Origin: Pseudomonadota bacterium | GTDB taxonomy: Bacteria > Pseudomonadota > Gammaproteobacteria > Thiotrichales > Thiotrichaceae | Assembly (NCBI GenBank): GCA_039797965.1 | Contig: JBDKGX010000001.1 | Span: 18,563-82,562, forward strand | DNA length: 64,000 nt | Direction of reading: 5' to 3' | Shown: positions 1-64,000 of the stretch, one piece after another | How positions within the stretch are numbered: the first letter of the stretch is position 1 | Layout of the letters: each line of letters begins with the position of its first letter | The notes under the pieces: generated by a model | Databases searched by the model: none | The model's input: the letters and a program-made list of their open reading frames with translations, nothing else | Told to the model about the DNA's origin: nothing | Translations under genes and position numbers: made by a program

Positions 1-190
1 TGTCTGGATTGGGGCGGGTAGGATTTTGCAAATTAGCTAAAATTTGTTGCACTAATTTTAGCAGCTGATTAAGAGAGTTGACTCCCAATCCTGAAGTTCC
101 GAAATTCACATTCGATGAATTGGATGTATTGTTAATAAAAGGATTAGAGGGGTAAGTACGAGTACTTGCATTAATAGCATTCAAATTCAT
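1..190 (-). CDS. 5' part of a leaderless Ser/Asn-rich protein (runs off the window edge; absent from ORF track)
   Basis: ATG at 190 preceded by GAGAG; 63 open codons to the edge: MNLNAINASTRTYPSNPFINNTSNSSNVNFGTSGLGVNSLNQLLKLVQQILANLQNPTRPNPD. Confidence 0.7.
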   Translation of the reverse strand, partial: MNLNAINASTRTYPSNPFINNTSNSSNVNFGTSGLGVNSLNQLLKLVQQILANLQNPTRPNPD

Positions 191-444
191 GATGATCTCT
201 CGCATAGTGTGATGCCTATAACACAAGTGTAAGAAGCGCGTGAGGAAAAAAGAGTAGTATCAGACTAGGGGACAGGTTTTGGCGTTAGATGTGACTGCGA
301 TATGTTTTTTAGCAGTTGTAGCACTTGAATTCAGTTTTAGTTAGTCAAAAGTGTATAAATTGATTTATACAATCTAATAATGAGCCCAATTTTCACCAAG
401 TTGTTACAAAATAATTGGGTAATTTAGAAGTTAGATGACCGATC

Positions 445-563
445 AAGTCGTCTTTAGCCAACTTTCTCTTGTAATGTTGCCTAAAATAGGACAAAGTCGG
501 TTATGTCAGACTTTAACTATAACGATGAGGACTTAAGTGTATGATGTCGGATATTCACGACAT
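445..563. promoter_or_regulatory. Three putative antitoxin operator palindromes, consensus AWGTCG-N8-CGACWT
   Basis: aagtcg-N8-caactt (445-464), aagtcg-N8-agactt (494-513), atgtcg-N8-cgacat (544-563); starts 49-50 bp apart, at the 5' end of the hipB-like gene. Confidence 0.55.
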
Positions 564-804
564 TCGTCCTAAGCGTCGTGCGCATGCTTCTTGTGGTCAA
601 GATCCTATGTTGCTAGAGCTAGGCGATAAAGTGCGTGCGTCACGTTGTGCAATTGGAATGACTCAAGAAGAATTAGCATTAGTCGCAGGGGTTGGACGCG
701 AATTAGTGATTCAACTCGAAAATGGTAAGCCCGGAGTATCCTTAGGGAAAGCCAGTTTAATATTAACTACGCTAGGTCAACGCCTATTAGTAGCAGGGCG
801 GTAA
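541..804 (+). CDS. hipB: HipB-like XRE/HTH antitoxin
   Basis: GMTQEELALVAGVGRELVIQLENGK HTH_3 signature; 1 nt upstream of a HipA kinase; start could be the ATG at 607. Confidence 0.85.
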   Translation: MMSDIHDIRPKRRAHASCGQDPMLLELGDKVRASRCAIGMTQEELALVAGVGRELVIQLENGKPGVSLGKASLILTTLGQRLLVAGR

Positions 805-805
805 G

Positions 806-2050
806 TTGCTACAAATACTCTTTGCAGATCAGCGTGTGGGACGCTTGTGGGATCGGTTTAGAAAGCTCTGTTTTCAATACTCACCAGAGTGGTGTGAAAA
901 TCCTAAAGCTTTTCCTCTATCTCCATTAATGCCGTTAGGTAATACGGTAATTTGTGGCGATATACCCTTATTTTTCTTCGCTAATTTGCTTCCTGAAGGT
1001 AATGTTTTAGATACGATTCTAAAATTACGGCGGTTGCCACGTGGCAAAGTTTATTCGTTATTAGAGGCGTTTGGTGAGGATGCCGCAGGGGCATTTTCTA
1101 TTGTGCCTGATGGTTCTTTGCCAACTCGCGCTTCCTCTTATGTACCCTATTCACTAGAACGACTGCATGCGGATTTAAATCGTCTGGGGGAGCGTTTGCC
1201 TTTATTGGTTCAACATAGCGAATTACGTCTATCCCTAGCAGGAGCACAAAATAAAATACCCGTTCGCTATAAAAACCAGCTGCTTAGTTTACCGCAAGGT
1301 GGAGCATCTTCTACACATATTCTAAAGCCCCCTATTCAACCCACTCATTATTTTCCAGACTCCGTACAAAATGAGGCGTTTTGCCTGCAATTAGCTAAAG
1401 CGAGTGGTTTAAATGTAGCTAATGTTGATTTGCTACATGTACCAGAGCCTGTATTAATGGTAGAGCGTTATGATCGTTTATACAGTGGTGATAATATTGA
1501 GCGCATTCATCAATTAGATTTTTGCCAAATGGCTGGAGTACTTCCTGATCAAAAGTATGAAAAAGATGGGGGACCTGGTTTAAAACAAATTTTTCACTTA
1601 ATTGATCAATGGAGTTCAGTTCCCGCAAAAAATCGTTTACAAGCATTAGATTGGGTGCTGTTTAATTATTTAATGGGTAATGCGGATGCACATGCTAAAA
1701 ATATTTCTATGTTAGTGCATAGTCGTTATCAATTTGAACTAGCCCCTGCGTATGATATTGTTTGTACAGCACTTTATCCTGAGCTAAAAACCCAAATGGC
1801 CATGAATATTGGTGGAGAAGGTAATCCTAAAAAACTCCAAACCAAACATTGGCAACGACTAGCGCAAGATTTAGGGGTAAACCCAGTACTGCTAAGTAAG
1901 CGTGCTAAACAATTAGCACAACGTATGGATATGTGTGTACCCGTGGCGGCACGTCAATTAGATTTAACGATGCATCCTATTATGGGTAAGATTTATGCAG
2001 TATTGCAAGAGCGAGCCTCTGATTTAGAAACGGCTCTTGCCGGACTGTAA
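806..2050 (+). CDS. hipA: HipA-family Ser/Thr kinase toxin with N-terminal Couple_hipA domain
   Basis: FFANLLPEG, SLAGAQNK, HILKP, VERYDR, GNADAHAKN, LAPAYD motifs; TTG start. Confidence 0.92.
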   Translation: MLQILFADQRVGRLWDRFRKLCFQYSPEWCENPKAFPLSPLMPLGNTVICGDIPLFFFANLLPEGNVLDTILKLRRLPRGKVYSLLEAFGEDAAGAFSIVPDGSLPTRASSYVPYSLERLHADLNRLGERLPLLVQHSELRLSLAGAQNKIPVRYKNQLLSLPQGGASSTHILKPPIQPTHYFPDSVQNEAFCLQLAKASGLNVANVDLLHVPEPVLMVERYDRLYSGDNIERIHQLDFCQMAGVLPDQKYEKDGGPGLKQIFHLIDQWSSVPAKNRLQALDWVLFNYLMGNADAHAKNISMLVHSRYQFELAPAYDIVCTALYPELKTQMAMNIGGEGNPKKLQTKHWQRLAQDLGVNPVLLSKRAKQLAQRMDMCVPVAARQLDLTMHPIMGKIYAVLQERASDLETALAGL

Positions 2051-2052
2051 TG

Positions 2053-2625
2053 TTAACGCTCTGATCGAGGTGGGGAGGGGTGTCTGGAGCGAGGACGAGC
2101 AGGTTTTGGTGCTGTAACTAAAGCAATTTCATCTAAGGTGCGTTGTGCATGCTCTTTCTCAGCGGGTTTGATTTCCCCTGTGCCTTTTCCATTCAATTCA
2201 TAGCGTTGTGTTTCAATCAGTACTTGTTGCAGATATTCTTTTTGATGCGTGTGATGCCAAAGTACTCGATGTAAAACCCTTTTAGAAACTGGAATTTGTG
2301 CTCTATCAAAATACTCTTGTAGCGCAGCCTCAATACCTAAAGCGAGTGGTTTGTGTTGTGCCCACATAGGAAAAACCTCAGCTAACTGGGTAGTGAGGTC
2401 AACGGCTTGTTGTTCAGCAGGTGTGAGCTTTTTAATAGGCTTCTTCATAGGGAAGCCGCCGCGTTTGACCGCAGGGCGAGCGTTAGCTAGTTTTTCTGCG
2501 GGTATATCTTCACGACGTACTACTCGACGCTTAGTGGGGCGTTTAATAGTTCCCTCGGCATCAACAGTAGGTTGTTTAGGCTTTAATGATAAGGTTTTCT
2601 TTTCTTTTTCCATGGGTGCGATCAT
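2053..2625 (-). CDS. proQ: ProQ/FinO-family RNA chaperone
   Basis: KPLALGI...HTHQKEYL...RYELNG..GEI FinO/ProQ core with a basic N-terminal extension. Confidence 0.8.
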   Translation of the reverse strand: MIAPMEKEKKTLSLKPKQPTVDAEGTIKRPTKRRVVRREDIPAEKLANARPAVKRGGFPMKKPIKKLTPAEQQAVDLTTQLAEVFPMWAQHKPLALGIEAALQEYFDRAQIPVSKRVLHRVLWHHTHQKEYLQQVLIETQRYELNGKGTGEIKPAEKEHAQRTLDEIALVTAPKPARPRSRHPSPPRSER

Positions 2626-2893
2626 TGAGTCACTGGCTGACCCTTGCTAAGTTACCTAGGATGATGACAGTAAGCAAATAAATATGTGTTGCATACTGCT
2701 GTTTTTGCAAGCCGCGACCATTATTTAATATAATGATTAAATAAGTTTTACTTTTTTATGTTTACAGTATTTCAAAAATTAGGCTGTATTAACTAAATTA
2801 AGTTTAGAATTTAATCAAAAGTGTTTGTAATTTAGTAATATTGCGTTTTATCATCTTAACACTAAGATTGTTAATGCTTAGCTTAATATTTGA

Positions 2894-3118
2894 GTGTCGA
2901 AAAAATTGATAAACTACTTAGGCTTTTACCAGCACTCCACCCATTTAGATTGTCCTATATGTGCCTCTCGTGTAGTGGTAAGAACTAGGCGTTCTTTAGC
3001 AGAAAAACTATTTTCTAGAAAAAAACACTATATTTGTAGAGCTTGTTATACCCGCTTTAGGTCTGATAAGAAAATATTATCTACTAAAGATTCAATGCTG
3101 AATTCGAGTACATTATAG
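2894..3118 (+). CDS. Small basic zinc-ribbon protein (hypothetical)
   Basis: CPIC-x23-CRAC followed by TRF; GTG start uncertain. Confidence 0.5.
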   Translation: MSKKLINYLGFYQHSTHLDCPICASRVVVRTRRSLAEKLFSRKKHYICRACYTRFRSDKKILSTKDSMLNSSTL

Positions 3119-3174
3119 GATTAAATACTTTAGTAAGGTGGCTGTAAATACAACCACTTACCAGATTATTTTGC

Positions 3175-3966
3175 TTAGACAGTTTCTAAACCTGACATAC
3201 CTAAAATATTCCAACCTGCATCAACGTAAGTAATCTCACCAGTAATACCAGACGCTAAATCAGAACATAAAAACGCCGCCACATTACCCACTTCTTCAAT
3301 AGTCACATTACGACGTAATGGCGCATTTTTCGCAAAGTGATCTAGCATTTTACGAAATCCAGAAATTCCTGAAGCAGCTAAAGTACGAATCGGGCCGGCT
3401 GAAATCGCATTCACACGAATACCTTGAGGGCCTAAATCCGCTGCCATGAAACGTACACCGGCTTCAAGACTGGCCTTTGCCATGCCCATCACATTGTAAT
3501 TAGGGATAGCAGCTACCGCACCTAAATAACTTAAAGCCAATAATGAGCCATTACGCCCTGCCATCATGGGTTTGGCGTAGCGAGCCATAGCTAAAAAGCT
3601 ATAGGCGCTAATGTCATGTGCAATATTGGAGCCTTCTTTAGTCGTATTATCGACAATGCTGCCTTCTAGTTGCTCTTTTGGGGCAAAAGCAATCGCATGT
3701 ACCACAATATCCACACCATCCCAATGTTGGTTTAATTGAGTAAAGGCTTGGGCAATTTGTTCATCAGATACAACGTCGCAAGGAATCACAATATTGGAAC
3801 CTAATTCAGTCGCAACTTTTTCCACCCGCGTTTTGAGTTTTTCGTTTTGATAGGTGAAAGCGAGCTCTGCTCCTTCACGATGCATCGCTTGTGCAATGCC
3901 GTATGCAATCGAGCGATCGCTCGCAATGCCTGTAATTAAAGCCCGTTTGCCCGTTAGAAAGCCCAT
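3175..3966 (-). CDS. fabI: Enoyl-ACP reductase
   Basis: [49 protein letters not shown]. Confidence 0.97.
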
Positions 3967-4029
3967 AAGTACTCCTTAAAAATTTTCAATGCTAATCAAA
4001 CGCCAAAGTATAGCGATTTTGCTAACCGA

Positions 4030-4782
4030 CTACAGCTTAAAGCCTTTGTGCAATGCCACAATCCCACCAGTCATATTGCGGTAAGTGACGCGTTCAAAGC
4101 CCGCGTTTTCCATCATGCCTTTTAAGGTGTCTTGATCAGGGTGCATACGGATAGATTCGGCTAAGTACTGGTAACTCGCTGCATCATTAGCAATTAATTT
4201 CCCCATAAAGGGGAGTACTTTGAATGAGTACTGGTCATAAATAGGGGCTAAACCTGGCAATACAGGTTTGGAAAACTCCAATACCAATAAGCGCCCACCA
4301 GGCTTAAGTACTCGTAACATAGAGCGCAAAGCAGCCTCTTTATCGGTTACATTCCTCAACCCAAACGCAATGGTAATAATATCAAAGTGATTATCGACAA
4401 AAGGCAAACATTCGGCATTGGCTTGGACAAATTGCACATTGCCACCTAAGCCCATATCAATCAGGCGTCGCTTACCATTAGCAAGCATAGAGGCATTAAT
4501 ATCAGATAACACCACTTCACCCGTATCACCCACAATACGGGCAAATTTTGCGGCTAAATCACCTGTACCTCCCGCTAAATCAAGTACTCGTTGCCCTTTG
4601 CGAGCGCCTGACTCGTCGATAGTAATGCGTTTCCATAAACGATGAATGCCCATCGACATCACATCATTCATCACATCATATTTATCAGCCACCGAGTGAA
4701 AAACGCCCGCTACCTTTTGAGCTTTTTCCGTCACAGGCACCTGTTGAAAACCAAAATGAGTCGTATCTTGCTTATCCATCAT
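4030..4782 (-). CDS. ubiE: Ubiquinone/menaquinone C-methyltransferase
   Basis: [41 protein letters not shown]. Confidence 0.97.
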
Positions 4783-4966
4783 GGACTCGTAACTAACCAA
4801 TAATGAATGGATTTTAACAGGATTTAGGAGTGGGGTATTAAAGTACTTTAGGCTTATGGCTTAAATTTGCGCTAAATCACTAGAAATGAGTGAGTATAGG
4901 TGGGCAGAGTACTAGGGGTGTGCTATCAATAACAGTGTGTCGATCAATTTAGCAAAGGATCATGCC

Positions 4967-5344
4967 ATGCGCATTAACCCCCTACCTATTGTTGCAGTAC
5001 TTTGTGTATTGAGTACAAGCAGTTATGCAGCTGCACGGCCAGCTATTTTAGATGCTTACTATATGGATCCCCCACCTAAGAGTAATTATTTAGGTAAAAT
5101 GAAAGCCAAATGGGCAAACTATGTGAAGGCACGTCAGCCTCAATCTGAGGTTGACCTAATGCCAGAGCAAACCGTTAAGGTAAAGCCTGTTAAACCTAAA
5201 TATGTTCCTAAAACGGTTACCGTGCCTAAAATGACTCCAAAGGCTACAGTACGTCGTTTTACAGCTCCGAACAGAACCTTGGTAAAACAACCTGATACTG
5301 CGCCTAAAGCGCTACCCTTTTGGCAAGACTTGCCTTCGCGTTAA
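4967..5344 (+). CDS. Hypothetical exported Lys/Pro-rich protein
   Basis: MRINPLPIVAVLCVLSTSSYA signal peptide after an AAGGA RBS; stop overlaps the pilD stop (shared TTAA). Confidence 0.65.
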   Translation: MRINPLPIVAVLCVLSTSSYAAARPAILDAYYMDPPPKSNYLGKMKAKWANYVKARQPQSEVDLMPEQTVKVKPVKPKYVPKTVTVPKMTPKATVRRFTAPNRTLVKQPDTAPKALPFWQDLPSR

Positions 5345-6213
5345 GGAAAAATATAACCTAACGTAGTGTGTGTAATGGGTTGTAGCCAAAAAACTGCAAC
5401 CCATCCCGCCATCACTAACCAAGGGCCAAAAGGAAGCGGTGTGCTGGTTTTTTGTCGATTTAACGCCATCCAAACTAAACCAAAAACTGCTCCAAAGGCT
5501 GAAGCGCCAAAAATTACAAAGGGTAAAATAGCCCAGCCGCCCCATGCACCCAAAGCCGCTAATAGTTTAAAATCTCCATAGCCCATACCCTCTTTGCCAG
5601 TCAGTAATTTAAATAGCCAGAAAATACTCCAAACCGATAGATAACCTATGGCAGCGCCCATTACACTGCTATGTAAGTCGGTAAAAACGCCATAGTAGTT
5701 AACGACTAACCCTGCCCACATTAAGGGCAATGTTAAGTCATCAGGTAATAGCATGGTTTTGGCATCAATCATGAAGAGTGCGACCAACGTCCATGTAAAG
5801 GGTAAAAATAGGGCTAGTTGTATTGAGTAACCAAACTTCCACGCCGCCAGTACACAAAGCAAGGCTGTAATAGCTTCTACAGCTGGATATTGCACAGAAA
5901 TAGGGCTTTGGCAGCTAATACAGCGACCTTTTAATACTAAATAGCTAATAATAGGAATATTTTCCCAAGCAGTAATCGCATGTCCACAAGTTGGGCATTG
6001 TGAGCGGGGAACTACCAAATTAAAGGGAGCCTCATGCAAAGGGTCGGTATTTTTGCCCATTAACTCAGTGCAATCATGCTTCCATTGGCGCTCTAGAATA
6101 ATAGGTAAACGATAAATCACTACGTTTAAAAAGCTGCCCACTAGTAATGAAAATAGCCCTACCGTGATTAGTAACCACGGAGTACTAGTACTTAATAATG
6201 TTAAAAAATCCAT
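5341..6213 (-). CDS. pilD: Prepilin peptidase/N-methyltransferase
   Basis: GSFLNVVIYRLP, CxxC pairs, GKEGMGYGDFKL, PFGPWL. Confidence 0.96.
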   Translation of the reverse strand: MDFLTLLSTSTPWLLITVGLFSLLVGSFLNVVIYRLPIILERQWKHDCTELMGKNTDPLHEAPFNLVVPRSQCPTCGHAITAWENIPIISYLVLKGRCISCQSPISVQYPAVEAITALLCVLAAWKFGYSIQLALFLPFTWTLVALFMIDAKTMLLPDDLTLPLMWAGLVVNYYGVFTDLHSSVMGAAIGYLSVWSIFWLFKLLTGKEGMGYGDFKLLAALGAWGGWAILPFVIFGASAFGAVFGLVWMALNRQKTSTPLPFGPWLVMAGWVAVFWLQPITHTTLGYIFP

Positions 6214-6255
6214 TCCATACCCTGAGGGCAAGCCCTAATTAAATTATTATTAAAG

Positions 6256-7482
6256 TTAGATTGCAGAACCTAATTGGAAGATTGGCAAGTACATTGCGAT
6301 AATCAATCCACCGACTAATACCCCCAGTACTGCCATAATCAATGGTTCAATTTGCTTAGCTAAATTGTCAACTAAATTATCCACTTGCTCTTCATAATAG
6401 TCAGCTGCTTTGCCTAGCATGTCTTCTAATCGACCTGATTCCTCTCCAATTCTTGTCATTTGTAGTACTAGACTTGGGAAGACTTGAGCCGTTTGCATAG
6501 CAATATTGAGTTGCACACCTTTAGAGGTATCATCTTTGATACGCAAAGTGGCATCTCGATAAACCGCATTACCTGTGGCACCCGATACGGCATCCATGGC
6601 TTCTACGACAGGAACGCCAGCCGCAAACATGGTGGATGAAGTACGGCAATAACGAGCAATTGCAGAAAGGTTTAAAATATTTCCCACAATAGGAAATTTT
6701 AAGGCGACTCGATCAACCCCATCAGCGAATACTTTAGAACGTCGTTTAAAGTCCAAGAAAGCATAGATGCTCAAAATAATTCCACCGAGTGGCCAATACC
6801 AATTAGCTTGCAGCCATTCAGAGAGACTGATCACCCAGAGCGTAAAAGCCGGTAATTCGGCACCAAAGCTTGAAAACACTTCTTTAAACTGTGGAATAAC
6901 GAAAATCAACATAATTGCTGAAACCACCACCGCCGCGATGATAACTATAATGGGGTACATCAATGCTTTTTTGACTTTAGCTTTAGTAGCTTCGGTTTTT
7001 TCTTTATAAAGAGCTACTTTATTTAACATGTTTTCCAACGTACCTGCTTGCTCACCCGCTTTAATAAGGTTGACAAATAATGAGTCAAAGTACTTGGGAT
7101 GATGGCTAAGAGCATCGCCAAAGGTAGAGCCGGTCTCAACATCGCGCTTAATAGCTTTGATTAAATTAGACATTGCAATGTTATCACCACTATTAGCTAC
7201 CATTTCAAGAGCTTGCACCATCGGTACTCCAGAGCTCATCATGGTAGTCATTTGTCTAGCAAACTGTGCAATATGGATAGATTTAATACTAGGCGGAATC
7301 AGCGGTACTGGTTTTTTATAAATGCGTGTCGGATTAATTCCTTGACGACGTAAGTTTGCACGTAACAAGTTAGCATTCAAAGCAGGACTTTCACCTTTAA
7401 TTTTGACGCCATTCTTGTTAGTACCTTCCCACATGAAAACACGAGGCTCAGGTACTTTCTGATTAGTGTGAATCGTTGCCAT
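6256..7482 (-). CDS. pilC: Type IV pilus platform protein (T2SSF family)
   Basis: FARQMTTMMSSGVP, GEQAGTLE, GEESGRLE, AMYLPIF. Confidence 0.96.
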   Translation of the reverse strand: MATIHTNQKVPEPRVFMWEGTNKNGVKIKGESPALNANLLRANLRRQGINPTRIYKKPVPLIPPSIKSIHIAQFARQMTTMMSSGVPMVQALEMVANSGDNIAMSNLIKAIKRDVETGSTFGDALSHHPKYFDSLFVNLIKAGEQAGTLENMLNKVALYKEKTEATKAKVKKALMYPIIVIIAAVVVSAIMLIFVIPQFKEVFSSFGAELPAFTLWVISLSEWLQANWYWPLGGIILSIYAFLDFKRRSKVFADGVDRVALKFPIVGNILNLSAIARYCRTSSTMFAAGVPVVEAMDAVSGATGNAVYRDATLRIKDDTSKGVQLNIAMQTAQVFPSLVLQMTRIGEESGRLEDMLGKAADYYEEQVDNLVDNLAKQIEPLIMAVLGVLVGGLIIAMYLPIFQLGSAI

Positions 7483-7613
7483 ACATCGCCATTGTTTTTT
7501 ATAAATTTTCGCCGATGATACCAAAAAATTTATTTTTCTTATGATTTAAGCGATAAAAGGCTTCAAAGCTACAGAAAGTAGTTATTATTATAGGTTTAAT
7601 CAGTAGGTTATTA

Positions 7614-9011
7614 TCAGTTTGGCCTAATTAGTATACCATTTTGCCAAAAACGGGGGTGTGAGGCGCCGAGAGCTAATAGGTCAGGATATAACCATTGATA
7701 AGTAGTAATAACGGTAAGTACTAAAATAGGCGCATATAAAATTACTGCCCAATATTTATTAATATTAAAGCGTAGAGTATCAGGTGTCCACGATACCCAC
7801 AGGGCATTAGCTAAACCTAGCATTAAGCATAAGTATATCAAGCTGACAGGCATTACAATAATACCATCTACCATACTCACCGCTAAGGCAGAGCTAATAG
7901 AAGCACTTATAGGGAATGCTAACAGATTTCTTTCTGGGGGGGTTAAGAATAAAAGTTTTTTCCAAGAAAGGGCTAAATACACGAGTAATGTAAAAATTAA
8001 AAAAGCCATAATACCACCCCATTCAGCAAGAATCTGTAAGGGCATATTATGAGGATGTGCAACTCCAGTATAGGTACCCTCAAGAGCAAGCATCATGGGG
8101 CCAACTCCAAAATAAGGATTTTCTAGAAAAACCCTTAAAGTAATTAACCAAATCTCTAAACGACCGCTAGAGTTAGTCATATCTCTACCTATGTTTTGCA
8201 TTAATAACGTAGTGTTATCTATATCGAAACTATAGGGGATTATGAAAACCATAGTTATGTAGATTACTAACGCAGCTAACATATTAATAATATTTACTTT
8301 AAAGTATTGTTTTGCTAGTTGAGGTACAAGCCAGTAAATACTTAATAAACTAAAAAGTATTCCTAGGATGAATGCTCGAGTACCGCTTAACAGCACTAAA
8401 CCAGTGCTTAAAATAGTCACTGTCCACATCAGCGATTTATATTTTGCTTGAGGATGGGTGCTGATAAATGCCAAGATAAAAGGAATAGTCCAAGAAATAA
8501 ACTGTGCATAAAATCTTATATTACTAAAACCATCAATAATGATATCCCTATCAAGTACTGATTGGTGAGCTATCACAATAACATAGTTAACCAATGATCT
8601 TACTATATAAATAAGATTTAAAAGCGTGAAGGTGAGAACAGTTTTATAAATGTACTCAGAGTTAATCTCGGCTTTAAAAGAAAGTACTATTGATAGTATG
8701 CTAAAAAATAATAAAAACTCAATTCCAGACCAGAGAGGTAGTGGAGACAGTAGTGTGCTGATAAGTCCTAATAGTGAAAATAATATGAAGCTAGCTATCT
8801 GTAGCATGGATAGCTTTAAGTCAATCAGTAAGTTATAACCAAGTATACTAAAAATTAATATACTTAAAAAACGTTGTGAGTCATGATAGCTAGCTGTAGT
8901 AGTGAAAGGATAAACAGTTAATAAGATTAAACTTAATAGTGTTATAGAAAAACAGTTAGGTTTTTGAATAATATTATTAGTTGCTACTTTAGTCTTTTGT
9001 AACACGCTCAA
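7614..9011 (-). CDS. O-antigen ligase (Wzy_C) family polytopic membrane protein, probable pilin O-oligosaccharyltransferase
   Basis: Many TM segments; GFSNIRF, SGTRA, SSGRLEIW, GVGP, HPHN motifs; lies inside the pil cluster; start uncertain (overlaps pilB end). Confidence 0.75.
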   Translation of the reverse strand: MSVLQKTKVATNNIIQKPNCFSITLLSLILLTVYPFTTTASYHDSQRFLSILIFSILGYNLLIDLKLSMLQIASFILFSLLGLISTLLSPLPLWSGIEFLLFFSILSIVLSFKAEINSEYIYKTVLTFTLLNLIYIVRSLVNYVIVIAHQSVLDRDIIIDGFSNIRFYAQFISWTIPFILAFISTHPQAKYKSLMWTVTILSTGLVLLSGTRAFILGILFSLLSIYWLVPQLAKQYFKVNIINMLAALVIYITMVFIIPYSFDIDNTTLLMQNIGRDMTNSSGRLEIWLITLRVFLENPYFGVGPMMLALEGTYTGVAHPHNMPLQILAEWGGIMAFLIFTLLVYLALSWKKLLFLTPPERNLLAFPISASISSALAVSMVDGIIVMPVSLIYLCLMLGLANALWVSWTPDTLRFNINKYWAVILYAPILVLTVITTYQWLYPDLLALGASHPRFWQNGILIRPN

Positions 9012-10758
9012 CTTCCTCTAGAGTGGTTAGTCCAGCACGAATCTTATTTAAACCAGATTGACGTAAATCTAAAATTCTTTCTTTTTGAGCCTGATCTGCA
9101 ATATCCATGGAGTTACCGCCGTCCATTACCATTCTTCCCATTGTTTGGGATATAGGCATTACTTGGTAAATACCCACACGGCCTTTATAGCCATTAGAGC
9201 AAGCATCACACCCAATGGCTTTAAAGATTTTTAAAGTACTTAATTCATCCTCTTTAAATCCTAGTTTAGTGAGAGCTTCTTTAGGAATATCTGCGGGTTT
9301 CTTGCATTTTTCACACAAGCGTCGGGCTAAGCGTTGCGCAATAATAAGATGTACAGAGGTAGCGATATTAAAAGGAGCAACGCCCATATTCATTAAACGA
9401 GTTAAAGCTTCTGGTGCACTGTTAGTATGTAGGGTGGATAAAACTAAATGCCCTGTTTGAGCCGCTTTAATAGCAATTTCGGCAGTTTCTAAATCACGAA
9501 TCTCACCCACCATAATGACATCAGGGTCTTGACGTAAAAAAGCCCGTAATGCATCCGCAAAAGTTAGCCCGACTTTAGCATTAACATTGACTTGATTAAC
9601 GCCGGGCATATTAATTTCGGCGGGATCTTCAGCGGTAGAGATATTAACTTCTGGCGTATTAAGCATGCCTAAGCCAGTGTAAAGAGTGACAGTTTTACCA
9701 CTACCTGTAGGCCCCGTAACTAGAATCATGCCATCAGGTTTTGCTAATGCCGCCAAAAAATCAGCTTTTTGTTTCGCCTCAAAACCTAGTTTATCGACTC
9801 CTAATGTTGCATTAGAGGAGTCCAAAATCCGCATTACTACTTTTTCGCCATAAAGTACTGGCAATGTATTAACACGAAAGTCGATATTTTTTTCATTTTT
9901 TAAAGTAATACGAATCCGACCATCTTGAGGAACTCGGCGCTCAGAAATATTCATTTTAGCCATGACTTTAAGGCGCGCGACTAGTTTGGTGGCAATATCA
10001 ATAGGTGGGGTGGCAATAACTTGCAAAATACCATCTATACGAAAGCGTATTCTCAGGGTTTTTTCATAGGGTTCGATATGAATATCAGAAACTTTGGAAG
10101 TAATAGCATGTACTAATAATTTATCGACGAAAGAAACAATCTCGACTTCTTCGCCTTCATTTTTAGCACGTAACTCTTGGGTATCTAGCGCAATATTTTG
10201 CACAATAGCTTCATTTGAAACCATCATGCCGCTGCTCATGGCTGCCGCGCCATCATCGCCAGCAGCCGCGGCGGCTAAACTTTCACTGTGTTGTAAATAG
10301 CCATTTAGTTTGTTGTATTCGACGAATACAGGGTCAGGTGTTAAACCGGTAGCAAATTTCACATCATCCATATTAGGAAGATGAGTAGGATCAGCTATAC
10401 CTACTAATAACCGTTGCCCCATACGATAAAGTGGCAAGAGATTGAGCCGTTGTTTTTGCTCGTCACTAATAAGGCTCAACACATCAGGGCCAATGATTAG
10501 TGCATCAAGATCAACATAACTCAAACCGTATTCAAGACTGGCAGCTTTTGCTAAAACACTGGGCGGCGCAATCCGCATCTTGATCATCTGCGCCATGATA
10601 GTAATGTGCTCGGCTTTAGCCGTGGTCACTATTTCAATGGCTTGCTCTTCAGTAGCTGCTTTCAGTTTAATAAGTTGGCGAATAAACCCCGGAATTGCAG
10701 GCTTAGCTGAATTCTGATTAGCAGGAAGATTAGCAGAAGTCGTTGGTTTAATAGCCAT
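8989..10758 (-). CDS. pilB: Type IV pilus extension ATPase
   Basis: SDIHIEP, GPTGSGKT, LRQDPDVIMVGEIRD, Zn-binding CxxC pairs. Confidence 0.97.
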   Translation of the reverse strand: MAIKPTTSANLPANQNSAKPAIPGFIRQLIKLKAATEEQAIEIVTTAKAEHITIMAQMIKMRIAPPSVLAKAASLEYGLSYVDLDALIIGPDVLSLISDEQKQRLNLLPLYRMGQRLLVGIADPTHLPNMDDVKFATGLTPDPVFVEYNKLNGYLQHSESLAAAAAGDDGAAAMSSGMMVSNEAIVQNIALDTQELRAKNEGEEVEIVSFVDKLLVHAITSKVSDIHIEPYEKTLRIRFRIDGILQVIATPPIDIATKLVARLKVMAKMNISERRVPQDGRIRITLKNEKNIDFRVNTLPVLYGEKVVMRILDSSNATLGVDKLGFEAKQKADFLAALAKPDGMILVTGPTGSGKTVTLYTGLGMLNTPEVNISTAEDPAEINMPGVNQVNVNAKVGLTFADALRAFLRQDPDVIMVGEIRDLETAEIAIKAAQTGHLVLSTLHTNSAPEALTRLMNMGVAPFNIATSVHLIIAQRLARRLCEKCKKPADIPKEALTKLGFKEDELSTLKIFKAIGCDACSNGYKGRVGIYQVMPISQTMGRMVMDGGNSMDIADQAQKERILDLRQSGLNKIRAGLTTLEEVERVTKD

Positions 10759-10858
10759 ATTTATTATTATTAGATTACTACAATAGAGGTCGCCCTTTGG
10801 CTCTAGTGCAGTTTAAGAGAGAGCATATTGCCCGTATCTGAATGTGTGATTTTAAAAT

Positions 10859-10888
10859 AAAGAGGCTGCCTCATTGGGCAGCCTCTTT
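10859..10888 (-). terminator. Intrinsic terminator after pilA
   Basis: 12-bp stem aaagaggctgcc/ggcagcctcttt, 6-nt loop, T-rich tail on the minus strand. Confidence 0.8.
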
Positions 10889-10906
10889 AATTCCTAAAAC
10901 TATGTA

Positions 10907-11338
10907 TTAGGTACCACGGCAAGTAGCTGGACGATATTTTTTGTCTACAGTACCACTTGTACAAGTCCAAGTTACAGAGCCTTTGGTTACATCGGCTGTT
11001 GGTGTCATAATCAAAGTTGCATTATCTGTTACTTTGCTATTATAAGTAATTGTAATTACACCTGATGCACCCACGGCAACACTTTTTACAGCATTACCTT
11101 TAATATCGGTAGCAGCAGCTAAACCAACATCTGCATTGCTTGTAGGTAAGGCGCCACGATCTGCGAAGAATTCAGTAACACCTAATTTTGCAGCACCTGC
11201 CAAACTTAAACCTTCACCCACATGTGAGCGTTTAGTGTAATCTTGGTAAGCAGGTAAAGCGATCGCTGCTAAAATACCGATGATAGCTACAACGATCATC
11301 AACTCGATTAATGTGAAACCTTTTTGTACATTTTTCAT
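10907..11338 (-). CDS. pilA: Type IVa major pilin
   Basis: QKG|FTLIELMIVVAIIGILAAIA class III signal; C-terminal disulfide loop WTC...TCRGT. Confidence 0.96.
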   Translation of the reverse strand: MKNVQKGFTLIELMIVVAIIGILAAIALPAYQDYTKRSHVGEGLSLAGAAKLGVTEFFADRGALPTSNADVGLAAATDIKGNAVKSVAVGASGVITITYNSKVTDNATLIMTPTADVTKGSVTWTCTSGTVDKKYRPATCRGT

Positions 11339-11406
11339 GAATTACTTTCCAAATTAGAATTATTTATTATGTAGAGTCTTAGGTCTTGGATAGACACTTA
11401 CTATAA

Positions 11407-11422
11407 TGCAGGGATCATGCCA
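11407..11422 (-). promoter_or_regulatory. Sigma-54 (-24/-12) promoter of pilA
   Basis: Minus strand TGGCATGATCCCTGCA = GG-N10-GC, about 70 nt upstream of pilA; PilR (sigma-54 activator) is adjacent. Confidence 0.8.
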
Positions 11423-11484
11423 GTTTTTTATTTTTATTTAAGTGATTGTTTTTAAATTTATATTTAATTGAACGTCCGTTTGCC

Positions 11485-11543
11485 TGTCATTTTTTTAGTA
11501 AAATCATTTGTCACTTAATGACAGTATTCTGTCAGCATTGTCA
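11485..11543. promoter_or_regulatory. Putative PilR upstream activator sites
   Basis: Five TGTCA/TGACA pentamers (11485, 11509, 11519, 11530, 11539), including tgtca-cttaa-tgaca. Confidence 0.55.
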
Positions 11544-11553
11544 GACTAAAACA

Positions 11554-13041
11554 TTAGCGCATGTCCAAATCATATTTTTGGATACGGTAGCGTAACTGTC
11601 TAAAACTCATGCCCAATAACTCGGCTGCTTTAGTACGATTCCAACGAGTTTGATCTAAAGCTTTTAAAATAATGGCTTTTTCGTCAGCTTCACTGCCTCC
11701 AGGATTCCATTGTAAATCGGTATCATCGTCTAAATCGGGTTCAGGCTCGGAAGAGGTACTTATTTGATTTTTTTCAAAAAGTGTTTCATGACTTGATAAA
11801 CTAGAAGTACTTTTATAGGAGCTAATATTGGCAGTAACTTTGGTGGCAAGCATCACTTGTGGTAGCTGCAAATCTTCGGGTTCAACTGTATTGTTATCAC
11901 ACAGTGTACACGCCCGCTCGAGGATATTTTCCAGTTCACGGACATTACCGGGGAAGTCATAACTTTGCAGGGCTTTACGTGCAGAGTTTGCCAATTTAAT
12001 CGGTGGCATACTCCAACGTTGAGCAATTTTGCGTAAAAAATAATCCGCCAGTAATAAAATATCATCACCACGATCCCGTAAAGGGGGTACTTTAAGTTTG
12101 ATGACATTTAGGCGGTAGTATAAATCTTGTCTAAATCGACCTGCAGCCACTTCATGCTCCAAGCTCTTATGAGTAGCACTTAAAATCCTGACATCGACTG
12201 GTACTTCGTTTAAACCCCCAACAGGCTTGATAGCTCGCTCTTGAATAGCACGTAGCAATTTCACCTGCATAGTGAGAGGCAAGTCAGCCACTTCGTCCAA
12301 AAATAGAGTCCCATGATGGGAGGCTTGAAAGAGTCCCACCTTATCGGCAACGGCTCCGGTGAAACTCCCTTTTTTATGCCCAAAAAACTCACTTTCAACT
12401 AAACTTTCAGGAATAGCTCCGCAGTTAACGGGAATAAAAGGGGCTTCTTTACGAGGGCTTTGTAGATGGATTTCATGTGCAACCAGTTCTTTACCGCTAC
12501 CCGATTCACCATGAATGTAAACAGGGGCTTGGCTACGAGCTAGTTTAGTAATGGTATTTTTAAGTAGTTGCATAGCCTCAGAACTCCCTAAAATGCGGCT
12601 GGGATTCTCTGAGCTGTCGCTGTCATTTTCAAATAGTACAATCGGTTCAGGAGTACTTTGTTGTGCGGAGAGTTTTAGAGCGGTTTGAATGAGTTCTCGC
12701 AGTTTGGGTAAGTTGACGGGTTTAGATACGAAATCAAAGGCACCAGCTTTTAAGGCTTCAATCGCTGTGTCCATGCTACCAAAGGCGGTAATCACTGCTA
12801 CCGGTAAGTGGGGTAAGTCTTTTTGAATCAAGCGCACAATATCAATACCACTGCCATCAGGCAGTTTCATATCGGTTAGGCATAAATCAAAACGAGTACT
12901 TTTTAAGTGAGTGAGTGCTTCAGACACGTTGCCTGCAGTAGCGGTATCTAACCCCATCCGTAATAGGGTGATTTCTAATAACTCACGAATGTCAGGTTCG
13001 TCGTCAATAATAAGTACGCGTTGTTGTGTCATAGTAGTCAA
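11554..13041 (-). CDS. pilR: Sigma-54-dependent response regulator
   Basis: REC domain, GESGSGKE, GSFTGA, C-terminal Fis-type HTH RWNRTKAAELLG. Confidence 0.93.
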   Translation of the reverse strand: MTTMTQQRVLIIDDEPDIRELLEITLLRMGLDTATAGNVSEALTHLKSTRFDLCLTDMKLPDGSGIDIVRLIQKDLPHLPVAVITAFGSMDTAIEALKAGAFDFVSKPVNLPKLRELIQTALKLSAQQSTPEPIVLFENDSDSSENPSRILGSSEAMQLLKNTITKLARSQAPVYIHGESGSGKELVAHEIHLQSPRKEAPFIPVNCGAIPESLVESEFFGHKKGSFTGAVADKVGLFQASHHGTLFLDEVADLPLTMQVKLLRAIQERAIKPVGGLNEVPVDVRILSATHKSLEHEVAAGRFRQDLYYRLNVIKLKVPPLRDRGDDILLLADYFLRKIAQRWSMPPIKLANSARKALQSYDFPGNVRELENILERACTLCDNNTVEPEDLQLPQVMLATKVTANISSYKSTSSLSSHETLFEKNQISTSSEPEPDLDDDTDLQWNPGGSEADEKAIILKALDQTRWNRTKAAELLGMSFRQLRYRIQKYDLDMR

Positions 13042-13052
13042 TCATTCGTTAG

Positions 13053-14705
13053 TTAGCGGTGCGCACGCGAAAAAACAATGCGGAAGCAGCTACCCCCTGT
13101 AGGCAAGGCTACATACTCCAATGTAGCACCGTTACTCAAACACAATTCACGAGACATAAATAATCCCAGTCCCGTACCTTTGGTACTGGTAGTAAAAAAG
13201 GGTTCAAATAGGCGCTGTCTAGAGTCTTCGGGAATACCGCGACCATTATCAATAATATTGAGCATGACATCTCGTGTATGCGTTGGCGTGCCGCCTTGTA
13301 TATCTAGATGCAATTTTGTCGGAGTGTCATGCGCATACTTTAACGCATTACGACACAAATTCCACAGTACTTGATGCAAATGTGCTGGATCAAACTCAAT
13401 GGTGGTATCCGTTGGCTCAATAAAGAGTGAAATTTGTTCGCGTTGCAATTGGCTTTGAATTAAGAAATCCCGTAGAAACTCATTCAACCAAGGCTTTAAA
13501 ACAATACGTTCGCGCTTAGGGTGTTTTTTGCGGGACAAATTCAGCACGCTTTCAATCGTAATATTCATGCGTTTAGCATTACTTTGAATGATTTGTAGAA
13601 GCCGTTTATCGGCAGCATCCAAAGGAGATTCGCCCATGAGTTGTGCAGCATGACTAATAGCCCCTAATGGATTACGAATTTCGTGAGCAATACTGGCAGT
13701 GAGTTGCCCTAGCGAAGCGAGCTTGACACCTTGCAGTTTTTCGCGTTGTTCACTGGTATCTTCAATACTGATTAACGTCGTTTGGCGAGCATGACTACCC
13801 ATTTGGGTAAATCGAGCGCGTAACTCGGTAGTGTGCTGATGACGAATATCAAAACTAGCAGGGCGTGGACTGATTTTTTCCAACCAATGCTGTAAATGAT
13901 GATTGAGTTCGGGGGCGAATACAGCTAAAGGCTTACTGCGCCAATTACCGGGATTGCCTAATAAATCCCATGCTGCGGCATTCATGTGTCGAATCACACC
14001 ATTTTGCTCAACGACTACAATGCCCGATTCCAAACGATCTAAAATGGATTGATTGAGTTGTGACAGATTAGCTAAATCCACTCCTCGACGCTGGGCGAGT
14101 GAAGCCATGGCACTAGCTTTGCGAATCCATCGATTGCCCATCCAACTTGCTAGCATAATGAAGCTGGCTAAAATGCCACTGTGGGTAAGTGCGGAGGAGT
14201 CTGGTTTTTGTAGAGCAGAACCTAGAACAATCTCCATCCCAATTAAAAATATTCCCGTCAGTGCCGCTAAAAAAATTGAATAATGCCCAGGCACACAAAT
14301 ATAAGGTATTAAAACGGGTATGACTAACAATACCCCTAACCCCACATTAACCCCGCCACTGCTATACAAAAGCCCTAACAAAATGGCGATATCAAATAAA
14401 ACGTAAAGTACTCCCTGAATCGGTAGATCAGGCCATTCAAAATACGAGGTGAGGTTGCTAATAATAGCAATAACTAAATAAACAACGGTTAACCATGAAA
14501 ATAAATGAGCGTCGTAAGTACCTAATTTAATAGCATTATGGTCGGTGACTACCGATAGTAATAGTACCCCCGCTAAGGCTAAACGATAGACATGATAAAG
14601 ACGTAATAAATTCCACGGATCATCGTGAAGAAAAAAAGGTGCTATTTGCTCATGACCTAGTTCGGATTCTTCATGAGACTCACGTGCTCCTGACAACAAA
14701 ACCAT
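13053..14705 (-). CDS. pilS: Sensor histidine kinase
   Basis: N-terminal TM bundle, PAS-like region, AHEIRNPL, HATPase; GGAGG RBS inside the upstream gene. Confidence 0.9.
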   Translation of the reverse strand: MVLLSGARESHEESELGHEQIAPFFLHDDPWNLLRLYHVYRLALAGVLLLSVVTDHNAIKLGTYDAHLFSWLTVVYLVIAIISNLTSYFEWPDLPIQGVLYVLFDIAILLGLLYSSGGVNVGLGVLLVIPVLIPYICVPGHYSIFLAALTGIFLIGMEIVLGSALQKPDSSALTHSGILASFIMLASWMGNRWIRKASAMASLAQRRGVDLANLSQLNQSILDRLESGIVVVEQNGVIRHMNAAAWDLLGNPGNWRSKPLAVFAPELNHHLQHWLEKISPRPASFDIRHQHTTELRARFTQMGSHARQTTLISIEDTSEQREKLQGVKLASLGQLTASIAHEIRNPLGAISHAAQLMGESPLDAADKRLLQIIQSNAKRMNITIESVLNLSRKKHPKRERIVLKPWLNEFLRDFLIQSQLQREQISLFIEPTDTTIEFDPAHLHQVLWNLCRNALKYAHDTPTKLHLDIQGGTPTHTRDVMLNIIDNGRGIPEDSRQRLFEPFFTTSTKGTGLGLFMSRELCLSNGATLEYVALPTGGSCFRIVFSRAHR

Positions 14706-14911
14706 CGACCTCCATTTGCAATAGCCTGCCGCTCAGGAATGTGTAGATCACAATAGTTACACCGCACCATTTTAGTTGGTTTGGTGGTACGTAAGGTGGA
14801 GTTTTGACTTTCCTGAGCTTGTTTTTGTATAAATTTTTTGCGCTGCCACGACTTTAACAAAAGGAAACCAACTGCTAGCAGAACGAGTATAAAAACGATG
14901 CGGCTTATCAT
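14657..14911 (-). CDS. PP0621-family small membrane protein
   Basis: N-terminal TM, then MVRCxxCDLHIP...FCCQEH; usual position upstream of pilS. Confidence 0.8.
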   Translation of the reverse strand: MISRIVFILVLLAVGFLLLKSWQRKKFIQKQAQESQNSTLRTTKPTKMVRCNYCDLHIPERQAIANGGRWFCCQEHVSLMKNPN

Positions 14912-14971
14912 GATGTTTGGAGTAGATTCAGGTATAGTTTTGAGATCTTCATACTACTACCGAATCGAAAC

Positions 14972-16612
14972 GTGCAAAACAATAATCCTAAATTGCGCAT
15001 TGCTCTAGCGCAGATCAATGTTTGTGTAGGCGATATTAAGGGCAACGTTCGCTTAATCACCACAGCGATTCAACAAGCGCAAGCTGCAAACGCTCAAGTA
15101 CTTTTATTACCCGAACTAGTGCTTTCTGGCTATGAACAGGCTGATCTAGTCTTTCGTCCTGACTTTATGCAGCAAATGGATGAAAGCATTCAAGCCTTAG
15201 CAACCATTGCTCCAGAGTTATGGGTGATTGTGGGGGCGCCTTTAGTACGAGACGGGATAATCCGTAATGCAGCTTGCGTACTCAAAAATGGCACAGTCGT
15301 ACACGAGTACTTTAAACAAAAGCTGCCTAATTATCATGTGTTTGACGAGAAGCGTTGGTTTGTCGAGGGTAACGATTCCTGCATAATCGATATTGAGGGT
15401 GTTAAAGCAGGTATTTTGATTTGCGAAGACATTTGGCATGACGACCCTGTCGATAAAGCTAAAGCCGCAGGAGCAGACGTTATTCTGAGTCTTAATGCCT
15501 CGCCGTTTCGTTATGACAAGCAATTTGAGCGCAGGGCTTTATTTACCAATCATGCTAAACGCACACAATTACCGTTTGCCTATGTCAATCTTGTCGGTGG
15601 GCAAGACGAGTTAGTGTTTGATGGCGCATCGATGTTATCTGACCCTACGGGTAAAACCACCTACCAAGCACCAATTTTAAACCCCCATTTTGAAGTACTC
15701 GATTGGGAGTTTACCCGTACGGATTTGCCTGAAGCTGCCTTTCCGTACACCACCGAGGAGCAGGTTTATCCCGCCCTAGTGCTCGGTGTTCAAGACTATG
15801 TACGCAAAAATGGCTTTAAAAAAGTACTACTGGGTTTATCGGGGGGGATTGATTCGGCATTGACCCTAGCGATTGCAGCCGATGCGCTAGGCGCTGAAAA
15901 TGTCACCGCGATTATGATGCCGTTTCGTTATACCGCCGCCATGAGCCAAGAGGATGCCGCCAAACAAGCACAATTAATGGGGGTTGAGTACCATAATCTA
16001 CCCATTGAAAACACATTCAAAGCGTTTGAAAGTACTTTAGCACCTGTATTCGCAGGTAAAAAAGCGGATGTGACGGAAGAAAATCTCCAAGCGCGGATTC
16101 GTGGCGTGTTGCTGATGTCCATGTCGAATAAATTCGGTAGCTTGTTACTCGCCACCAGCAATAAAAGCGAAACGGCAGTCGGGTATGCCACCCTTTACGG
16201 CGACATGGCGGGGGCGTTTTCACCTTTAAAAGACGTGTATAAAACCTTGGTTTATCGTTTGGCACAGTATCGCAACTCTTTAAGCCCTGCACCGATTATT
16301 CCAGAGCGGGTCATTACCCGCCCGCCCTCCGCCGAACTCGCCCCCGGACAAGTCGATCAGGATTCATTACCACCCTATGAAGTACTTGATGAAATTTTGC
16401 GCCGTTTTATGGAGCTGAATGAGCCATTAGAGACTATAGTAGCGGCAGGATTTGAACGTGAAACCGTCAGACGTGTAGTAAATCTGGTACTATTGAATGA
16501 ATACAAACGTCGCCAAGCCGCGCCAGGTGTGCGGATTACCATCCGTGCCTTTGGTAAAGATTGGCGCTATCCCATGACTTCGGGGTGGCGGCGTAATTTG
16601 CCCTTAGCTTAA
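14972..16612 (+). CDS. nadE: Glutamine-dependent NAD+ synthetase
   Basis: Nitrilase domain (PEL, KQKLPNY, ICED) plus GLSGGIDS, ENLQARIRG, PPSAEL. Confidence 0.96.
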   Translation: MQNNNPKLRIALAQINVCVGDIKGNVRLITTAIQQAQAANAQVLLLPELVLSGYEQADLVFRPDFMQQMDESIQALATIAPELWVIVGAPLVRDGIIRNAACVLKNGTVVHEYFKQKLPNYHVFDEKRWFVEGNDSCIIDIEGVKAGILICEDIWHDDPVDKAKAAGADVILSLNASPFRYDKQFERRALFTNHAKRTQLPFAYVNLVGGQDELVFDGASMLSDPTGKTTYQAPILNPHFEVLDWEFTRTDLPEAAFPYTTEEQVYPALVLGVQDYVRKNGFKKVLLGLSGGIDSALTLAIAADALGAENVTAIMMPFRYTAAMSQEDAAKQAQLMGVEYHNLPIENTFKAFESTLAPVFAGKKADVTEENLQARIRGVLLMSMSNKFGSLLLATSNKSETAVGYATLYGDMAGAFSPLKDVYKTLVYRLAQYRNSLSPAPIIPERVITRPPSAELAPGQVDQDSLPPYEVLDEILRRFMELNEPLETIVAAGFERETVRRVVNLVLLNEYKRRQAAPGVRITIRAFGKDWRYPMTSGWRRNLPLA

Positions 16613-16969
<357 letters not shown>

Positions 16970-16975
16970 GCCTGT

Positions 16976-18589
16976 ATGCAACGGCGTATAGGGGTACTCA
17001 GCAGTGGTGAGGCGGATTGGTGCAACACCACTGCTGACTATTTACTAAGCACTCATAACCCTAAAACAGTGGCATGGGTGCCTCGGCAAAAAGCCCCAAC
17101 GGTTTTGGGTTTAACCTTAGATGCGCTAGTGTTTGATGCGCATCAAGGTCTAGATAGCAATGCGCTTGCCTTAAGTGCGGGCGCTATTCGTGGCGGTGGA
17201 GTATTGTTACTACTCACCCCTCCCTTAAGTACTTGGACAACGTTTCCAGACCCCGACTATCAACGCTTTATTCCCTATCTTTTTGAAAGTACTCCCCTCA
17301 AAGGGCGTTTCATCCAGCGTTTTATTCAGTGCTGGCAAACTTGTTCGGCTATTCATTGGCTCAATGAAAGTACTCCTCTCCTATCACCCTTAAAACCTGC
17401 TGAAGGGCTTAACGATGATTGGCAGTGGACGGCTGAGCAAAGCCAAGTACTTGATCAACTACAAAGCCATCAAGGTGTTAGTGTATTACTCGCAGATCGG
17501 GGACGAGGTAAGTCAACTATATTGGGGGCATTGGCTGCACAATTAAGTACTCAAGCTTTAACCGTCCTGATTACGGCACCCCGTAAAAGTGCTATTCAAG
17601 CATTAGAAACCGAGTACTTTAAAACGCAAACTTCATCTTTAAACTTTTTGCCACCGGATGAGTTACTACAACTCTTGCCTCAACTAGATGTACTCATTGT
17701 GGATGAGGCGGCGACCATTCCATTACCACTATTAATGCAAATGCAGGCAAAGTATTCACGAGTGATTTACTCCACGACGGTACAGGGCTATGAGGGGAGC
17801 GGTCGCGGTTTTATTTTAAAGTTTAAAAAATTATTGCAAGAGCAGCACAGTAATTTACAAGTACTTCACCTAACTAAACCTGTGCGTTGGGATGATGACG
17901 ATATTTTAGAAGATTTATTAAAGAAGTCATTATTATTAGGGCAAAGTACTTCAAGCAATACTAGTACTTTGTTTAATTCAAAGATTACTGTTAATCATCG
18001 AGTACTTTCACCCGATGAGTTACTGAATAATGAAGTGCTCTTGCAAAAAGTATTTTTATTATTAGTCAATGCTCATTATCAAACGCGCCCGTCTGATTTA
18101 AGGCAGTTATTCGATGCACCTAATATTTCTATTCATATTTTAGAGCAAAATCATGAAATATTAGCAGTAGCGTTATTATCACGTGAGGGTGGTTTTGATG
18201 CTGAAATGACGCAATTAGTATTTGAAGGAAAACGTCGACCACAGGGGCATTTACTACCCCAAACGTTAACATGGCATTCTAAAATTTCACGAGCCGCCGA
18301 GTTAACTGGGGAGCGTGTAATGCGGATCGCTGTAGCAGATGAATGCCAAGGACAGGGGTTAGGTAAACAATTGGTTACGTATTTAATCCAGTATGCACAA
18401 CAGCAAAAAGTGGATTATATAGGTGTCAGTTATGCGTCGACCCCAGAATTACTTCAGTTCTGGGGGCAATTAGGTTTTGAGTTAATTCGCAAAGGCTTTA
18501 AACGCGATAAAGCAAGTGGGAGTTATGCGGCTGTGCAAGTTTTAAAGCTAAGTACTCGTGCTCAACAAGTACTTAAACTAAATCATTAA
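16976..18589 (+). CDS. tmcA: tRNA(Met) cytidine acetyltransferase, short form
   Basis: ADRGRGKS, VDEAA, STTVQGYEGSGRGF, AHYQTRPSDL, GNAT RIAV...QGQGLG. Confidence 0.85.
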   Translation: MQRRIGVLSSGEADWCNTTADYLLSTHNPKTVAWVPRQKAPTVLGLTLDALVFDAHQGLDSNALALSAGAIRGGGVLLLLTPPLSTWTTFPDPDYQRFIPYLFESTPLKGRFIQRFIQCWQTCSAIHWLNESTPLLSPLKPAEGLNDDWQWTAEQSQVLDQLQSHQGVSVLLADRGRGKSTILGALAAQLSTQALTVLITAPRKSAIQALETEYFKTQTSSLNFLPPDELLQLLPQLDVLIVDEAATIPLPLLMQMQAKYSRVIYSTTVQGYEGSGRGFILKFKKLLQEQHSNLQVLHLTKPVRWDDDDILEDLLKKSLLLGQSTSSNTSTLFNSKITVNHRVLSPDELLNNEVLLQKVFLLLVNAHYQTRPSDLRQLFDAPNISIHILEQNHEILAVALLSREGGFDAEMTQLVFEGKRRPQGHLLPQTLTWHSKISRAAELTGERVMRIAVADECQGQGLGKQLVTYLIQYAQQQKVDYIGVSYASTPELLQFWGQLGFELIRKGFKRDKASGSYAAVQVLKLSTRAQQVLKLNH

Positions 18590-18612
18590 AGCTTGATGCC
18601 CTCATTAAACAA

Positions 18613-19398
18613 CTACGAACCTATAAATTGAGCTGCACGTTTTTCCATAAAAGCCAGCATTCCTTCTTTTTGATCCTGAGTAGAAAAAGCGACTCCAAAG
18701 GTTTGTGTCTCTAACAAGCAGGCTTTATCTAAATCTAAGGCTTGACCTTGCTGCACTAATTGCTTGGTTAAACGTATTGCGATTTGTCCTTTTTGGGCAA
18801 TTAATCGAGCTTTTTTTAAAGCCTCCTCCATTAATTGCTCACGTGGATAAATATGATTAACTAATCCCCAGTTTAATGCCTCAAGAGCGTTGAGTTGTCG
18901 ACCAGCAATTAATAATTCTAAAGCACGAGCGCGACCTATTAGGCGAGTTAAACGTTGTGTACCGCCAAATCCGGGGGTGACACCTAGATTAACTTCTGGC
19001 TGACCAAATTGTGCAGTGTCAGCGGCAATGATCCAATCACAACTCATAGCTAATTCACAGCCGCCACCTAAACAAATACCATTAACCACCGCAATGACGG
19101 GAAAAGGTAAGCGCTCAAGGCTGGCAAAAGCGTCCATGCCTTGTTGGGAAAACTGCATGGCTTGTAAAGCGGTGTAGTTTTGCATTGCCTTAATATCAGC
19201 CCCCGCCACAAAAGCTTTCTCTCCCGCTCCTGTTAATAACAGTACTCGAGCATTATGGCGTGAGGCTAAATAATCCGAAACTTGTTGAATTTCAGCTAAG
19301 GTTTGACTATTTAACGCATTATAAGCCTTAGGACGATTAATGGTGAGGCAGTAAATACCTGCCTCTTTTTCCTCTAGTAATAGATTTTGAAATTCCAT
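18613..19398 (-). CDS. Enoyl-CoA hydratase (crotonase family)
   Basis: INRPKAYNAL, FVAGADI, GGGCELAM, GQPEVNLGVTPGFGGTQRL. Confidence 0.92.
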   Translation of the reverse strand: MEFQNLLLEEKEAGIYCLTINRPKAYNALNSQTLAEIQQVSDYLASRHNARVLLLTGAGEKAFVAGADIKAMQNYTALQAMQFSQQGMDAFASLERLPFPVIAVVNGICLGGGCELAMSCDWIIAADTAQFGQPEVNLGVTPGFGGTQRLTRLIGRARALELLIAGRQLNALEALNWGLVNHIYPREQLMEEALKKARLIAQKGQIAIRLTKQLVQQGQALDLDKACLLETQTFGVAFSTQDQKEGMLAFMEKRAAQFIGS

Positions 19399-20255
19399 TA
19401 TTTAGCCTCATAGGTGTAGAAACCTCGTCCTGTTTTACGCCCTAAATAGCCTGCGTCTACCATTCGCCGTAACAAAGGACAAGGACGATATTTATCATCG
19501 CCTAAACCTTCATGAAGTACTTCCATAACAGACAAGCAGGTATCTAAACCAATTAAATCCGCTAAAGTTAAAGGACCCATTGGATGAGCCATGCCTAATT
19601 TCATAATCTCATCAATAGCTGCTGCGGTCGCCACCCCTTCATATAAGGTATAAATAGCCTCATTAATCATGGGCATTAAAATGCGATTAGAAACAAAGCC
19701 AGCGCTGTCATTAACAGTGACAGGGGTTTTTGAAATGTGCTTAGATAAATCTTCTACTAGTTGGTAAGTATCATCACTCGTTTGTAAGGCACGAATAATC
19801 TCTACTAGTTTCATTACGGGAACAGGGTTCATAAAGTGCATACCAACCACTTTATCAGGGCGTTTAGTTTCCCGTGCAATTCGAGTTAATGAAATAGAGG
19901 AGGTATTAGAAGCTAATATAGCCTCAGGTTTACAAATATTATCTAGGCGGCGAAATAAATCGGCTTTGATTTCTAAACGTTCACTCGCTGCTTCAACGAC
20001 AATATCAACATTGGCTAGTGCTTTTAAATCCGTAGTACTAGTAATATTAGCTAAAGTACTGGTCTTTTGCTCAGAGGTAATAGCTTCTTTTTTGATAAGG
20101 CGATCTAAGCTACTACTAATCGTTTTTAAACCTTGATTAAGAGCGGCTTCGTTTAAGTCATTTAATACTACTTTAAAGCCGTGAGCTGCAAAAACTTGGG
20201 CTATACCATTACCCATAGTACCTGCACCAATAACGCCGACAGTTTGAATGGTCAT
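19398..20255 (-). CDS. hbd: 3-hydroxybutyryl-CoA dehydrogenase
   Basis: [32 protein letters not shown]. Confidence 0.9.
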
Positions 20256-20266
20256 GTCTATTACTC

Positions 20267-23200
20267 CTACATATTACGACGGTATTGGCCACCGACTTCA
20301 AATAAAGCATTAGAAATTTGCCCTAGCGAGCAGTAACGTACTGCCTCAACTAAAGCCGTAAAGATATTTTGGTTATGAATAGCCGCTTGTTTCACTGCAT
20401 GGAGTGCTTGCTCGGCATAATCTTTATGACGATTTTGGAAGTCTGCTAAGCGCTTAATCTGGCTGTCTTTTTCCTCATCCGTTGAGCGAGCTAATTCAAT
20501 TTTAAATTCTTCGCGCCCTTGAGGATTAATGAAAGTATTGACGCCAATAATGGGTAAACTGCCATCGTGTTTCTTATGTTCGTAATACATGGACTCATCT
20601 TGGATTTTACCGCGCTGATAACCGGTTTCCATTGCGCCCAGTACTCCACCGCGCTCGGCAATACTTTCAAATTCTTTTAAAACCGCTTCTTCGACGAGTT
20701 CGGTTAACTCATCAATAATAAATGCCCCTTGTAAAGGATTTTCATTTTTGGCTAAACCCCATTCATTATTAATAATGAGTTGAATAGCTAATGCGCGACG
20801 TACGGAGTTTTCCGTAGGTGTAGTAATGGCTTCATCAAATGCATTCGTATGCAGGCTATTGCAATTATCATAAATTGCGATTAATGCCTGAAGCGTGGTG
20901 CGAATATCATTAAAGTCCATCTCCTGCGCATGCAACGAGCGCCCTGAAGTTTGAATATGATATTTGAGTTTTTGACTACGCTCATTACCACCGTATTTAA
21001 ATCGAATGGCGGTCGCCCAAATACGCCGCGCCACCCGTCCTAATACGCTATATTCGGGGTCCATACCATTACTGAAAAAGAATGATAAATTCGGCGCGAA
21101 ATCATCAATATGCATACCCCGTGCTAAATAGGTTTCGACAAACGTAAAACCATTAGAAAGGGTAAAGGCGAGTTGAGAAATCGGATTCGCACCCGCTTCA
21201 GCAATGTGATAGCCAGAAATGGACACCGAATAGAAATTGCGAACACGGTGTTGAACAAAGTACTCCTGAATATCGCCCATCATTTTGAGGGCAAATTCAG
21301 TAGAGAAAATACAAGTATTTTGTCCCTGATCCTCTTTTAAAATATCGGCTTGAACTGTACCGCGCACATTTTCTAACGCCCAGATTTTGATCTTTTCACG
21401 CTCATCATCGGTGGGTGCGCGACCATTGTCGCGTTCAAATTTGGCAAGCTGTTGATCAATGGCGGTATTAATAAACATCGCCAAAATCATCGGTGCAGGA
21501 CCATTAATCGTCATTGAAACCGAAGTCATGGGATTACATAAATCAAAGCCATCATAGAGTACTTTCATATCCTCTAATGTGGCAATTGATACGCCAGAGT
21601 TGCCAACTTTTCCATAGATATCAGGGCGTTCAGCAGGATCACAGCCGTATAAAGTCACGGAGTCAAAAGCGGTGGAAAGGCGTTTGGCTTCGGAGTGTTC
21701 GGACAAACGTTTAAAACGGGCATTGGTTCTAAAGGCATCCCCTTCACCTGCGAACATGCGCGTGGGGTCTTCGTTTTCGCGTTTAAATGCAAATACGCCC
21801 GACGTATAAGGAAAGCTACCGGGAAGATTTTCTAACAATAACCATTTAAGCAATTCGCCATGATCTTCGTACTGCGGCAAGGATACTTTAGGGATTTTTA
21901 AGCCAGATAATGTAGTACGTTTTATAGTAGTTCGAATTTCCTTGTCACGGATTTTGACCACATATTCATCACCACTGTAGCTGGCTTTTACTTGCGGCCA
22001 TTGATCGAGTAGTTTGCGGGCGCGAGGGTCAAGTTGGTCATTGCGCTGTTGAATGAGTACTTCAAGGTTATTTGCATTGTGCCCACATTCGCCGAGCATA
22101 CGTGTGGTTTCGGTGAGTTGTTGGCGCTCGCGGGCGATTTTGGCTTGCGCTTGAACGGTTTTTTTGTAGCCACGTACCGTATCTGCAATTTCAGCTAAAT
22201 AGCGCACTCGTTCCGGCGGCACGATTACCGTATTACCGGAGGATTTACGCAAAGTACTACTCGGTAAGGTATCCGGTTGATGCTTTAATCCAAGATTGGT
22301 AAGTACTTGGAGCAAGTGTTTATATAAAGCGGTCACGCCATCGTCATTAAAGCGAGCGGCAATGGTGCCAAAGACAGGCATAGATTCAACCGCTTGGGAA
22401 AAGGCTTCGCGATTGCGTTGCACTTGTTTGCACACGTCGCGGTAAGCGTCCTCAGCGCCTTTGCGGTCAAATTTATTAATCGCTACCGTGTCGGCGTAGT
22501 CCAGCATATCGATTTTTTCTAGCTGGCTTTGCGCCCCAAATTCTGGAGTCATGACATACAGTGAGGTATCCACAAACGGCACAATTGCCGCGTCACCCTG
22601 ACCAATACCGGGGGTTTCGACAATGATGAAATCAAACCCTGCTAATTTACACGCCTTGATAATATCGTGCATGACCGCAGGTACTTCACCAACCGAGTCG
22701 CGAGTAGCAATGGAGCGCATAAAAATATGGGGATGATCAATCGAATTCATCCGAATGCGGTCGCCCAGTAGTGCCCCTCCGGTTTTTCGCCGTGTAGGGT
22801 CAATCGCAATTACCGCGATTTTGAGATGATCTTGTTGCCCAATTCTAAAGCGACGGATAATTTCATCGGTCAGTGAGGATTTGCCTGAGCCACCAGTTCC
22901 CGTAATACCCAGTACAGGTACTTTATGCGCGGGTTCGGTATTTTGTAGTTCGCTAATTAAGTCGGATGCGATTTGATCATTTTCCAATGCGGAAATGAAA
23001 CGCGCTAGTGCTTTCCAGTCACCTTGTTTAATAGCACTTAAGTCATTCGGGGCATGAGTACTGGGCTCATAATCGCAACGAGCCAACATGTCTAAGATCA
23101 TGCCTTGCAACCCCATTTGCTGACCATCAGTAGGGGAGTACAGTCGGGTGACCCCGTAGCTTTGCAAATCACGAATTTCTTCAGGAATAATAACGCCGCC

Positions 23201-23539
23201 GCCGCCACCAAAAATACGAATAGATTCACGTCCGTGTTCGCGCAGCATATCCACCATGTACTTAAAGTACTCGTTGTGTCCGCCCTGATACGAACTAATG
23301 GCTATGGCATGAGCATCTTCCTGAACGGCAGCATTGACGATTTCAGCCACTGAGCGGTTATGCCCAAGGTGAATCACTTCAGCGCCATTCGCTTGCAAAA
23401 TGCGACGCATAATATTAATAGCCGCATCATGCCCGTCAAATAAACTGGCGGCGGTCACAAAGCGAATCTTGCGAGGTAGCGTGGCAGGTTGGTGATGATT
23501 GACCTGAATAGTATTGGATACCGGATGTAATGCCGACAT
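20267..23539 (-). CDS. icmF: Fused isobutyryl-CoA mutase / MeaI GTPase (AdoCbl-dependent)
   Basis: B12-binding [13 protein letters not shown] GTPase, NKFD, mutase domain [11 protein letters not shown] and [13 protein letters not shown]; 1090 aa. Confidence 0.95.
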
Positions 23540-23659
23540 AATTAGACTCCGCCCCTAGCGTTAATTGGGTGTATATGCAACTATTGCAGCGCTTTTTGAG
23601 GCTTGAAAACCCCTAATCTATCTCTGCATCCTATTTGCGCTGCTTAGCCGTTTGTTATA

Positions 23660-23687
23660 AATTAACTTACGTTAACGTAAGCGTCAA
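23660..23687 (-). promoter_or_regulatory. Sigma-70 promoter of icmF with a LiuR operator in the spacer
   Basis: Minus strand TTGACG-17-TAATTT; perfect palindrome CTTACGTTAACGTAAG at 23666-23681. Confidence 0.8.
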
Positions 23688-23735
23688 ATTTTTTAATATT
23701 TTCTGATTACCACAGTTGTCAGCGTGTGAAACATC

Positions 23736-24164
23736 ATGGAACCTAAAACCTATAGCATTTCAGAATTAGCCAAAGAGTATGATGTCACTCCGCGAGCCAT
23801 TCGTTTATATGAAGAATTAGGGCTATTGTCTCCCGTTAGGGAGGGCAGTAAGCGGATTTATTCAGATCGGGATCGGGTACGCTTGCGTTTAGTATTGCGT
23901 GCTAAGCGGATTGGAATAAGTCTGGCTGAGGCCAAAGAGTTGTTTGATTTATATGATTCTAATCAAGCAAATACTCCCGCTGAGCATGATCGCTCGGGAG
24001 AAGTTAAACAACTACAGTATCTATTATCAAAACTAGAGGAGCGCTTAGAGTCCCTGCGCCGCCAACGTTATGATGTCGATATGTCTATCGCTGAAATAGA
24101 GCGCGTTTACAATAAAGCCAATGAAACCTTAAGGTCATTAGAGGAGACGAATAAGCCTGATTGA
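23736..24164 (+). CDS. liuR: MerR-family regulator of the leucine/isovalerate pathway
   Basis: YSISELAKEYDVTPRAIRLYEELGLLSP-REG; position in the liu cluster. Confidence 0.88.
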   Translation: MEPKTYSISELAKEYDVTPRAIRLYEELGLLSPVREGSKRIYSDRDRVRLRLVLRAKRIGISLAEAKELFDLYDSNQANTPAEHDRSGEVKQLQYLLSKLEERLESLRRQRYDVDMSIAEIERVYNKANETLRSLEETNKPD

Positions 24165-24242
24165 AAGAGGGTTGATTCGTTAATGTTAATGGTCTAATCC
24201 ATTGTTTGGTTTAAATCTTACTGTTATTTAAACAGGAGTCTC

Positions 24243-25298
24243 GTGATGACACAATTTTTACAGGGGATACGAGTACTAGATTTATCCCAATATATTCCAG
24301 GCCCTTATGTAACTCGCCAATTAGCCGAATGGGGGGCGGATGTTATTAAAATTGAGCCACCTCATGGCGATCCTATGCGATTTTTCATGGCTACGGATCA
24401 AAGTACTCCCTCACCTGTTTATGAGTACTTAAATAATAATAAACGTATTATTCGCTTAGACCTCAAGCAGTTAGAGTGCAAACAAGTCCTTTTAAATCTA
24501 TTAACTAAAGCGGATGTTTTGCTGGAGTCCTTTCGACCGGGTGTCATGGCACGACTGGGGTTTGGGCGGCAGGTATTAGAGGATATTAATCCGCGTTTGG
24601 TGCATTGCGCTATTTCTGGATTTGGGCAAACGGGGTCTTATTGGGATAGAGCAGGGCATGATTTGACCTATTGCGCGGTAGGGGGGCAATTAAGCTTGCC
24701 TAAGAGTGCAACCCCTGAGCAAAAGCCCGCTATTGTATTTCCACCGTTAGCCGATCATGTGGGGGCTATGCAAGCAGGACAAATGATTTTAGCCGCTTTA
24801 GTCGCACGGGGTCGCACGGATAAAGGGGCATTTCTCGATATTAGCTTAGCGGAGTCAGCTTTGATGTTGCAGTACATTAATCTGACCGACACAGAAGGCA
24901 AAGTGTTTCAATGGCTATCGGGTCAAGCGTCTTGCTATAACCTTTATCAAACCCAAGATCAGCGCTGGCTGGCGGTGGCTCCTTTAGAGCCTAAGTTTTG
25001 GCAAGCATTTTGCGAAGCAATTGGTAAAGCCGAATGGATAGCTCGGCAGTTTGAGCCATTACCACAAAGTACTTTAATCCATGATATTCAAGCCGTTTTA
25101 AGCACTAAATCTTTAATGGAATGGGCGCAAGTATTTGCTCAAGTCGATTGCTGTGTGGAGCCAGTACCTCATTTAGACGAAGTACTCGACCATGAACAGC
25201 ATCAAGCACGGGTCAGTGGAGATAGCCTAACTCAGCCATTGCACGAGGTAGTGTCATCCACGATCGATTGGATGCCCGTTGAATCGCTAAGTACTTAG
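24243..25298 (+). CDS. CaiB/BaiF family III CoA-transferase
   Basis: GIRVLDLSQYIPGP, GADVIKIEPP-GDP, ESFRPGV, AGHDL. Confidence 0.9.
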   Translation: MMTQFLQGIRVLDLSQYIPGPYVTRQLAEWGADVIKIEPPHGDPMRFFMATDQSTPSPVYEYLNNNKRIIRLDLKQLECKQVLLNLLTKADVLLESFRPGVMARLGFGRQVLEDINPRLVHCAISGFGQTGSYWDRAGHDLTYCAVGGQLSLPKSATPEQKPAIVFPPLADHVGAMQAGQMILAALVARGRTDKGAFLDISLAESALMLQYINLTDTEGKVFQWLSGQASCYNLYQTQDQRWLAVAPLEPKFWQAFCEAIGKAEWIARQFEPLPQSTLIHDIQAVLSTKSLMEWAQVFAQVDCCVEPVPHLDEVLDHEQHQARVSGDSLTQPLHEVVSSTIDWMPVESLST

Positions 25299-25333
25299 GA
25301 CAGGTTCTATCTATTATAAATCACATTTGATAG

Positions 25334-25362
25334 TTGACGCTTACGTAAACGTAATTTAGTAT
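25334..25362 (+). promoter_or_regulatory. Sigma-70 promoter of the ivd operon with a LiuR operator
   Basis: TTGACG-17-TAGTAT; ttgacgcttacgtaaacgtaat matches the icmF site at 20/22 positions. Confidence 0.8.
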
Positions 25363-25431
25363 GTGCTCTATAGCCCAATGTTGTAGTCAAACTGGTATCA
25401 CTACACGGGCAAACCGCTAGAGAGGACACCT

Positions 25432-26595
25432 ATGAGTCATTATCCCACCCTTAATTTCGGATTAGGGGAGACGATTGATCTGTTACGCGATGCTGTGCGT
25501 GACTTTGCTAATGCTGAAATCGCTCCCCTTGCTGCTGAAACTGATCGCTCCAATGAATTTCCTAATCAACTCTGGCCTAAATTGGGCGAAATGGGTTTAT
25601 TGGGTATTACTGTGCCAGAAGAGTATGGTGGCAGTGGCATGGGGTACTTGGCTCATATGATTGCCATGGAAGAAATCAGCCGAGCCTCCGCTTCCATTGG
25701 CTTAAGTTACGGCGCTCACTCCAATTTATGCGTCAATCAAATTAATCGTAATGGGTCAGAGGCACAAAAGTGTAAGTACTTGCCCAAACTCATTAGCGGT
25801 GAGCATATTGGCGCATTAGCCATGTCTGAACCCAATGCAGGCTCAGATGTGGTGAGTATGCGTATGCGTGCCGAGAAAAAGGGTGATAAGTACATTCTCA
25901 ATGGCACCAAAATGTGGATTACCAATGGCCCTGATGCGGATGTGATTGTGGTTTATGCCAAAACCGATCCACAAGCAGGCTCTAAAGGCATGACGACTTT
26001 TATTGTCGAAAAATCATTTGGTTTTAAGGTCGCGCAAAAGCTCGATAAATTGGGTATGCGTGGCTCGAATACAGGTGAGTTAGTATTTGAGGATGTCGAA
26101 GTACCTGAAGAAAATGTGCTGGGTCAGATCGGGCGTGGGGCTGCTGTGTTAATGAGCGGCTTAGACTATGAGCGTGCGGTGCTGTCTGGGGGGCCTTTAG
26201 GCATCATGCAAGCCTGTATGGATATTGTGGTTCCCTATATTCATGAGCGCAAACAGTTTGGGCAAAGTATAGGTGAGTTCCAACTCATCCAAGGCAAAAT
26301 TGCCGATATGTATACCACCTTCAATGCTTGTAAAGCCTATGTGTATGCTGTGGGTAATGCCTGTGATCGTGGCGAAACGACTCGTAAAGATGCCGCTGGT
26401 GCGATTTTATATTCCGCTGAAAAAGCGACCCAAATGGCACTAGATGCCATTCAAATTTTGGGCGGCAATGGCTATATGAATGAGTACCCGACAGGGCGCT
26501 TATTACGCGATGCCAAGCTCTATGAAATTGGTGCAGGAACCTCTGAAATTCGCCGTATGCTGATTGGGCGCGAACTGTTTAATGAAACCAAGTAG
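25432..26595 (+). CDS. liuA: Isovaleryl-CoA dehydrogenase
   Basis: [38 protein letters not shown]. Confidence 0.95.
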
Positions 26596-26606
26596 GGTGT
26601 GCTGCA

Positions 26607-27788
26607 ATGAGTGATCCAATTGTTATTGTTAGTGCAGTACGTACTCCTATGGGGGGCTTTCAAGGCGATTTTGCTAATCTTACTGCGAGTGAGTTAGGCG
26701 CTGTTGCTATTAAAGGTGCGGTCGAGCGTGCAGGTATTAGCGCCGAAGAGGTGCAAGAAGTCATTATGGGTTGTGTACTTCCAGCAGGTCAGGGACAAGC
26801 CCCAGCGCGTCAAGCCGCTTTGGGGGCAAATTTACCCTTAAGTGCAGGTTGTACCACCCTCAATAAAATGTGTGGCTCTGGTATGAAAGCCACCATGCTT
26901 GTTCATGATTTATTAGTCGCAGGTACCAATCAAGTTATGATTGCTGGCGGTATGGAGTCCATGACCAATGCGCCTTATCTCTTGCCTAAAGCCCGTACAG
27001 GTTTTCGGATGGGGCACGGCGAGGTCAAAGATCACATGTTTCTCGATGGCTTAGAGGATGCCTATGAAAAAGGGCGTCTCATGGGTACTTACGCCGAAGA
27101 ATGTGCGGATATGTTTGGCTTTACCCGTGAAGCGCAAGACGACTTTGCAGTGAGCTCACTGACTCGCGCCAAAACCGCGATTGAGTCAGGCGCTTTCAAA
27201 GCTGAGATTGTTCCTGTTACCGTAAAATCACGCAAAGGTGAAGTACTCATTGATACGGATGAGCAACCTCACAAAGCCGCCATTGATAAAATTCCCAGTT
27301 TAAAACCCGCGTTTCGCAAAGAGGGTACAGTCACGGCGGCTAATTCCAGTTCAATTTCAGATGGTGCAGCGGCATTAGTGTTGATGCGTCAATCTGAGGC
27401 GGAAAAGCGTGGCTTAAAACCTTTAGCTATTATCAAAGGGCATAGTACTCATGCCCAAAAGCCAGCGTTATTTACCACGGCTCCCGTATTTGCTATGCAA
27501 AAACTACTGGATCAATTGCAATGGACAGTGGCAGATGTTGATCTCTTTGAAATCAATGAAGCCTTTGCCGTGATTACGATGGCAGCGATGAAAGAGCTCA
27601 ATATTCCCCACGATAAAGTGAATACTCACGGTGGCGCTTGTGCGTTAGGGCATCCCATTGGTGCATCGGGGGCGCGGATTTTAGTGACATTACTGTCAGC
27701 CCTAAAACAACGCGGTTTAAAGCGCGGTATAGCCTCTTTATGTATTGGCGGGGGTGAGGCTACCGCTATGGCGGTAGAGTTAGTCTAA
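26607..27788 (+). CDS. Acetyl-CoA C-acyltransferase (thiolase)
   Basis: [27 protein letters not shown]. Confidence 0.93.
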
Positions 27789-27822
27789 GTACTGCACACA
27801 AACGAATGCTAGGGGATTACCA

Positions 27823-28956
27823 ATGATTTTAACCGAAGAGCAAGTATTGATTCGGGATATGGTGCGTAGTTATATCCGTGATCATGTCACGCCCCATGCG
27901 GCGCAGTGGGATAAGACCAGTACTTTCCCCACCAAAGCTTTGCAGGAAATGGGCGAGCTAGGTTTGTATGGTATGGTCGTGCCTGAGGAGTGGGGTGGCT
28001 CCAATGTCGGCTACGTATCGCTTGCGCTAGCGATTGAAGAAATTGCCGCAGGGGATGGCGCAACCTCTACCGTTCTCAGCGTGCAAAACTCTGTCGTTTG
28101 TGGCCCCCTTCTCAATTATGGCAGTGAGTACTTAAAAGAAACCTATCTGAAGCCCTTAGCGTCTGGGCAAATGCTCGGTTGCTTTTGCTTGACGGAGCCG
28201 CACGCGGGTTCTGATGCTTCTGCTCTTAAAACCCGCGCAGTACGTGAAGGCGATGAGTATGTCATTAATGGTAGTAAGCAATTCATCACCTCCGGTCAAA
28301 ATGCACAGGTCGCTATCGTATTCGCGGTGACTGATCCCGATGCAGGTAAAAAAGGTATTAGTGCTTTTGTCGTGCCCACGGATAACGTGGGATACAAAGT
28401 CGCAGGTATTGAAAAGAAAATGGGGCAACATGCGTCTGATACTGCCTCTATCTTCTTTGATCATTGCCGGATACCCGCTAGTCACCTTTTAGGTAAAGAG
28501 GGTGAAGGTTACAAAATTGCGTTGAGTAATCTAGAAGGGGGGCGTATCGGTATTGCCGCCCAATGTATTGGCATGGCACGGGCGGCGTATGAAGCGGCAC
28601 TGGCGTATGCACAAGAGCGCATTAGCTTTGGTAAACCCATCATTGAACATCAAGCCGTTGCCTTTCGTTTAGCAAATATGGCAACTCAAATCGAAGCCGC
28701 CCGCTTACTAGTACTTCATGCCGCAACGCTGCGCGATGCAGGTCAACCCTGTTTAAAAGAAGCCTGCATGGGCAAGCTATTTGCTTCGGAAATGGCAGAA
28801 AAAGTCTGCTCCGATGCTATTCAAACCCTTGGTGGCTATGGCTACCTCAATGATTTTCCAGTGGAACGTATTTATCGTGATGTACGAGTGGCGCAGATTT
28901 ATGAGGGTACTAGCGATATCCAGCGCATGGTGATTGCACGGCAGATTATGGAGTAG
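27823..28956 (+). CDS. Short/branched-chain acyl-CoA dehydrogenase
   Basis: [30 protein letters not shown]. Confidence 0.92.
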
Positions 28957-28959
28957 GTT

Positions 28960-30567
28960 ATGGCGATTTTAAGTACTACAGTTAATGCTCGTTCTGAAGA
29001 GTTCCGTGCGAATGCTGCTCATATGCAAATCCAAGTGGATGATTTGTATGACAAGGTTATCCAAATCAGTTTAGGCGGTGGTGAAAAAGCCCGTCAAAAG
29101 CATTTAGAGCGCGGCAAGTTATTACCGCGTGAGCGTATTCAAGTACTCCTTGATAAAGGTTCGCCGTTTTTAGAGATTTCTCAGTTTGCCGCTTATGGCT
29201 TATATAACAATGAAGTACCTGCGGCGGGTATTATCGCGGGTATCGGACGGGTGAGTGGGCAAGAGTGCATGATCGTCGCTAATGATGCGACCGTCAAAGG
29301 CGGTACTTATTTTCCGTTGACAGTCAAAAAGCATTTACGCGCTCAGGCGATAGCGCTGGAAAATCGTTTACCCTGTATTTATTTGGTCGATTCGGGTGGG
29401 GCTTTTTTGCCGCTACAAGATGAGGTCTTCCCCGATCGTGAGCACTTTGGACGGATTTTTTATAATCAAGCAACGATGTCCGCGCAAGGGATCCCACAAA
29501 TTGCCGTAGTGATGGGGTCTTGTACCGCAGGGGGTGCGTATGTACCTGCTATGTGTGATCAAAGCATTATTGTTAAAGAGCAAGGTACTATCTTTTTAGG
29601 AGGCCCCCCTTTAGTTCGTGCCGCTACCGGTGAAGTAGTGAGCGCGGAAGAGTTAGGCGGGGCAGATACCCACTCTCGCATTTCGGGTGTAACCGATCAC
29701 TATGCCTTAAATGATACCCATGCTCTAGCGATGGCACGCGATGTCGTGGCGAGCCTCAATCGAGTCAAAACGCCTAATATTGCCTTAAAGCAACCTCGTG
29801 AACCTCAGTACTTAGTCGATGAGCTGTACGGCATTATCCCCAAAGATGCACGTAAACCGTTTGATATTCGTGAAATCATTGCGCGTCTGGTCGATGGTAG
29901 CGAATTTGATGAATTCAAAAAGCTGTACGGTACGACTTTAGTCTGTGGCTTTGCGCATATTCATGGCTATCCTGTGGGTATTGTGGCGAACAATGGCATT
30001 CTCTTTTCCGAGTCTGCGGTGAAAGGGGCGCACTTCGTTGAACTGTGTGCGCAGCGCAAAATTCCACTGGTATTTTTGCAAAATATCACCGGTTTTATGG
30101 TTGGTAAAAAAGCCGAACAGGGTGGTATTGCTAAGGATGGCGCGAAAATGGTAACTGCCGTCGCGTGTGCCAAAGTACCTAAATTTACCGTGATTATTGG
30201 CGGTAGTTTTGGCGCGGGTAACTATGCTATGTGCGGTCGGGCTTATGGTGCGCGATTCTTGTGGATGTGGCCGAATGCACGCATTTCTGTCATGGGGGGC
30301 GAACAAGCGGCAAAGGTACTGAGTCAAGTACGCAGTGATGCACTAGAAGCGCAAGGCAAAAACTGGAGCGTAGAAGAACAAACCGAATTTGAGCGTCCTA
30401 TCCGCGAGCAATACGAGACGCAAGGGCATCCGTACTATGCCAGTGCGCGGCTTTGGGATGATGGCATTATTGACCCTAAAGACACGCGTCGAGTACTCGG
30501 TTTAGGTTTGTCGACTGCACTGAATGCCCCGATTGAAGACACTACATTTGGCATCTTTAGGATGTAA
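28960..30567 (+). CDS. liuB: Methylcrotonyl-CoA carboxylase, carboxyltransferase subunit
   Basis: [33 protein letters not shown]. Confidence 0.93.
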
Positions 30568-30580
30568 GGAGAGAGTACTT

Positions 30581-32575
30581 ATGTTCACCAAAATCCTAAT
30601 TGCCAATCGTGGCGAAATTGCTTGCCGTGTCGCGCGTACCGCTCGCCGCTTAGGGATAAAAACCGTTGCGGTGTATTCTACTGCGGATGCTAAAGCCGAA
30701 CATGTCAAAGCCTGTGACGAAGCCTATTGGATAGGCGAAGCCCCCGCATCAGAAAGCTATTTACGGGGCGACAAAATTTTGGAAATTGCCCAATTGACAG
30801 GGGCACAAGCCATACATCCGGGGTATGGATTCTTATCTGAAAACGCGGGATTTGCTGAAAGCTGTAAAGCAGCAGGCGTAGTATTCATTGGCCCTCCTAC
30901 CCAAGCCATTATTGCCATGGGCTTAAAAAGTGAGTCCAAACGCTTAATGACCGAAGCCAATGTGCCACTAGTACCCGGTTATCATGGCGCTGACCAATCC
31001 ATTGATTTATTACGCGATCAATCCCAACTCATTGGCTATCCACAACTGATAAAAGCCAGTGCAGGGGGCGGTGGTAAGGGGATGCGTGTCGTCAAATCAT
31101 TTGACGAATTTGATGCGGCATTAGCCTCAGCTAAGCGTGAGGCGATTTCATCCTTTGGTAATGATGCCGTACTGATTGAGCGTTACCTACAAAAGCCTCG
31201 CCATGTGGAGTTGCAAGTATTTGCCGATACATTAGACAATGTGGTGCATGTGTTTGAGCGTGATTGCTCGGTGCAACGTCGCCATCAAAAAGTCATCGAA
31301 GAAGCACCAGCCCCGCAGATGACGCCTGAATTGCGCCACGCGATGGGTCAAGCCGCGATTAATGCCGCCAAAGCAATTGGTTATGTCGGCGCGGGTACAG
31401 TTGAATTCTTGCTCGATCAAAGCGGCGAGTTTTTCTTTATGGAAATGAATACGCGTCTACAGGTTGAGCATCCCGTGACTGAAATGATTTCGGGGCAGGA
31501 CTTAGTCGAGTGGCAATTGCGGGTAGCGAATGGCGAACCCTTACCCTTGACTCAAGAGCAATTAAAGATCAATGGTCATGCGTTTGAAGCACGAGTGTAT
31601 GCAGAGACCCCCGAACGCGATTTCCTGCCCTCGACCGGTCGAGTAAGTACTTTGATTGCCCCTGAAACGAATCAGTATGTGCGGATTGATACGGGGATTC
31701 GGGGCGGCGATGAAGTCAGTATGTTTTATGACCCCATGATTGCTAAATTAATTGTGTGGGGGCAAGACCGTACTCAGGCATTACAACGCTTGCAAGCTGC
31801 ATTAGGTGATTATTACATCGGTGGCTTAAATACTAATCTAGAGTTTCTGGGTAATTTGGCGCGTAGTGCCGATTTTGCGGCGGGCGATGTGCATACTGGA
31901 TTTATTGAACAGCATATGGCTGAGTTATTTCCAGAGTCCAGCACGCCCCCTGATGAAGTATTGGCGGCTGCCGTTTTAGCTCAGTTAGTCAGTACTCAAA
32001 AGTACTCGCAGGAAACCCAGCGCCAAACCTTAGACCCCTACTCACCGTGGCTGCAAACCGATGCGTGGCGGATGAATTTGCCAAATACGGCCACGTTTGA
32101 GTTCCAAGTGGGTGAAATACTTTATCCGCTTACTGTGATAGAGCGTCAAAGTACTTACTACTTACAACTTTCTACGGGTGAATCAGTACTCTCTGGTGAG
32201 TACCTTCAGGATGACGAGTGGAAAATTGTTTTAGGACAAAAAACCTATCGTATTAAAGTCATACAGTCGGAAAGTACTTGGCTAGTTTTTTGGAATGGCA
32301 AGGTTTGGCATTTGAATTTGCATGATCCTGTACATGAGATAGAGGATCAAGGTGTACATGGTGGTGGTTTGACTGCACCGATGGCGGGAGCGGTATTAGA
32401 CGTGCTGGTGAAAGTGGGTGATCAGGTCAAAGCGGGGGATGCTTTGATGATTATGGTGGCTATGAAAATGGAGCACACTATTGCAGCCCCTAAAGAGGGC
32501 ACAGTACAAGAGATCTATTTCCAAGTCGGTGATCAGGTCAAAGACGGTGATACCTTATTGAGCGTGGAGTCCTAA
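30581..32575 (+). CDS. liuD: Methylcrotonyl-CoA carboxylase, biotin carboxylase/BCCP subunit
   Basis: [35 protein letters not shown], biotinyl AMKM; start reset to the ATG at 30581 after the RBS. Confidence 0.93.
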
Positions 32576-32580
32576 AACTG

Positions 32581-33477
32581 ATGAGTACTTTACCCCAACA
32601 CGTCAAAATCGTAGAAGTAGGCGCTCGTGATGGTTTGCAAAACGAGCCTACTGCCGTACCTGTGGAAGTCAAAATCGCTTTGGTCGAAAAGTTGGTCGAT
32701 GCAGGTTTGTCAGTGGTGGAGGTGGGCAGTTTTGTTTCGCCCAAATGGGTGCCACAAATGGCGGGTAGCGGTGAGGTTTATCACGGTATTCAAAAGCGTG
32801 AAGGAGTCAGCTATCCCATGCTAGTTCCCAATGCTAAAGGCATGGAGGGCGCACTGGCAGCGCGAGTCAGGGAAATTGCGATTTTTGCCGCCGCTTCTGA
32901 AGCGTTTACCCAGAAGAATATTAATTGCAGCATCAGTGAGAGTTTAGATCGCTTTCATACGGTGATGGAGCAAGCCAAAGCGCATGATATTAAAGTGCGT
33001 GGCTATGTATCGTGTGTATTGGGTTGTCCCTATGAGGGTGAGATTGCATTATCGAAAGTAGCGGAAGTGGCCAGTACTTTGTATCAAATGGGCTGCTACG
33101 AAATCTCACTGGGCGACACGATTGGTGTAGGTACTCCTTTAAAGGCTCAACGGATGGTTGACGCGGTGGCGCAAGATGTTCCCATTGAAAAGCTCGCCGC
33201 GCATTTCCACGACACTTATGGGCAAGGCTTAGCCAATCTGTTTGCGGTGATGCAATTAGGTGTGTCGGTGATTGATAGCTCGGTGTCGGGTTTAGGGGGC
33301 TGTCCATATGCAAAAGGGGCGAGTGGTAATGTAGCGACTGAAGATGTCCTTTATATGCTCAAGGGTTTAGGGATTGAGACGGGTGTTGATTTAGGCAAAG
33401 TACTGGAGGCAGGGACATTTATATCTGATTTTCTAGGGCGAAAACCTGCCTCGAAGGTGGGTAAAGTACTGATTTAA
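32581..33477 (+). CDS. liuE: Hydroxymethylglutaryl-CoA lyase
   Basis: [32 protein letters not shown]. Confidence 0.95.
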
Positions 33478-33491
33478 TAAGATAAGTACTT

Positions 33492-34604
33492 TTATGCGGT
33501 AGCGTGTTGAGTACTTAAGTGTTCGTTTTCTAATAAAAAGTCAGCTAAAGCAAGAAAATCCTGACGTGGATAGCAGCGCCCCGCTACATTGAGAAACTCC
33601 AACTTTGAATTTTCACCAAAGTGCTTGAGTAGGTTACTTTCTCGAATCGCTACCGTGTCCGTGGGAATCAGTTGGAAATTCGGATCACCTACTATTTTAT
33701 TTAATAGGGTCTTAATCACCGACATTAATCTAATCGAGATAGAAGACGGTTCTGTTTTAAAGTTATTAACCAGCACAAAGATTTTGGCCTCTTTATTAAT
33801 TGCTCGGATTTGCTGATAGCTACGATTAAGTACTTCGGCATTTTGCCCAATCGATAAGGGCGATAACACCACAGGGCAAATAAAAATTTCAGCTTCACGC
33901 ATGATTTTTTCAGGGTTCAATACGAAAGCAGGCGAGCAATCAGCAACCACAATATCATATTGTTGTTTGACATTATTTAACCAGTCTTTTTCTTTAAATA
34001 CTTGTAACTCATAAGTATTGCCCGTTTTTTGATTGGGAATCTTTAGGCTGTCAGCAGAGGTCAAAAGATGCAGATTACATTCAGGGTCAATATCCAATAA
34101 AGCAACATTTTTACCGCCTAGTGCCAAAGCACCTGCTAAATGAGCGCTGACAGTGGTTTTGCCTACTCCACCTTTGGCGGTAAAAATAGCAATTTTCACG
34201 GGTTCTTTAGGTTGAGGGGCTTTAGGCAAGGTCACATTGGAATCGGTATTAAATTTAATAGTATTTTTTTGATGATCGTACTCACCTAAAAATAGCTTTT
34301 TCTTGCCGTCACTTAAGGCTAATGCATGTGAGGAGTCGGTAAAACCATTGAGTGATACAATAATGCCTTTTTCAAATTTACTTTCCTCACAAAACTCTAA
34401 AAAGCGCCCTACTGTATTAGCAGGTACTTTCTTTTTCCAAGCCTTTACTTGGACAGGAATAGAGGTACCGTTTTTCTTCATAATAAAGTCAAAACCGGGT
34501 TCATTTTGACGATCATTATCAATGACTTCATACCCATTGCTACGAAATAACGCTTGGATATGTTGTTCAAAGCCGAGGGAGTCCCATGAGTTTGGCATAG
34601 ACAT
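33492..34604 (-). CDS. Mrr-type restriction endonuclease domain fused to a ParA/Soj-type ATPase
   Basis: N-term FEQHIQALFRSNGY...GFDF...VQVK...GFT; C-term KGGVGKTT, DIDPECN, DCSP. Confidence 0.8.
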   Translation of the reverse strand: MSMPNSWDSLGFEQHIQALFRSNGYEVIDNDRQNEPGFDFIMKKNGTSIPVQVKAWKKKVPANTVGRFLEFCEESKFEKGIIVSLNGFTDSSHALALSDGKKKLFLGEYDHQKNTIKFNTDSNVTLPKAPQPKEPVKIAIFTAKGGVGKTTVSAHLAGALALGGKNVALLDIDPECNLHLLTSADSLKIPNQKTGNTYELQVFKEKDWLNNVKQQYDIVVADCSPAFVLNPEKIMREAEIFICPVVLSPLSIGQNAEVLNRSYQQIRAINKEAKIFVLVNNFKTEPSSISIRLMSVIKTLLNKIVGDPNFQLIPTDTVAIRESNLLKHFGENSKLEFLNVAGRCYPRQDFLALADFLLENEHLSTQHATA

Positions 34605-34826
34605 AGTGAGGGGTTCCTTATTTTTTATATATTCTATGCCCCTATAATCTAAATTAGCCTATATAAAAGTCAATCTGGATTAGATGAGAGGAGTGAGCGA
34701 GTAAAGGGGTTTTATTTTTAATTAAGTTTTTGATTTTTATATTAAATAATGACTTGCTGAGCTATGTTTGGACGCAAACTAAATAGCTATTGATGTGCCT
34801 TGCTTTTTAAGCCGCTGATTTAGTAT

Positions 34827-34848
34827 TATTTCAACTATTATTGAAATA
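34827..34848 (+). promoter_or_regulatory. Putative ArsR operator
   Basis: Inverted repeat tatttcaa-N6-ttgaaata just upstream of the ars operon RBS. Confidence 0.6.
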
Positions 34849-34871
34849 TTGAAATTAAGGAGCCAGTACTG

Positions 34872-35360
34872 ATGAAACGCTTTCATGTGCATCTCTCTGT
34901 CACTGATTTAGCTAGTAGCATTCGATTCTACTCAGGTTTATTCGGTACAGAGCCTACTGTCACTAAAGACGACTACGCTAAATGGATGCTAGATGACCCA
35001 CGCATCAACTTTGCCATCTCACAGCGCGGTGCTCCGGTGGGTTTAAATCATCTTGGGTTTCAAGTTGAATCCAATGAGGAACTGGAACAACTCAATCAGC
35101 AATTGCAAGGTTTGCAATCTGAAGTGATTGAGGAGAAAAATACGGCATGTTGCTATGCCAAATCAGATAAGTACTGGATTAATGACCCGCAGGGCATTGC
35201 GTGGGAGCAGTTTCATACCTTGGATAGTATTCCGGTATTTGGTGAAAAAGTGGCTGACTCACAAGCGAGTTGCTGTGTACCTGTGACTATTCAGCCTATG
35301 ACCAAAGCGGTAAGTACTTGTTGTACGCCTACCCACTCCACCTCATCGCAGTGCTGCTAA
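34872..35360 (+). CDS. arsI: ArsI/CadI-family VOC metalloenzyme (C-As lyase-like)
   Basis: MKRFHVHL, DYAKWMLDDP, NHLG, vicinal CCYA, DPQGIAWE; extra CC pairs in the tail. Confidence 0.8.
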   Translation: MKRFHVHLSVTDLASSIRFYSGLFGTEPTVTKDDYAKWMLDDPRINFAISQRGAPVGLNHLGFQVESNEELEQLNQQLQGLQSEVIEEKNTACCYAKSDKYWINDPQGIAWEQFHTLDSIPVFGEKVADSQASCCVPVTIQPMTKAVSTCCTPTHSTSSQCC

Positions 35361-35372
35361 GGAGTGAGTACT

Positions 35373-35786
35373 ATGTCCTTACCCACTGTTTTAATTTTAT
35401 GTACGGGCAATTCCTGCCGCTCGCAAATGGCAGAAGCCTTACTCAATCATGATTTAGCGGGCAAAGTGCGCGCCATCTCCGCAGGTACTCGCCCCCAACC
35501 TCACGTAGCAGCCGGAGCGCTTGAAGCGTTGCGTTTAGTAGGGATTAGTACAGAGAGCTTATACCCTAAAGACATCGATAGCTTTAGTGCTGAATCGATT
35601 GATCTCGTGGTGACCGTCTGTGACAACGCCAAAGAAGCTTGCCCGATTTTCCCCAATGCTAAAAAAACCATTCATTTACCGTTTCATGATCCGCACGGTG
35701 AACCCATCGAAAGTTTTGAACGGGTACGCGATGAGATACGAGCGCGTTTAATTCCAGTGGTGCGTGATGCTTTGGGAGGCGTTTAA
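35373..35786 (+). CDS. arsC: Thioredoxin-type (LMW-PTP fold) arsenate reductase
   Basis: CTGNSCRSQMAE, VTVCD...EACP, DP motif. Confidence 0.88.
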   Translation: MSLPTVLILCTGNSCRSQMAEALLNHDLAGKVRAISAGTRPQPHVAAGALEALRLVGISTESLYPKDIDSFSAESIDLVVTVCDNAKEACPIFPNAKKTIHLPFHDPHGEPIESFERVRDEIRARLIPVVRDALGGV

Positions 35787-35789
35787 CTC

Positions 35790-36857
35790 ATGTCAGCTCA
35801 ATGTGAAACGGTAATAAAAACCCAAACTCGGCAACCAATGGGGTTTTTCGAGCGTTATCTTACAGTGTGGGTAGTACTTTGTATTGTGGTTGGCATTGGT
35901 TTAGGAGCATTGTTTCCTAAGGCATTTCAAGCTATTGCTAGTATTGAAGTGGCTCAAGTTAATTTGCCTGTCGCCTTACTCATTTGGCTGATGATTATTC
36001 CGATGCTCTTGAAAATTGATTTTGGGGCTATGAAGGAAGTTAGTCAGCATTGGAAAGGGATTGGCGTGACGCTGTTTATTAATTGGTTGGTGAAACCTTT
36101 TTCAATGGCATTGTTGGGATGGTTCTTTATTCGAGTACTGTTTGCCGAATGGCTGCCTGCTGAACAGATTGATAGTTATATTGCAGGCTTAATTTTATTA
36201 GCCGCCGCCCCTTGCACCGCGATGGTCTTTGTATGGAGTCATTTATCTGAAGGCGAGCCGCATTTTACCTTGTCTCAAGTGGCTTTGAATGATGCGATTA
36301 TGATCGTAGCCTTTGCGCCATTGGTGGGATTTTTGTTGGGAATTGCGGCGATTACTGTGCCGTGGAGTACTTTGTTTTTATCAGTGCTAATTTATATTGT
36401 GATTCCAGTGATAGTGAGCCAAGTCCTTCGAGCCAATCTAATCCAGCACGGTAAATTAGACAGTACTTTAAAGACTATTCAACCGTGGTCATTAGCAGCG
36501 CTTTTAATAACACTAGTACTACTGTTTGGTTTCCAAGGACAACAAGTCCTTCATCAGCCTATCGTTATTCTCTTATTAGCGATTCCGATCTTAATCCAAG
36601 TGTATTTTAACTCAATGCTGGCGTATGGCTTAAATCGTTACTTTGGGGTGGCGCATTGTGTAGCAGCACCTTCGGCGTTAATTGGAGCGAGTAATTTTTT
36701 TGAGTTAGCCGTCGCCACTGCTATTGCCTTATTTGGCTTTCATTCCGGTGCAGCGTTAGCGACCGTGGTGGGCGTGCTGGTTGAAGTACCTGTAATGCTG
36801 TCTGTGGTTACGATTGTGAATCGTAGTAAGGCTTGGTACGAGCGCGGTTTGTCTTAG
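35790..36857 (+). CDS. acr3: Acr3-family arsenite efflux permease
   Basis: FERYLTVWV, APCTAMVFVW, GASNFFELAVA, GVLVEVPVM. Confidence 0.95.
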   Translation: MSAQCETVIKTQTRQPMGFFERYLTVWVVLCIVVGIGLGALFPKAFQAIASIEVAQVNLPVALLIWLMIIPMLLKIDFGAMKEVSQHWKGIGVTLFINWLVKPFSMALLGWFFIRVLFAEWLPAEQIDSYIAGLILLAAAPCTAMVFVWSHLSEGEPHFTLSQVALNDAIMIVAFAPLVGFLLGIAAITVPWSTLFLSVLIYIVIPVIVSQVLRANLIQHGKLDSTLKTIQPWSLAALLITLVLLFGFQGQQVLHQPIVILLLAIPILIQVYFNSMLAYGLNRYFGVAHCVAAPSALIGASNFFELAVATAIALFGFHSGAALATVVGVLVEVPVMLSVVTIVNRSKAWYERGLS

Positions 36858-36884
36858 CAATAGAGTGATACCTCAGTACTCCTT

Positions 36885-37199
36885 CTAACATAGGCATTGA
36901 GGTACTGAGCAGTGGTCTCCACTACAACAGTTTTCTGTTAAGTACTGAATCAAATGATTCATCTCATTAAACAGGGCGGTATAAATGACATAACGCCCTT
37001 CTTGTCGTGAAGTCACCAGCCCCGCATGTACTAATTCTTTCATGTGAAATGATACTGAGTTCGGCGCCATTGCAGTTAATTCACTGATTTTTCCTGCATT
37101 TAAACCCGATTGACCCGCTTGGATGAGTTGTCTATAAATCATTAAACGTGATTCGTGCGCTAAGGCACTCAAACATTTTACTACCGACTTAGAATCCAT
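36885..37199 (-). CDS. arsR: ArsR/SmtB-family repressor (C-terminal CC type)
   Basis: LSALAHESRL, SFHMKELVHAGLV, YLTENCC. Confidence 0.88.
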   Translation of the reverse strand: MDSKSVVKCLSALAHESRLMIYRQLIQAGQSGLNAGKISELTAMAPNSVSFHMKELVHAGLVTSRQEGRYVIYTALFNEMNHLIQYLTENCCSGDHCSVPQCLC

Positions 37200-37306
37200 A
37201 CTTTAGTACTCCATTACACAAAGGACTTATGCTACCTGAAAATAGCTTTTAGATTGAGTTTGTCTCATGATTAGTAACAATCAGTCAGGCGTAAGGTGAA
37301 GCAGCA

Positions 37307-37909
37307 ATGGGGCAAGTACTCTGGATAGCGATTTTTTGGGGTGTTTTGGCGTGGTCAGCTTATCAGCCACATGATTATTTCACTTGGTTTTTAGAGGTGA
37401 TTCCGGCGTTGATTGGCTTTGCAGTACTGGCGGCTACTCGTAAATCGTTTCCGCTTACGCCATTGTTGTACGCTCTGATTTTAATCCATTGCCTGATTTT
37501 GATGGTGGGTGGGCATTACACTTATGCGGAAGTCCCTCTGTTTAATGATTTCAAAGAGTGGTTTGGCTTTGAGCGTAATAATTACGATAAGGTCGGGCAT
37601 TTTGTCCAAGGCTTTGTTCCGGCGATGATTGCGCGTGAACTGATTATTCGTAAGCATATTATTAATGGACGCGGCTGGATGAATTTTTTTATTGTGTGTT
37701 TTTGTCTAGCATTCAGTGCGTTTTATGAGCTGATTGAGTGGTGGGTGGCAATAGGTACAGGGGATTCAGCTGAGGCGTTTTTAGGGACGCAAGGCTATGT
37801 GTGGGACACACAATCAGATATGGCATGGGCTTTAGGAGGGGCAATCGTAGCACTGCTGACGTTGAGTAAAGTACATGATCAACAACTACAACGTTTTGTG
37901 AGTACTTAA
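37307..37909 (+). CDS. DUF2238/YjdF-like membrane protein
   Basis: GGHYTYAEVP, RNNYDKVGHF, FLGTQGYVWDTQSDM. Confidence 0.85.
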   Translation: MGQVLWIAIFWGVLAWSAYQPHDYFTWFLEVIPALIGFAVLAATRKSFPLTPLLYALILIHCLILMVGGHYTYAEVPLFNDFKEWFGFERNNYDKVGHFVQGFVPAMIARELIIRKHIINGRGWMNFFIVCFCLAFSAFYELIEWWVAIGTGDSAEAFLGTQGYVWDTQSDMAWALGGAIVALLTLSKVHDQQLQRFVST

Positions 37910-37992
37910 CCCCAGTACTTTGATGATACGCAATGCAATCATGAAGTACTTTGTCATACTCGTGTTATAGCCAATTGTCACCGAGATGACTG

Positions 37993-38250
37993 ATGAATAT
38001 TAAGACCCTCATGCGGATTATGTACACCTTAATCGGTATTGGTATTGTGATGATTATTACAGGTATTAGCCTGATTCTCTTTACCGATATTTATATTAAG
38101 CAAGGGGTGCAAGGTATTTTCTTGATTGCGGGACTCATTGCAGGCGGTTTATTTTTGTCACTGCCTGCTAAGTTATATCTAACCCTGCAATTAATGCGTA
38201 TAAATGATGAAGCACTGCAAGCCCAACGCGCACGGGGTGAGATTCGCTAA
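37993..38250 (+). CDS. Small two-TM hypothetical protein
   Basis: Two hydrophobic helices; GAG RBS. Confidence 0.65.
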   Translation: MNIKTLMRIMYTLIGIGIVMIITGISLILFTDIYIKQGVQGIFLIAGLIAGGLFLSLPAKLYLTLQLMRINDEALQAQRARGEIR

Positions 38251-38265
38251 AGTACTCCCATTTCC

Positions 38266-38928
38266 TTATTGAGGCGTACTTTGTAAACCATAGTTTTTAA
38301 ATTTACTAATATTAATAGCGATTTCTTCATCACTGAGAATATGGGGATTGCCAATTTTTAAGCTGTGATAGTATTGTCTGGCTAAGGTTTCTAATTCAAT
38401 TGCTAACCATAAAGCTTTAGCTAAATCAGCTCCCCCCACTACCATACCGTGATTAGCCATTAAGCATCCTAACCGATCTTCCATCGCGTTAAGTACTTGG
38501 TGTGATAAGGCTTCTGTACCAAAAGTGGCGTAGTCAGCACAACGGATATTATTCCCCCCAAACGCGGCAATCATATAATGCACGGCTGGAATTGCTTGGC
38601 GAGTAATAGCTATGGAGGTGGCATAAATCGAATGCGTATGGATGACTGCATTAATATCAGGGCGAGTACTGAGTAAATCCTTATGAAATCGCCATTCCGT
38701 GGAGGGCTTAAAACGCCCTTGCCATTCACCGTCGGGATTATCTAACTCCATATAAGTAATCGCATCGGGCACTAATTCAGTATAAGGAATACCTGAGGGT
38801 GTGATGAGCATTCCAGAACCGTAACGCACGGATAAGTTACCAGAAGTACCTTGATTAATCCCACTCTGATTCATTTCAATCGCATGATGAATGAGTTGCT
38901 GGCGTAATTTAAATTCGGTTTCTGTCAT
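38266..38928 (-). CDS. Class II aldolase/adducin family (fuculose-1-P aldolase-like)
   Basis: GTSGNLS, ITPSG, KPSTEWRFH, HTHS, NHG metal ligands. Confidence 0.88.
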   Translation of the reverse strand: MTETEFKLRQQLIHHAIEMNQSGINQGTSGNLSVRYGSGMLITPSGIPYTELVPDAITYMELDNPDGEWQGRFKPSTEWRFHKDLLSTRPDINAVIHTHSIYATSIAITRQAIPAVHYMIAAFGGNNIRCADYATFGTEALSHQVLNAMEDRLGCLMANHGMVVGGADLAKALWLAIELETLARQYYHSLKIGNPHILSDEEIAINISKFKNYGLQSTPQ

Positions 38929-38938
38929 GCTGAGTACT

Positions 38939-39430
38939 TTAAGCCTCTTCTGATTCGTAAATGGGTAAATAAGTACGTGAAAATACTTGTTTAATGGTTA
39001 GGGTTGACTCGACTTTGGCGACTACGGGAATGATGCCAATTTTGTTAGTGAGGAAAGCCCCATAGCTTTCTAAGTCTTTTGCCACAATTTTAAGTACGTA
39101 ATCATAGCTGCCAGTAATAACCGCGCACTCAATCACTTCCTCTAATCCAGAAACCGCTTTTTCAAATACGTCGGCACTCGCACAGGTATTCCCCGCAATT
39201 TGAATGAATGCCAACGCTTGTACTTGTAGACCAATCGTTTTAGGTTCGATTAATGCGCTATAACCTTTAATCACACCTGATTGTTCCAGCTTTTTAACTC
39301 GACGCAAACAGGGGGTATCGGATAAATGTACTTGCTCCGCTAGTTCTGCAATCGTCATGCGACCTTGGCGCTGAAGCAGATTAAGGAGTTGTTGGTCTTT
39401 TTTATCGATAAAATAGGTTTTATTAGGCAT
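38939..39430 (-). CDS. Lrp/AsnC-family regulator
   Basis: GRMTIAELAEQVHLSDTPCLRRVKKLE, TGSYDY. Confidence 0.92.
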   Translation of the reverse strand: MPNKTYFIDKKDQQLLNLLQRQGRMTIAELAEQVHLSDTPCLRRVKKLEQSGVIKGYSALIEPKTIGLQVQALAFIQIAGNTCASADVFEKAVSGLEEVIECAVITGSYDYVLKIVAKDLESYGAFLTNKIGIIPVVAKVESTLTIKQVFSRTYLPIYESEEA

Positions 39431-39676
39431 ATCTAACTCGTATTTTTTAATTTATAGAGATAAATGCTATTTTAACCTTATTCTTTAATGAAAATACAAT
39501 GATTTTTGCTAACTCAATCTTAGCTAAGAGTATAGAAGATTAGGTCTAATTAACATCGTCATTGAAGACAAAATATAACTATAAATCACAAAGGCATGTG
39601 ACGACGCTGTCATTGAACGTTAGAATAGTACTCTTTCTATAAATTTTTGTACTGATTGGTTTTAGGAGTCGATTCC

Positions 39677-41527
39677 ATGCCCGTTTACCGTTCCCGTACC
39701 TCAACAGGTGGTCGCAATATGGCAGGCGCTCGTGCGCTGTGGCGTGCCACTGGCATGAAAGATGAGGATTTTAGTAAACCTATTATTGCGATTGCGAACT
39801 CCTTTACTCAATTTGTACCAGGTCATGTGCATTTGAAAGATTTGGGGCAATTGGTCGCGCGTGAAATTGAAGCCGCAGGTGGCGTGGCGAAAGAGTTTAA
39901 TACCATTGCTATTGATGACGGTATCGCAATGGGACACAGCGGTATGCTGTATTCCTTACCTTCGCGCGAAGTCATTTCCGATGCGGTCGAGTATATGGTC
40001 AATGCCCATTGTGCCGATGCGATTGTATGTATTTCTAACTGCGACAAAATAACCCCCGGTATGCTCAATGCCGCCATGCGCCTTAACATTCCTGTGGTGT
40101 TTGTGTCAGGTGGCCCCATGGAGTCGGGTAAGGCTTTAATTTCGGGTAAAACCGTTAAGCTTGACTTGATTGATGCAATGGTTTCAGCCGCTAATCCTAA
40201 AGAAACTGACGAGAACGTTGCCAAGATGGAGCGTTCAGCATGCCCAACGTGTGGCTCCTGTTCGGGGATGTTTACGGCTAACTCGATGAACTGTTTAACC
40301 GAAGCCTTAGGTTTGAGTCTACCTGGCAATGGTTCGTTGCTAGCTACTCATGCGGATCGTGAAGAACTTTTCAAGCGTGCGGGACGTGTAGCGGTTGAAC
40401 TCTGTAAGCGTTATTACGAACAAGATGATGACTCTGTATTGCCACGTAATGTTGCGACCTTTGAAGCCTTTGAAAACGCCATGAGTTTGGATATTGCCAT
40501 GGGCGGCTCTACTAATACTGTACTGCACTTATTAGCAGCAGCGCGTGAAGGTAATATCAATTTCACAGTAGCTGATATTGATCGTCTAAGCCGTAAAGTA
40601 CCTAATCTTAGTAAAGTGGCACCCGCTACCCAGCTTTATCATATGGAAGATGTACACCGTGCAGGCGGTATTATGGGTTTACTGGGCGAGTTAGATCGGG
40701 CAGGATTGATTCATCGTGAGTGTAAAACGGTACATAGTGCGACATTAGGCGATGCTTTAGATCAATGGGATATTATGCGTAATCCTAGTGAAGCGGTACA
40801 AACCTTCTTTAAAGCCGCTCCCGGTAATGTTCCTACTCAAGTAGCTTTTTCGCAAAACAAGCGTTGGGATAGTCTCGATAATGACCGTGCGAATGGCTGT
40901 ATTCGCAGTAAAGAGCATGCGTACTCTCAAGACGGTGGCTTAGCCGTATTGTTTGGCAATATTGCTGAAGAAGGTTGTGTGGTGAAAACGGCGGGTGTTG
41001 ATGCGAGTATTCTAACGTTTTCAGGGCCTGCTCGTATTTTTGAATCGCAAGATGATGCAGTCGCCGCGATTTTAAATGATCAAATTCAAGCGGGTGATGT
41101 CGTACTCATTCGTTATGAAGGCCCACGTGGTGGCCCTGGTATGCAAGAGATGCTTTATCCGACGTCATATTTGAAATCAAAAGGTTTGGGTAAGGTGTGC
41201 GCCTTGATTACCGATGGGCGTTTTTCTGGCGGTACTTCAGGATTATCCATTGGTCACGTATCACCGGAAGCTGCCGAAGGGGGCGCCATTGGTTTAGTGC
41301 AAGAAGGCGATATGATCGATATTGATATTCCTAACCGCACTATGAATTTACGGGTTGAGATGGCAGAGCTGGCTAAACGTCGTGATGAGATGAATACCAA
41401 AGGCAATAAAGCGTGGAAACCTGTTAATCGTGAGCGCTATGTCAGCGCTGCACTAAAAGCCTATGCCGCTATGACCACCTCAGCGTCACATGGCGCGGTG
41501 CGTGATGTATCGCAATTGGAGCGCTAA
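39677..41527 (+). CDS. ilvD: Dihydroxy-acid dehydratase
   Basis: [37 protein letters not shown]; AGGAG RBS before 39677. Confidence 0.97.
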
Positions 41528-41529
41528 GC

Positions 41530-42030
41530 GTGAATGAAATAGATGAATTACCCGATGAGTTTAGCCGCCAAAAGCGTAAAAACGAAGTCGAGGCGTGGCA
41601 ACAAGCAGGTGAGCGCTTAATCAAATTAAGCGACCCACAACTTAAGCAACTTGATTTGCCGGAGGAAATTTATGATGCAGTGGTTGAGGCTAAACGCTTA
41701 ACCGCTAATGGTGCCATTCGCCGCCAACGCCAATATATCGGGCGTTTAATGCGTGAAGATGAAGACCCTGATGGCATTGTAGCTCGTCTACAGGCATTGG
41801 AAGGTAATGCCCGTAATCAAGTAGCTAAAATGCATGTGATTGAGCGTTGGCGTGATCGTCTAATAGCTGACGAAAATGTTTTGGGTGAGTTGATTGAAAT
41901 GTATCCTAATGCAGATATGCAACGGTTACGTTCATTAATTCGTAACGCTCATAAAGAAATTGCCAACAATAAGCCACCTAAAAGTAGTCGAGAATTATTC
42001 GCAGCATTACGTGAATTAATTTTGGATTAA
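41530..42030 (+). CDS. yjgA: Ribosome biogenesis factor YjgA/DarP
   Basis: SRQKRK, RRQRQYIGRLMR, ERWRDRL, LRSLIRNA..E. Confidence 0.9.
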   Translation: MNEIDELPDEFSRQKRKNEVEAWQQAGERLIKLSDPQLKQLDLPEEIYDAVVEAKRLTANGAIRRQRQYIGRLMREDEDPDGIVARLQALEGNARNQVAKMHVIERWRDRLIADENVLGELIEMYPNADMQRLRSLIRNAHKEIANNKPPKSSRELFAALRELILD

Positions 42031-42039
42031 CTCTAAAGA

Positions 42040-42076
42040 TCAAGCCACCTAGATTAATATACCTTAGGTGGCTTGA
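42040..42076 (+). terminator. Hairpin/terminator after yjgA
   Basis: tcaagccaccta / taggtggcttga, 12-bp perfect stem. Confidence 0.7.
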
Positions 42077-42347
42077 ATCATAGCCTTTTATCTCATTAAA
42101 CTAATAAATAAAACCTTTTGTCTTAGTGAGTTTAGATTTCGTCATATAAGTAATCGCCCACTTATACTAGGTTCTTTAGTATGAAATGGATGGGTTAATA
42201 AAAAGTTGGAAACCTTTTATTAGTTACCAATCGTTAATCATATATATAGAACTGCATATTGTTTGATAATGTATTTTATTTATACCTATAAATATCTTGT
42301 TAATAAATGTAAGTAAACATTATCAATGTTGTATAAGGAGATATTCC

Positions 42348-42899
42348 ATGAGTTTAAATATCAACGGCTTTTCAAGCAGTAATGCTTATCCTATTACGAA
42401 TAATTTTACGACTTCGTATAGTAGTCCCTTCTTAGGATTTAATACTACAGGCTATTGGCCTGTGGGTAATTACAACTCTGCTTTGTCTAGTATTGCGGGC
42501 AATACGCTAAGCAGTATTTCAGGTTATCCATCGTTTACCTACACGGCTCCAACGTTCTCTTATACCCCTGTTGAATTGCCTGATGCGAGTTTGCTAATGG
42601 AGCAATCCTCGAATCAGTCGAGTCAGGAAGGTAATGGTTTGTTTGGTTCATTGTTAGGTGGGCTTGCACAAGGTGTACACTCTTTAGCTGAATATACGGT
42701 TGGAGCTTTGGGTCTACAATCGATCTTTGGTCCGCTGGTTGATGACCCAATTATTCACCCATTGCTATGGGATCCGTTATCTCGTATTACAGGCTATGAT
42801 GTAAGTAAGCATCCTAGTGGTGTTGATGACGTGTCAGATCCACTTGGGATACGGGGTGGGGATAGCACTGATGGTGGTCTTTTAGGTGGACTATTATAA
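42348..42899 (+). CDS. Leaderless Ser/Gly-rich, Cys-free hypothetical protein
   Basis: AAGGAG RBS then MSLNINGFSSSNAYP...; LFGSLLGGL and GGLLGGLL motifs. Confidence 0.75.
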   Translation: MSLNINGFSSSNAYPITNNFTTSYSSPFLGFNTTGYWPVGNYNSALSSIAGNTLSSISGYPSFTYTAPTFSYTPVELPDASLLMEQSSNQSSQEGNGLFGSLLGGLAQGVHSLAEYTVGALGLQSIFGPLVDDPIIHPLLWDPLSRITGYDVSKHPSGVDDVSDPLGIRGGDSTDGGLLGGLL

Positions 42900-43084
42900 T
42901 ATAAGCCTGTCAAAAACAGCTTAATTAATATTAGGGCTTTACAGGAGTCCATTGATAAAGTGGGCTCTTGTTTATTCATTATTTTATAGGTTTGAGTAAA
43001 ATAAAGTTTTTTATTAAGAAGTACTCTTCTGCATTAAAGAAATTCAATTTTTTATTTGATAGGTTTAGTAAAATTACTAGACTT

Positions 43085-43117
43085 AAAAAAGCCGCTGTAC
43101 AATTTGAGCGGCTTTTT
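43085..43117 (-). terminator. Intrinsic (probably bidirectional) terminator
   Basis: aaaaagccgct / agcggcttttt with A/T tracts on both sides. Confidence 0.8.
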
Positions 43118-43135
43118 ATGAGTAATGAGTGTTAA

Positions 43136-43756
43136 TTACATAGTATGACCAGCGTGACTGGTACTAGTCGATGTACTAGTTGAGGGTATCAAACTCGCAG
43201 AGTTAGTAGATAATGCTGTAGGAGTACTAATATTAGTGCCACTAGAAGTTAAGCCAGATAATAAACTGCTGGCACCTCCTAATAAATCATTTAATCCCGA
43301 ACCCCCATTTATACCCAAGCTATTAGCCAAACTACTAATCGTTGATAATAAGTCACTATTTAATGCGCCCCCTGATCCAGTAGTCATAGTACTAGCTGGA
43401 GCACCATAATAGTATTGTGGCATTGCAAAGGAATAACCAGAATAAGGGTAATTCGCAGTATAGGTAGGTAAACCGTACCCAAAACTACCCATACTCATAG
43501 GATTATAATAGGGCATGGTATAACCACCGCTATAGGCTATATTAGGTTGTCCACCTATCCCACCTAAATAGCCACTGATTAAATTATTGAGACTAGCATT
43601 AAGACCATTAAGTAATGAGGCATTATTAGAGGTGCTAGTATTAAAACTTTGTGTTTGAGTAGTCGGGCGCGTGGTAGTTGTAGGACGAGTAGTGGTGCTA
43701 GTTGTATTGCCGCTGCCACCTAAACCACCTAATAAGCTTCTAAGAATAAAAGTCAT
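43136..43756 (-). CDS. Leaderless Ser/Thr/Gly/Tyr-rich, Cys-free hypothetical protein
   Basis: GGGAG RBS then MTFILRSLLGGLGG; TTTRP repeats; Y/G/P-rich core; followed by a terminator. Confidence 0.75.
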   Translation of the reverse strand: MTFILRSLLGGLGGSGNTTSTTTRPTTTTRPTTQTQSFNTSTSNNASLLNGLNASLNNLISGYLGGIGGQPNIAYSGGYTMPYYNPMSMGSFGYGLPTYTANYPYSGYSFAMPQYYYGAPASTMTTGSGGALNSDLLSTISSLANSLGINGGSGLNDLLGGASSLLSGLTSSGTNISTPTALSTNSASLIPSTSTSTSTSHAGHTM

Positions 43757-44101
43757 TTTGGGATCTCCCTTCCAAAAGTTGACGAATCTGTCCATGGATT
43801 AACTAGTTGCTAACACTTTGCTGAGTTTTAGTGGCTAGTCAGTGTGTTCAATCCTATATAACTCATTTACTACTCGAGAAAACTTGCCCGATAGTTGGTA
43901 GTAATTCTGAGATACCTCTACCTCAATCCCATTAAATTTATCAGGTTAAGCAAATCCATTAATGAGTTTAATTGACTATCTTAAAATTAATATGGCTGGT
44001 GATAAACCCCCAATAACTATGGCCAAATATTACTAAAGTAACTTTTTCCTGAGCTTTTATAATGAAATATTTCTATACTGGTTAGCGGCTTAAATTAGGA
44101 A

Positions 44102-45319
44102 ATGGGTGCAATCATGTGGTGCAGGTGGTTATTAGTAACTCTATTTTTGACATTACCCATTCAAGCATGGGCAGGCGAGCGTATTGCTTTAGTGGTGGGG
44201 ATTAATCGCTATAACGTGCAAAGCAATTTAGTCAATACTCATCAAGATGTGCAACACATCGTAGAGGCTTTCGAAGCCAATGGTATTAAAGTTATTAATA
44301 AAGATACTTTATATGACCTGACTTTTGTTCAACTCGAAAACGCTTTTCGTCAATTAGTTGATCAAGCTGTAACAGCTGACGAAGTATATGTTTATTTTGC
44401 AGGGCATGGTTTACAGCACAACAATTCTACCTATTTATTAGCATCCGATACGCCTCTTTATACAGGTGAAATGCCCCAGAGTGCTTCGCTATTGGATTCA
44501 TGGTTGAATTTATTACAGAGTGCGAATCCAAATGCACAACGGGTATTTTTCATAGATGCTTGTCGAGATAATCCGCTCAACCAAATAAACTATGTAACGC
44601 CCTCTTTTATGGGCATAGTTAAACGAGATCAAGGGACGGTGGTAGTATATTCCACGGCACGAGGTCAAACCGTTAAGGACAATAATCCCTTCGCTAAAGA
44701 GTTAGCCAACTATTTTAAGTTATCGCCTTATTCTTCAGTGTCTGAAATTATTGATGCCACTACTATTGCGGTTAACTATTTAACTAAAAAAACACAACTG
44801 ATTGATAGACAGGGTGGGTTAGGCAGGAAAATATGCCCATTACGTTGTTTAGCTCAAACACCTAAACCGCCCATAACTATACCGGCAGGCTGTATCGATG
44901 ATGCTTGTTTAGCGACACCATTAACGGTTGATTCTTTTCCTATTAGCACTAATGAGTTTAAAGCGCTCTTTAACGCCAATCCTCGCCCGATGGATTCCGA
45001 TAATAATAAGGGCTGCATGGTATATGAAAATAATGCGTGGAAGATTAAATATGACCTTAACTGGTATACTCCAAACCTCAATTATCCTAATGTTGCACAC
45101 TGTTTGAGTGCTAATGATATTCAAGCATTGGCAAATTGGTACACTAGTACTTTAAATAGGGGTTATTACCGTCTGCCTAATGCTCAAGAGCAATATAAAA
45201 TAGCCGCTTATTTTAAGCGAAAAGTAGCTAAAGAGCAGTTGGAGCAGTGTGAGAAAATGGATGATAATGTGACCTGCTATGGTGATCCACAATTTGGGGT
45301 TTATTTAGTCCGCGAATAA
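44102..45319 (+). CDS. Exported caspase-like (peptidase C14) protein with a degenerate FGE-sulfatase-like C-terminal domain
   Basis: Signal peptide ...LPIQAWA; RIALVVGINRY, YFAGHG and IDACRDNP (His-Cys dyad); C-term YRLPNAQE...GVYLVRE; start may be 44114. Confidence 0.85.
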   Translation: MGAIMWCRWLLVTLFLTLPIQAWAGERIALVVGINRYNVQSNLVNTHQDVQHIVEAFEANGIKVINKDTLYDLTFVQLENAFRQLVDQAVTADEVYVYFAGHGLQHNNSTYLLASDTPLYTGEMPQSASLLDSWLNLLQSANPNAQRVFFIDACRDNPLNQINYVTPSFMGIVKRDQGTVVVYSTARGQTVKDNNPFAKELANYFKLSPYSSVSEIIDATTIAVNYLTKKTQLIDRQGGLGRKICPLRCLAQTPKPPITIPAGCIDDACLATPLTVDSFPISTNEFKALFNANPRPMDSDNNKGCMVYENNAWKIKYDLNWYTPNLNYPNVAHCLSANDIQALANWYTSTLNRGYYRLPNAQEQYKIAAYFKRKVAKEQLEQCEKMDDNVTCYGDPQFGVYLVRE

Positions 45320-45343
45320 GCTCCCCCTATCAGGAGTTTCCTC

Positions 45344-45937
45344 ATGTTTAAGCCGTCCGATTCGGACTGCCGCGTATGGCTGCACGGCTATTTAACCCAT
45401 GATCGTACTAGTACTTTACAGCTTGCTAAACTGATTAAAGTACTAGTAAAGCAATTTCATTATGAAAGTACTCGCCTAACTGAAGTTGAGGTTGAGGAAG
45501 TAGCTCAAGAAGTATTAATAAAAATCTTTCAGTCAGGGCATACCTTACGCAGCCATTGTCCTGCGTGGATTCGCAAGGTTGTCTATCACACCTGCATAGA
45601 TTGTCTGCGCCAACGCAAAAAAAACGGGGTGGAGCCTTACAAGTTAGTTGATCAATCCGTCGATGCTGATAATGACGAGTTTGTTATTGAACCCAGCAAT
45701 GAGCACGAATTAACACCCGAACAACTAGTGAGTTTGGAGCAATGTTTAGAACTCGTACTGGATCATATTCGACGGGGTAAGGCAGGTGAGAGCGATATGC
45801 ACTTATTAAAAGGGGTAGCCCAAGAATTGGATTATGCAGAATTAGCTGCACAGGTAGGGCGTACCAAAGCCGCTGTTACCAATCGCCTATCTGAACTACG
45901 CAAGCTTATGCAGCAATTACGGGAGACGTTATGCTAA
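45344..45937 (+). CDS. ECF-type sigma-70 factor
   Basis: Region 2 EEVAQEVLIKI...WIRKVVYHTCIDCLR; region 4 LDYAELAAQVGRTKAAVTNRLSELR; AGGAG RBS. Confidence 0.82.
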   Translation: MFKPSDSDCRVWLHGYLTHDRTSTLQLAKLIKVLVKQFHYESTRLTEVEVEEVAQEVLIKIFQSGHTLRSHCPAWIRKVVYHTCIDCLRQRKKNGVEPYKLVDQSVDADNDEFVIEPSNEHELTPEQLVSLEQCLELVLDHIRRGKAGESDMHLLKGVAQELDYAELAAQVGRTKAAVTNRLSELRKLMQQLRETLC

Positions 45938-46635
45938 CACCGAACGACACTTCTGAGCGTATATCCTTTAAGGTATGGGTCAATGAGGGTGATGCCAGTA
46001 CTACACTGACGCCTGAGCAACAAGCGTTACAACAGTACTTAATATGGCAAGCCGCTAATGAGCAGGCAAAAGCAATGTCTGATGCTGAGGTCGAAACTAC
46101 CCTTGCTGCGGTTTATAAACGTTTAGGCATTCAACAGGAAATTTTATCTGCAGTAGCTGATACTACTCCGCAAAGCTGGTGGGAACGTTTGGGGTTTGCT
46201 AATTGGGTTACTCAACCGATGTGGATAGCCAGCACAGCTATGTTAATGATTGCAGGTATTAGTACAGTACTGATTTTACAACTTCGTCCCCATAGTGATG
46301 GAGAGGTTGGGCGTGAGTCGGTATTAACCCGCGGTGCTAGTGTTAGTACTTCTACTAAGAGTACTCCGCCTAATACAGCTGCTTTACCTCGTTATGAGCG
46401 TATAGTGACTAATGTTACACAAGCGACTCTAGAGTTAGAGCGTAATCTCATTGCGGTTCATTTTGATGTAAAAGTCCAAGCGCTAGAAGGGCAAGATAAA
46501 CTGTTAATTATTCGAGCGCCGAACGCACCGTTTTCCCCCAGTATGATACAAGTACTTCAATACCATCAGCTCAGTGAGTGGATAACAACCCCTAACACGA
46601 CGATTCAATTGCATATAAAGCCTCGTCAGCCCTAA
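45931..46635 (+). CDS. Putative single-pass membrane anti-sigma factor
   Basis: Overlaps the sigma stop by 7 nt; cytoplasmic helical N-domain, SWWERL, one TM (WIASTAMLMIAGISTVLIL), extracytoplasmic domain. Confidence 0.65.
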   Translation: MLTPNDTSERISFKVWVNEGDASTTLTPEQQALQQYLIWQAANEQAKAMSDAEVETTLAAVYKRLGIQQEILSAVADTTPQSWWERLGFANWVTQPMWIASTAMLMIAGISTVLILQLRPHSDGEVGRESVLTRGASVSTSTKSTPPNTAALPRYERIVTNVTQATLELERNLIAVHFDVKVQALEGQDKLLIIRAPNAPFSPSMIQVLQYHQLSEWITTPNTTIQLHIKPRQP

Positions 46636-46671
46636 CATAAAGCTCATTTGATCCAGTACGTGAGTTAAATT

Positions 46672-47088
46672 ATGAGCATGACTTTAGAGCGTGAAGCTTT
46701 AGCACCCAAAGGAACTTTATTACTACGAACGGTGGCTATGCCTGCTGATACCAACCCCAATGGTGATATTTTCGGTGGTTGGATTTTGTCACAGATGGAT
46801 ATAGCAGGCGGCATTATGGCGAAAGACATGGCGCGGGGGCGAGTGGCGACTATTGCCGTGGATGCGATGAAGTTTATTCAACCTGTAAAAGTAGGTGATG
46901 TTGTGTGTTGCTATGGGGACATAGCACGGGTGGGGCATACCTCTATTACATTACATTTAGAAACGTGGGTGTTACCTGTATGGCGAGATAATGAAGTACG
47001 TCAACCCTTTAGAGTCACTGAAGCTGATTTTACTTATGTCGCTATTGATGACAATGGCAAAAAGCGTGTCTTACCACAATCCCAATAA
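46672..47088 (+). CDS. yciA: Acyl-CoA thioesterase (hotdog fold)
   Basis: LRTVAMPADTNPNGDIFGGWILSQMDIAG. Confidence 0.9.
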   Translation: MSMTLEREALAPKGTLLLRTVAMPADTNPNGDIFGGWILSQMDIAGGIMAKDMARGRVATIAVDAMKFIQPVKVGDVVCCYGDIARVGHTSITLHLETWVLPVWRDNEVRQPFRVTEADFTYVAIDDNGKKRVLPQSQ

Positions 47089-47164
47089 ACCGATTAAGGT
47101 CGCTTGATGTTGGTCTTCAGGACAGCTAAATTAACCCTTTGTTTGCTAAAAAAGGTCGTTTAAT

Positions 47165-47671
47165 GTGAGTAGTCAACGGATGCTCTTTACGCTTTGCCGT
47201 CTCGGTACTACGGGGTTAGTAGCCACACTGCTAGTAGCTTGTGGTGCGGTCTCTCCTAATGCCCCTAGCGCTGGTTTACCGTCCTTAGCGGGTGGGGTTG
47301 CAGTGACTGCCCTGACCAAAGCACCGTGGAAATTAGTGACCATCCAAGAGGGCAGTAGCTTACCTTCCGCACGGCTTAAAGCGGGTATTCCTGCTAATCA
47401 TATGCGCCTATCTTTAACCTCTGACCAAGTAAGCTTTGTAGGCGGCTGTAATCGTACGTCTGGCAAAGTACTGCTTAGCACCCAAGGCCAAATTAAAATA
47501 ACCGAGCTGATGAGTACTGAAATGGCTTGTGCACCGGAGCTAATGCTTGCCGATACTGAAATGGCAGACTATTTAATGTCAATGGCGCATTACGAAGTCA
47601 ATGATAAGCGCCTAAAACTCTCTGATAGTGATACTACTTTATCCTTTGTCACCACCACACTGACTAAATAA
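47165..47671 (+). CDS. META-domain (HslJ-like) lipoprotein
   Basis: Lipobox LLVAC; WKLV, GGCN, STEMAC. Confidence 0.8.
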   Translation: MSSQRMLFTLCRLGTTGLVATLLVACGAVSPNAPSAGLPSLAGGVAVTALTKAPWKLVTIQEGSSLPSARLKAGIPANHMRLSLTSDQVSFVGGCNRTSGKVLLSTQGQIKITELMSTEMACAPELMLADTEMADYLMSMAHYEVNDKRLKLSDSDTTLSFVTTTLTK

Positions 47672-47686
47672 CGAGTACTTGAATTT

Positions 47687-47720
47687 AGAGCCTGAACCCG
47701 CTTACCATCAGGCTCTTTTA
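47687..47720 (+). terminator. Hairpin after the META gene, directly before argS
   Basis: agagcctga / tcaggctct followed by TTT. Confidence 0.5.
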
Positions 47721-47740
47721 ATTTCGACACTTATAGCATC

Positions 47741-49468
47741 ATGAATATCCGTCAGTTATTGGATGAAAAACTCACTCAAGCCCTGCATCAATTAGGAGCG
47801 CCCGATTCCATTACTGCTTTAGTTAAACCTTCTAGCCGACCAGAGTTTGGTGATTTCCAAGCTAATGGCGTGATGGCAGCTGCTAAACAGTTAAAAATGA
47901 ATCCACGTGAGTTAGCCAACCGACTGATGGAAACGGTTGATTTAAGTACTTATGCGGATAAAACCGAGATTGCAGGCCCTGGTTTTATCAATATTCATTT
48001 AAAAAACGAGTACTTAATCGATCAATCTAAAGTACTGCTCAATCAAAATACCCCTGAAAAAGTGGCTCATCCCCAACGCATTGTCGTGGATTATTCAGGC
48101 CCCAACTTAGCCAAAGAAATGCATGTCGGACATTTACGCTCCACTATTATTGGTGATGCGATTGCTAGAGTACTGGAGTACTTAGGGCATGAAGTGATTC
48201 GTCAAAATCATGTGGGGGATTGGGGGACACAGTTTGGTATGTTGATTGCTCATATGTTGGAGCTACAACAATCCGGTGCAGAGTTATCCCTAGAGCTGGC
48301 TGATTTAGAGGGCTTTTATCGTGCGGCTAAAGTGCGATTTGATTCTGAGCCTGATTTTAATGAGCGCGCGCGAAATTATGTGGTGCGTTTGCAAGCAGGT
48401 GATCCAGAGTGTTTAGAGCTATGGCAGCAGTTTATTGAGATTTCATTGCATCACAGTGAAGTACTTTATGAGCGTTTGGGTGTCGGCCTAGGTCGAGACC
48501 ATGTGAAAGCTGAAAGTGCTTACAATGAACAATTGCCCCAAGTTATTGAACATTTAAAAGCTCAAAATTTATTAGTGACCAGTGATGGCGCACAGGCGGT
48601 TTTTTTAGAAGGCTTTAAAAATAAAGATAATGAATCCTTGCCTGTGATTGTTCAAAAGTCGGATGGTGGGTACTTATATGCAACTACTGACCTCGCCTCG
48701 ATTTGGTATCGCTCCCAAGTACTTAAAGCAGATCGAGTACTTTATCTCGTCGATGCACGTCAGTCGCTCCATTTTCAACAAGTGTTTGCTTTAGCTAAAT
48801 TAGCAGGTTTTGCTACTTCAGAAACTGCGCTAGAGCATATGCCGTTTGGCACGATGCTAGGCAAGGATGGTAAGCCGTTTAAAACCCGTTCGGGTGGGAC
48901 GGTTAAACTAGCCGAGCTTTTGGATGAGGCCGAAGAGCGTGCTTTATTGATGGTTCAAGAGAAAAGTACGGATTTAAGTACAGATGAACAACAACAAGTG
49001 GCTAAAACGGTGGGTGTGGGCGCGGTTAAGTACGCTGATTTAGCCAAAAATCGTTTATCAGATTATGTGTTTGATTGGGATACCATGTTGAGCCTGCAGG
49101 GTAATACGGCGCCCTATTTGCAATATGCTTATGCACGTAGTCGCAGCATTTTACGTAAAGCAGGTGAATGGGATGCTCAAGCACCATTATTAGTGACCGA
49201 GCCTGCGGAGCGCGCGTTAGCACTACGTATCTTACAGTTGACCGACACGCTCGAAAATGTAGGACGCGAAGGTTTGCCCAATTATTTGTGTCAGTACTTA
49301 TATGATTTGGCTGGAAATATTATGGGGTTTTATGAGTCCTGCCCTATTTTGAAAGAGGGCGTTTCACCAGAGATTCGGGCTAGCCGCCTGCAATGGGTTC
49401 AGCTAGCCTCGAATACTATGCGAACAGGGTTGAGCCTCTTAGGCATTCAAGTGATGGAGCGTATGTAA
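47741..49468 (+). CDS. argS: Arginine--tRNA ligase
   Basis: FGDFQAN, PNLAKEMHVGHLRS, FKTRSG, GNTAPYLQYAYAR, C-terminal ERM. Confidence 0.98.
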   Translation: MNIRQLLDEKLTQALHQLGAPDSITALVKPSSRPEFGDFQANGVMAAAKQLKMNPRELANRLMETVDLSTYADKTEIAGPGFINIHLKNEYLIDQSKVLLNQNTPEKVAHPQRIVVDYSGPNLAKEMHVGHLRSTIIGDAIARVLEYLGHEVIRQNHVGDWGTQFGMLIAHMLELQQSGAELSLELADLEGFYRAAKVRFDSEPDFNERARNYVVRLQAGDPECLELWQQFIEISLHHSEVLYERLGVGLGRDHVKAESAYNEQLPQVIEHLKAQNLLVTSDGAQAVFLEGFKNKDNESLPVIVQKSDGGYLYATTDLASIWYRSQVLKADRVLYLVDARQSLHFQQVFALAKLAGFATSETALEHMPFGTMLGKDGKPFKTRSGGTVKLAELLDEAEERALLMVQEKSTDLSTDEQQQVAKTVGVGAVKYADLAKNRLSDYVFDWDTMLSLQGNTAPYLQYAYARSRSILRKAGEWDAQAPLLVTEPAERALALRILQLTDTLENVGREGLPNYLCQYLYDLAGNIMGFYESCPILKEGVSPEIRASRLQWVQLASNTMRTGLSLLGIQVMERM

Positions 49469-50728
49469 TTACGCTGGACGTTTAGCGGGCAGGGGAGGTA
49501 AGTCTAAATCCTCCTCGTCCTCCATTGGCTCTAACTCTAAATTATCAAATAACGGATGGTTGAGCGGGTTAATTACACCATCCTCAATCAGCGGTTTATG
49601 TTTTTTCGGTTCGGGTTCTTGGGAGGCGTTATTAGCTTCGGAGGAGATAATAGTCTCTGATTTGACACCACTACTGGATAAATTGATTTTGACCTTGAGG
49701 TTATTGGGGGAGTCAGCATTGCGAATGGCATCCTCGAGTGAAATTCGTCCAGCGGTATAAAGTTTAAATAAGTGCGAGTCAAAGGTTTGCATTCCCAGTT
49801 CCTCAGATTTTTCCATTTGCTCTTTAATGGCGTGGGTATCCCCTTTTAAAACCATGTCTCGCACGATCGGCGTACCTAATAAAATCTCAATCGCGGCTAC
49901 CCTCTTACCGTCTACGGAGGGTATTAAGCGTTGGGAAACAAACGCTTTTAGGTTTAAGGATAAATCCATTAATAACTGAGCACGACGTTCTTCGGGGAAG
50001 AAGTTAATAATACGATCAAGGGCTTGGTTGGCATTATTGGCGTGTAGGGTTGAGACGCATAAGTGTCCGGTTTCGGCGAAGGCTAAGGCATGCTCCATGG
50101 TTTCGCGTGAGCGAATTTCACCAATGAGAATCACATCAGGTGCTTGGCGTAAGGTGTTTTTGAGTGCATCCTCGTAACTGTCCGTATCTACCCCGACCTC
50201 CCGTTGATTGACGATACAGCGTTTGTGGCTATGCACAAACTCCACAGGGTCTTCAATGGTAATAATATGACCACTAGTAGTCTGGTTACGATGATCAATT
50301 AAAGCTGCTAAGGATGTTGATTTACCTGACCCAGTCCCCCCTACGAATAAAATCAGCCCCCGTTTTTCAGTAATAATATCTTTTAAAATCGGGGGTAGAC
50401 CGAGATTATTGATAGAAGGGATTTCACTACGAATGTAACGAATCACCATCGCTATCGAATGACGTTGTTTAAAGATATTAACGCGAAAACGTCCGACTCC
50501 TTCCTCATGTACTGCCAAGTTCATTTCAGGCTTTTGTTCAAACTGATTACGTTGCTCCTCATTCATAACGTCATACGCCATATTTTTGAGGTCATCAGGT
50601 GTTAAGGGCGTTTTGCTAATTAGCTTTAATGAACCTTGAAATTTAGCAGCAGGGGGCGCCCCAACGGTTAAATATAAATCAGAGCCATCATGGGTTGCCA
50701 AAATGCGTAAGTAGTCTGAAATCAGCAT
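49469..50728 (-). CDS. pilU: PilT/PilU-family pilus retraction ATPase (PilU-like)
   Basis: GSDLYL, GGTGSGKSTS, LRQAPDVILIGEIR, TLHANNANQALDRI, GMQTFD. Confidence 0.85.
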   Translation of the reverse strand: MLISDYLRILATHDGSDLYLTVGAPPAAKFQGSLKLISKTPLTPDDLKNMAYDVMNEEQRNQFEQKPEMNLAVHEEGVGRFRVNIFKQRHSIAMVIRYIRSEIPSINNLGLPPILKDIITEKRGLILFVGGTGSGKSTSLAALIDHRNQTTSGHIITIEDPVEFVHSHKRCIVNQREVGVDTDSYEDALKNTLRQAPDVILIGEIRSRETMEHALAFAETGHLCVSTLHANNANQALDRIINFFPEERRAQLLMDLSLNLKAFVSQRLIPSVDGKRVAAIEILLGTPIVRDMVLKGDTHAIKEQMEKSEELGMQTFDSHLFKLYTAGRISLEDAIRNADSPNNLKVKINLSSSGVKSETIISSEANNASQEPEPKKHKPLIEDGVINPLNHPLFDNLELEPMEDEEDLDLPPLPAKRPA

Positions 50729-50785
50729 TGTAGTAGTCCTAACTTTTTATTATGGTGGCGCGGTTATTATTGAGGATAAGTTGTT

Positions 50786-51502
50786 ATGCGTTTGGATCAA
50801 TGGCTGAGTCAAGCAACGGGGTTATCACGCTCACAAGCCCAGCGCCTCATACGGCAAGGAGCTATAACGCTACACACGCAAGTACTCAAAAACCCTAGCC
50901 AACATATTGACCCCTATGAGCCTATTGAGCTAGAGCATAATAGGATTACTTTACCGCAACCACTTTATTTGATGCTGAACAAACCCCAAGACGTGGTTAG
51001 TGCTACAGTCGATGCTCATCAGCGTACGGTGTTAGATTTGGTTGAGCATCCGCACCGTCATACTTTGCATGTGGTAGGGCGTTTGGATAAAGACACCACA
51101 GGATTGCTACTATTAACGAGTGATGGCGACTGGTCACATAGGATTACGGCACCTCGTAAACAAGTGGGTAAAACTTATTTAGTGATGCTAGCCAAACCTT
51201 TAAGTACTCAGGCACTAATACAATTGCGGCAGGGCGTATTATTACAAGGTGAAAAACGTCCTACTAGCCCAGCACTCATTGAAGTACTTGAGAAGGAGTT
51301 AATTCGATTGACTATTTATGAGGGTATGTATCATCAGGTGAAACGTATGCTAGCGGTGGTGGGTAATGAAGTATTGAAGTTACACCGAGAGTGCATCGGT
51401 GATTTGCAACTAGATCAGCAATTACCCTTAGGTGAGTGGCGAGAGCTGAGTGTGACTGAGCGTGCATTACCGTTGGATAACACGCTCAGCATAACCGACT
51501 AA
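50786..51502 (+). CDS. rsuA: RsuA-family pseudouridine synthase
   Basis: S4 domain MRLDQWL, LNKP, GRLDKDTTGLLLLT, EGMYHQVKRM. Confidence 0.9.
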   Translation: MRLDQWLSQATGLSRSQAQRLIRQGAITLHTQVLKNPSQHIDPYEPIELEHNRITLPQPLYLMLNKPQDVVSATVDAHQRTVLDLVEHPHRHTLHVVGRLDKDTTGLLLLTSDGDWSHRITAPRKQVGKTYLVMLAKPLSTQALIQLRQGVLLQGEKRPTSPALIEVLEKELIRLTIYEGMYHQVKRMLAVVGNEVLKLHRECIGDLQLDQQLPLGEWRELSVTERALPLDNTLSITD

Positions 51503-51514
51503 CAGTAGAGCGGA

Positions 51515-52054
51515 TTATTCAGCCATGGCTACAATCGCAGCTAAAGGATCCACTGAGTTTTGTGCAACGGCTGCGGTCTGATCAGATCGAGTAGTTTGTT
51601 GCACTATTGTAGGATTGATTAAATTAGTAGTCGCTTCGGTGCTAGCTTCTGCCTCACCATCTACTAGAGGGGTTTCAGCATCTGCAATGGGACGCTCTAC
51701 AGGTACTGGAGGGGCTGCTACACGGGTAGCATCAGCGACGGCAGCTGCTGAAGGGGGCAGTGCAGTATCAGTCGTAGTCGCGGGTGTAGCTGAAGCTGTT
51801 GAGACTGGTAAAGCTTCTGTTAGCGTAGTGCCACCACTACCTGTAGGAGCCACGGAGGTTGGGCTTTCCTCAATGCGACTAATTTGATTGGCAGCTAAAT
51901 TATTACGTACCTGAGGCAGTATTTGTAACAAAATATTAGCTACTTGTTGGATAAACGAGCTACTAGCCGTACTGGTGGGAGTAGTGGGGTTAGTAGAATT
52001 GGGGGTTTGAATAATAACGGGTACTACCGTATTACTAATGTTTGTCTGAGCCAT
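51515..52054 (-). CDS. Leaderless Thr/Ala/Pro-rich, Cys-free hypothetical protein
   Basis: AAGGAG RBS; MAQTNISNT... then amphipathic FIQQVANILLQILPQV. Confidence 0.7.
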   Translation of the reverse strand: MAQTNISNTVVPVIIQTPNSTNPTTPTSTASSSFIQQVANILLQILPQVRNNLAANQISRIEESPTSVAPTGSGGTTLTEALPVSTASATPATTTDTALPPSAAAVADATRVAAPPVPVERPIADAETPLVDGEAEASTEATTNLINPTIVQQTTRSDQTAAVAQNSVDPLAAIVAMAE

Positions 52055-52286
52055 AAAGCTACTCCTTATTCATTCATCATCTATCGCTAGATTGTTGTTT
52101 TGATTGTCGTGATCTCAAGCCACAATTGTGAGGAGTCTTATTGTTGTACTGACCTGAAGGTAGGTGATTCACCTTCACAACAAACGATTAAGCGTGCTTA
52201 GTAGACTAGTGTAGATAACAGCAAGGTGCAGAACACGATAGGACAAACGTGCTAATAACACGACGATCGGTAGGAAATACGTAAAA

Positions 52287-52319
52287 CCTCAAAGAATACT
52301 AGCAAAGTATTCTTTGAGG
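52287..52319 (-). terminator. Terminator after ilvA
   Basis: cctcaaagaatact / agtattctttgagg, 14-bp stem with a T tail on the minus strand. Confidence 0.8.
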
Positions 52320-52338
52320 GCAGGTAATGAATGGGATG

Positions 52339-53853
52339 CTAGCTTAAAAAGGCATGATACGCAGGATTATTAGTTTCATCCCAATAATCATAGCCAAGGT
52401 TATCTAAGAACGTTTGAAACTCACTATGGTCTTGGTTAGGTACTTGAATACCCACTAAAACCCGCCCAAAATCAGAGCCGTGATTACGATAATGGAATAG
52501 GCTAATATTCCAGCCAGCACTCATGCTAGTTAAAAAGTGTAATAACGCTCCCGGACGCTCTGGGAACATAAAGCGATACAAGCGCTCATCTTTTAAACCT
52601 TGAGCATGACCCCCCACCATATAACGTAAATGGACTTTAGCCACTTCATTGTCTGTGAGGTCAATGACTTGTCCAAATTGAGTTTGGAGTTTATTAACCA
52701 GCTCACGACGCTCTTGTTTGCCACCTATTATTTTAACACCTGCAAATACTTGCGCTTGGCGAGCATCGGCATAACGGTAGTTAAATTCAGTGATAGCACG
52801 ATTAGCAATGGCTTCACAGAATTGCCTAAAACTACCGGGGCGCTCTGGAATAGTAACTGCCATGAGCATTTCACGCCCTTCACCCAGCTCAGCACGTTCT
52901 GCCACATGGCGTAGGCGATCAAAGCTAATATTAGCGCCACTACAAATAGCTACTAATTGCTGATCTTTGCATTGATTAGATTCAATGTACTTTTTTAAGG
53001 CCGCTACACTGAGTGCACCTGCTGGCTCTAGCACGGTACGGGTGGCTTCAAAGACATCTTTAATAGCCGCACACGTTTCATCAGTAGTGACTAATATTAC
53101 ATCATCAACAACTTCTTTCGCGATCTCGAAAGTTTGTGCGCCAATTAGTTTTACCGCAGCCCCATCGGCAAAAGTACCAATTTGATCCAGTTGTACTCGC
53201 TGCTTGGCTTGTAGGGCTGTGTAAAGAGTCGGGGCTTCTTCATGCTCAACCGCAATAATCTTAGTGTTAGGATACAAGTACTTAATATAACTACCCATAC
53301 CAGCCACTAACCCGCCGCCCCCTACGGTAATAAAGACCGCATCAATAGGATCGGGATGTTGACGCAGTACCTCCATCGCAACGGTACCTTGTCCTGCAAT
53401 CACGTCTAAATCATCAAAGGGATGTACAAAGGTCATCCCTTCAGTACGTTCTAATTCACGCGCGTGTGTATAGGCTTCATCAAAGTTATTACCATATAAA
53501 ACTGCGTTCCCCCCTAAAGCCTTAACATTATTAACTTTAATATCAGGGGTAATCTTGGGCATTACAATAGTCGTTTTAATACCTAATTTATTACCGGATA
53601 ACGCTACACCTTGGGCATGATTGCCAGCTGATGCAGTGACCACACCACGGGCGCGTTCTTCTGGGGTTAATTGGTAAATTTTGTTAAACGCCCCACGTAA
53701 TTTAAAAGAAAACACGGGCTGCAAATCTTCGCGCTTTAAATAAATGGCATTATTTAAACGTTGGCTGAGATTACGAGCATAATCGAGTGGAGTTTCAATC
53801 GCGACATCATAGACACGCGCTTTGAGTATGCGCTCTAACAGTGAGTTGTTCAT
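52339..53853 (-). CDS. ilvA: Biosynthetic threonine ammonia-lyase
   Basis: KREDLQPVFSFKLRGA, SAGNHAQG, two ACT-like domains (PERPG). Confidence 0.97.
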   Translation of the reverse strand: MNNSLLERILKARVYDVAIETPLDYARNLSQRLNNAIYLKREDLQPVFSFKLRGAFNKIYQLTPEERARGVVTASAGNHAQGVALSGNKLGIKTTIVMPKITPDIKVNNVKALGGNAVLYGNNFDEAYTHARELERTEGMTFVHPFDDLDVIAGQGTVAMEVLRQHPDPIDAVFITVGGGGLVAGMGSYIKYLYPNTKIIAVEHEEAPTLYTALQAKQRVQLDQIGTFADGAAVKLIGAQTFEIAKEVVDDVILVTTDETCAAIKDVFEATRTVLEPAGALSVAALKKYIESNQCKDQQLVAICSGANISFDRLRHVAERAELGEGREMLMAVTIPERPGSFRQFCEAIANRAITEFNYRYADARQAQVFAGVKIIGGKQERRELVNKLQTQFGQVIDLTDNEVAKVHLRYMVGGHAQGLKDERLYRFMFPERPGALLHFLTSMSAGWNISLFHYRNHGSDFGRVLVGIQVPNQDHSEFQTFLDNLGYDYWDETNNPAYHAFLS

Positions 53854-53961
53854 AACTATCGTAGCTAAGGTAAAGTAGCAAGGTAGTATAGGGCAAAGTA
53901 CTTCGAACTGATATCATCCAGCACTTGGTTTATTGCATTGAAGTGACAATAGGAACACGTT

Positions 53962-54618
53962 ATGACCCAAGATGAAATGAAAAAAGCAGTAGCTGAGGCT
54001 GCTTTAGAGTATATCGATTTTGAAATGATTGTAGGGGTGGGTACGGGCTCCACTGCTAATTATTTTATTGATGCCTTGGCACGTGTGAAGGGCAAAATTG
54101 ACGGCACAGTAGCCAGTTCAATCGCGACCGCTGAACGTTTAAAAAAGCATGGTATTCCTGTTTTAGAATTAAATGATGTGGGGCAATTAGCTATTTATGT
54201 AGATGGTGCTGATGAAGCCAATGAACATTTACACCTTATTAAAGGCGGCGGCGGTGCTTTAACACGGGAAAAAATCGTAGCAGGTGCCAGCGAAAAATTT
54301 ATTTGTATTGCTGATGAGTCTAAGTTAGTGCCTGTGCTAGGTAAATTTCCTTTGCCCGTCGAAGTTATTCCTATGGCACGTTCATTAGTGGGGCGTGAGC
54401 TAGTGAGACTAGGGGGGCAACCTGCGCTCCGTGCGGGCTTTACTACTGATAATGGTAATTTGATTCTGGATGTTAGTGGTTTGAGTATCATTAATCCGGT
54501 TGAGCTTGAGGCGCGAATTAACCAAATTCCAGGGGTGGTAACGGTTGGGATTTTTGCTAATCGTCCCGCCGATGTATTGATTCTTGGTAGTCAATCTGGA
54601 GTAAAAACGTATCAGTAA
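53962..54618 (+). CDS. rpiA: Ribose-5-phosphate isomerase A
   Basis: [25 protein letters not shown]. Confidence 0.97.
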
Positions 54619-54626
54619 TGATACTA

Positions 54627-54656
54627 AGAGGATTATTTGTAAAATAATAATCCTCT
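54627..54656 (+). terminator. Terminator after rpiA
   Basis: agaggattatt / aataatcctct followed by actttt-like tail. Confidence 0.65.
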
Positions 54657-55023
54657 ACTTTGTGAGCCTATTTAATTTAAAAAGTACTTTTAAAATATTC
54701 CCCATTTAATACCTTAATCCATTAAAAGCCCTATCTCTTGTAAAAACTGAAGCCAGTATGAATTCCAATAACTTAAATGAAGCTTAGCTGAAGCACTTTC
54801 ATTTATAGAGTATTTTATTTTAAATTAATGAGTTATCGGCTAGAGGCTCTCAGGAGTTTTTAGTCACTTATTAGCGTCAAATAAACTATTTAACGATTAG
54901 TTTATTTTTTGTACAACAGTTTGGTCAGGCTTATATTGATGTTTGTGCATAGAGTCCTTACAATTCTCTTATCTAATACATAGATTAATATTAATAATAA
55001 TATACAACTCAGTAGGGCTATCT

Positions 55024-58000
55024 ATGCTGTTTGCTCTCCGGTACTTTATGGGGCGCTTTGTCTTCATCATGTGGGTCATGATGGGGTACTTTCCTACTAT
55101 TGCGGCTGCTAATGAAGTAGTAACTTTACAAGGCGAACTTAAAACCTTAACCAATTCTGTATCAACAATGGACTGGGTGGTTAGTTATAGAAATCAATCT
55201 AGTCAAACGTTAACTAATGTTGTACTGACTAATACTCTTACGGGCGGGCACGCGCTCATTTCAACTACTGTTCAGGCACCCTATGAATGGTCGGTTATGT
55301 ATTCAACCGATAACGGTAAAACGTATGGTTATGACAATGCAGTAGCAGGTATTAATGCCATTAAGTTTAGTAATCCTTATGTTTTGCCTAATGGTGAGGG
55401 AGAGGCTCATTTGATGCCTTTGCCACTCACTGGCGGGATTAAAATGGCTGGTGGAGGTGATGGCTTTGCTCCTATTTTAATGCCTAATGGGAAAGTAATA
55501 GGTGTTAATCACCATTTAGCTGATGCAGTAATATGGTGCTATGACATGAATGCCCGTAGTACTTGCCTTGGATATCCTAAAAAACTCGGTGCAGCGAATG
55601 GTGTTTCACCCATGATTGTTCGCAAAGGATTGCGACTCTATATCGGTGATGATTCTGGAGGGAGTACTTACGGGCAGGTAGGTAAGCTGTATTGTTGGGA
55701 TGCTGATGCGAATGTGTCTTGTGGTAGTAGCCCTGTAGTAGAAGGAGGGGGCTACACCGGTCCTGTAGACATTGATAACAAACTGTATGTCTGGACTCGT
55801 AACGGTAAAATTGATTGTTATGACCCACAATTAAACCTAAAACGCTGCGCGGGTTTTACACCGGTTGATATAGGCTTTGGAGCCTTAGATACCAAACCTT
55901 GGTGGGAAAATGGTAACGATTTATTAGAAATAAACGCTCGTCTTTATATTGCAAACTCTACTGGTAAATTAGCCTGCTTTGATCCTAGTACTCAAGCCAA
56001 ATGTTCTGATTGGAGCGTTAATCCTTTAATCACCAGTGCAGGCTATTCTGATATTTTTAAGCGTTTGAATGCTTCCGGTAAAACCACGGGACTGTGTGTA
56101 GCGGGATATAAAAAAGAGGGTTGGTGTTATGATTTTAATGGTGCTAATAAATCGGTAGTGGCGTTAGCTGCCGTTCATGCTGTGCAAGTAGGTGTGAACT
56201 CTCAAGGTGAGGTTTATCACGGTTCACGAGTACTTTTCCCTCAAATGTACCCTGACAATAGTTTAGGCTGTTGGGACTGGGCAACATCTGCTCCTTGTAC
56301 GGGGAGTTATATGAGTGGTGGTTTAATAGGCAAAAATATAGCAGGTTTACCCTATGGCTTAGCTATTGATGGTGTATGTGCTTATTCGTTTGGTGATGAA
56401 GGGGTTTTAATGTCTTGGGACATTGAGTCGGGTGCAAGCCCTTGCCAACGTACCTCAGGTTCTATGCAGGTTCGCCTTAAAAATTTGAGCTGCTCAGGTT
56501 CGCCCACTAATACGCGTTGGGATAAAGTCAAAATTTTAGACACTAATCTAGTATCAGGCACTGATTTTCGCTCTTTAAAAGTTAAAGTACTCAATGCAAC
56601 GACAGGCGCTGTACTGATTGATCAAACTGAAGCTATTAATACCAATGGCGAAATGGATATTTCGTTTATTCCAGCCAGCATTAAGGAGCTTGAGCTAATA
56701 GCTTATGGTGAACCCGTCGCTGATAATGCTTGGAAAGATGGCATACCACCCAAAGTGGCTCTCATGTATACCACAGATCAACAGCCGCAGTTTTGTTATA
56801 AGAGTACTTTGATTTGTCATACTAATAAGCAACCTGTGACTAATCAATTAGTGTCTAATTACGGTACCAGTATTACTAAGCAAATTGATGCCTGTAATTT
56901 GGCGCCCGTTATTAATGTCTTTAACAGTTTAGATTATTTATCTTCTCAAGAGGGGGTAGTCGTTGATGTTTACTCCACTGACGACAAAGATGCCGAGTCG
57001 AATGGTCTGACTTACACGTTATCAGGGCCCGATGCAGCCTTATTTAATATTAATGCAGATACAGGCGTTATTACCTTTAAAACCGCTCCTGACTACGCTA
57101 ATCCTTTAGATGCGGATAAAAATAACTTTTATCAGGTAGTGGTAAAAGTGGTAGATCGTGATGGTGCGATTACAACTCAAGACATTACGATTAAAGTAGA
57201 AAGTGATCTCGATGGAGATGGTATTAAGGACGATTTAGATTCTGATTTGGATGGTGATGGAGTACCCAATGATCAGGAGGGTGATGGGGATTTAGACGGT
57301 GATGGGATTCCCAGTATTCGAGATCCTAACGAAATACCAACCGCTTTAGTCGTGTTTAAAGTACTACTACAAGGTGCCTATGATCCTAATACAAAACTCA
57401 TGCGGGATGATTTGCGGCGTTTAGGATTGCTGCCCTTAGAGCAACCTTATGGTGCAATTGTGAATAGTATGTACGATGGAGTGGAGGTAATGGATCCTAG
57501 TTTACTCAAACGTACTGACGAAACTGCTCCCGTCGATTGGGTATTAATAGAGTTACGTAAAGCTGATGCACAAGCTTCGTTAGTCTCTCATCGTGCCGGC
57601 ATAGTATTGCGTAATGGTGATATTATTGATCCTATGTCGGGTAATAAAATTATGCGTATTACGCCGGTGCCGGCTGGCTATTATTACGTAGTCGTACGCC
57701 ATCGTAATCACGCTGCAATTGTGACTTTGCCACCTGTTTGGTTATCCTCCGCTATAACACCTCTAGATTTTACTCAGCCGGGGTCACTACTAAGTGGTGG
57801 TAGTTTGGCGCAAGTTATTCAGGATAATAAAAGTTTGATGTCTGCAGGGGATGGTACTCAAGATGGGCGTATTATAGTCAGTGGTCCTGGTAATGATGTT
57901 AATATTATTTTAGACCAAATTTTAAGAGAGCCTTCTAATCAAATAATTAATCTTAATTTTAAATTAAATGGTTATAATATTGCTGATTATGATCTAAATG

Positions 58001-58164
58001 GTAATGTTGTATTTTCAGGGCCTAGCAATGATACAAATACCTTAATGAATGCCATTATTAGCCACCAAGGTAACGTAAATAAAAATATGAATTACGTTAT
58101 TACTTCAGGTTTAAGAACATTATTAGATTCTCGTCCTTTATTACCGTATTCGTCGCAAAAGTAA
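55024..58164 (+). CDS. Large exported surface protein: Cys-paired repeat region, cadherin-like domain, DxDGDG Ca-binding repeats, C-terminal 'LLQGAY' module
   Basis: Signal-like N-terminus; LTYTLSGPDAALFNI...PDYANPLD cadherin signature; DLDGDG x3; start uncertain (54943-55048). Confidence 0.75.
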   Translation: MLFALRYFMGRFVFIMWVMMGYFPTIAAANEVVTLQGELKTLTNSVSTMDWVVSYRNQSSQTLTNVVLTNTLTGGHALISTTVQAPYEWSVMYSTDNGKTYGYDNAVAGINAIKFSNPYVLPNGEGEAHLMPLPLTGGIKMAGGGDGFAPILMPNGKVIGVNHHLADAVIWCYDMNARSTCLGYPKKLGAANGVSPMIVRKGLRLYIGDDSGGSTYGQVGKLYCWDADANVSCGSSPVVEGGGYTGPVDIDNKLYVWTRNGKIDCYDPQLNLKRCAGFTPVDIGFGALDTKPWWENGNDLLEINARLYIANSTGKLACFDPSTQAKCSDWSVNPLITSAGYSDIFKRLNASGKTTGLCVAGYKKEGWCYDFNGANKSVVALAAVHAVQVGVNSQGEVYHGSRVLFPQMYPDNSLGCWDWATSAPCTGSYMSGGLIGKNIAGLPYGLAIDGVCAYSFGDEGVLMSWDIESGASPCQRTSGSMQVRLKNLSCSGSPTNTRWDKVKILDTNLVSGTDFRSLKVKVLNATTGAVLIDQTEAINTNGEMDISFIPASIKELELIAYGEPVADNAWKDGIPPKVALMYTTDQQPQFCYKSTLICHTNKQPVTNQLVSNYGTSITKQIDACNLAPVINVFNSLDYLSSQEGVVVDVYSTDDKDAESNGLTYTLSGPDAALFNINADTGVITFKTAPDYANPLDADKNNFYQVVVKVVDRDGAITTQDITIKVESDLDGDGIKDDLDSDLDGDGVPNDQEGDGDLDGDGIPSIRDPNEIPTALVVFKVLLQGAYDPNTKLMRDDLRRLGLLPLEQPYGAIVNSMYDGVEVMDPSLLKRTDETAPVDWVLIELRKADAQASLVSHRAGIVLRNGDIIDPMSGNKIMRITPVPAGYYYVVVRHRNHAAIVTLPPVWLSSAITPLDFTQPGSLLSGGSLAQVIQDNKSLMSAGDGTQDGRIIVSGPGNDVNIILDQILREPSNQIINLNFKLNGYNIADYDLNGNVVFSGPSNDTNTLMNAIISHQGNVNKNMNYVITSGLRTLLDSRPLLPYSSQK

Positions 58165-59208
58165 TAAACCTAGTAGTAAAAAAACAATGACAGGAGTAGT
58201 AGCCGCTAATAAAGGGGGTAAACCATAAACAAGGCTGCTACTACCTGCAATGCGATTGAGTAGGTAAAATCCTAAGCCAATTAAAATGCCTATAAATACG
58301 CGTTGTCCAGTGCCAGCACTGCGTTGTGAGCCAAATACTAAGGGTGCAGCGAGTAGAATCATGACTAAAGTGGCTAATGGGCTCGTAAAGTGTGTCCAAT
58401 AGGCTAACTCATAAGGAGCGCTATTAAGTTCATTTTCTTGTTGATGTTTAATAAAATCAGCTAACTCTGTGGCTGCTAATTGCTGTGGACGCATAGCGGC
58501 TATCGCTAAGGTATCAGGTTCTATAAAATCAGTTACTTGACGCTGATTGGTGTGAGTATACTCAACCGTAGTAGATTGCAAAGTTTGAGTGTTAATATTA
58601 TTAAACTGCCATTGATTGTTTTGATATTTAGCCACTCCGATGGTTTCAATGTGATGTAATTTACCGTTGATTAAATCAATAGAGTAACGAGTAATACCTT
58701 CTAACTCAGTGGTAGACCATACCTGATTAATACGTACCATATTAGTACCTTGCTTAACCCAAACTCCTTTAGCATTAATTGAAATATTTTGTTTGAGTTG
58801 AGCGGATTTAAAATTTTGCGCAGCAGTATTAGCTTTTGGCGTGAGCCATTCCCCTAATGCGATAGCAATTATCACCAGTACTAAGCCTAATTTAAGCGTA
58901 GCTCCTACTATTTGCCCTATAGATAATCCAGCAGCACGCATAGCGGTTAATTCATTAGTAGTACTTAAACTACCTAGCCCTAATAAAGTACCAATTAAAG
59001 TAGCGGTGGGGAAAAACTCGTATAAGGTGGCGGGAATACCATAGGCCACGTAAATCAAGGCTTGTGCAGTACCATAACCCGTATTGGGATTAATATCCCC
59101 CAGCTCTCCCAAAAAAGCAAAAAAGGCAGCTAATAAAGTTAAAGCGATCCAAGTACCTAAAATGCTTAATGCCACGGTTTTCCAAATATAACGCTCTAAA
59201 ATTAGCAT
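58141..59208 (-). CDS. lptG: LPS export permease LptG
   Basis: MLILERYI, NELTAMRAAGLS, FGSQRS; ATG overlaps the lptF stop (TAATG). Confidence 0.9.
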   Translation of the reverse strand: MLILERYIWKTVALSILGTWIALTLLAAFFAFLGELGDINPNTGYGTAQALIYVAYGIPATLYEFFPTATLIGTLLGLGSLSTTNELTAMRAAGLSIGQIVGATLKLGLVLVIIAIALGEWLTPKANTAAQNFKSAQLKQNISINAKGVWVKQGTNMVRINQVWSTTELEGITRYSIDLINGKLHHIETIGVAKYQNNQWQFNNINTQTLQSTTVEYTHTNQRQVTDFIEPDTLAIAAMRPQQLAATELADFIKHQQENELNSAPYELAYWTHFTSPLATLVMILLAAPLVFGSQRSAGTGQRVFIGILIGLGFYLLNRIAGSSSLVYGLPPLLAATTPVIVFLLLGLLLLRRIR

Positions 59209-60272
59209 TAGCGTGGACTCCCGTAATAACGTTTTAATAAGATTAGACTTAATATAATCACCAAACCATGTATCCACCACATACCAATAGTTGCAGGCAT
59301 CGCATCACGCTCTAATAAACCTCGTACGGTTACTAATAGGTTCGCATAAACTAGATAAATCAAAATGACCCACATCACTTTGCCATAACGACCTTGGCGA
59401 GGTTTGGTATAGCTCATAGGGAACGCTAGAAAAGCCATCAAAGGAGCTGAAAAGATAATAGATAAGCGCCATTGTAATTCTGCTTGAGCCGCAGGCCCAC
59501 CAATAGCTAGCAACTCTAACGTCGGTGTGGATTGGATACTATTGGTAGAGGCAAAGCTTCGTAGAGGAATGCGAATGCCATGTTCACTAAAGCGTACTAC
59601 TGATAAGCCTTTGATGGGATCATTTTCATAACGATAGCCATCGTGAATTTCCAAAAAGCGTTCTTTATTTATTGTATCCACAAATAAAATCGCAGAGCGT
59701 GCCCAAATAATGGTTTCCTTAGTTTTATCTTGTAAACGTACAAAAAAACGCTCCATCACCGTGTTATCTTGGGTCAACGACTCTGCCAGAATCGTGTAGT
59801 TACGGTCACTACTACCAGAGCTAACAAACTCACCTGCCGGAATACCCGCCGCTTCAGGGCGTTGTTGAATTTCACGTTTTAATTCTTCATTTTTACTTTC
59901 AATAGTAGGGGATACGACTAAAACTAATGCAGCTAACACTAAAGTGAGAGGCAGGACAAAACTATAAATGGCTTTATAAAATTGTTTTGGTCCCATTCCA
60001 GCCGCCCGCATAGCCATAAGCTCGGAATCACCCGTGAGTCTCCCAAATGCCAACATCATGCCGATGAGTAGGGCGACAGGCATTAAACGAATCACATTTT
60101 TCAAAGAGCCGTACCATAGCAAACTACTCAGCAAATCAATGGGTAATTCACCAGCCGTGGCAGAGGAAAGAAGTTGTACAAATGTATTGCCCACAATAAT
60201 TAAAGTTAAAATCAGTAAGGTAGCGGCAAAGTTTTGTGCAATTTCTTTAACTAAATAGCGATTAATAATCAT
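59208..60272 (-). CDS. lptF: LPS export permease LptF
   Basis: MIINRYLVKE, DSELMAMRAAG, AELQWRLS, PRQGRY. Confidence 0.92.
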   Translation of the reverse strand: MIINRYLVKEIAQNFAATLLILTLIIVGNTFVQLLSSATAGELPIDLLSSLLWYGSLKNVIRLMPVALLIGMMLAFGRLTGDSELMAMRAAGMGPKQFYKAIYSFVLPLTLVLAALVLVVSPTIESKNEELKREIQQRPEAAGIPAGEFVSSGSSDRNYTILAESLTQDNTVMERFFVRLQDKTKETIIWARSAILFVDTINKERFLEIHDGYRYENDPIKGLSVVRFSEHGIRIPLRSFASTNSIQSTPTLELLAIGGPAAQAELQWRLSIIFSAPLMAFLAFPMSYTKPRQGRYGKVMWVILIYLVYANLLVTVRGLLERDAMPATIGMWWIHGLVIILSLILLKRYYGSPR

Positions 60273-60504
60273 ACAAAGCGCGATAGTTTTAAGTAGCTAA
60301 GTATTGTAACAGGTGTAGGGAAAGCAAGTCTTGTTACGGTAGTACTTAAAATTCGCCGCTCCATCGTGTGGATTTGGCTAATAAATTAAAGCAGGATTAA
60401 ATTCATTATATTAATTGGGGGTGAATCAGGAATACTAACCCTCCTATAACCCTTTGATACACCTCAATACCTCTGGATAGTGTACTGAGGTGTGGGTAAC
60501 AGAT

Positions 60505-61311
60505 ATGACGTTCACACGCTTTACAATGCCTCATCCTACCTTACAACGCTCTTTGGCTTGTTTGGTATTATCAACGGCTGGATTTTGGAGTACTCATACT
60601 CAAGCGGCTAATTCTGATTATGAGCGTGTTGCTCAAGTCAATAGTGAGGGGAGCTATGCTGATAGTACGGTTAGTAATGCAGCCGTTGATTATGTAGAGG
60701 AGGTTGCAGCTGAAACGGCACCTGCTCCTGTGCAGATAAATCCACAATACGGTCAACGTCTTATGGATACCATTCGCCAAGGTAATCTGAACCAAGCTAA
60801 ATGGTTATTAGCTAATGGCGCTGATCCTGAGTTTAAAGATGACCCTTCAGGAATGACGCCTATGCATTTAGCTGCCAAATCAGGTTGGGTGCAATTAGCT
60901 CAACTCTTACACGAAGCGGGGGGAGATTTCACCAAAACGGCGCCTAATGGTACTACCTATTTGCATATTGCCGCAGCTTCTAATCGTTTACCGATGGTGA
61001 AATACCTAGTGAGTTTAGGGTTAGATGTGAATGCTCTCACCAATAAGGGGTGGACACCTTTGCATCACGCTGCTCGGTTTGGGGCTTATGAGGTAAGTCA
61101 CTATTTGATTCAACAAGGTAGTGAAGCTAATCGTTATAACTCTGATGGGTTTACTGCTCAAGCCTTAGCCCAGCATCTCAATCATTACGAAACAGTAGCC
61201 TTATTAGAGGGAGTGACTCAGGTCGCCTCACGAGTAGCACCAAAAACCCAAATCGCTTCTAATCGTTCTGGTCGACGAACACTACGAGGATTTTTTGGGC
61301 TAAATGGTTAA
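60505..61311 (+). CDS. Exported ankyrin-repeat protein
   Basis: Signal-like segment ending TQA; GMTPMHLAA, GTTYLHIAA, GWTPLHHAA repeats. Confidence 0.85.
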   Translation: MTFTRFTMPHPTLQRSLACLVLSTAGFWSTHTQAANSDYERVAQVNSEGSYADSTVSNAAVDYVEEVAAETAPAPVQINPQYGQRLMDTIRQGNLNQAKWLLANGADPEFKDDPSGMTPMHLAAKSGWVQLAQLLHEAGGDFTKTAPNGTTYLHIAAASNRLPMVKYLVSLGLDVNALTNKGWTPLHHAARFGAYEVSHYLIQQGSEANRYNSDGFTAQALAQHLNHYETVALLEGVTQVASRVAPKTQIASNRSGRRTLRGFFGLNG

Positions 61312-61357
61312 GTATTCAAGTACTCGGTTCAGTGTTTAAAGAGTCGAGTACTTAGTC

Positions 61358-62527
61358 TTATTTATGTAGTTCAGTTGGCAAAAATAGCTCAATAGCATTA
61401 TTTAAAAACTGCCAACCCCACTCGCTGGGCTGAATCCAGTCTTCAGTAATGTGCAGCAACTGTTGCTGTTGTGCTTGTTTGAGTACTTCACTAATAAGTA
61501 TTTCACTGGCTCCCGTTCGTTCAGTAAATAAACTACGTTTAAACCCCTGCTTGAGTCGTAACGCATTCAGCATAAACTCAAAACCTAAATGCTCTGGTTC
61601 TAATACGGTGATTGAGTGGCGTAGAGGAGGGCTTTGAGTGCTTTGCATATACAGCTCAGGCTGGCGGGCTTTTTGATAGCGAGTAATCACTAATTGCCCG
61701 TTTTGATTGAGCTGCGAAAGCTTACCATGTGCTCCTGCTCCAATCCCTAGATAATCCCCAAACTCCCAATAATTACGATTATGGCGACATTGCTTGCTGG
61801 CTTGCGCGTAAGCGGATACTTCATATTGCTCAAACCCTGCTTGAGCGAGTACGAGTTGTCCGGCTTGAGCTATATCAGCACTTAAATCATCATCAGGCAA
61901 TTCTGGGGGGAATTTATGAAAGAGAGTATTAGGCTCAAGGGTTAATTGATACCACGATAAGTGACTAGGTTGTAATGCGATGGCTTGGTGAAGATCGGCG
62001 AGCGCTTGTTCTAATGTTTGATTAGGTAAGGCAAACATAAGGTCTAGATTAAAGTTATCAAATCCTGCTGCCTGAGCAATATGAGCTGCTTTGAGGGCTT
62101 CTGCTTGATTATGGATTCGACCCAGTACTTTGAGATGGATAGGGTCAAAACTTTGAATGCCTATTGATAAGCGATTAATACCTAACTCTCTATATTCCTT
62201 AAATTTAGCTTGTTCAAAAGTGCCCGGATTGGCTTCTAAAGTGATCTCAATCGAGGGGCGCATGGGGATAAGAGCACGAATACCTGACAGTAATTGCTCT
62301 AAAGCATTCGGACTAAATAAACTAGGTGTACCGCCACCAATAAAAATACTATCTAAACGTCTACCCCAAACACTAGGTAACTCTTGAGCTAAATCAGCTA
62401 GTAATGCATTAATGTAATGCGTTTCAGGTAGTTGATTGGGTACGGCGTGAGAGTTGAAGTCACAATAGGGACACTTGCGAATACACCAAGGAATATGAAT
62501 ATAAAGGGCTAGTGGGATGGCTTGCAT
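61358..62527 (-). CDS. hemW: Radical SAM heme chaperone
   Basis: YIHIPWCIRKCPYCDFN, GGGTPS, HNRNYW, YLGIGAGAHG. Confidence 0.93.
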   Translation of the reverse strand: MQAIPLALYIHIPWCIRKCPYCDFNSHAVPNQLPETHYINALLADLAQELPSVWGRRLDSIFIGGGTPSLFSPNALEQLLSGIRALIPMRPSIEITLEANPGTFEQAKFKEYRELGINRLSIGIQSFDPIHLKVLGRIHNQAEALKAAHIAQAAGFDNFNLDLMFALPNQTLEQALADLHQAIALQPSHLSWYQLTLEPNTLFHKFPPELPDDDLSADIAQAGQLVLAQAGFEQYEVSAYAQASKQCRHNRNYWEFGDYLGIGAGAHGKLSQLNQNGQLVITRYQKARQPELYMQSTQSPPLRHSITVLEPEHLGFEFMLNALRLKQGFKRSLFTERTGASEILISEVLKQAQQQQLLHITEDWIQPSEWGWQFLNNAIELFLPTELHK

Positions 62528-62611
62528 AGCCTGTTAAGTACTCAATAAAAACAAGTCAGAAGGCTAGCATGTTGAGTCATTAAAGAAAAATAGCAAATAT
62601 ATTTAAAAGAA

Positions 62612-62641
62612 ATCCCGCTATTATTTTAGTAATAGCGGGAT
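62612..62641 (-). terminator. Terminator after the repeat protein gene
   Basis: atcccgctatta / taatagcgggat followed by ttctttt on the minus strand. Confidence 0.8.
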
Positions 62642-62683
62642 ACTAACACTTAGAGGATCATAGTCTGTGTTAGGTTAAAACCA

Positions 62684-64000
62684 TTACAGCATGCTAGTTA
62701 GGCTAGCAATAAGGTCTGGATTAGTCGTCATCAGATCACCCAATAAAGTGCCTGCTGTTGCTTCATCAACATTCATCATGCTGGCAATCATAGACACTAA
62801 TTGAGCATTTTGTGAACCACTGCTAGAGGATGAGCCACTAGTGCTAGTACTAGTTCCTGTAGATGCACTAGTACTTGACGAACCTGTAGCCGCGGGTGAG
62901 CTAGATACTGGTGTGGTAGTTGATGTACTGGGTGTAGACCAAGAACTAGAAGTCGTACTACCAGTACCTGTTACTGTTCCAGTAGGAGTAGTCGATGCGC
63001 TGCCTGTGCTAGAGGTGCTAGAACCACTGCTACTAGAGCTGGTGCTAGGGACAGAAGAACCACTAATAACGGTAGTAGATTGTTGTTGCGAGCTAGTATT
63101 GGTGCTAGAGCCTTGTGCTAAGCCACTGAAAATCATATTGCCACTAACATTACCAGAGCCAAGGCTGCTCACTAAGCTATTCATTAATGCTGTTAGGTCT
63201 GCTGCACTAATACCTAAAGCAGTAAGCTTAGTCATGATATCATTCATAGACATGCCAGAATTCAGCATTTGAATGATTTGATTACCTAAATCATTAGCGT
63301 TGACTGCTCCTGAACTGGTATTGATAGTACTGGTAGTGCCAGTAGTGCTAGTACCAGTTGAAGACGTGGTAGAGCCTGTACCAGTCGATGTAGTACCGGT
63401 AGAGCCTGTATTACCTGTGACAGCGGCTAAAATAGCATCGACATCGCTAGCTTGGAGTCCACCATTAATTAAAGTAGTACGAATGTCTGTAATACTCATC
63501 CCCATATTAACCAAGTTATTAATCATACTGGTAATTTGGGCAGGTACTTGAGTAGTGCCAGTACCGGTTGGGCTAGGAGTAGGGGCTGGTGAAGTACTAG
63601 GTGCTGGAGTAGGAGCAGGTGAAGTACTCGGTGCTGGAGTAGGTACCGGTGTTGGAGCAGGTGCAGGGCTAACAGTAGGTGCAGGACTGGAGCCTGTAGA
63701 GCCTGTATTACCTGTGACAGCGGCTAAAATAGCATCGACATCACTAGCTTTCAGTCCACCATTGATTAAGGTAGTACGAATGTCTGTAATACTCATCCCC
63801 ATATTAACCAAGTTATTAATCATACTGGTAATTTGGGCAGGTACTTGAGTAGCGCCAGTACCTGTTGGGCTAGGAGTAGGGGCTGGTGAAGTACTCGGTG
63901 CTGGCGTAGGAGCTGGTGAAGTACTAGGCGCTGGAGTAGGTACTGGTGTTGGAGCAGGTGCAGGACTAACAGTAGGTGCAGGACTAACAGTAGGTGCAGG
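62684..64000 (-). CDS. Ser/Thr/Pro/Gly-rich protein with repeated ~40-aa helical modules (start lies beyond the window)
   Basis: Frame stays open past 63823 to the edge; module QITSMINNLVNMGMSITDIRTTLINGGLxASDVDAILAAV twice plus a diverged third copy. Confidence 0.8.
   Translation of the reverse strand, partial: PAPTVSPAPTVSPAPAPTPVPTPAPSTSPAPTPAPSTSPAPTPSPTGTGATQVPAQITSMINNLVNMGMSITDIRTTLINGGLKASDVDAILAAVTGNTGSTGSSPAPTVSPAPAPTPVPTPAPSTSPAPTPAPSTSPAPTPSPTGTGTTQVPAQITSMINNLVNMGMSITDIRTTLINGGLQASDVDAILAAVTGNTGSTGTTSTGTGSTTSSTGTSTTGTTSTINTSSGAVNANDLGNQIIQMLNSGMSMNDIMTKLTALGISAADLTALMNSLVSSLGSGNVSGNMIFSGLAQGSSTNTSSQQQSTTVISGSSVPSTSSSSSGSSTSSTGSASTTPTGTVTGTGSTTSSSWSTPSTSTTTPVSSSPAATGSSSTSASTGTSTSTSGSSSSSGSQNAQLVSMIASMMNVDEATAGTLLGDLMTTNPDLIASLTSML
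63399..63985. repeat. Intragenic tandem duplication, period 297 bp (99 aa), with internal 30-bp PAPTPAPSTS-type units
   Basis: agagcctgtattacctgtgacagcggctaaaatagcatcg at 63401 and 63698; near-identity over about 290 bp. Confidence 0.92.

Follow-up and report, generated by a model that had tools for sequence, protein, structure and literature searches.

An iterated AGTACT word in a Thiofilum genome, a new variant among iterated genomic words

Why does one palindromic hexamer recur about every 390 bases in a bacterial genome, and what keeps it there? The question arose from a 64,000-nt stretch of DNA (the window; GC 42.9%), for which a preliminary description had tallied roughly 160 copies of AGTACT where about 20 were expected. 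Exact counting gave 167 copies between 161 and 63925, against a zero-order expectation of 19.6 and a mean of 14.6 (maximum 25) in 100 dinucleotide shuffles. A literature search found no paper on an AGTACT word.

Abundance and effect on proteins

The enrichment is not limited to the window. The source genome, a Thiofilum sp. MAG from a wastewater sulfur bacterium (2.96 Mb, 191 contigs, 86% complete), contains 7,644 copies (2.6/kb, 10.6-fold enrichment), making AGTACT its top-ranked hexamer, present on all contigs longer than 3 kb. Independent Illumina contigs of the same species (98–99.9% identical) carry the same sites, so the abundance is not an assembly artefact. Among the one-off variants described as common, GGTACT is indeed mildly raised across the genome (2.0-fold) but AGTGCT is not (1.07-fold). 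The features that bear on copy number in the window are:

161–63925, unstranded: dispersed AGTACT copies (n = 167), favoured context (T)AAAGTACTC / GAGTACTTT(A), found in each of the three frames and in intergenic DNA
16976–18589, plus strand: tmcA, 12 copies; constraint on the gene is weak and the word is close to saturation
39633–43019, unstranded: motif-free stretch over ilvD, 3.4 kb with 0 copies

As the description had it, the copies occupy all three frames of the window ORFs (54, 19 and 64) and DNA outside called ORFs (30 copies); its counts for tmcA and for 33399–33515 (four copies) were reproduced as well. Synonymous shuffling left AGTACT 3.7- to 8.6-fold enriched, depending on the frame, and the excess between genes is 10.6-fold. 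Codon and dicodon use are thus insufficient, which bears out the claim of a lineage-specific iterated word that no codon pair explains. Synonymous chances for the word are filled up to 94%. Realisation per opportunity varies between genes almost as a binomial would (SD of z 1.05) and is lower in highly expressed genes. The lack of copies over ilvD reflects the few synonymous chances that conserved genes offer, which also largely explains why recA, mutL, dnaA and dnaB fall in AGTACT-free stretches.

The word also alters protein sequence. AGTACT inflates Ser-Thr, the top dipeptide of the proteome (1.61-fold), and [KQE]-Val-Leu (257 versus 184 in orthologues of the congener G001; control LV[KQE], 112 versus 109), and amino-acid changes have been fixed. 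The sites are actively kept. A role at translation starts was rejected: apart from a weak rise between −13 and −6, the word is not in excess upstream of starts, and the peaks correspond to Met-Ser-Thr and TAA-GTACT.

Flanks, placement and distribution

The motif had been called a palindrome, which is true of the core but not of the favoured site: (T)AAAGTACTC is oriented, and a symmetric-flank model was rejected (chi2 146, 6 df). In the MAG, AAGTACTC occurs at 0.84/kb and AAAGTACTC at 0.41/kb. Odds for the full word versus far encodings are 60–350-fold in good flanks and 7–27-fold in poor ones; in most contexts, one-off words are raised 1.3- to 4-fold as well. This dependence on flanks, together with the raised one-off words, argues for a graded binding landscape and not for an all-or-none enzyme site. 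The flanks are non-repetitive, and the least favoured context is GAGTACTC, which we take to be the SlmA-type flank.

Site density differs between spacers (convergent 9.7/kb, tandem 4.4/kb, divergent 3.4/kb), gene calls being simple longest ORFs such that 'intergenic' includes some small genes. Close intergenic pairs are mostly inverted (56:19 and 62:22, against 244:225 for coding pairs) and form terminator-like hairpins; in convergent spacers, 69 of 75 pairs base-pair with each other. Two such pairs lie in the window:

33483–33516, unstranded: two copies in inverted orientation (33485, 33510) where two convergent genes meet, folding into a hairpin (−14.6 kcal/mol, z −3.0)
61319–61352, unstranded: two inverted copies, AAGTACTCG ... 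CGAGTACTT, in the spacer between convergent genes, forming a terminator-like hairpin (−16.3 kcal/mol, z −4.6)

Strand bias is slight at most (880:998 versus 83:38 for a Chi-like control), and the profile along the chromosome is flat with no ori/ter pattern. Roles of the Chi, KOPS, SlmA or MatP type were rejected, strand polarity and ori/ter-specific placement being absent and the SlmA-type flank disfavoured; the flat profile likewise speaks against the earlier suggestion of a nucleoid protein site, in its position-specific SlmA/MatP form. Copies are clustered and not evenly spaced (CV 1.17), and realisation is independent of the distance to the next site; a within-gene spacing residual was a conditioning artefact and was left out of the evidence. 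Recent R-M islands and 35 CRISPR spacers contain no AGTACT, and a contig with phage-like genes carries it at half level. Some plasmids are enriched, and one G001 plasmid (~4-fold) is an exception to the depletion in acquired DNA.

Within Thiofilum, enrichment is 10- to 13-fold here and in a second species, 2.5- to 6-fold in a third clade and 1.6-fold in T. flexile. The second high-density species, 77% identical, shares 31 of ~60 sites; in the AGTACT-site comparison between the two, silent positions were 84% versus 56% identical, and the second species prefers a different flank (T 33% versus 14%, p 0.0008). The 104 other Thiotrichaceae and 400 Pseudomonadota compared are without enrichment. A metagenome scan revealed no further clear AGTACT-rich lineage; the separate scan of genome contigs covers the matches listed and is not a census. 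Elsewhere, seven named lytic jumbo phages (Rak2-like) carry 2.4–3.8 copies/kb, in all frames and with flanks CAGTACTG/AAGTACTT in the two analysed, and an Abditibacteriota genome holds 3,117 copies with flank CAAAGTACTTTG. The proposal that the lineage has its 'own system' was therefore right about a lineage-specific word and too narrow otherwise, as unrelated phages and an Abditibacteriota iterate AGTACT too.

Candidate explanations for the iteration

The best explanation for the iteration, which we hold tentatively and with slightly less than even confidence, is a drive like that of DNA uptake sequences. The observed pattern would stem from a putative sequence-specific DNA-binding reader with graded preference centred on AGTACT (best ~TAAAGTACTC). 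Alleles with a site would gain a transmission advantage, and site-creating point mutations would be fixed and kept where protein function allows. The bias would most likely act during natural transformation, where DNA with good sites would be taken up and recombined more often, the molecular drive known from Neisseria DUS and Pasteurellaceae USS. Sites in terminator stems would be doubled by hairpin compensation, and differences between Thiofilum species would reflect shifts in reader strength and flank preference. An uptake signal for the type IV pilus was among the three mechanisms first suggested, and it fits best given the oriented, graded flanks and inverted terminator-like pairs; the low strand bias, depletion in imports and flank dialects also speak for it. 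The window encodes a candidate uptake machine and a related context gene:

6256–11338, minus strand: type IV pilus genes (pilC-like 6256–7524, pilB 8989–10758, pilin 10907–11338)
49469–50728, minus strand: PilT/PilU-family retraction ATPase

comEC, comEA, dprA, comM, PilE, PilB and PilT are intact in the MAG, but such genes do not discriminate, because non-enriched relatives, too, have an intact comEC. Our guess for the leading candidate reader is an orphan FimT minor pilin (G000 C12:19264-19884; C-terminal AGRLR, GRxR intact), PilE with PF16732 being a further candidate. Orphan FimTs that carry GRxR act as DNA receptors (PMC8897410), and the predicted USS receptor ComN/PpdA is FimT-like (PMC12616744). 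A search for FimT in viral contigs gave nothing useful, and a literature search found no report of Thiofilum transformability.

The main objection to the uptake reading is that AGTACT is also iterated by lytic jumbo phages, in which uptake cannot be the drive, and by an Abditibacteriota. Also counting against it are comEC and GRxR in weakly or non-enriched relatives (GRxR in weakly enriched G001 and G002 and in motif-poor L535), DNA binding without sequence preference by characterised FimT, the clustered spacing, the enriched G001 plasmid and motif-poor recA, mutL and dnaB. The fuller claim, that a third system of sequence-specific uptake evolved independently in Thiofilum, a FimT-type pilin reading a word centred on AGTACT, with strength and flank shifted between congeners, is possible but rather doubtful. 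If true, DUS gain and loss could be traced within one genus from 1.6-fold (cultured T. flexile) to 13-fold.

Somewhat unlikely, but the strongest of the alternatives, is direct selection for an intracellular reader: a chromosome-coating, recombination or DNA-protection protein would bind AGTACT at a small benefit per site, and would have arisen also in jumbo phages and Abditibacteriota. The recurrence of the core, each time with other flanks, in three settings unrelated to one another points this way, as do some enriched plasmids and realisation regardless of the next site. However, GAP32 and EJP2 proteins compared with the MAG (tblastn, phmmer) gave only housekeeping matches and no shared reader gene, H-NS does not track the trait, ori/ter pattern is lacking, GAGTACTC is least favoured, and a 6-fold range in one genus fits poorly with an essential structural role.

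We consider a mechanism like that of HIP1 or CtsM improbable. In it, AGTACT or GTAC would be the target of an orphan methyltransferase, and methylation would give the site an advantage during uptake or mismatch repair. The palindromic core fits, and the unassembled 14% of the genome leaves room for the enzyme. Alternate cyanobacterial HIPs each have a cognate methylase and a sporadic origin (PMC4390886), and transformation is methylation-dependent for HIP1, which raises it (PMC13756078), and for Campylobacter CtsM/RAATTY (PMC8627207). Against this, a methylase site would not be expected to have graded and oriented flanks spanning 10 bp, and Elhai's repair model has a ceiling near 1/kb, compared with 2.6/kb without spacing dependence here. 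No fitting methylase was found in the 86%-complete assembly (five Pfam families here, three in congeners, motif scan, synteny); the search yielded type I and III enzymes, a split gene presumably of a HindIII-like family, and two 5mC genes in motif-free islands. Sequence by itself does not reveal which word such an enzyme recognises. A type III Mod is common to all three Thiofilum genomes, but its target domain differs in each, and no methylase keeps one target domain across the three. Where G001 and G002 have methylase slots, the syntenic positions in the MAG are empty; near-complete G002 lacks a small N4/N6 enzyme, and the single one of G001 (L032) is absent at the MAG's syntenic site. The orphan ScaI-type methyltransferase suggested at the outset has thus found no support so far.

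A neutral mutational or gene-conversion attractor without function is very unlikely: near-binomial realisation and lower realisation in highly expressed genes would suit it, but several substitution types would have to aim at one word, and the 60–350-fold odds, graded flanks and fixed amino-acid changes oppose it. An origin in biased codon, dicodon or amino-acid use, in a family of repeats or in an assembly artefact, for which only the Ser-Thr excess could speak, is already refuted by the shuffles, the intergenic excess, the non-repetitive flanks and the Illumina contigs.

Comparison with known iterated words

AGTACT is a new variant among iterated genomic words. To our knowledge, sequence-specific uptake words are established in two bacterial families only. 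These are the DUS of Neisseriaceae, with receptor ComP, and the USS of Pasteurellaceae, with predicted receptor ComN/PpdA (10.1101/2025.10.24.684340, PMC12616744, PMC1939737); about half of DUS/USS lie in predicted terminators (10.1101/2025.10.24.684340). Like them, AGTACT has a high copy number in all frames, is denser between genes, has an oriented best site and inverted pairs in terminator-like hairpins, shows little strand bias, is absent from recent imports and forms dialects between species, and the MAG, like their hosts, has intact type IV pilus and competence genes. Unlike DUS/USS, which are 9–10 bp and non-palindromic, its core is a 6-bp palindrome, its flanks are graded, its spacing is clustered, its strength varies 6-fold in one genus and the same core occurs in lytic phages; unlike DUS, it shows no maintenance-gene bias, judging from recA, mutL, dnaA and dnaB.

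What HIP1 does is under debate even 30 years on. With HIP1 (GCGATCGC) and alternate HIPs (PMC4390886, PMC5861425, PMC13756078), AGTACT shares a palindromic core, 1–3 copies/kb in all frames, sites conserved in place between species and sporadic gain within a clade. HIPs are mostly 75–100% GC, whereas AGTACT is AT-rich (33% GC), occurs outside cyanobacteria and has asymmetric flanks, with no cognate methylase found in the 86%-complete assembly. Like Campylobacter RAATTY (PMC8627207), it is a palindromic hexamer that could be a self tag for uptake; unlike there, no conserved orphan m6A enzyme such as CtsM was found in the MAG.

Since one genus spans weak to saturating AGTACT, has flank dialects and includes a cultured type species, close relatives can be compared to see how a word originates; AGTACT is also a simple binning marker for a filamentous wastewater bacterium. 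In Rak2-like jumbo phages and Abditibacteriaceae, AGTACT has different flanks and is built into phage early promoters, with no shared reader gene detected. They nevertheless iterate the same hexamer (~10-fold in phages) in all frames with synonymous saturation, and its presence in jumbo phages and another phylum raises the question of why AGTACT recurs.

AGTACT abundance and coding pressure

The window, C1:18563-82562 of a 2.96-Mb MAG (completeness 86%), holds 167 AGTACT copies, compared with 14.6 in dinucleotide shuffles and 19.6 from base composition. This bears out the excess claimed in the preliminary description, whose counts for tmcA (12) and 33399-33515 (4) were reproduced. The enrichment extends beyond the window: the whole MAG carries 7,644 copies (2.59/kb, 10.6x first-order Markov), AGTACT is its commonest hexamer and other palindromes are mostly avoided. 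The same sites are present in same-species Illumina contigs. The iteration is real and strong. We assigned the MAG (G000) to Thiofilum (Thiotrichaceae) because its NAD synthase falls into one 90% cluster with proteins of Thiofilum sp. and T. flexile. Separately, GGCC, CCWGG and GGWCC are strongly avoided across G000, and a 5mC R-M pair on C45 fits the GGWCC avoidance, judging by its predicted specificity.

Codon bias was ruled out as the cause. After synonymous shuffles the excess was 3.7x, 8.6x and 8.1x in the three reading frames, and spacers reached 4.3/kb (10.6x), as expected from the earlier claim that all frames and intergenic DNA are affected. AGTACT filled 94% of synonymous chances at Glu-Tyr-Phe, 83% at Lys/Gln-Val-Leu and 45% at Ser-Thr, even though TAC and CTN are minority codons. 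Its odds against encodings at least two changes away were 60-350x with good flanks and 7-27x with poor flanks, and one-off words were raised 1.3-4x in most contexts. Proteins were altered too. Across 280 orthologues, [KQE]VL occurred 257 times in G000 versus 184 in its congener G001, while the reversed control gave 112 versus 109; Ser-Thr O/E was 1.62 versus 1.0-1.2 in relatives. Realisation per chance was near-binomial across genes (SD of z 1.05), the outliers being mostly low-GC imports. The AGTACT-free stretches that cover ribosomal-protein, dnaA, recA and ilvD genes are for the most part short of such chances.

Shape and placement of the site

The description of AGTACT as a palindrome held for the core but not for the flanks, which are asymmetric and oriented. 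An orientation-aware fit to 1,214 intergenic sites gave (T)AAAGTACTC as the best site; AAGTACTC had 472 sites, AAGTACTT 267 and GAGTACTC only 37, and a symmetric flank model was rejected (chi2 146). Convergent spacers had 9.7 copies/kb, tandem spacers 4.4 and divergent spacers 3.4. Close intergenic pairs were mostly inverted (56:19 and 62:22), whereas coding pairs had no inversion bias (244:225). In 69 of the 75 convergent pairs the two members base-pair, and two window pairs fold at z -4.6 and z -3.0. Spacing was clustered (CV 1.17), realisation was independent of nearest-site position, and no ori/ter pattern was found on the G001 chromosome. Strand bias was slight at most, unlike that of the Chi-like control GGTGGTGG. 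This word, a candidate Chi of Thiofilum, shows enrichment in T. flexile, and in G000 it favours the G-rich strand by 83:38.

Distribution in Thiofilum, phages and other bacteria

As the proposed test in relatives revealed, enrichment is lineage-specific. O/E was 0.84-1.27 in four outgroup samples, G001 alone among 106 other Thiotrichaceae exceeded 0.36/kb, and 0 of 400 Pseudomonadota lay above about 0.37/kb. Within Thiofilum, T. flexile reached 1.6x, G001 2.6x and further contigs, two of them near G001, 2.9-6x. A second high-density species, 77% identical to G000, reached 8-13x. It shared 31 of about 60 sites with G000, with silent-position identity of 84% inside sites and 56% outside, and differed in flank T (33% vs 14%, p 0.0008). 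G000 kept 64% of G001 sites (hexamer median 22%).

A Rep-bearing G001 plasmid contig (C2, L498-L499), assembled about twice over, has 12 unique copies in about 14 kb (about 4x), and G001 C6 and C7 stand at 1.0x. Two G000 CRISPR arrays with a 36-bp repeat (C31:19941-21124 and C73:6165-7418) had AGTACT in 0 of 35 spacers, about 2-3 being expected at chromosomal density.

A viral scan revealed jumbo phage contigs with 4-7 AGTACT/kb. GAP32, fHe-Yen9-04, RaK2, Munch, XbC2, EJP2 and Hallingskeid carry 850-1,313 copies each, and all Rak2-like jumbo phages tested (GAP32 and EJP2, L316-L358; W01-W07) had 2.4-3.8/kb. In GAP32 and EJP2 the word is raised about 10x and occurs in every frame, with flanks CAGTACTG/AAGTACTT; the first 20 kb of GAP32 hold 134 copies versus about 45 elsewhere. 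Early-promoter-like repeats in contigs of this group contain AGTACT, those of L237 having a pair of copies at a 21-bp distance, placed around the -35 and -10 boxes. The Abditibacteriota MAG RYN_269 (L135/G524) has 3,117 copies in 3.1 Mb, with flanks CAAAGTACTTTG. In Pseudescherichia vulneris (chromosome 0.11/kb), an island at L190:1838-7529 is enriched about 9x and encodes a serine recombinase, an HNH protein and an NTPase-like gene. One of its sites, TAAAGTACTTGCA, resembles jumbo-phage promoters, and the island is possibly a satellite of such phages.

Candidate readers and mechanism

A graded, oriented preference fixes and keeps AGTACT, amino-acid change included, and a sequence-specific reader would lie behind it. 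Uptake favouring AGTACT-bearing DNA would result in molecular drive. We tentatively favour this explanation because of the terminator pairs, the dialects, the oriented site, the absence from imports and the intact competence genes (comEC, comEA, dprA, comM, PilE, PilB and PilT). An orphan FimT adjoining trkA has GRxR at its end, the motif found in FimTs that act as DNA receptors (PMC8897410). Its identity to the copies in G001 and G002 (T. flexile) is 47-49%, where the genome average is 75-77%, and its identity to the copy in the second high-density species is 61%. This divergence may be a pointer to the reader, albeit a weak one, since pilins evolve fast, low-density lineages have GRxR as well and outgroups too keep an intact comEC.

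An intracellular reader, which the jumbo-phage parallel supports, seems rather unlikely; no reader gene common to G000 and GAP32/EJP2 was found. A methylation-dependent route, as in HIP or CtsM, is more doubtful still, as no cognate enzyme was seen in the 86%-complete G000. The orphan ScaI-type methyltransferase suggested earlier did not emerge from the congeners either. G000 encodes type I and III enzymes, two 5mC genes in AGTACT-free islands and one split gene:

G000 C75:10927-11808, interrupted N4/N6 methyltransferase gene (L002) with one TAG inside

We take L002 to resemble the HindIII family. The 5mC genes common to G001 and G002, and the single small N4/N6 enzyme of G001, are missing from the syntenic sites of G000, and the target domains of the shared type III Mod differ. 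Therefore no AGTACT-cognate methylase was seen in G000, of which 14% is missing and whose enzyme specificities are not readable from sequence. After ruvB, G002 (L070) and G001 (L073) keep a 5mC gene as two overlapping ORFs (249 + 133 aa) adjoining a restriction-like gene; it is absent from the syntenic site of G000. As a side observation, Pfam places at window positions 33492-34604 a stand-alone nuclease domain of the Mrr type joined to an ATPase of the ParA type. That AGTACT is a neutral attractor is very improbable.

In the literature we found no account of AGTACT iteration; the phenomenon, apparently undescribed in print, is new for a gammaproteobacterial chromosome. Although it lacks the maintenance-gene bias of DUS/USS and the symmetric shape of HIPs, and the cognate methylase of HIPs was not found, AGTACT appears to work like a DUS/USS or HIP and is a candidate member of either class.

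What the first reader, a model, noticed from the sequence alone, without database searches (positions are those of the whole stretch)
44102..46635. Exported caspase-like protease + ECF sigma + membrane anti-sigma: candidate caspase-triggered trans-envelope signalling system
Seen: three tightly linked co-directional genes (24-nt gap, 7-nt overlap). Gene 1 has a signal peptide and an intact C14 His-Cys dyad (AGHG, DAC). Gene 2 has sigma regions 2 and 4 only. Gene 3 is single-pass, and just outside the membrane carries an exposed linker GRESVLTR|GASVSTSTKST before a folded domain. Established: ECF sigmas are released by regulated proteolysis of co-encoded anti-sigmas (DegS/RseP on RseA); bacterial ortho/metacaspases cut after basic residues; the caspase-like Csx29 of type III-E CRISPR cleaves a sigma-binding protein. 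Inference: the exported caspase is a dedicated site-1 protease cutting the anti-sigma at R|G, gated by its C-terminal lectin-like domain. No CRISPR array is present in the window.
Basis: partly seen in the sequence, partly recalled or inferred. Interest (0 to 1): 0.8.

Follow-up and report, generated by a model that had tools for sequence, protein, structure and literature searches.

The report
Exported caspase beside sigma/anti-sigma pair
A sulfur bacterium (Thiofilum) carries a genus-specific three-gene unit: an exported arginine-type caspase-like protease, a stress-type sigma factor and a membrane protein that is probably the factor's inhibitor. The protease may switch the sigma factor on by cutting the inhibitor, but nothing shows the cut, and caspase-plus-sigma operons have been noted in print since 2012.

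Summary
Three co-directional genes lie at 44102-46635, with a 24-nt gap and a 7-nt overlap. Gene 1 is an exported Peptidase_C14 protein with an intact His102/Cys154 dyad. Its S1 pocket is acidic and MALT1-like, which predicts cutting after Arg. Gene 2 is a divergent ECF sigma. Gene 3 is a single-pass orphan protein with a disordered linker outside the membrane.

New here:
- The trio is confined to Thiofilum. Gene 3 has no relative among 1.84 billion representative proteins.
- The sigma has two paralogs in the same genome. Each is followed by a single-pass protein with a periplasmic FGE-sulfatase domain.
- The caspase's Cys-rich C-terminus is a truncated FGE-like domain. It is most like those partner domains.
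- Arg134 in the gene-3 linker is invariant in 7 sequences, inside a conserved 8-residue island. The following Gly is not conserved.
- The sigma family has four invariant cysteines.

Against the reading: 77 of 80 loci with related caspases elsewhere have no ECF sigma nearby. All conservation comes from one genus. Cleavage and sigma binding are untested.

Metacaspase-sigma operons (PMC3501461) and the DdvA CHAT anti-sigma (PMC11506125) are in print, and this scan has noted similar trios on other DNA. Verdict: a new variant of a known kind, with the site-1-protease reading at about one in three.

The parts
44102..45319 (+). Gene 1: exported orthocaspase-type Peptidase_C14 protein, 405 aa
   Evidence: PF00656 E 1.3e-19. 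The best solved relative by sequence is the MALT1 paracaspase, E 2e-9. Orthologs in G001 and G002 are 39-45% identical. It is the only PF00656 hit in this 86%-complete genome.
44102..44173 (+). Signal peptide (residues 1-24, cleavage after AWA)
   Evidence: Read directly from the sequence. The hydrophobic core and the small-x-small site are kept in the orthologs. No signal-peptide predictor was available.
44180..44779 (+). Caspase (p20-type) domain with His102 (44405-44407) and Cys154 (44561-44563)
   Evidence: Dyad invariant in 5 of 5 orthologs. Asp152 and Asp193 are invariant and Asp49 is kept in 4 of 5. These align to MALT1 Asp462, Glu500 and Asp365.
44885..45205 (+). Truncated FGE-sulfatase-like (C-type-lectin-fold) region within the Cys-rich C-terminal domain (residues 250-405, 8 invariant Cys)
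   Evidence: hhalign to the FGE domains of this genome's P0039 and P0040: prob 92-93%, E 2-6e-7, 104-105 columns. Pfam does not detect it in the window's copy; one ortholog scores 13.2 bits against a cut-off of 23.3. The AF2 model of this part is poor.
45344..45937 (+). Gene 2: divergent ECF-type sigma factor, 197 aa, with four family-invariant cysteines (Cys9, Cys72, Cys134 and the C-terminal Cys197)
   Evidence: Orthologs are 70-87% identical.
45931..46635 (+). Gene 3: single-pass orphan membrane protein, candidate anti-sigma, 234 aa
   Evidence: The 7-nt overlap with the sigma gene is kept in 3 species. There are no relatives outside Thiofilum. The nearest named ESM Atlas clusters are zf-HC2 anti-sigmas, at 0.89-0.90.
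46219..46284 (+). Transmembrane helix (residues 97-118)
46321..46344 (+). Conserved island [VE][LIV][TM]R[GDS][AV][ST][VT] in the disordered periplasmic linker; the Arg134 codon is 46330-46332
   Evidence: Arg134 is invariant in 7 sequences (about 5 independent). Mean top-residue frequency is 0.77 in the island against 0.52 for the whole linker. pLDDT is below 50.
46387..46632 (+). Small periplasmic alpha/beta domain (beta-alpha-beta-beta-alpha-beta)
   Evidence: AF2 pLDDT is 85-91. Only generic fold matches were found (best Z 5.7, half-glyoxalase module).

Best explanation
The locus encodes a Thiofilum-specific ECF sigma and its single-pass anti-sigma, co-transcribed with an exported protease.

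Shown:
- The pair is a diverged paralog of ECF pairs in Thiotrichaceae whose membrane partner carries a periplasmic FGE-sulfatase sensor domain.
- The protease is a C14 protease predicted to cut after Arg. It carries a truncated FGE-like domain.

Inferred mechanism:
- The protease's FGE-like domain binds a periplasmic or envelope ligand, or the anti-sigma's small outer domain.
- The protease then cuts the anti-sigma's disordered linker after the invariant Arg134, 16 residues outside the membrane.
- The short stub becomes a substrate for RseP, and the sigma factor is released.

The sigma's target genes are unknown. The neighbouring low-complexity protein genes are candidates only.
For: - Tight, conserved operon geometry: 24-nt gap and 7-nt overlap in three species.
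- The protease is exported and its dyad is intact.
- Its S1 pocket is acidic and aligns to the Arg anchors of MALT1.
- Arg134 is the only invariant charged residue in a disordered, poorly conserved linker, and it sits in an 8-residue conserved island.
- P0041 and P0042 are the sigma's only tblastn matches in its own genome at E<=0.01. Each is followed by a single-pass protein with a periplasmic FGE-sulfatase domain, E 1e-59.
- The caspase C-terminus matches those FGE domains best and over the longest stretch. The sensor fold of the paralogous anti-sigmas therefore sits here on the protease.
- The linkers of the four Thiofilum FGE-type partners contain no Arg.
- RseP is present in all three genomes.
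- The idea that a caspase-family domain acts as site-1 protease on an anti-sigma linker has been proposed in print for DdvA (PMC11506125).
Against: - No cleavage or binding was tested.
- All conservation comes from one genus, about 5 independent sequences, so synteny may only reflect descent.
- The P1' Gly is not conserved.
- The N-terminus of gene 3 has no recognised anti-sigma domain. There is no zinc motif, no Pfam or NCBIfam hit, the AF2 confidence is low, and the match to the paralogous partners' N-termini is marginal (E 2.6e-4, prob 42%).
- Only 3 of 80 loci with the nearest caspase relatives in other genomes, all three Dyadobacter, have an ECF gene within 6 kb. That is about background.
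- Caspase-FGE fusions are common among those relatives, so the FGE-like tail need not come from an anti-sigma (PMC3501461).
- One unrelated FGE domain scores as high as the paralogs' domains.
- A later check within this scan priced the same protease-cuts-anti-sigma idea at 9% for CHAT trios.
Confidence: 0.33

Rival explanations
1. The sigma and gene 3 are a normal ECF/anti-sigma pair, but the caspase is an output or a merely co-expressed periplasmic protease. It could serve envelope protein processing, cell death or defence. Site-1 cleavage, if there is any, is done by another protease (DegS- or Prc-type), or the anti-sigma is inactivated without proteolysis.
For: In characterised systems site-1 proteases are usually not encoded in the sigma operon (established knowledge of DegS and PrsW). 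The caspase is the first gene of the unit, which fits a product under sigma control. The nearest caspase relatives elsewhere work without ECF neighbours. Caspase-FGE proteins are a widespread stand-alone architecture (PMC3501461).
Against: This reading does not explain the invariant Arg island in the anti-sigma linker. It also does not explain why the FGE-like domain resembles the sensor domains of the paralogous anti-sigmas.
Confidence: 0.3
2. There is no functional link. The caspase gene simply sits upstream of an ECF pair in this genus and has been inherited with it.
For: Conservation is limited to three closely related species plus metagenome relatives of the same genus. There is no wider co-occurrence.
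Against: The 24-nt gap on the same strand, with no conserved terminator, argues for co-transcription. Fast co-divergence of the caspase and gene 3 (39-56% identity) against 70-87% for the sigma fits interacting periplasmic partners. The FGE-like link also argues against mere adjacency.
Confidence: 0.15
3. The caspase protein is a non-cutting co-sensor. It would bind the anti-sigma's outer domain through its FGE-like domain and shield or expose it, much as RseB does for RseA, while its protease activity is aimed at other substrates.
For: Two folded periplasmic domains of unknown partner are encoded side by side. FGE-type domains serve as sensor modules in the paralogs.
Against: The full catalytic apparatus is conserved. 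There is no evidence of binding.
Confidence: 0.1
4. The sigma is controlled mainly through its own four invariant cysteines (a metal or redox switch linking the N-terminal extension, sigma-2, sigma-4 and the C-terminus), and gene 3 is not an anti-sigma.
For: Cys9, Cys72, Cys134 and Cys197 are invariant across 11 sigmas of three genera, at 26-29% identity between subfamilies. Cys-based control has been proposed or shown for ECF238 (CorE) and ECF57 (PMC8999054). Gene 3 and the FGE-type partners lack a zinc motif.
Against: All three sigma paralogs are followed by a single-pass membrane protein: gene 3 overlaps its sigma gene by 7 nt, and the two FGE-type partners start 9-17 nt downstream of theirs. 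This is the classic anti-sigma position. The two modes of control are not exclusive.
Confidence: 0.1

Closest known systems
Metacaspase operons containing sigma-70-family factors (Asplund-Samuelsson et al. 2012, PMC3501461)
   Same: A Peptidase_C14 gene in a predicted operon with a sigma factor. That paper also catalogues metacaspase-FGE-sulfatase fusions (33 sequences).
   Different: It reports a genomic pattern only, in Myxococcales, Ralstonia and Fibrobacter, and proposes no mechanism. The Thiofilum genes are not detectably orthologous to those. Here the caspase is exported, and its FGE part is truncated and below the Pfam threshold.
DdvS/DdvA of Myxococcus xanthus (PMC11506125, PMC6061681)
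   Same: An ECF sigma with a single-pass anti-sigma. A periplasmic caspase-family domain faces a flexible juxtamembrane linker and is proposed to act as the site-1 protease ahead of RseP.
   Different: In DdvA the protease is a TPR-CHAT domain fused to the anti-sigma, the N-terminus is a zinc-binding ASD, and the regulon is a CBASS/CRISPR island. Here the protease is a separate C14 protein, and there is no TPR, no zinc motif and no defence genes nearby.
RpoE-RseA-DegS/RseP regulated intramembrane proteolysis
   Same: Overall logic: a periplasmic site-1 cut in the anti-sigma, then an RseP cut. RseP is present.
   Different: DegS is a PDZ serine protease that is not encoded in the rpoE operon and cuts after a hydrophobic residue. 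Here the candidate is a Cys protease predicted to cut after Arg.
Type III-E CRISPR Craspase (Cas7-11, Csx29, Csx30, CASP-sigma; PMC10028731)
   Same: A caspase-family protease linked to release of an ECF-like sigma.
   Different: Craspase is cytoplasmic, RNA-guided, CHAT-type and CRISPR-associated. None of that applies here.
MALT1 paracaspase and bacterial orthocaspases
   Same: The best sequence match among solved structures (E 2e-9). The His-Cys dyad and three acidic P1-Arg anchors are conserved.
   Different: MALT1 is a cytosolic eukaryotic scaffold protease. Gene 1 is exported and carries a Cys-rich FGE-like tail.
ECF pairs whose anti-sigma-like partner carries a periplasmic FGE-sulfatase domain
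   Same: The same sigma subfamily (26-29% identity, all ending in LC, four shared Cys) and the same partner topology.
   Different: In those pairs the FGE domain is on the membrane partner and no protease gene is attached.

Membership tests
Peptidase_C14 (clan CD caspase family) | Match to the family profile above the curated cut-off | tested here: met
   PF00656 scores 71.2 bits against a cut-off of 21.4, E 1.3e-19.
Peptidase_C14 (clan CD caspase family) | Catalytic His-Cys dyad | tested here: met
   His102 and Cys154 are invariant in 5 orthologs.
Para-/meta-/orthocaspase type (basic P1 specificity) | Acidic residues at the S1 positions that anchor P1-Arg in MALT1 (Asp365, Asp462, Glu500) | tested here: met
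   Asp49 (4 of 5), Asp152 (5 of 5) and Asp193 (5 of 5) align to them (PMC4626109). This rests on alignment only; no activity assay was done.
ECF (group 4) sigma-70 factors | Regions sigma-2 and sigma-4 only, about 200 aa | tested here: met
   The protein is 197 aa. Region 2 and region 4 matches are the only sigma domains found.
ECF (group 4) sigma-70 factors | Score above the curated family cut-offs | tested here: inconclusive
   Sigma70_r2 scores 22.5 against 24, and TIGR02937 scores 33.5 against 42.9. Paralog P0041 passes for region 2 (29.3 bits) and matches gene 2 at E 5e-23.
Class I / zinc-binding anti-sigma factors (ASD, zf-HC2, RskA, RseA_N) | HxxxCxxC zinc motif or a profile match to an ASD family | tested here: not met
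   No Pfam or NCBIfam hit. There is no invariant Cys or His motif in residues 1-95.
Class I / zinc-binding anti-sigma factors (ASD, zf-HC2, RskA, RseA_N) | Helical ASD fold that binds sigma-2 and sigma-4 | tested here: inconclusive
   AF2 gives two or three helices at pLDDT below 60. ESM Atlas look-alikes include zf-HC2 clusters at 0.89-0.90. No complex prediction was available.
Anti-sigma factors in general | Gene translationally coupled downstream of the sigma gene; single-pass, N-terminus inside | tested here: met
   The 7-nt overlap is kept in 3 species, and there is one TM helix. The same layout is seen in the paralogous pairs.
Regulated intramembrane proteolysis cascade | Site-2 protease (RseP, Peptidase_M50) in the genome | tested here: met
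   PF02163 matches at E about 1e-69 in G000, G001 and G002.
Regulated intramembrane proteolysis cascade | Signal-dependent site-1 cleavage of the anti-sigma's periplasmic part | not testable with these tools
   This needs biochemistry. Only the conserved Arg134 island is seen.
DdvA-type TPR-CHAT anti-sigma | TPR-CHAT domain fused to the anti-sigma | tested here: not met
   The protease is a separate gene of the C14 type. No TPR or CHAT hits were found.
Type III-E Craspase module | CRISPR array or Cas7-11 neighbourhood, and a CASP-sigma equivalog score | tested here: not met
   No CRISPR-like repeats in the window. NF041236 scores 29.2 bits against a cut-off of 100. The flanks are ilvD, darP, yciA and a META-domain gene.
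FGE-sulfatase (SUMF1-like) domain, for the C-terminus of gene 1 | Profile match over the whole roughly 255-residue domain | tested here: inconclusive
   Pfam finds nothing in the window's copy, and 13.2 bits against a cut-off of 23.3 in one ortholog. hhalign to this genome's FGE domains gives prob 92-93% over 104-105 columns, which is only the first half of the domain.

The most novel reading that the evidence does not exclude
An exported caspase-family protease, gated by its own FGE-like ligand-binding domain, is the dedicated site-1 protease of an orphan anti-sigma factor and cuts it after one invariant arginine. This would be a split version of the FGE-sensor anti-sigmas found as paralogs in the same genome. 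The sigma factor it releases would carry a second, built-in four-cysteine metal or redox switch.
Probability: 0.25. Interest if true: 0.7.

Novelty: new variant of a known kind. Interest (0 to 1): 0.45.

Why it matters
No caspase-family protease has yet been shown to perform the first cut that frees an ECF sigma factor. For DdvA the idea is explicit but unproven. This trio is small: a 405-aa soluble protease, a 234-aa substrate with one candidate Arg, and a 197-aa sigma. It also has natural controls in the same genome, namely paralogous pairs that keep the FGE sensor on the anti-sigma and lack both a protease gene and a linker Arg. That makes the question directly testable in vitro. The limits are that the system is confined to one little-studied genus, its signal and regulon are unknown, and similar caspase or CHAT plus sigma modules have been noted often, so a specialist would be interested rather than astonished.

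Tried and rejected
1. Distant relatives of gene 3. A word-based search and an exhaustive profile search of 1.84 billion representatives found only Thiofilum proteins, so no comparative test beyond the genus was possible.
2. Fold of the gene-3 outer domain. VIA-align (best Z 5.7, half-glyoxalase module) and Foldseek (no E<=0.001) gave only generic beta-alpha-beta matches.
3. AF2 model of gene 1. The C-terminal domain was too poorly modelled (pLDDT below 50) for a fold search.
4. Wider caspase-ECF linkage. 80 loci of caspase relatives were screened with an iterated ECF HMM. Only three Dyadobacter loci had an ECF gene.
5. Autoregulated ECF promoter upstream of the caspase gene. No convincing motif is shared by the three species. 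The conserved motif upstream of the neighbouring low-complexity genes (TTATCC..N16..CGTC) is absent upstream of the trio, has no other full match in G000, G001 or G002, and differs from the conserved sequence upstream of the paralogous sigmas. No regulon could therefore be assigned.
6. Empty-site comparison around darP in other genera. Synteny is not kept.
7. The low-complexity genes as exclusive partners of the trio. Rejected, because their conserved C-terminal domain also occurs in genera that lack the trio.
8. Rfam. Nothing above threshold in 41500-47200.
That all three report the same longest-contig length (14576) is only indirect evidence of linkage.
10. The ECF reclassification paper (PMC7826278) does not mention caspase or FGE in its main text, and its supplements are not held.
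Full report
**What is there**

The window is G000:C1:18563-82562 of an 86%-complete genome. Names attached to close homologs place it in the genus Thiofilum. Three + strand ORFs occupy 44102-45319, 45344-45937 and 45931-46635. The gap is 24 nt and the overlap is 7 nt (ATGCTAA). The flanks are housekeeping genes: ilvD and darP upstream, and a yciA-type thioesterase and a META-domain gene downstream. No CRISPR-like repeats occur in the window.

**Gene 1**

- Pfam Peptidase_C14 covers residues 27-226 (E 1.3e-19, 71.2 bits against a cut-off of 21.4).
- The N-terminus has a hydrophobic core ending in AWA, and the mature protein starts at the first caspase strand. This layout is kept in the orthologs.
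- His102 (FAGHG) and Cys154 (IDACR) are invariant in five orthologs.
- By sequence, the closest solved structure is the MALT1 paracaspase (E 2e-9). In that alignment Asp49, Asp152 and Asp193 fall on MALT1 Asp365, Asp462 and Glu500. Those are the residues that anchor the P1 arginine (PMC4626109). Asp152 and Asp193 are invariant, and Asp49 is kept in 4 of 5. Cutting after Arg or Lys is therefore a fair prediction, though no assay supports it.
- The C-terminal 155 residues hold eight invariant cysteines, which fits an oxidising compartment.
- Pfam does not recognise this tail. Profile comparison aligns residues 262-368 with the first half of the FGE-sulfatase domains of two proteins from the same genome (prob 92-93%, E 2-6e-7, 104-105 columns).
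- Of nine FGE domains from unrelated genomes, one scored as high over fewer columns and the rest scored lower.
The domain is truncated, however, and AF2 modelled it poorly.

**Gene 2**

- It has only sigma regions 2 and 4, and both fall below the curated cut-offs.
- Its only tblastn matches in its own genome at E<=0.01 are two paralogs, P0041 on contig C55 and P0042 on contig C101. They are 26-28% identical over the full length (E 5e-23 and 1e-17).
- P0041 passes the Pfam region-2 cut-off, which secures the ECF assignment.
- Across 11 members from three genera, four cysteines are invariant: Cys9, Cys72, Cys134 and the very last residue, Cys197.

**Gene 3**

- It has one TM helix (residues 97-118), a disordered linker (119-152, pLDDT below 50) and a confidently modelled beta-alpha-beta-beta-alpha-beta domain (150-234, pLDDT about 88).
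- That domain has only generic structural neighbours.
- The family is an orphan. An exhaustive profile search of 1.84 billion representatives found three clusters, all of them Thiofilum-type, plus one marginal hit.
- No anti-sigma profile matches it, and there is no zinc motif.
- The case that it is the anti-sigma is contextual:
  - The 7-nt overlap with the sigma gene is kept in three species.
  - Both paralogous sigmas are followed by a single-pass protein with the same layout.
  - The N-terminal profile match to those partners is marginal (E 2.6e-4, prob 42%, 38 columns).
  - The nearest named ESM Atlas clusters are zf-HC2 anti-sigmas, at 0.89-0.90.

**The paralogs**

P0039 and P0040, the partners of the paralogous sigmas, have about 75-90 cytoplasmic residues, one TM helix and a full periplasmic FGE-sulfatase domain (E 1e-59 and 5.5e-58). 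The same pair occurs in another genus of the family (G006 and G013). It was not found at E<=1e-12 in the 297 other Gammaproteobacteria sampled.

So the FGE-sensor pair is the wider, probably older form. The caspase-linked trio is a Thiofilum-only derivative. In it the membrane partner has a small unrelated outer domain, and an FGE-like module sits on a separate protease.

This is the best new argument that the protease belongs to the signalling unit. It is weakened by one fact: caspase-FGE fusions are common among the nearest caspase relatives (at least six of 80 loci; 33 sequences in PMC3501461). The tail may therefore be inherited from that lineage.

**The proposed cut site**

In seven sequences (about five independent) Arg134 is invariant, and it is the only invariant charged residue in the linker. 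It lies in an island, [VE][LIV][TM]R[GDS][AV][ST][VT], whose mean conservation is 0.77 against 0.52 for the linker as a whole. The residue after the Arg is G, D or S, so 'R|G' as such is not conserved.

A cut there would leave a 16-residue stub outside the membrane. RseP is present in all three genomes. The linkers of the four Thiofilum FGE-type partners contain no arginine, which fits the idea but is a small sample.

**Limits**

- The trio is syntenic in all three Thiofilum species genomes. Metagenome homologs of all three proteins report the same longest-contig lengths. All of this is one genus, so descent alone could explain it.
- I screened 80 loci with the closest caspase relatives from other genomes, using an ECF HMM built from this genome's sigmas and iterated. 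Only three Dyadobacter loci had an ECF gene within 6 kb, which is about background.
- No promoter motif for the sigma could be established.

**What is known**

- Asplund-Samuelsson et al. 2012 reported metacaspase operons that share sigma-70 factors, in four of the five M. xanthus metacaspase operons and in other Deltaproteobacteria, Ralstonia and Fibrobacter. They also reported metacaspase-FGE-sulfatase fusions (PMC3501461).
- A review notes that CHAT-domain proteins are conserved next to ECF54 sigmas (PMC8999054).
[quoted passage not shown] Its authors propose, but have not shown, an S1P-like self-cut ahead of RseP (PMC11506125).
- This scan has itself noted many sigma, anti-sigma and CHAT or caspase modules on other DNA. 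A later check priced the protease-cuts-anti-sigma step at 9% for one of them.

**Verdict**

The locus is a new variant of a known kind: a separate, exported, Arg-type C14 protease with an FGE-like tail, an orphan anti-sigma candidate, and a four-cysteine sigma. I put the site-1-protease mechanism at about one in three. Its main rival, at about the same odds, is that the caspase is an output or a co-expressed periplasmic protease. Interest is moderate at 0.45. The system is compact and testable and has built-in paralog controls, but it is narrow in distribution and not conceptually unprecedented.

Noticed in passing
window 45344-45937 (Cys codons at 45368, 45557, 45743, 45932); paralogs at L103:2249-2866 and L104:3931-4515: Four cysteines are invariant in all 11 sigmas of this family, across three genera and at 26-29% identity between subfamilies. 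They lie in the N-terminal extension, in sigma-2 just before the conserved Trp, at the start of sigma-4 and at the very last residue. The membrane partners have no zinc motif. This suggests a metal or redox site on the sigma itself, as proposed for ECF57 and ECF238.
   Followed up: partly
G000 C55:11248-13011 (L103:2249-4012) and C101:6680-8514 (L104:2681-4515): Two paralogous ECF sigma genes, each followed by a single-pass protein with a full periplasmic FGE-sulfatase domain. The same pair occurs in G001, G002 and a second genus of the family (G006, G013). I found no printed description of this pairing in the papers searched.
   Followed up: partly
window 42348-42899 (+) and 43136-43756 (-); L004 4957-6683; L005 10149-13097: Two or three genes for Ser/Thr/Gly/Tyr-rich low-complexity proteins lie directly upstream of the trio in all three species. 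Most start MTFNL...GG.G, have no obvious signal peptide and have no Pfam hit. One type has a conserved C-terminal domain (motif DDPIIHPLLWDP) that also occurs in genera without the trio. Their function is unknown. They are possible structural or sulfur-globule-like proteins and possible sigma targets.
   Followed up: partly
window 42119-42143; L004 about 4755-4780; L005 upstream of each of the three low-complexity genes: A conserved motif of about 70 nt, starting TTATCCTAATGAATGTTAGGTTCGTC, lies about 200 nt upstream of the low-complexity genes in three species. The window's copy is TGTCTTAGTGAGTTTAGATTTCGTC. It has no other full match in G000, G001 or G002 and no Rfam match. It could be an ECF-type promoter (CGTC as the -10) or a leader element.
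   Followed up: partly
L005 about 11050-11150 (G002): The terminator hairpin and the TTGCTAAAATTTCAAGG stretch that precede the caspase gene in T. flexile are duplicated between two of the low-complexity genes. This suggests a local segmental duplication.
   Followed up: no
L035 3099-11758 (Dyadobacter jiangsuensis; also L068, L077): A co-directional cluster: a papain-like protease with DUF4384, an unknown gene, a C14 caspase (417 aa), a DUF4384-like protein, an ECF-like sigma, an unknown 291-aa protein and a PKD/beta-propeller protein. This is an independent case of a C14 caspase near an ECF sigma.
   Followed up: partly
L004 10013-11173 (G001): Two adjacent minus-strand ORFs between yciA and the META gene look like a split IS200/IS605-type TnpB (RuvC-like part plus a zinc-ribbon tail). 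They are absent from the window's genome at this spot.
   Followed up: no
window 45318-45339: A weak hairpin in the 24-nt gap would pair with the sigma gene's Shine-Dalgarno sequence. It is not conserved in the two other species, so it is probably chance.
   Followed up: yes
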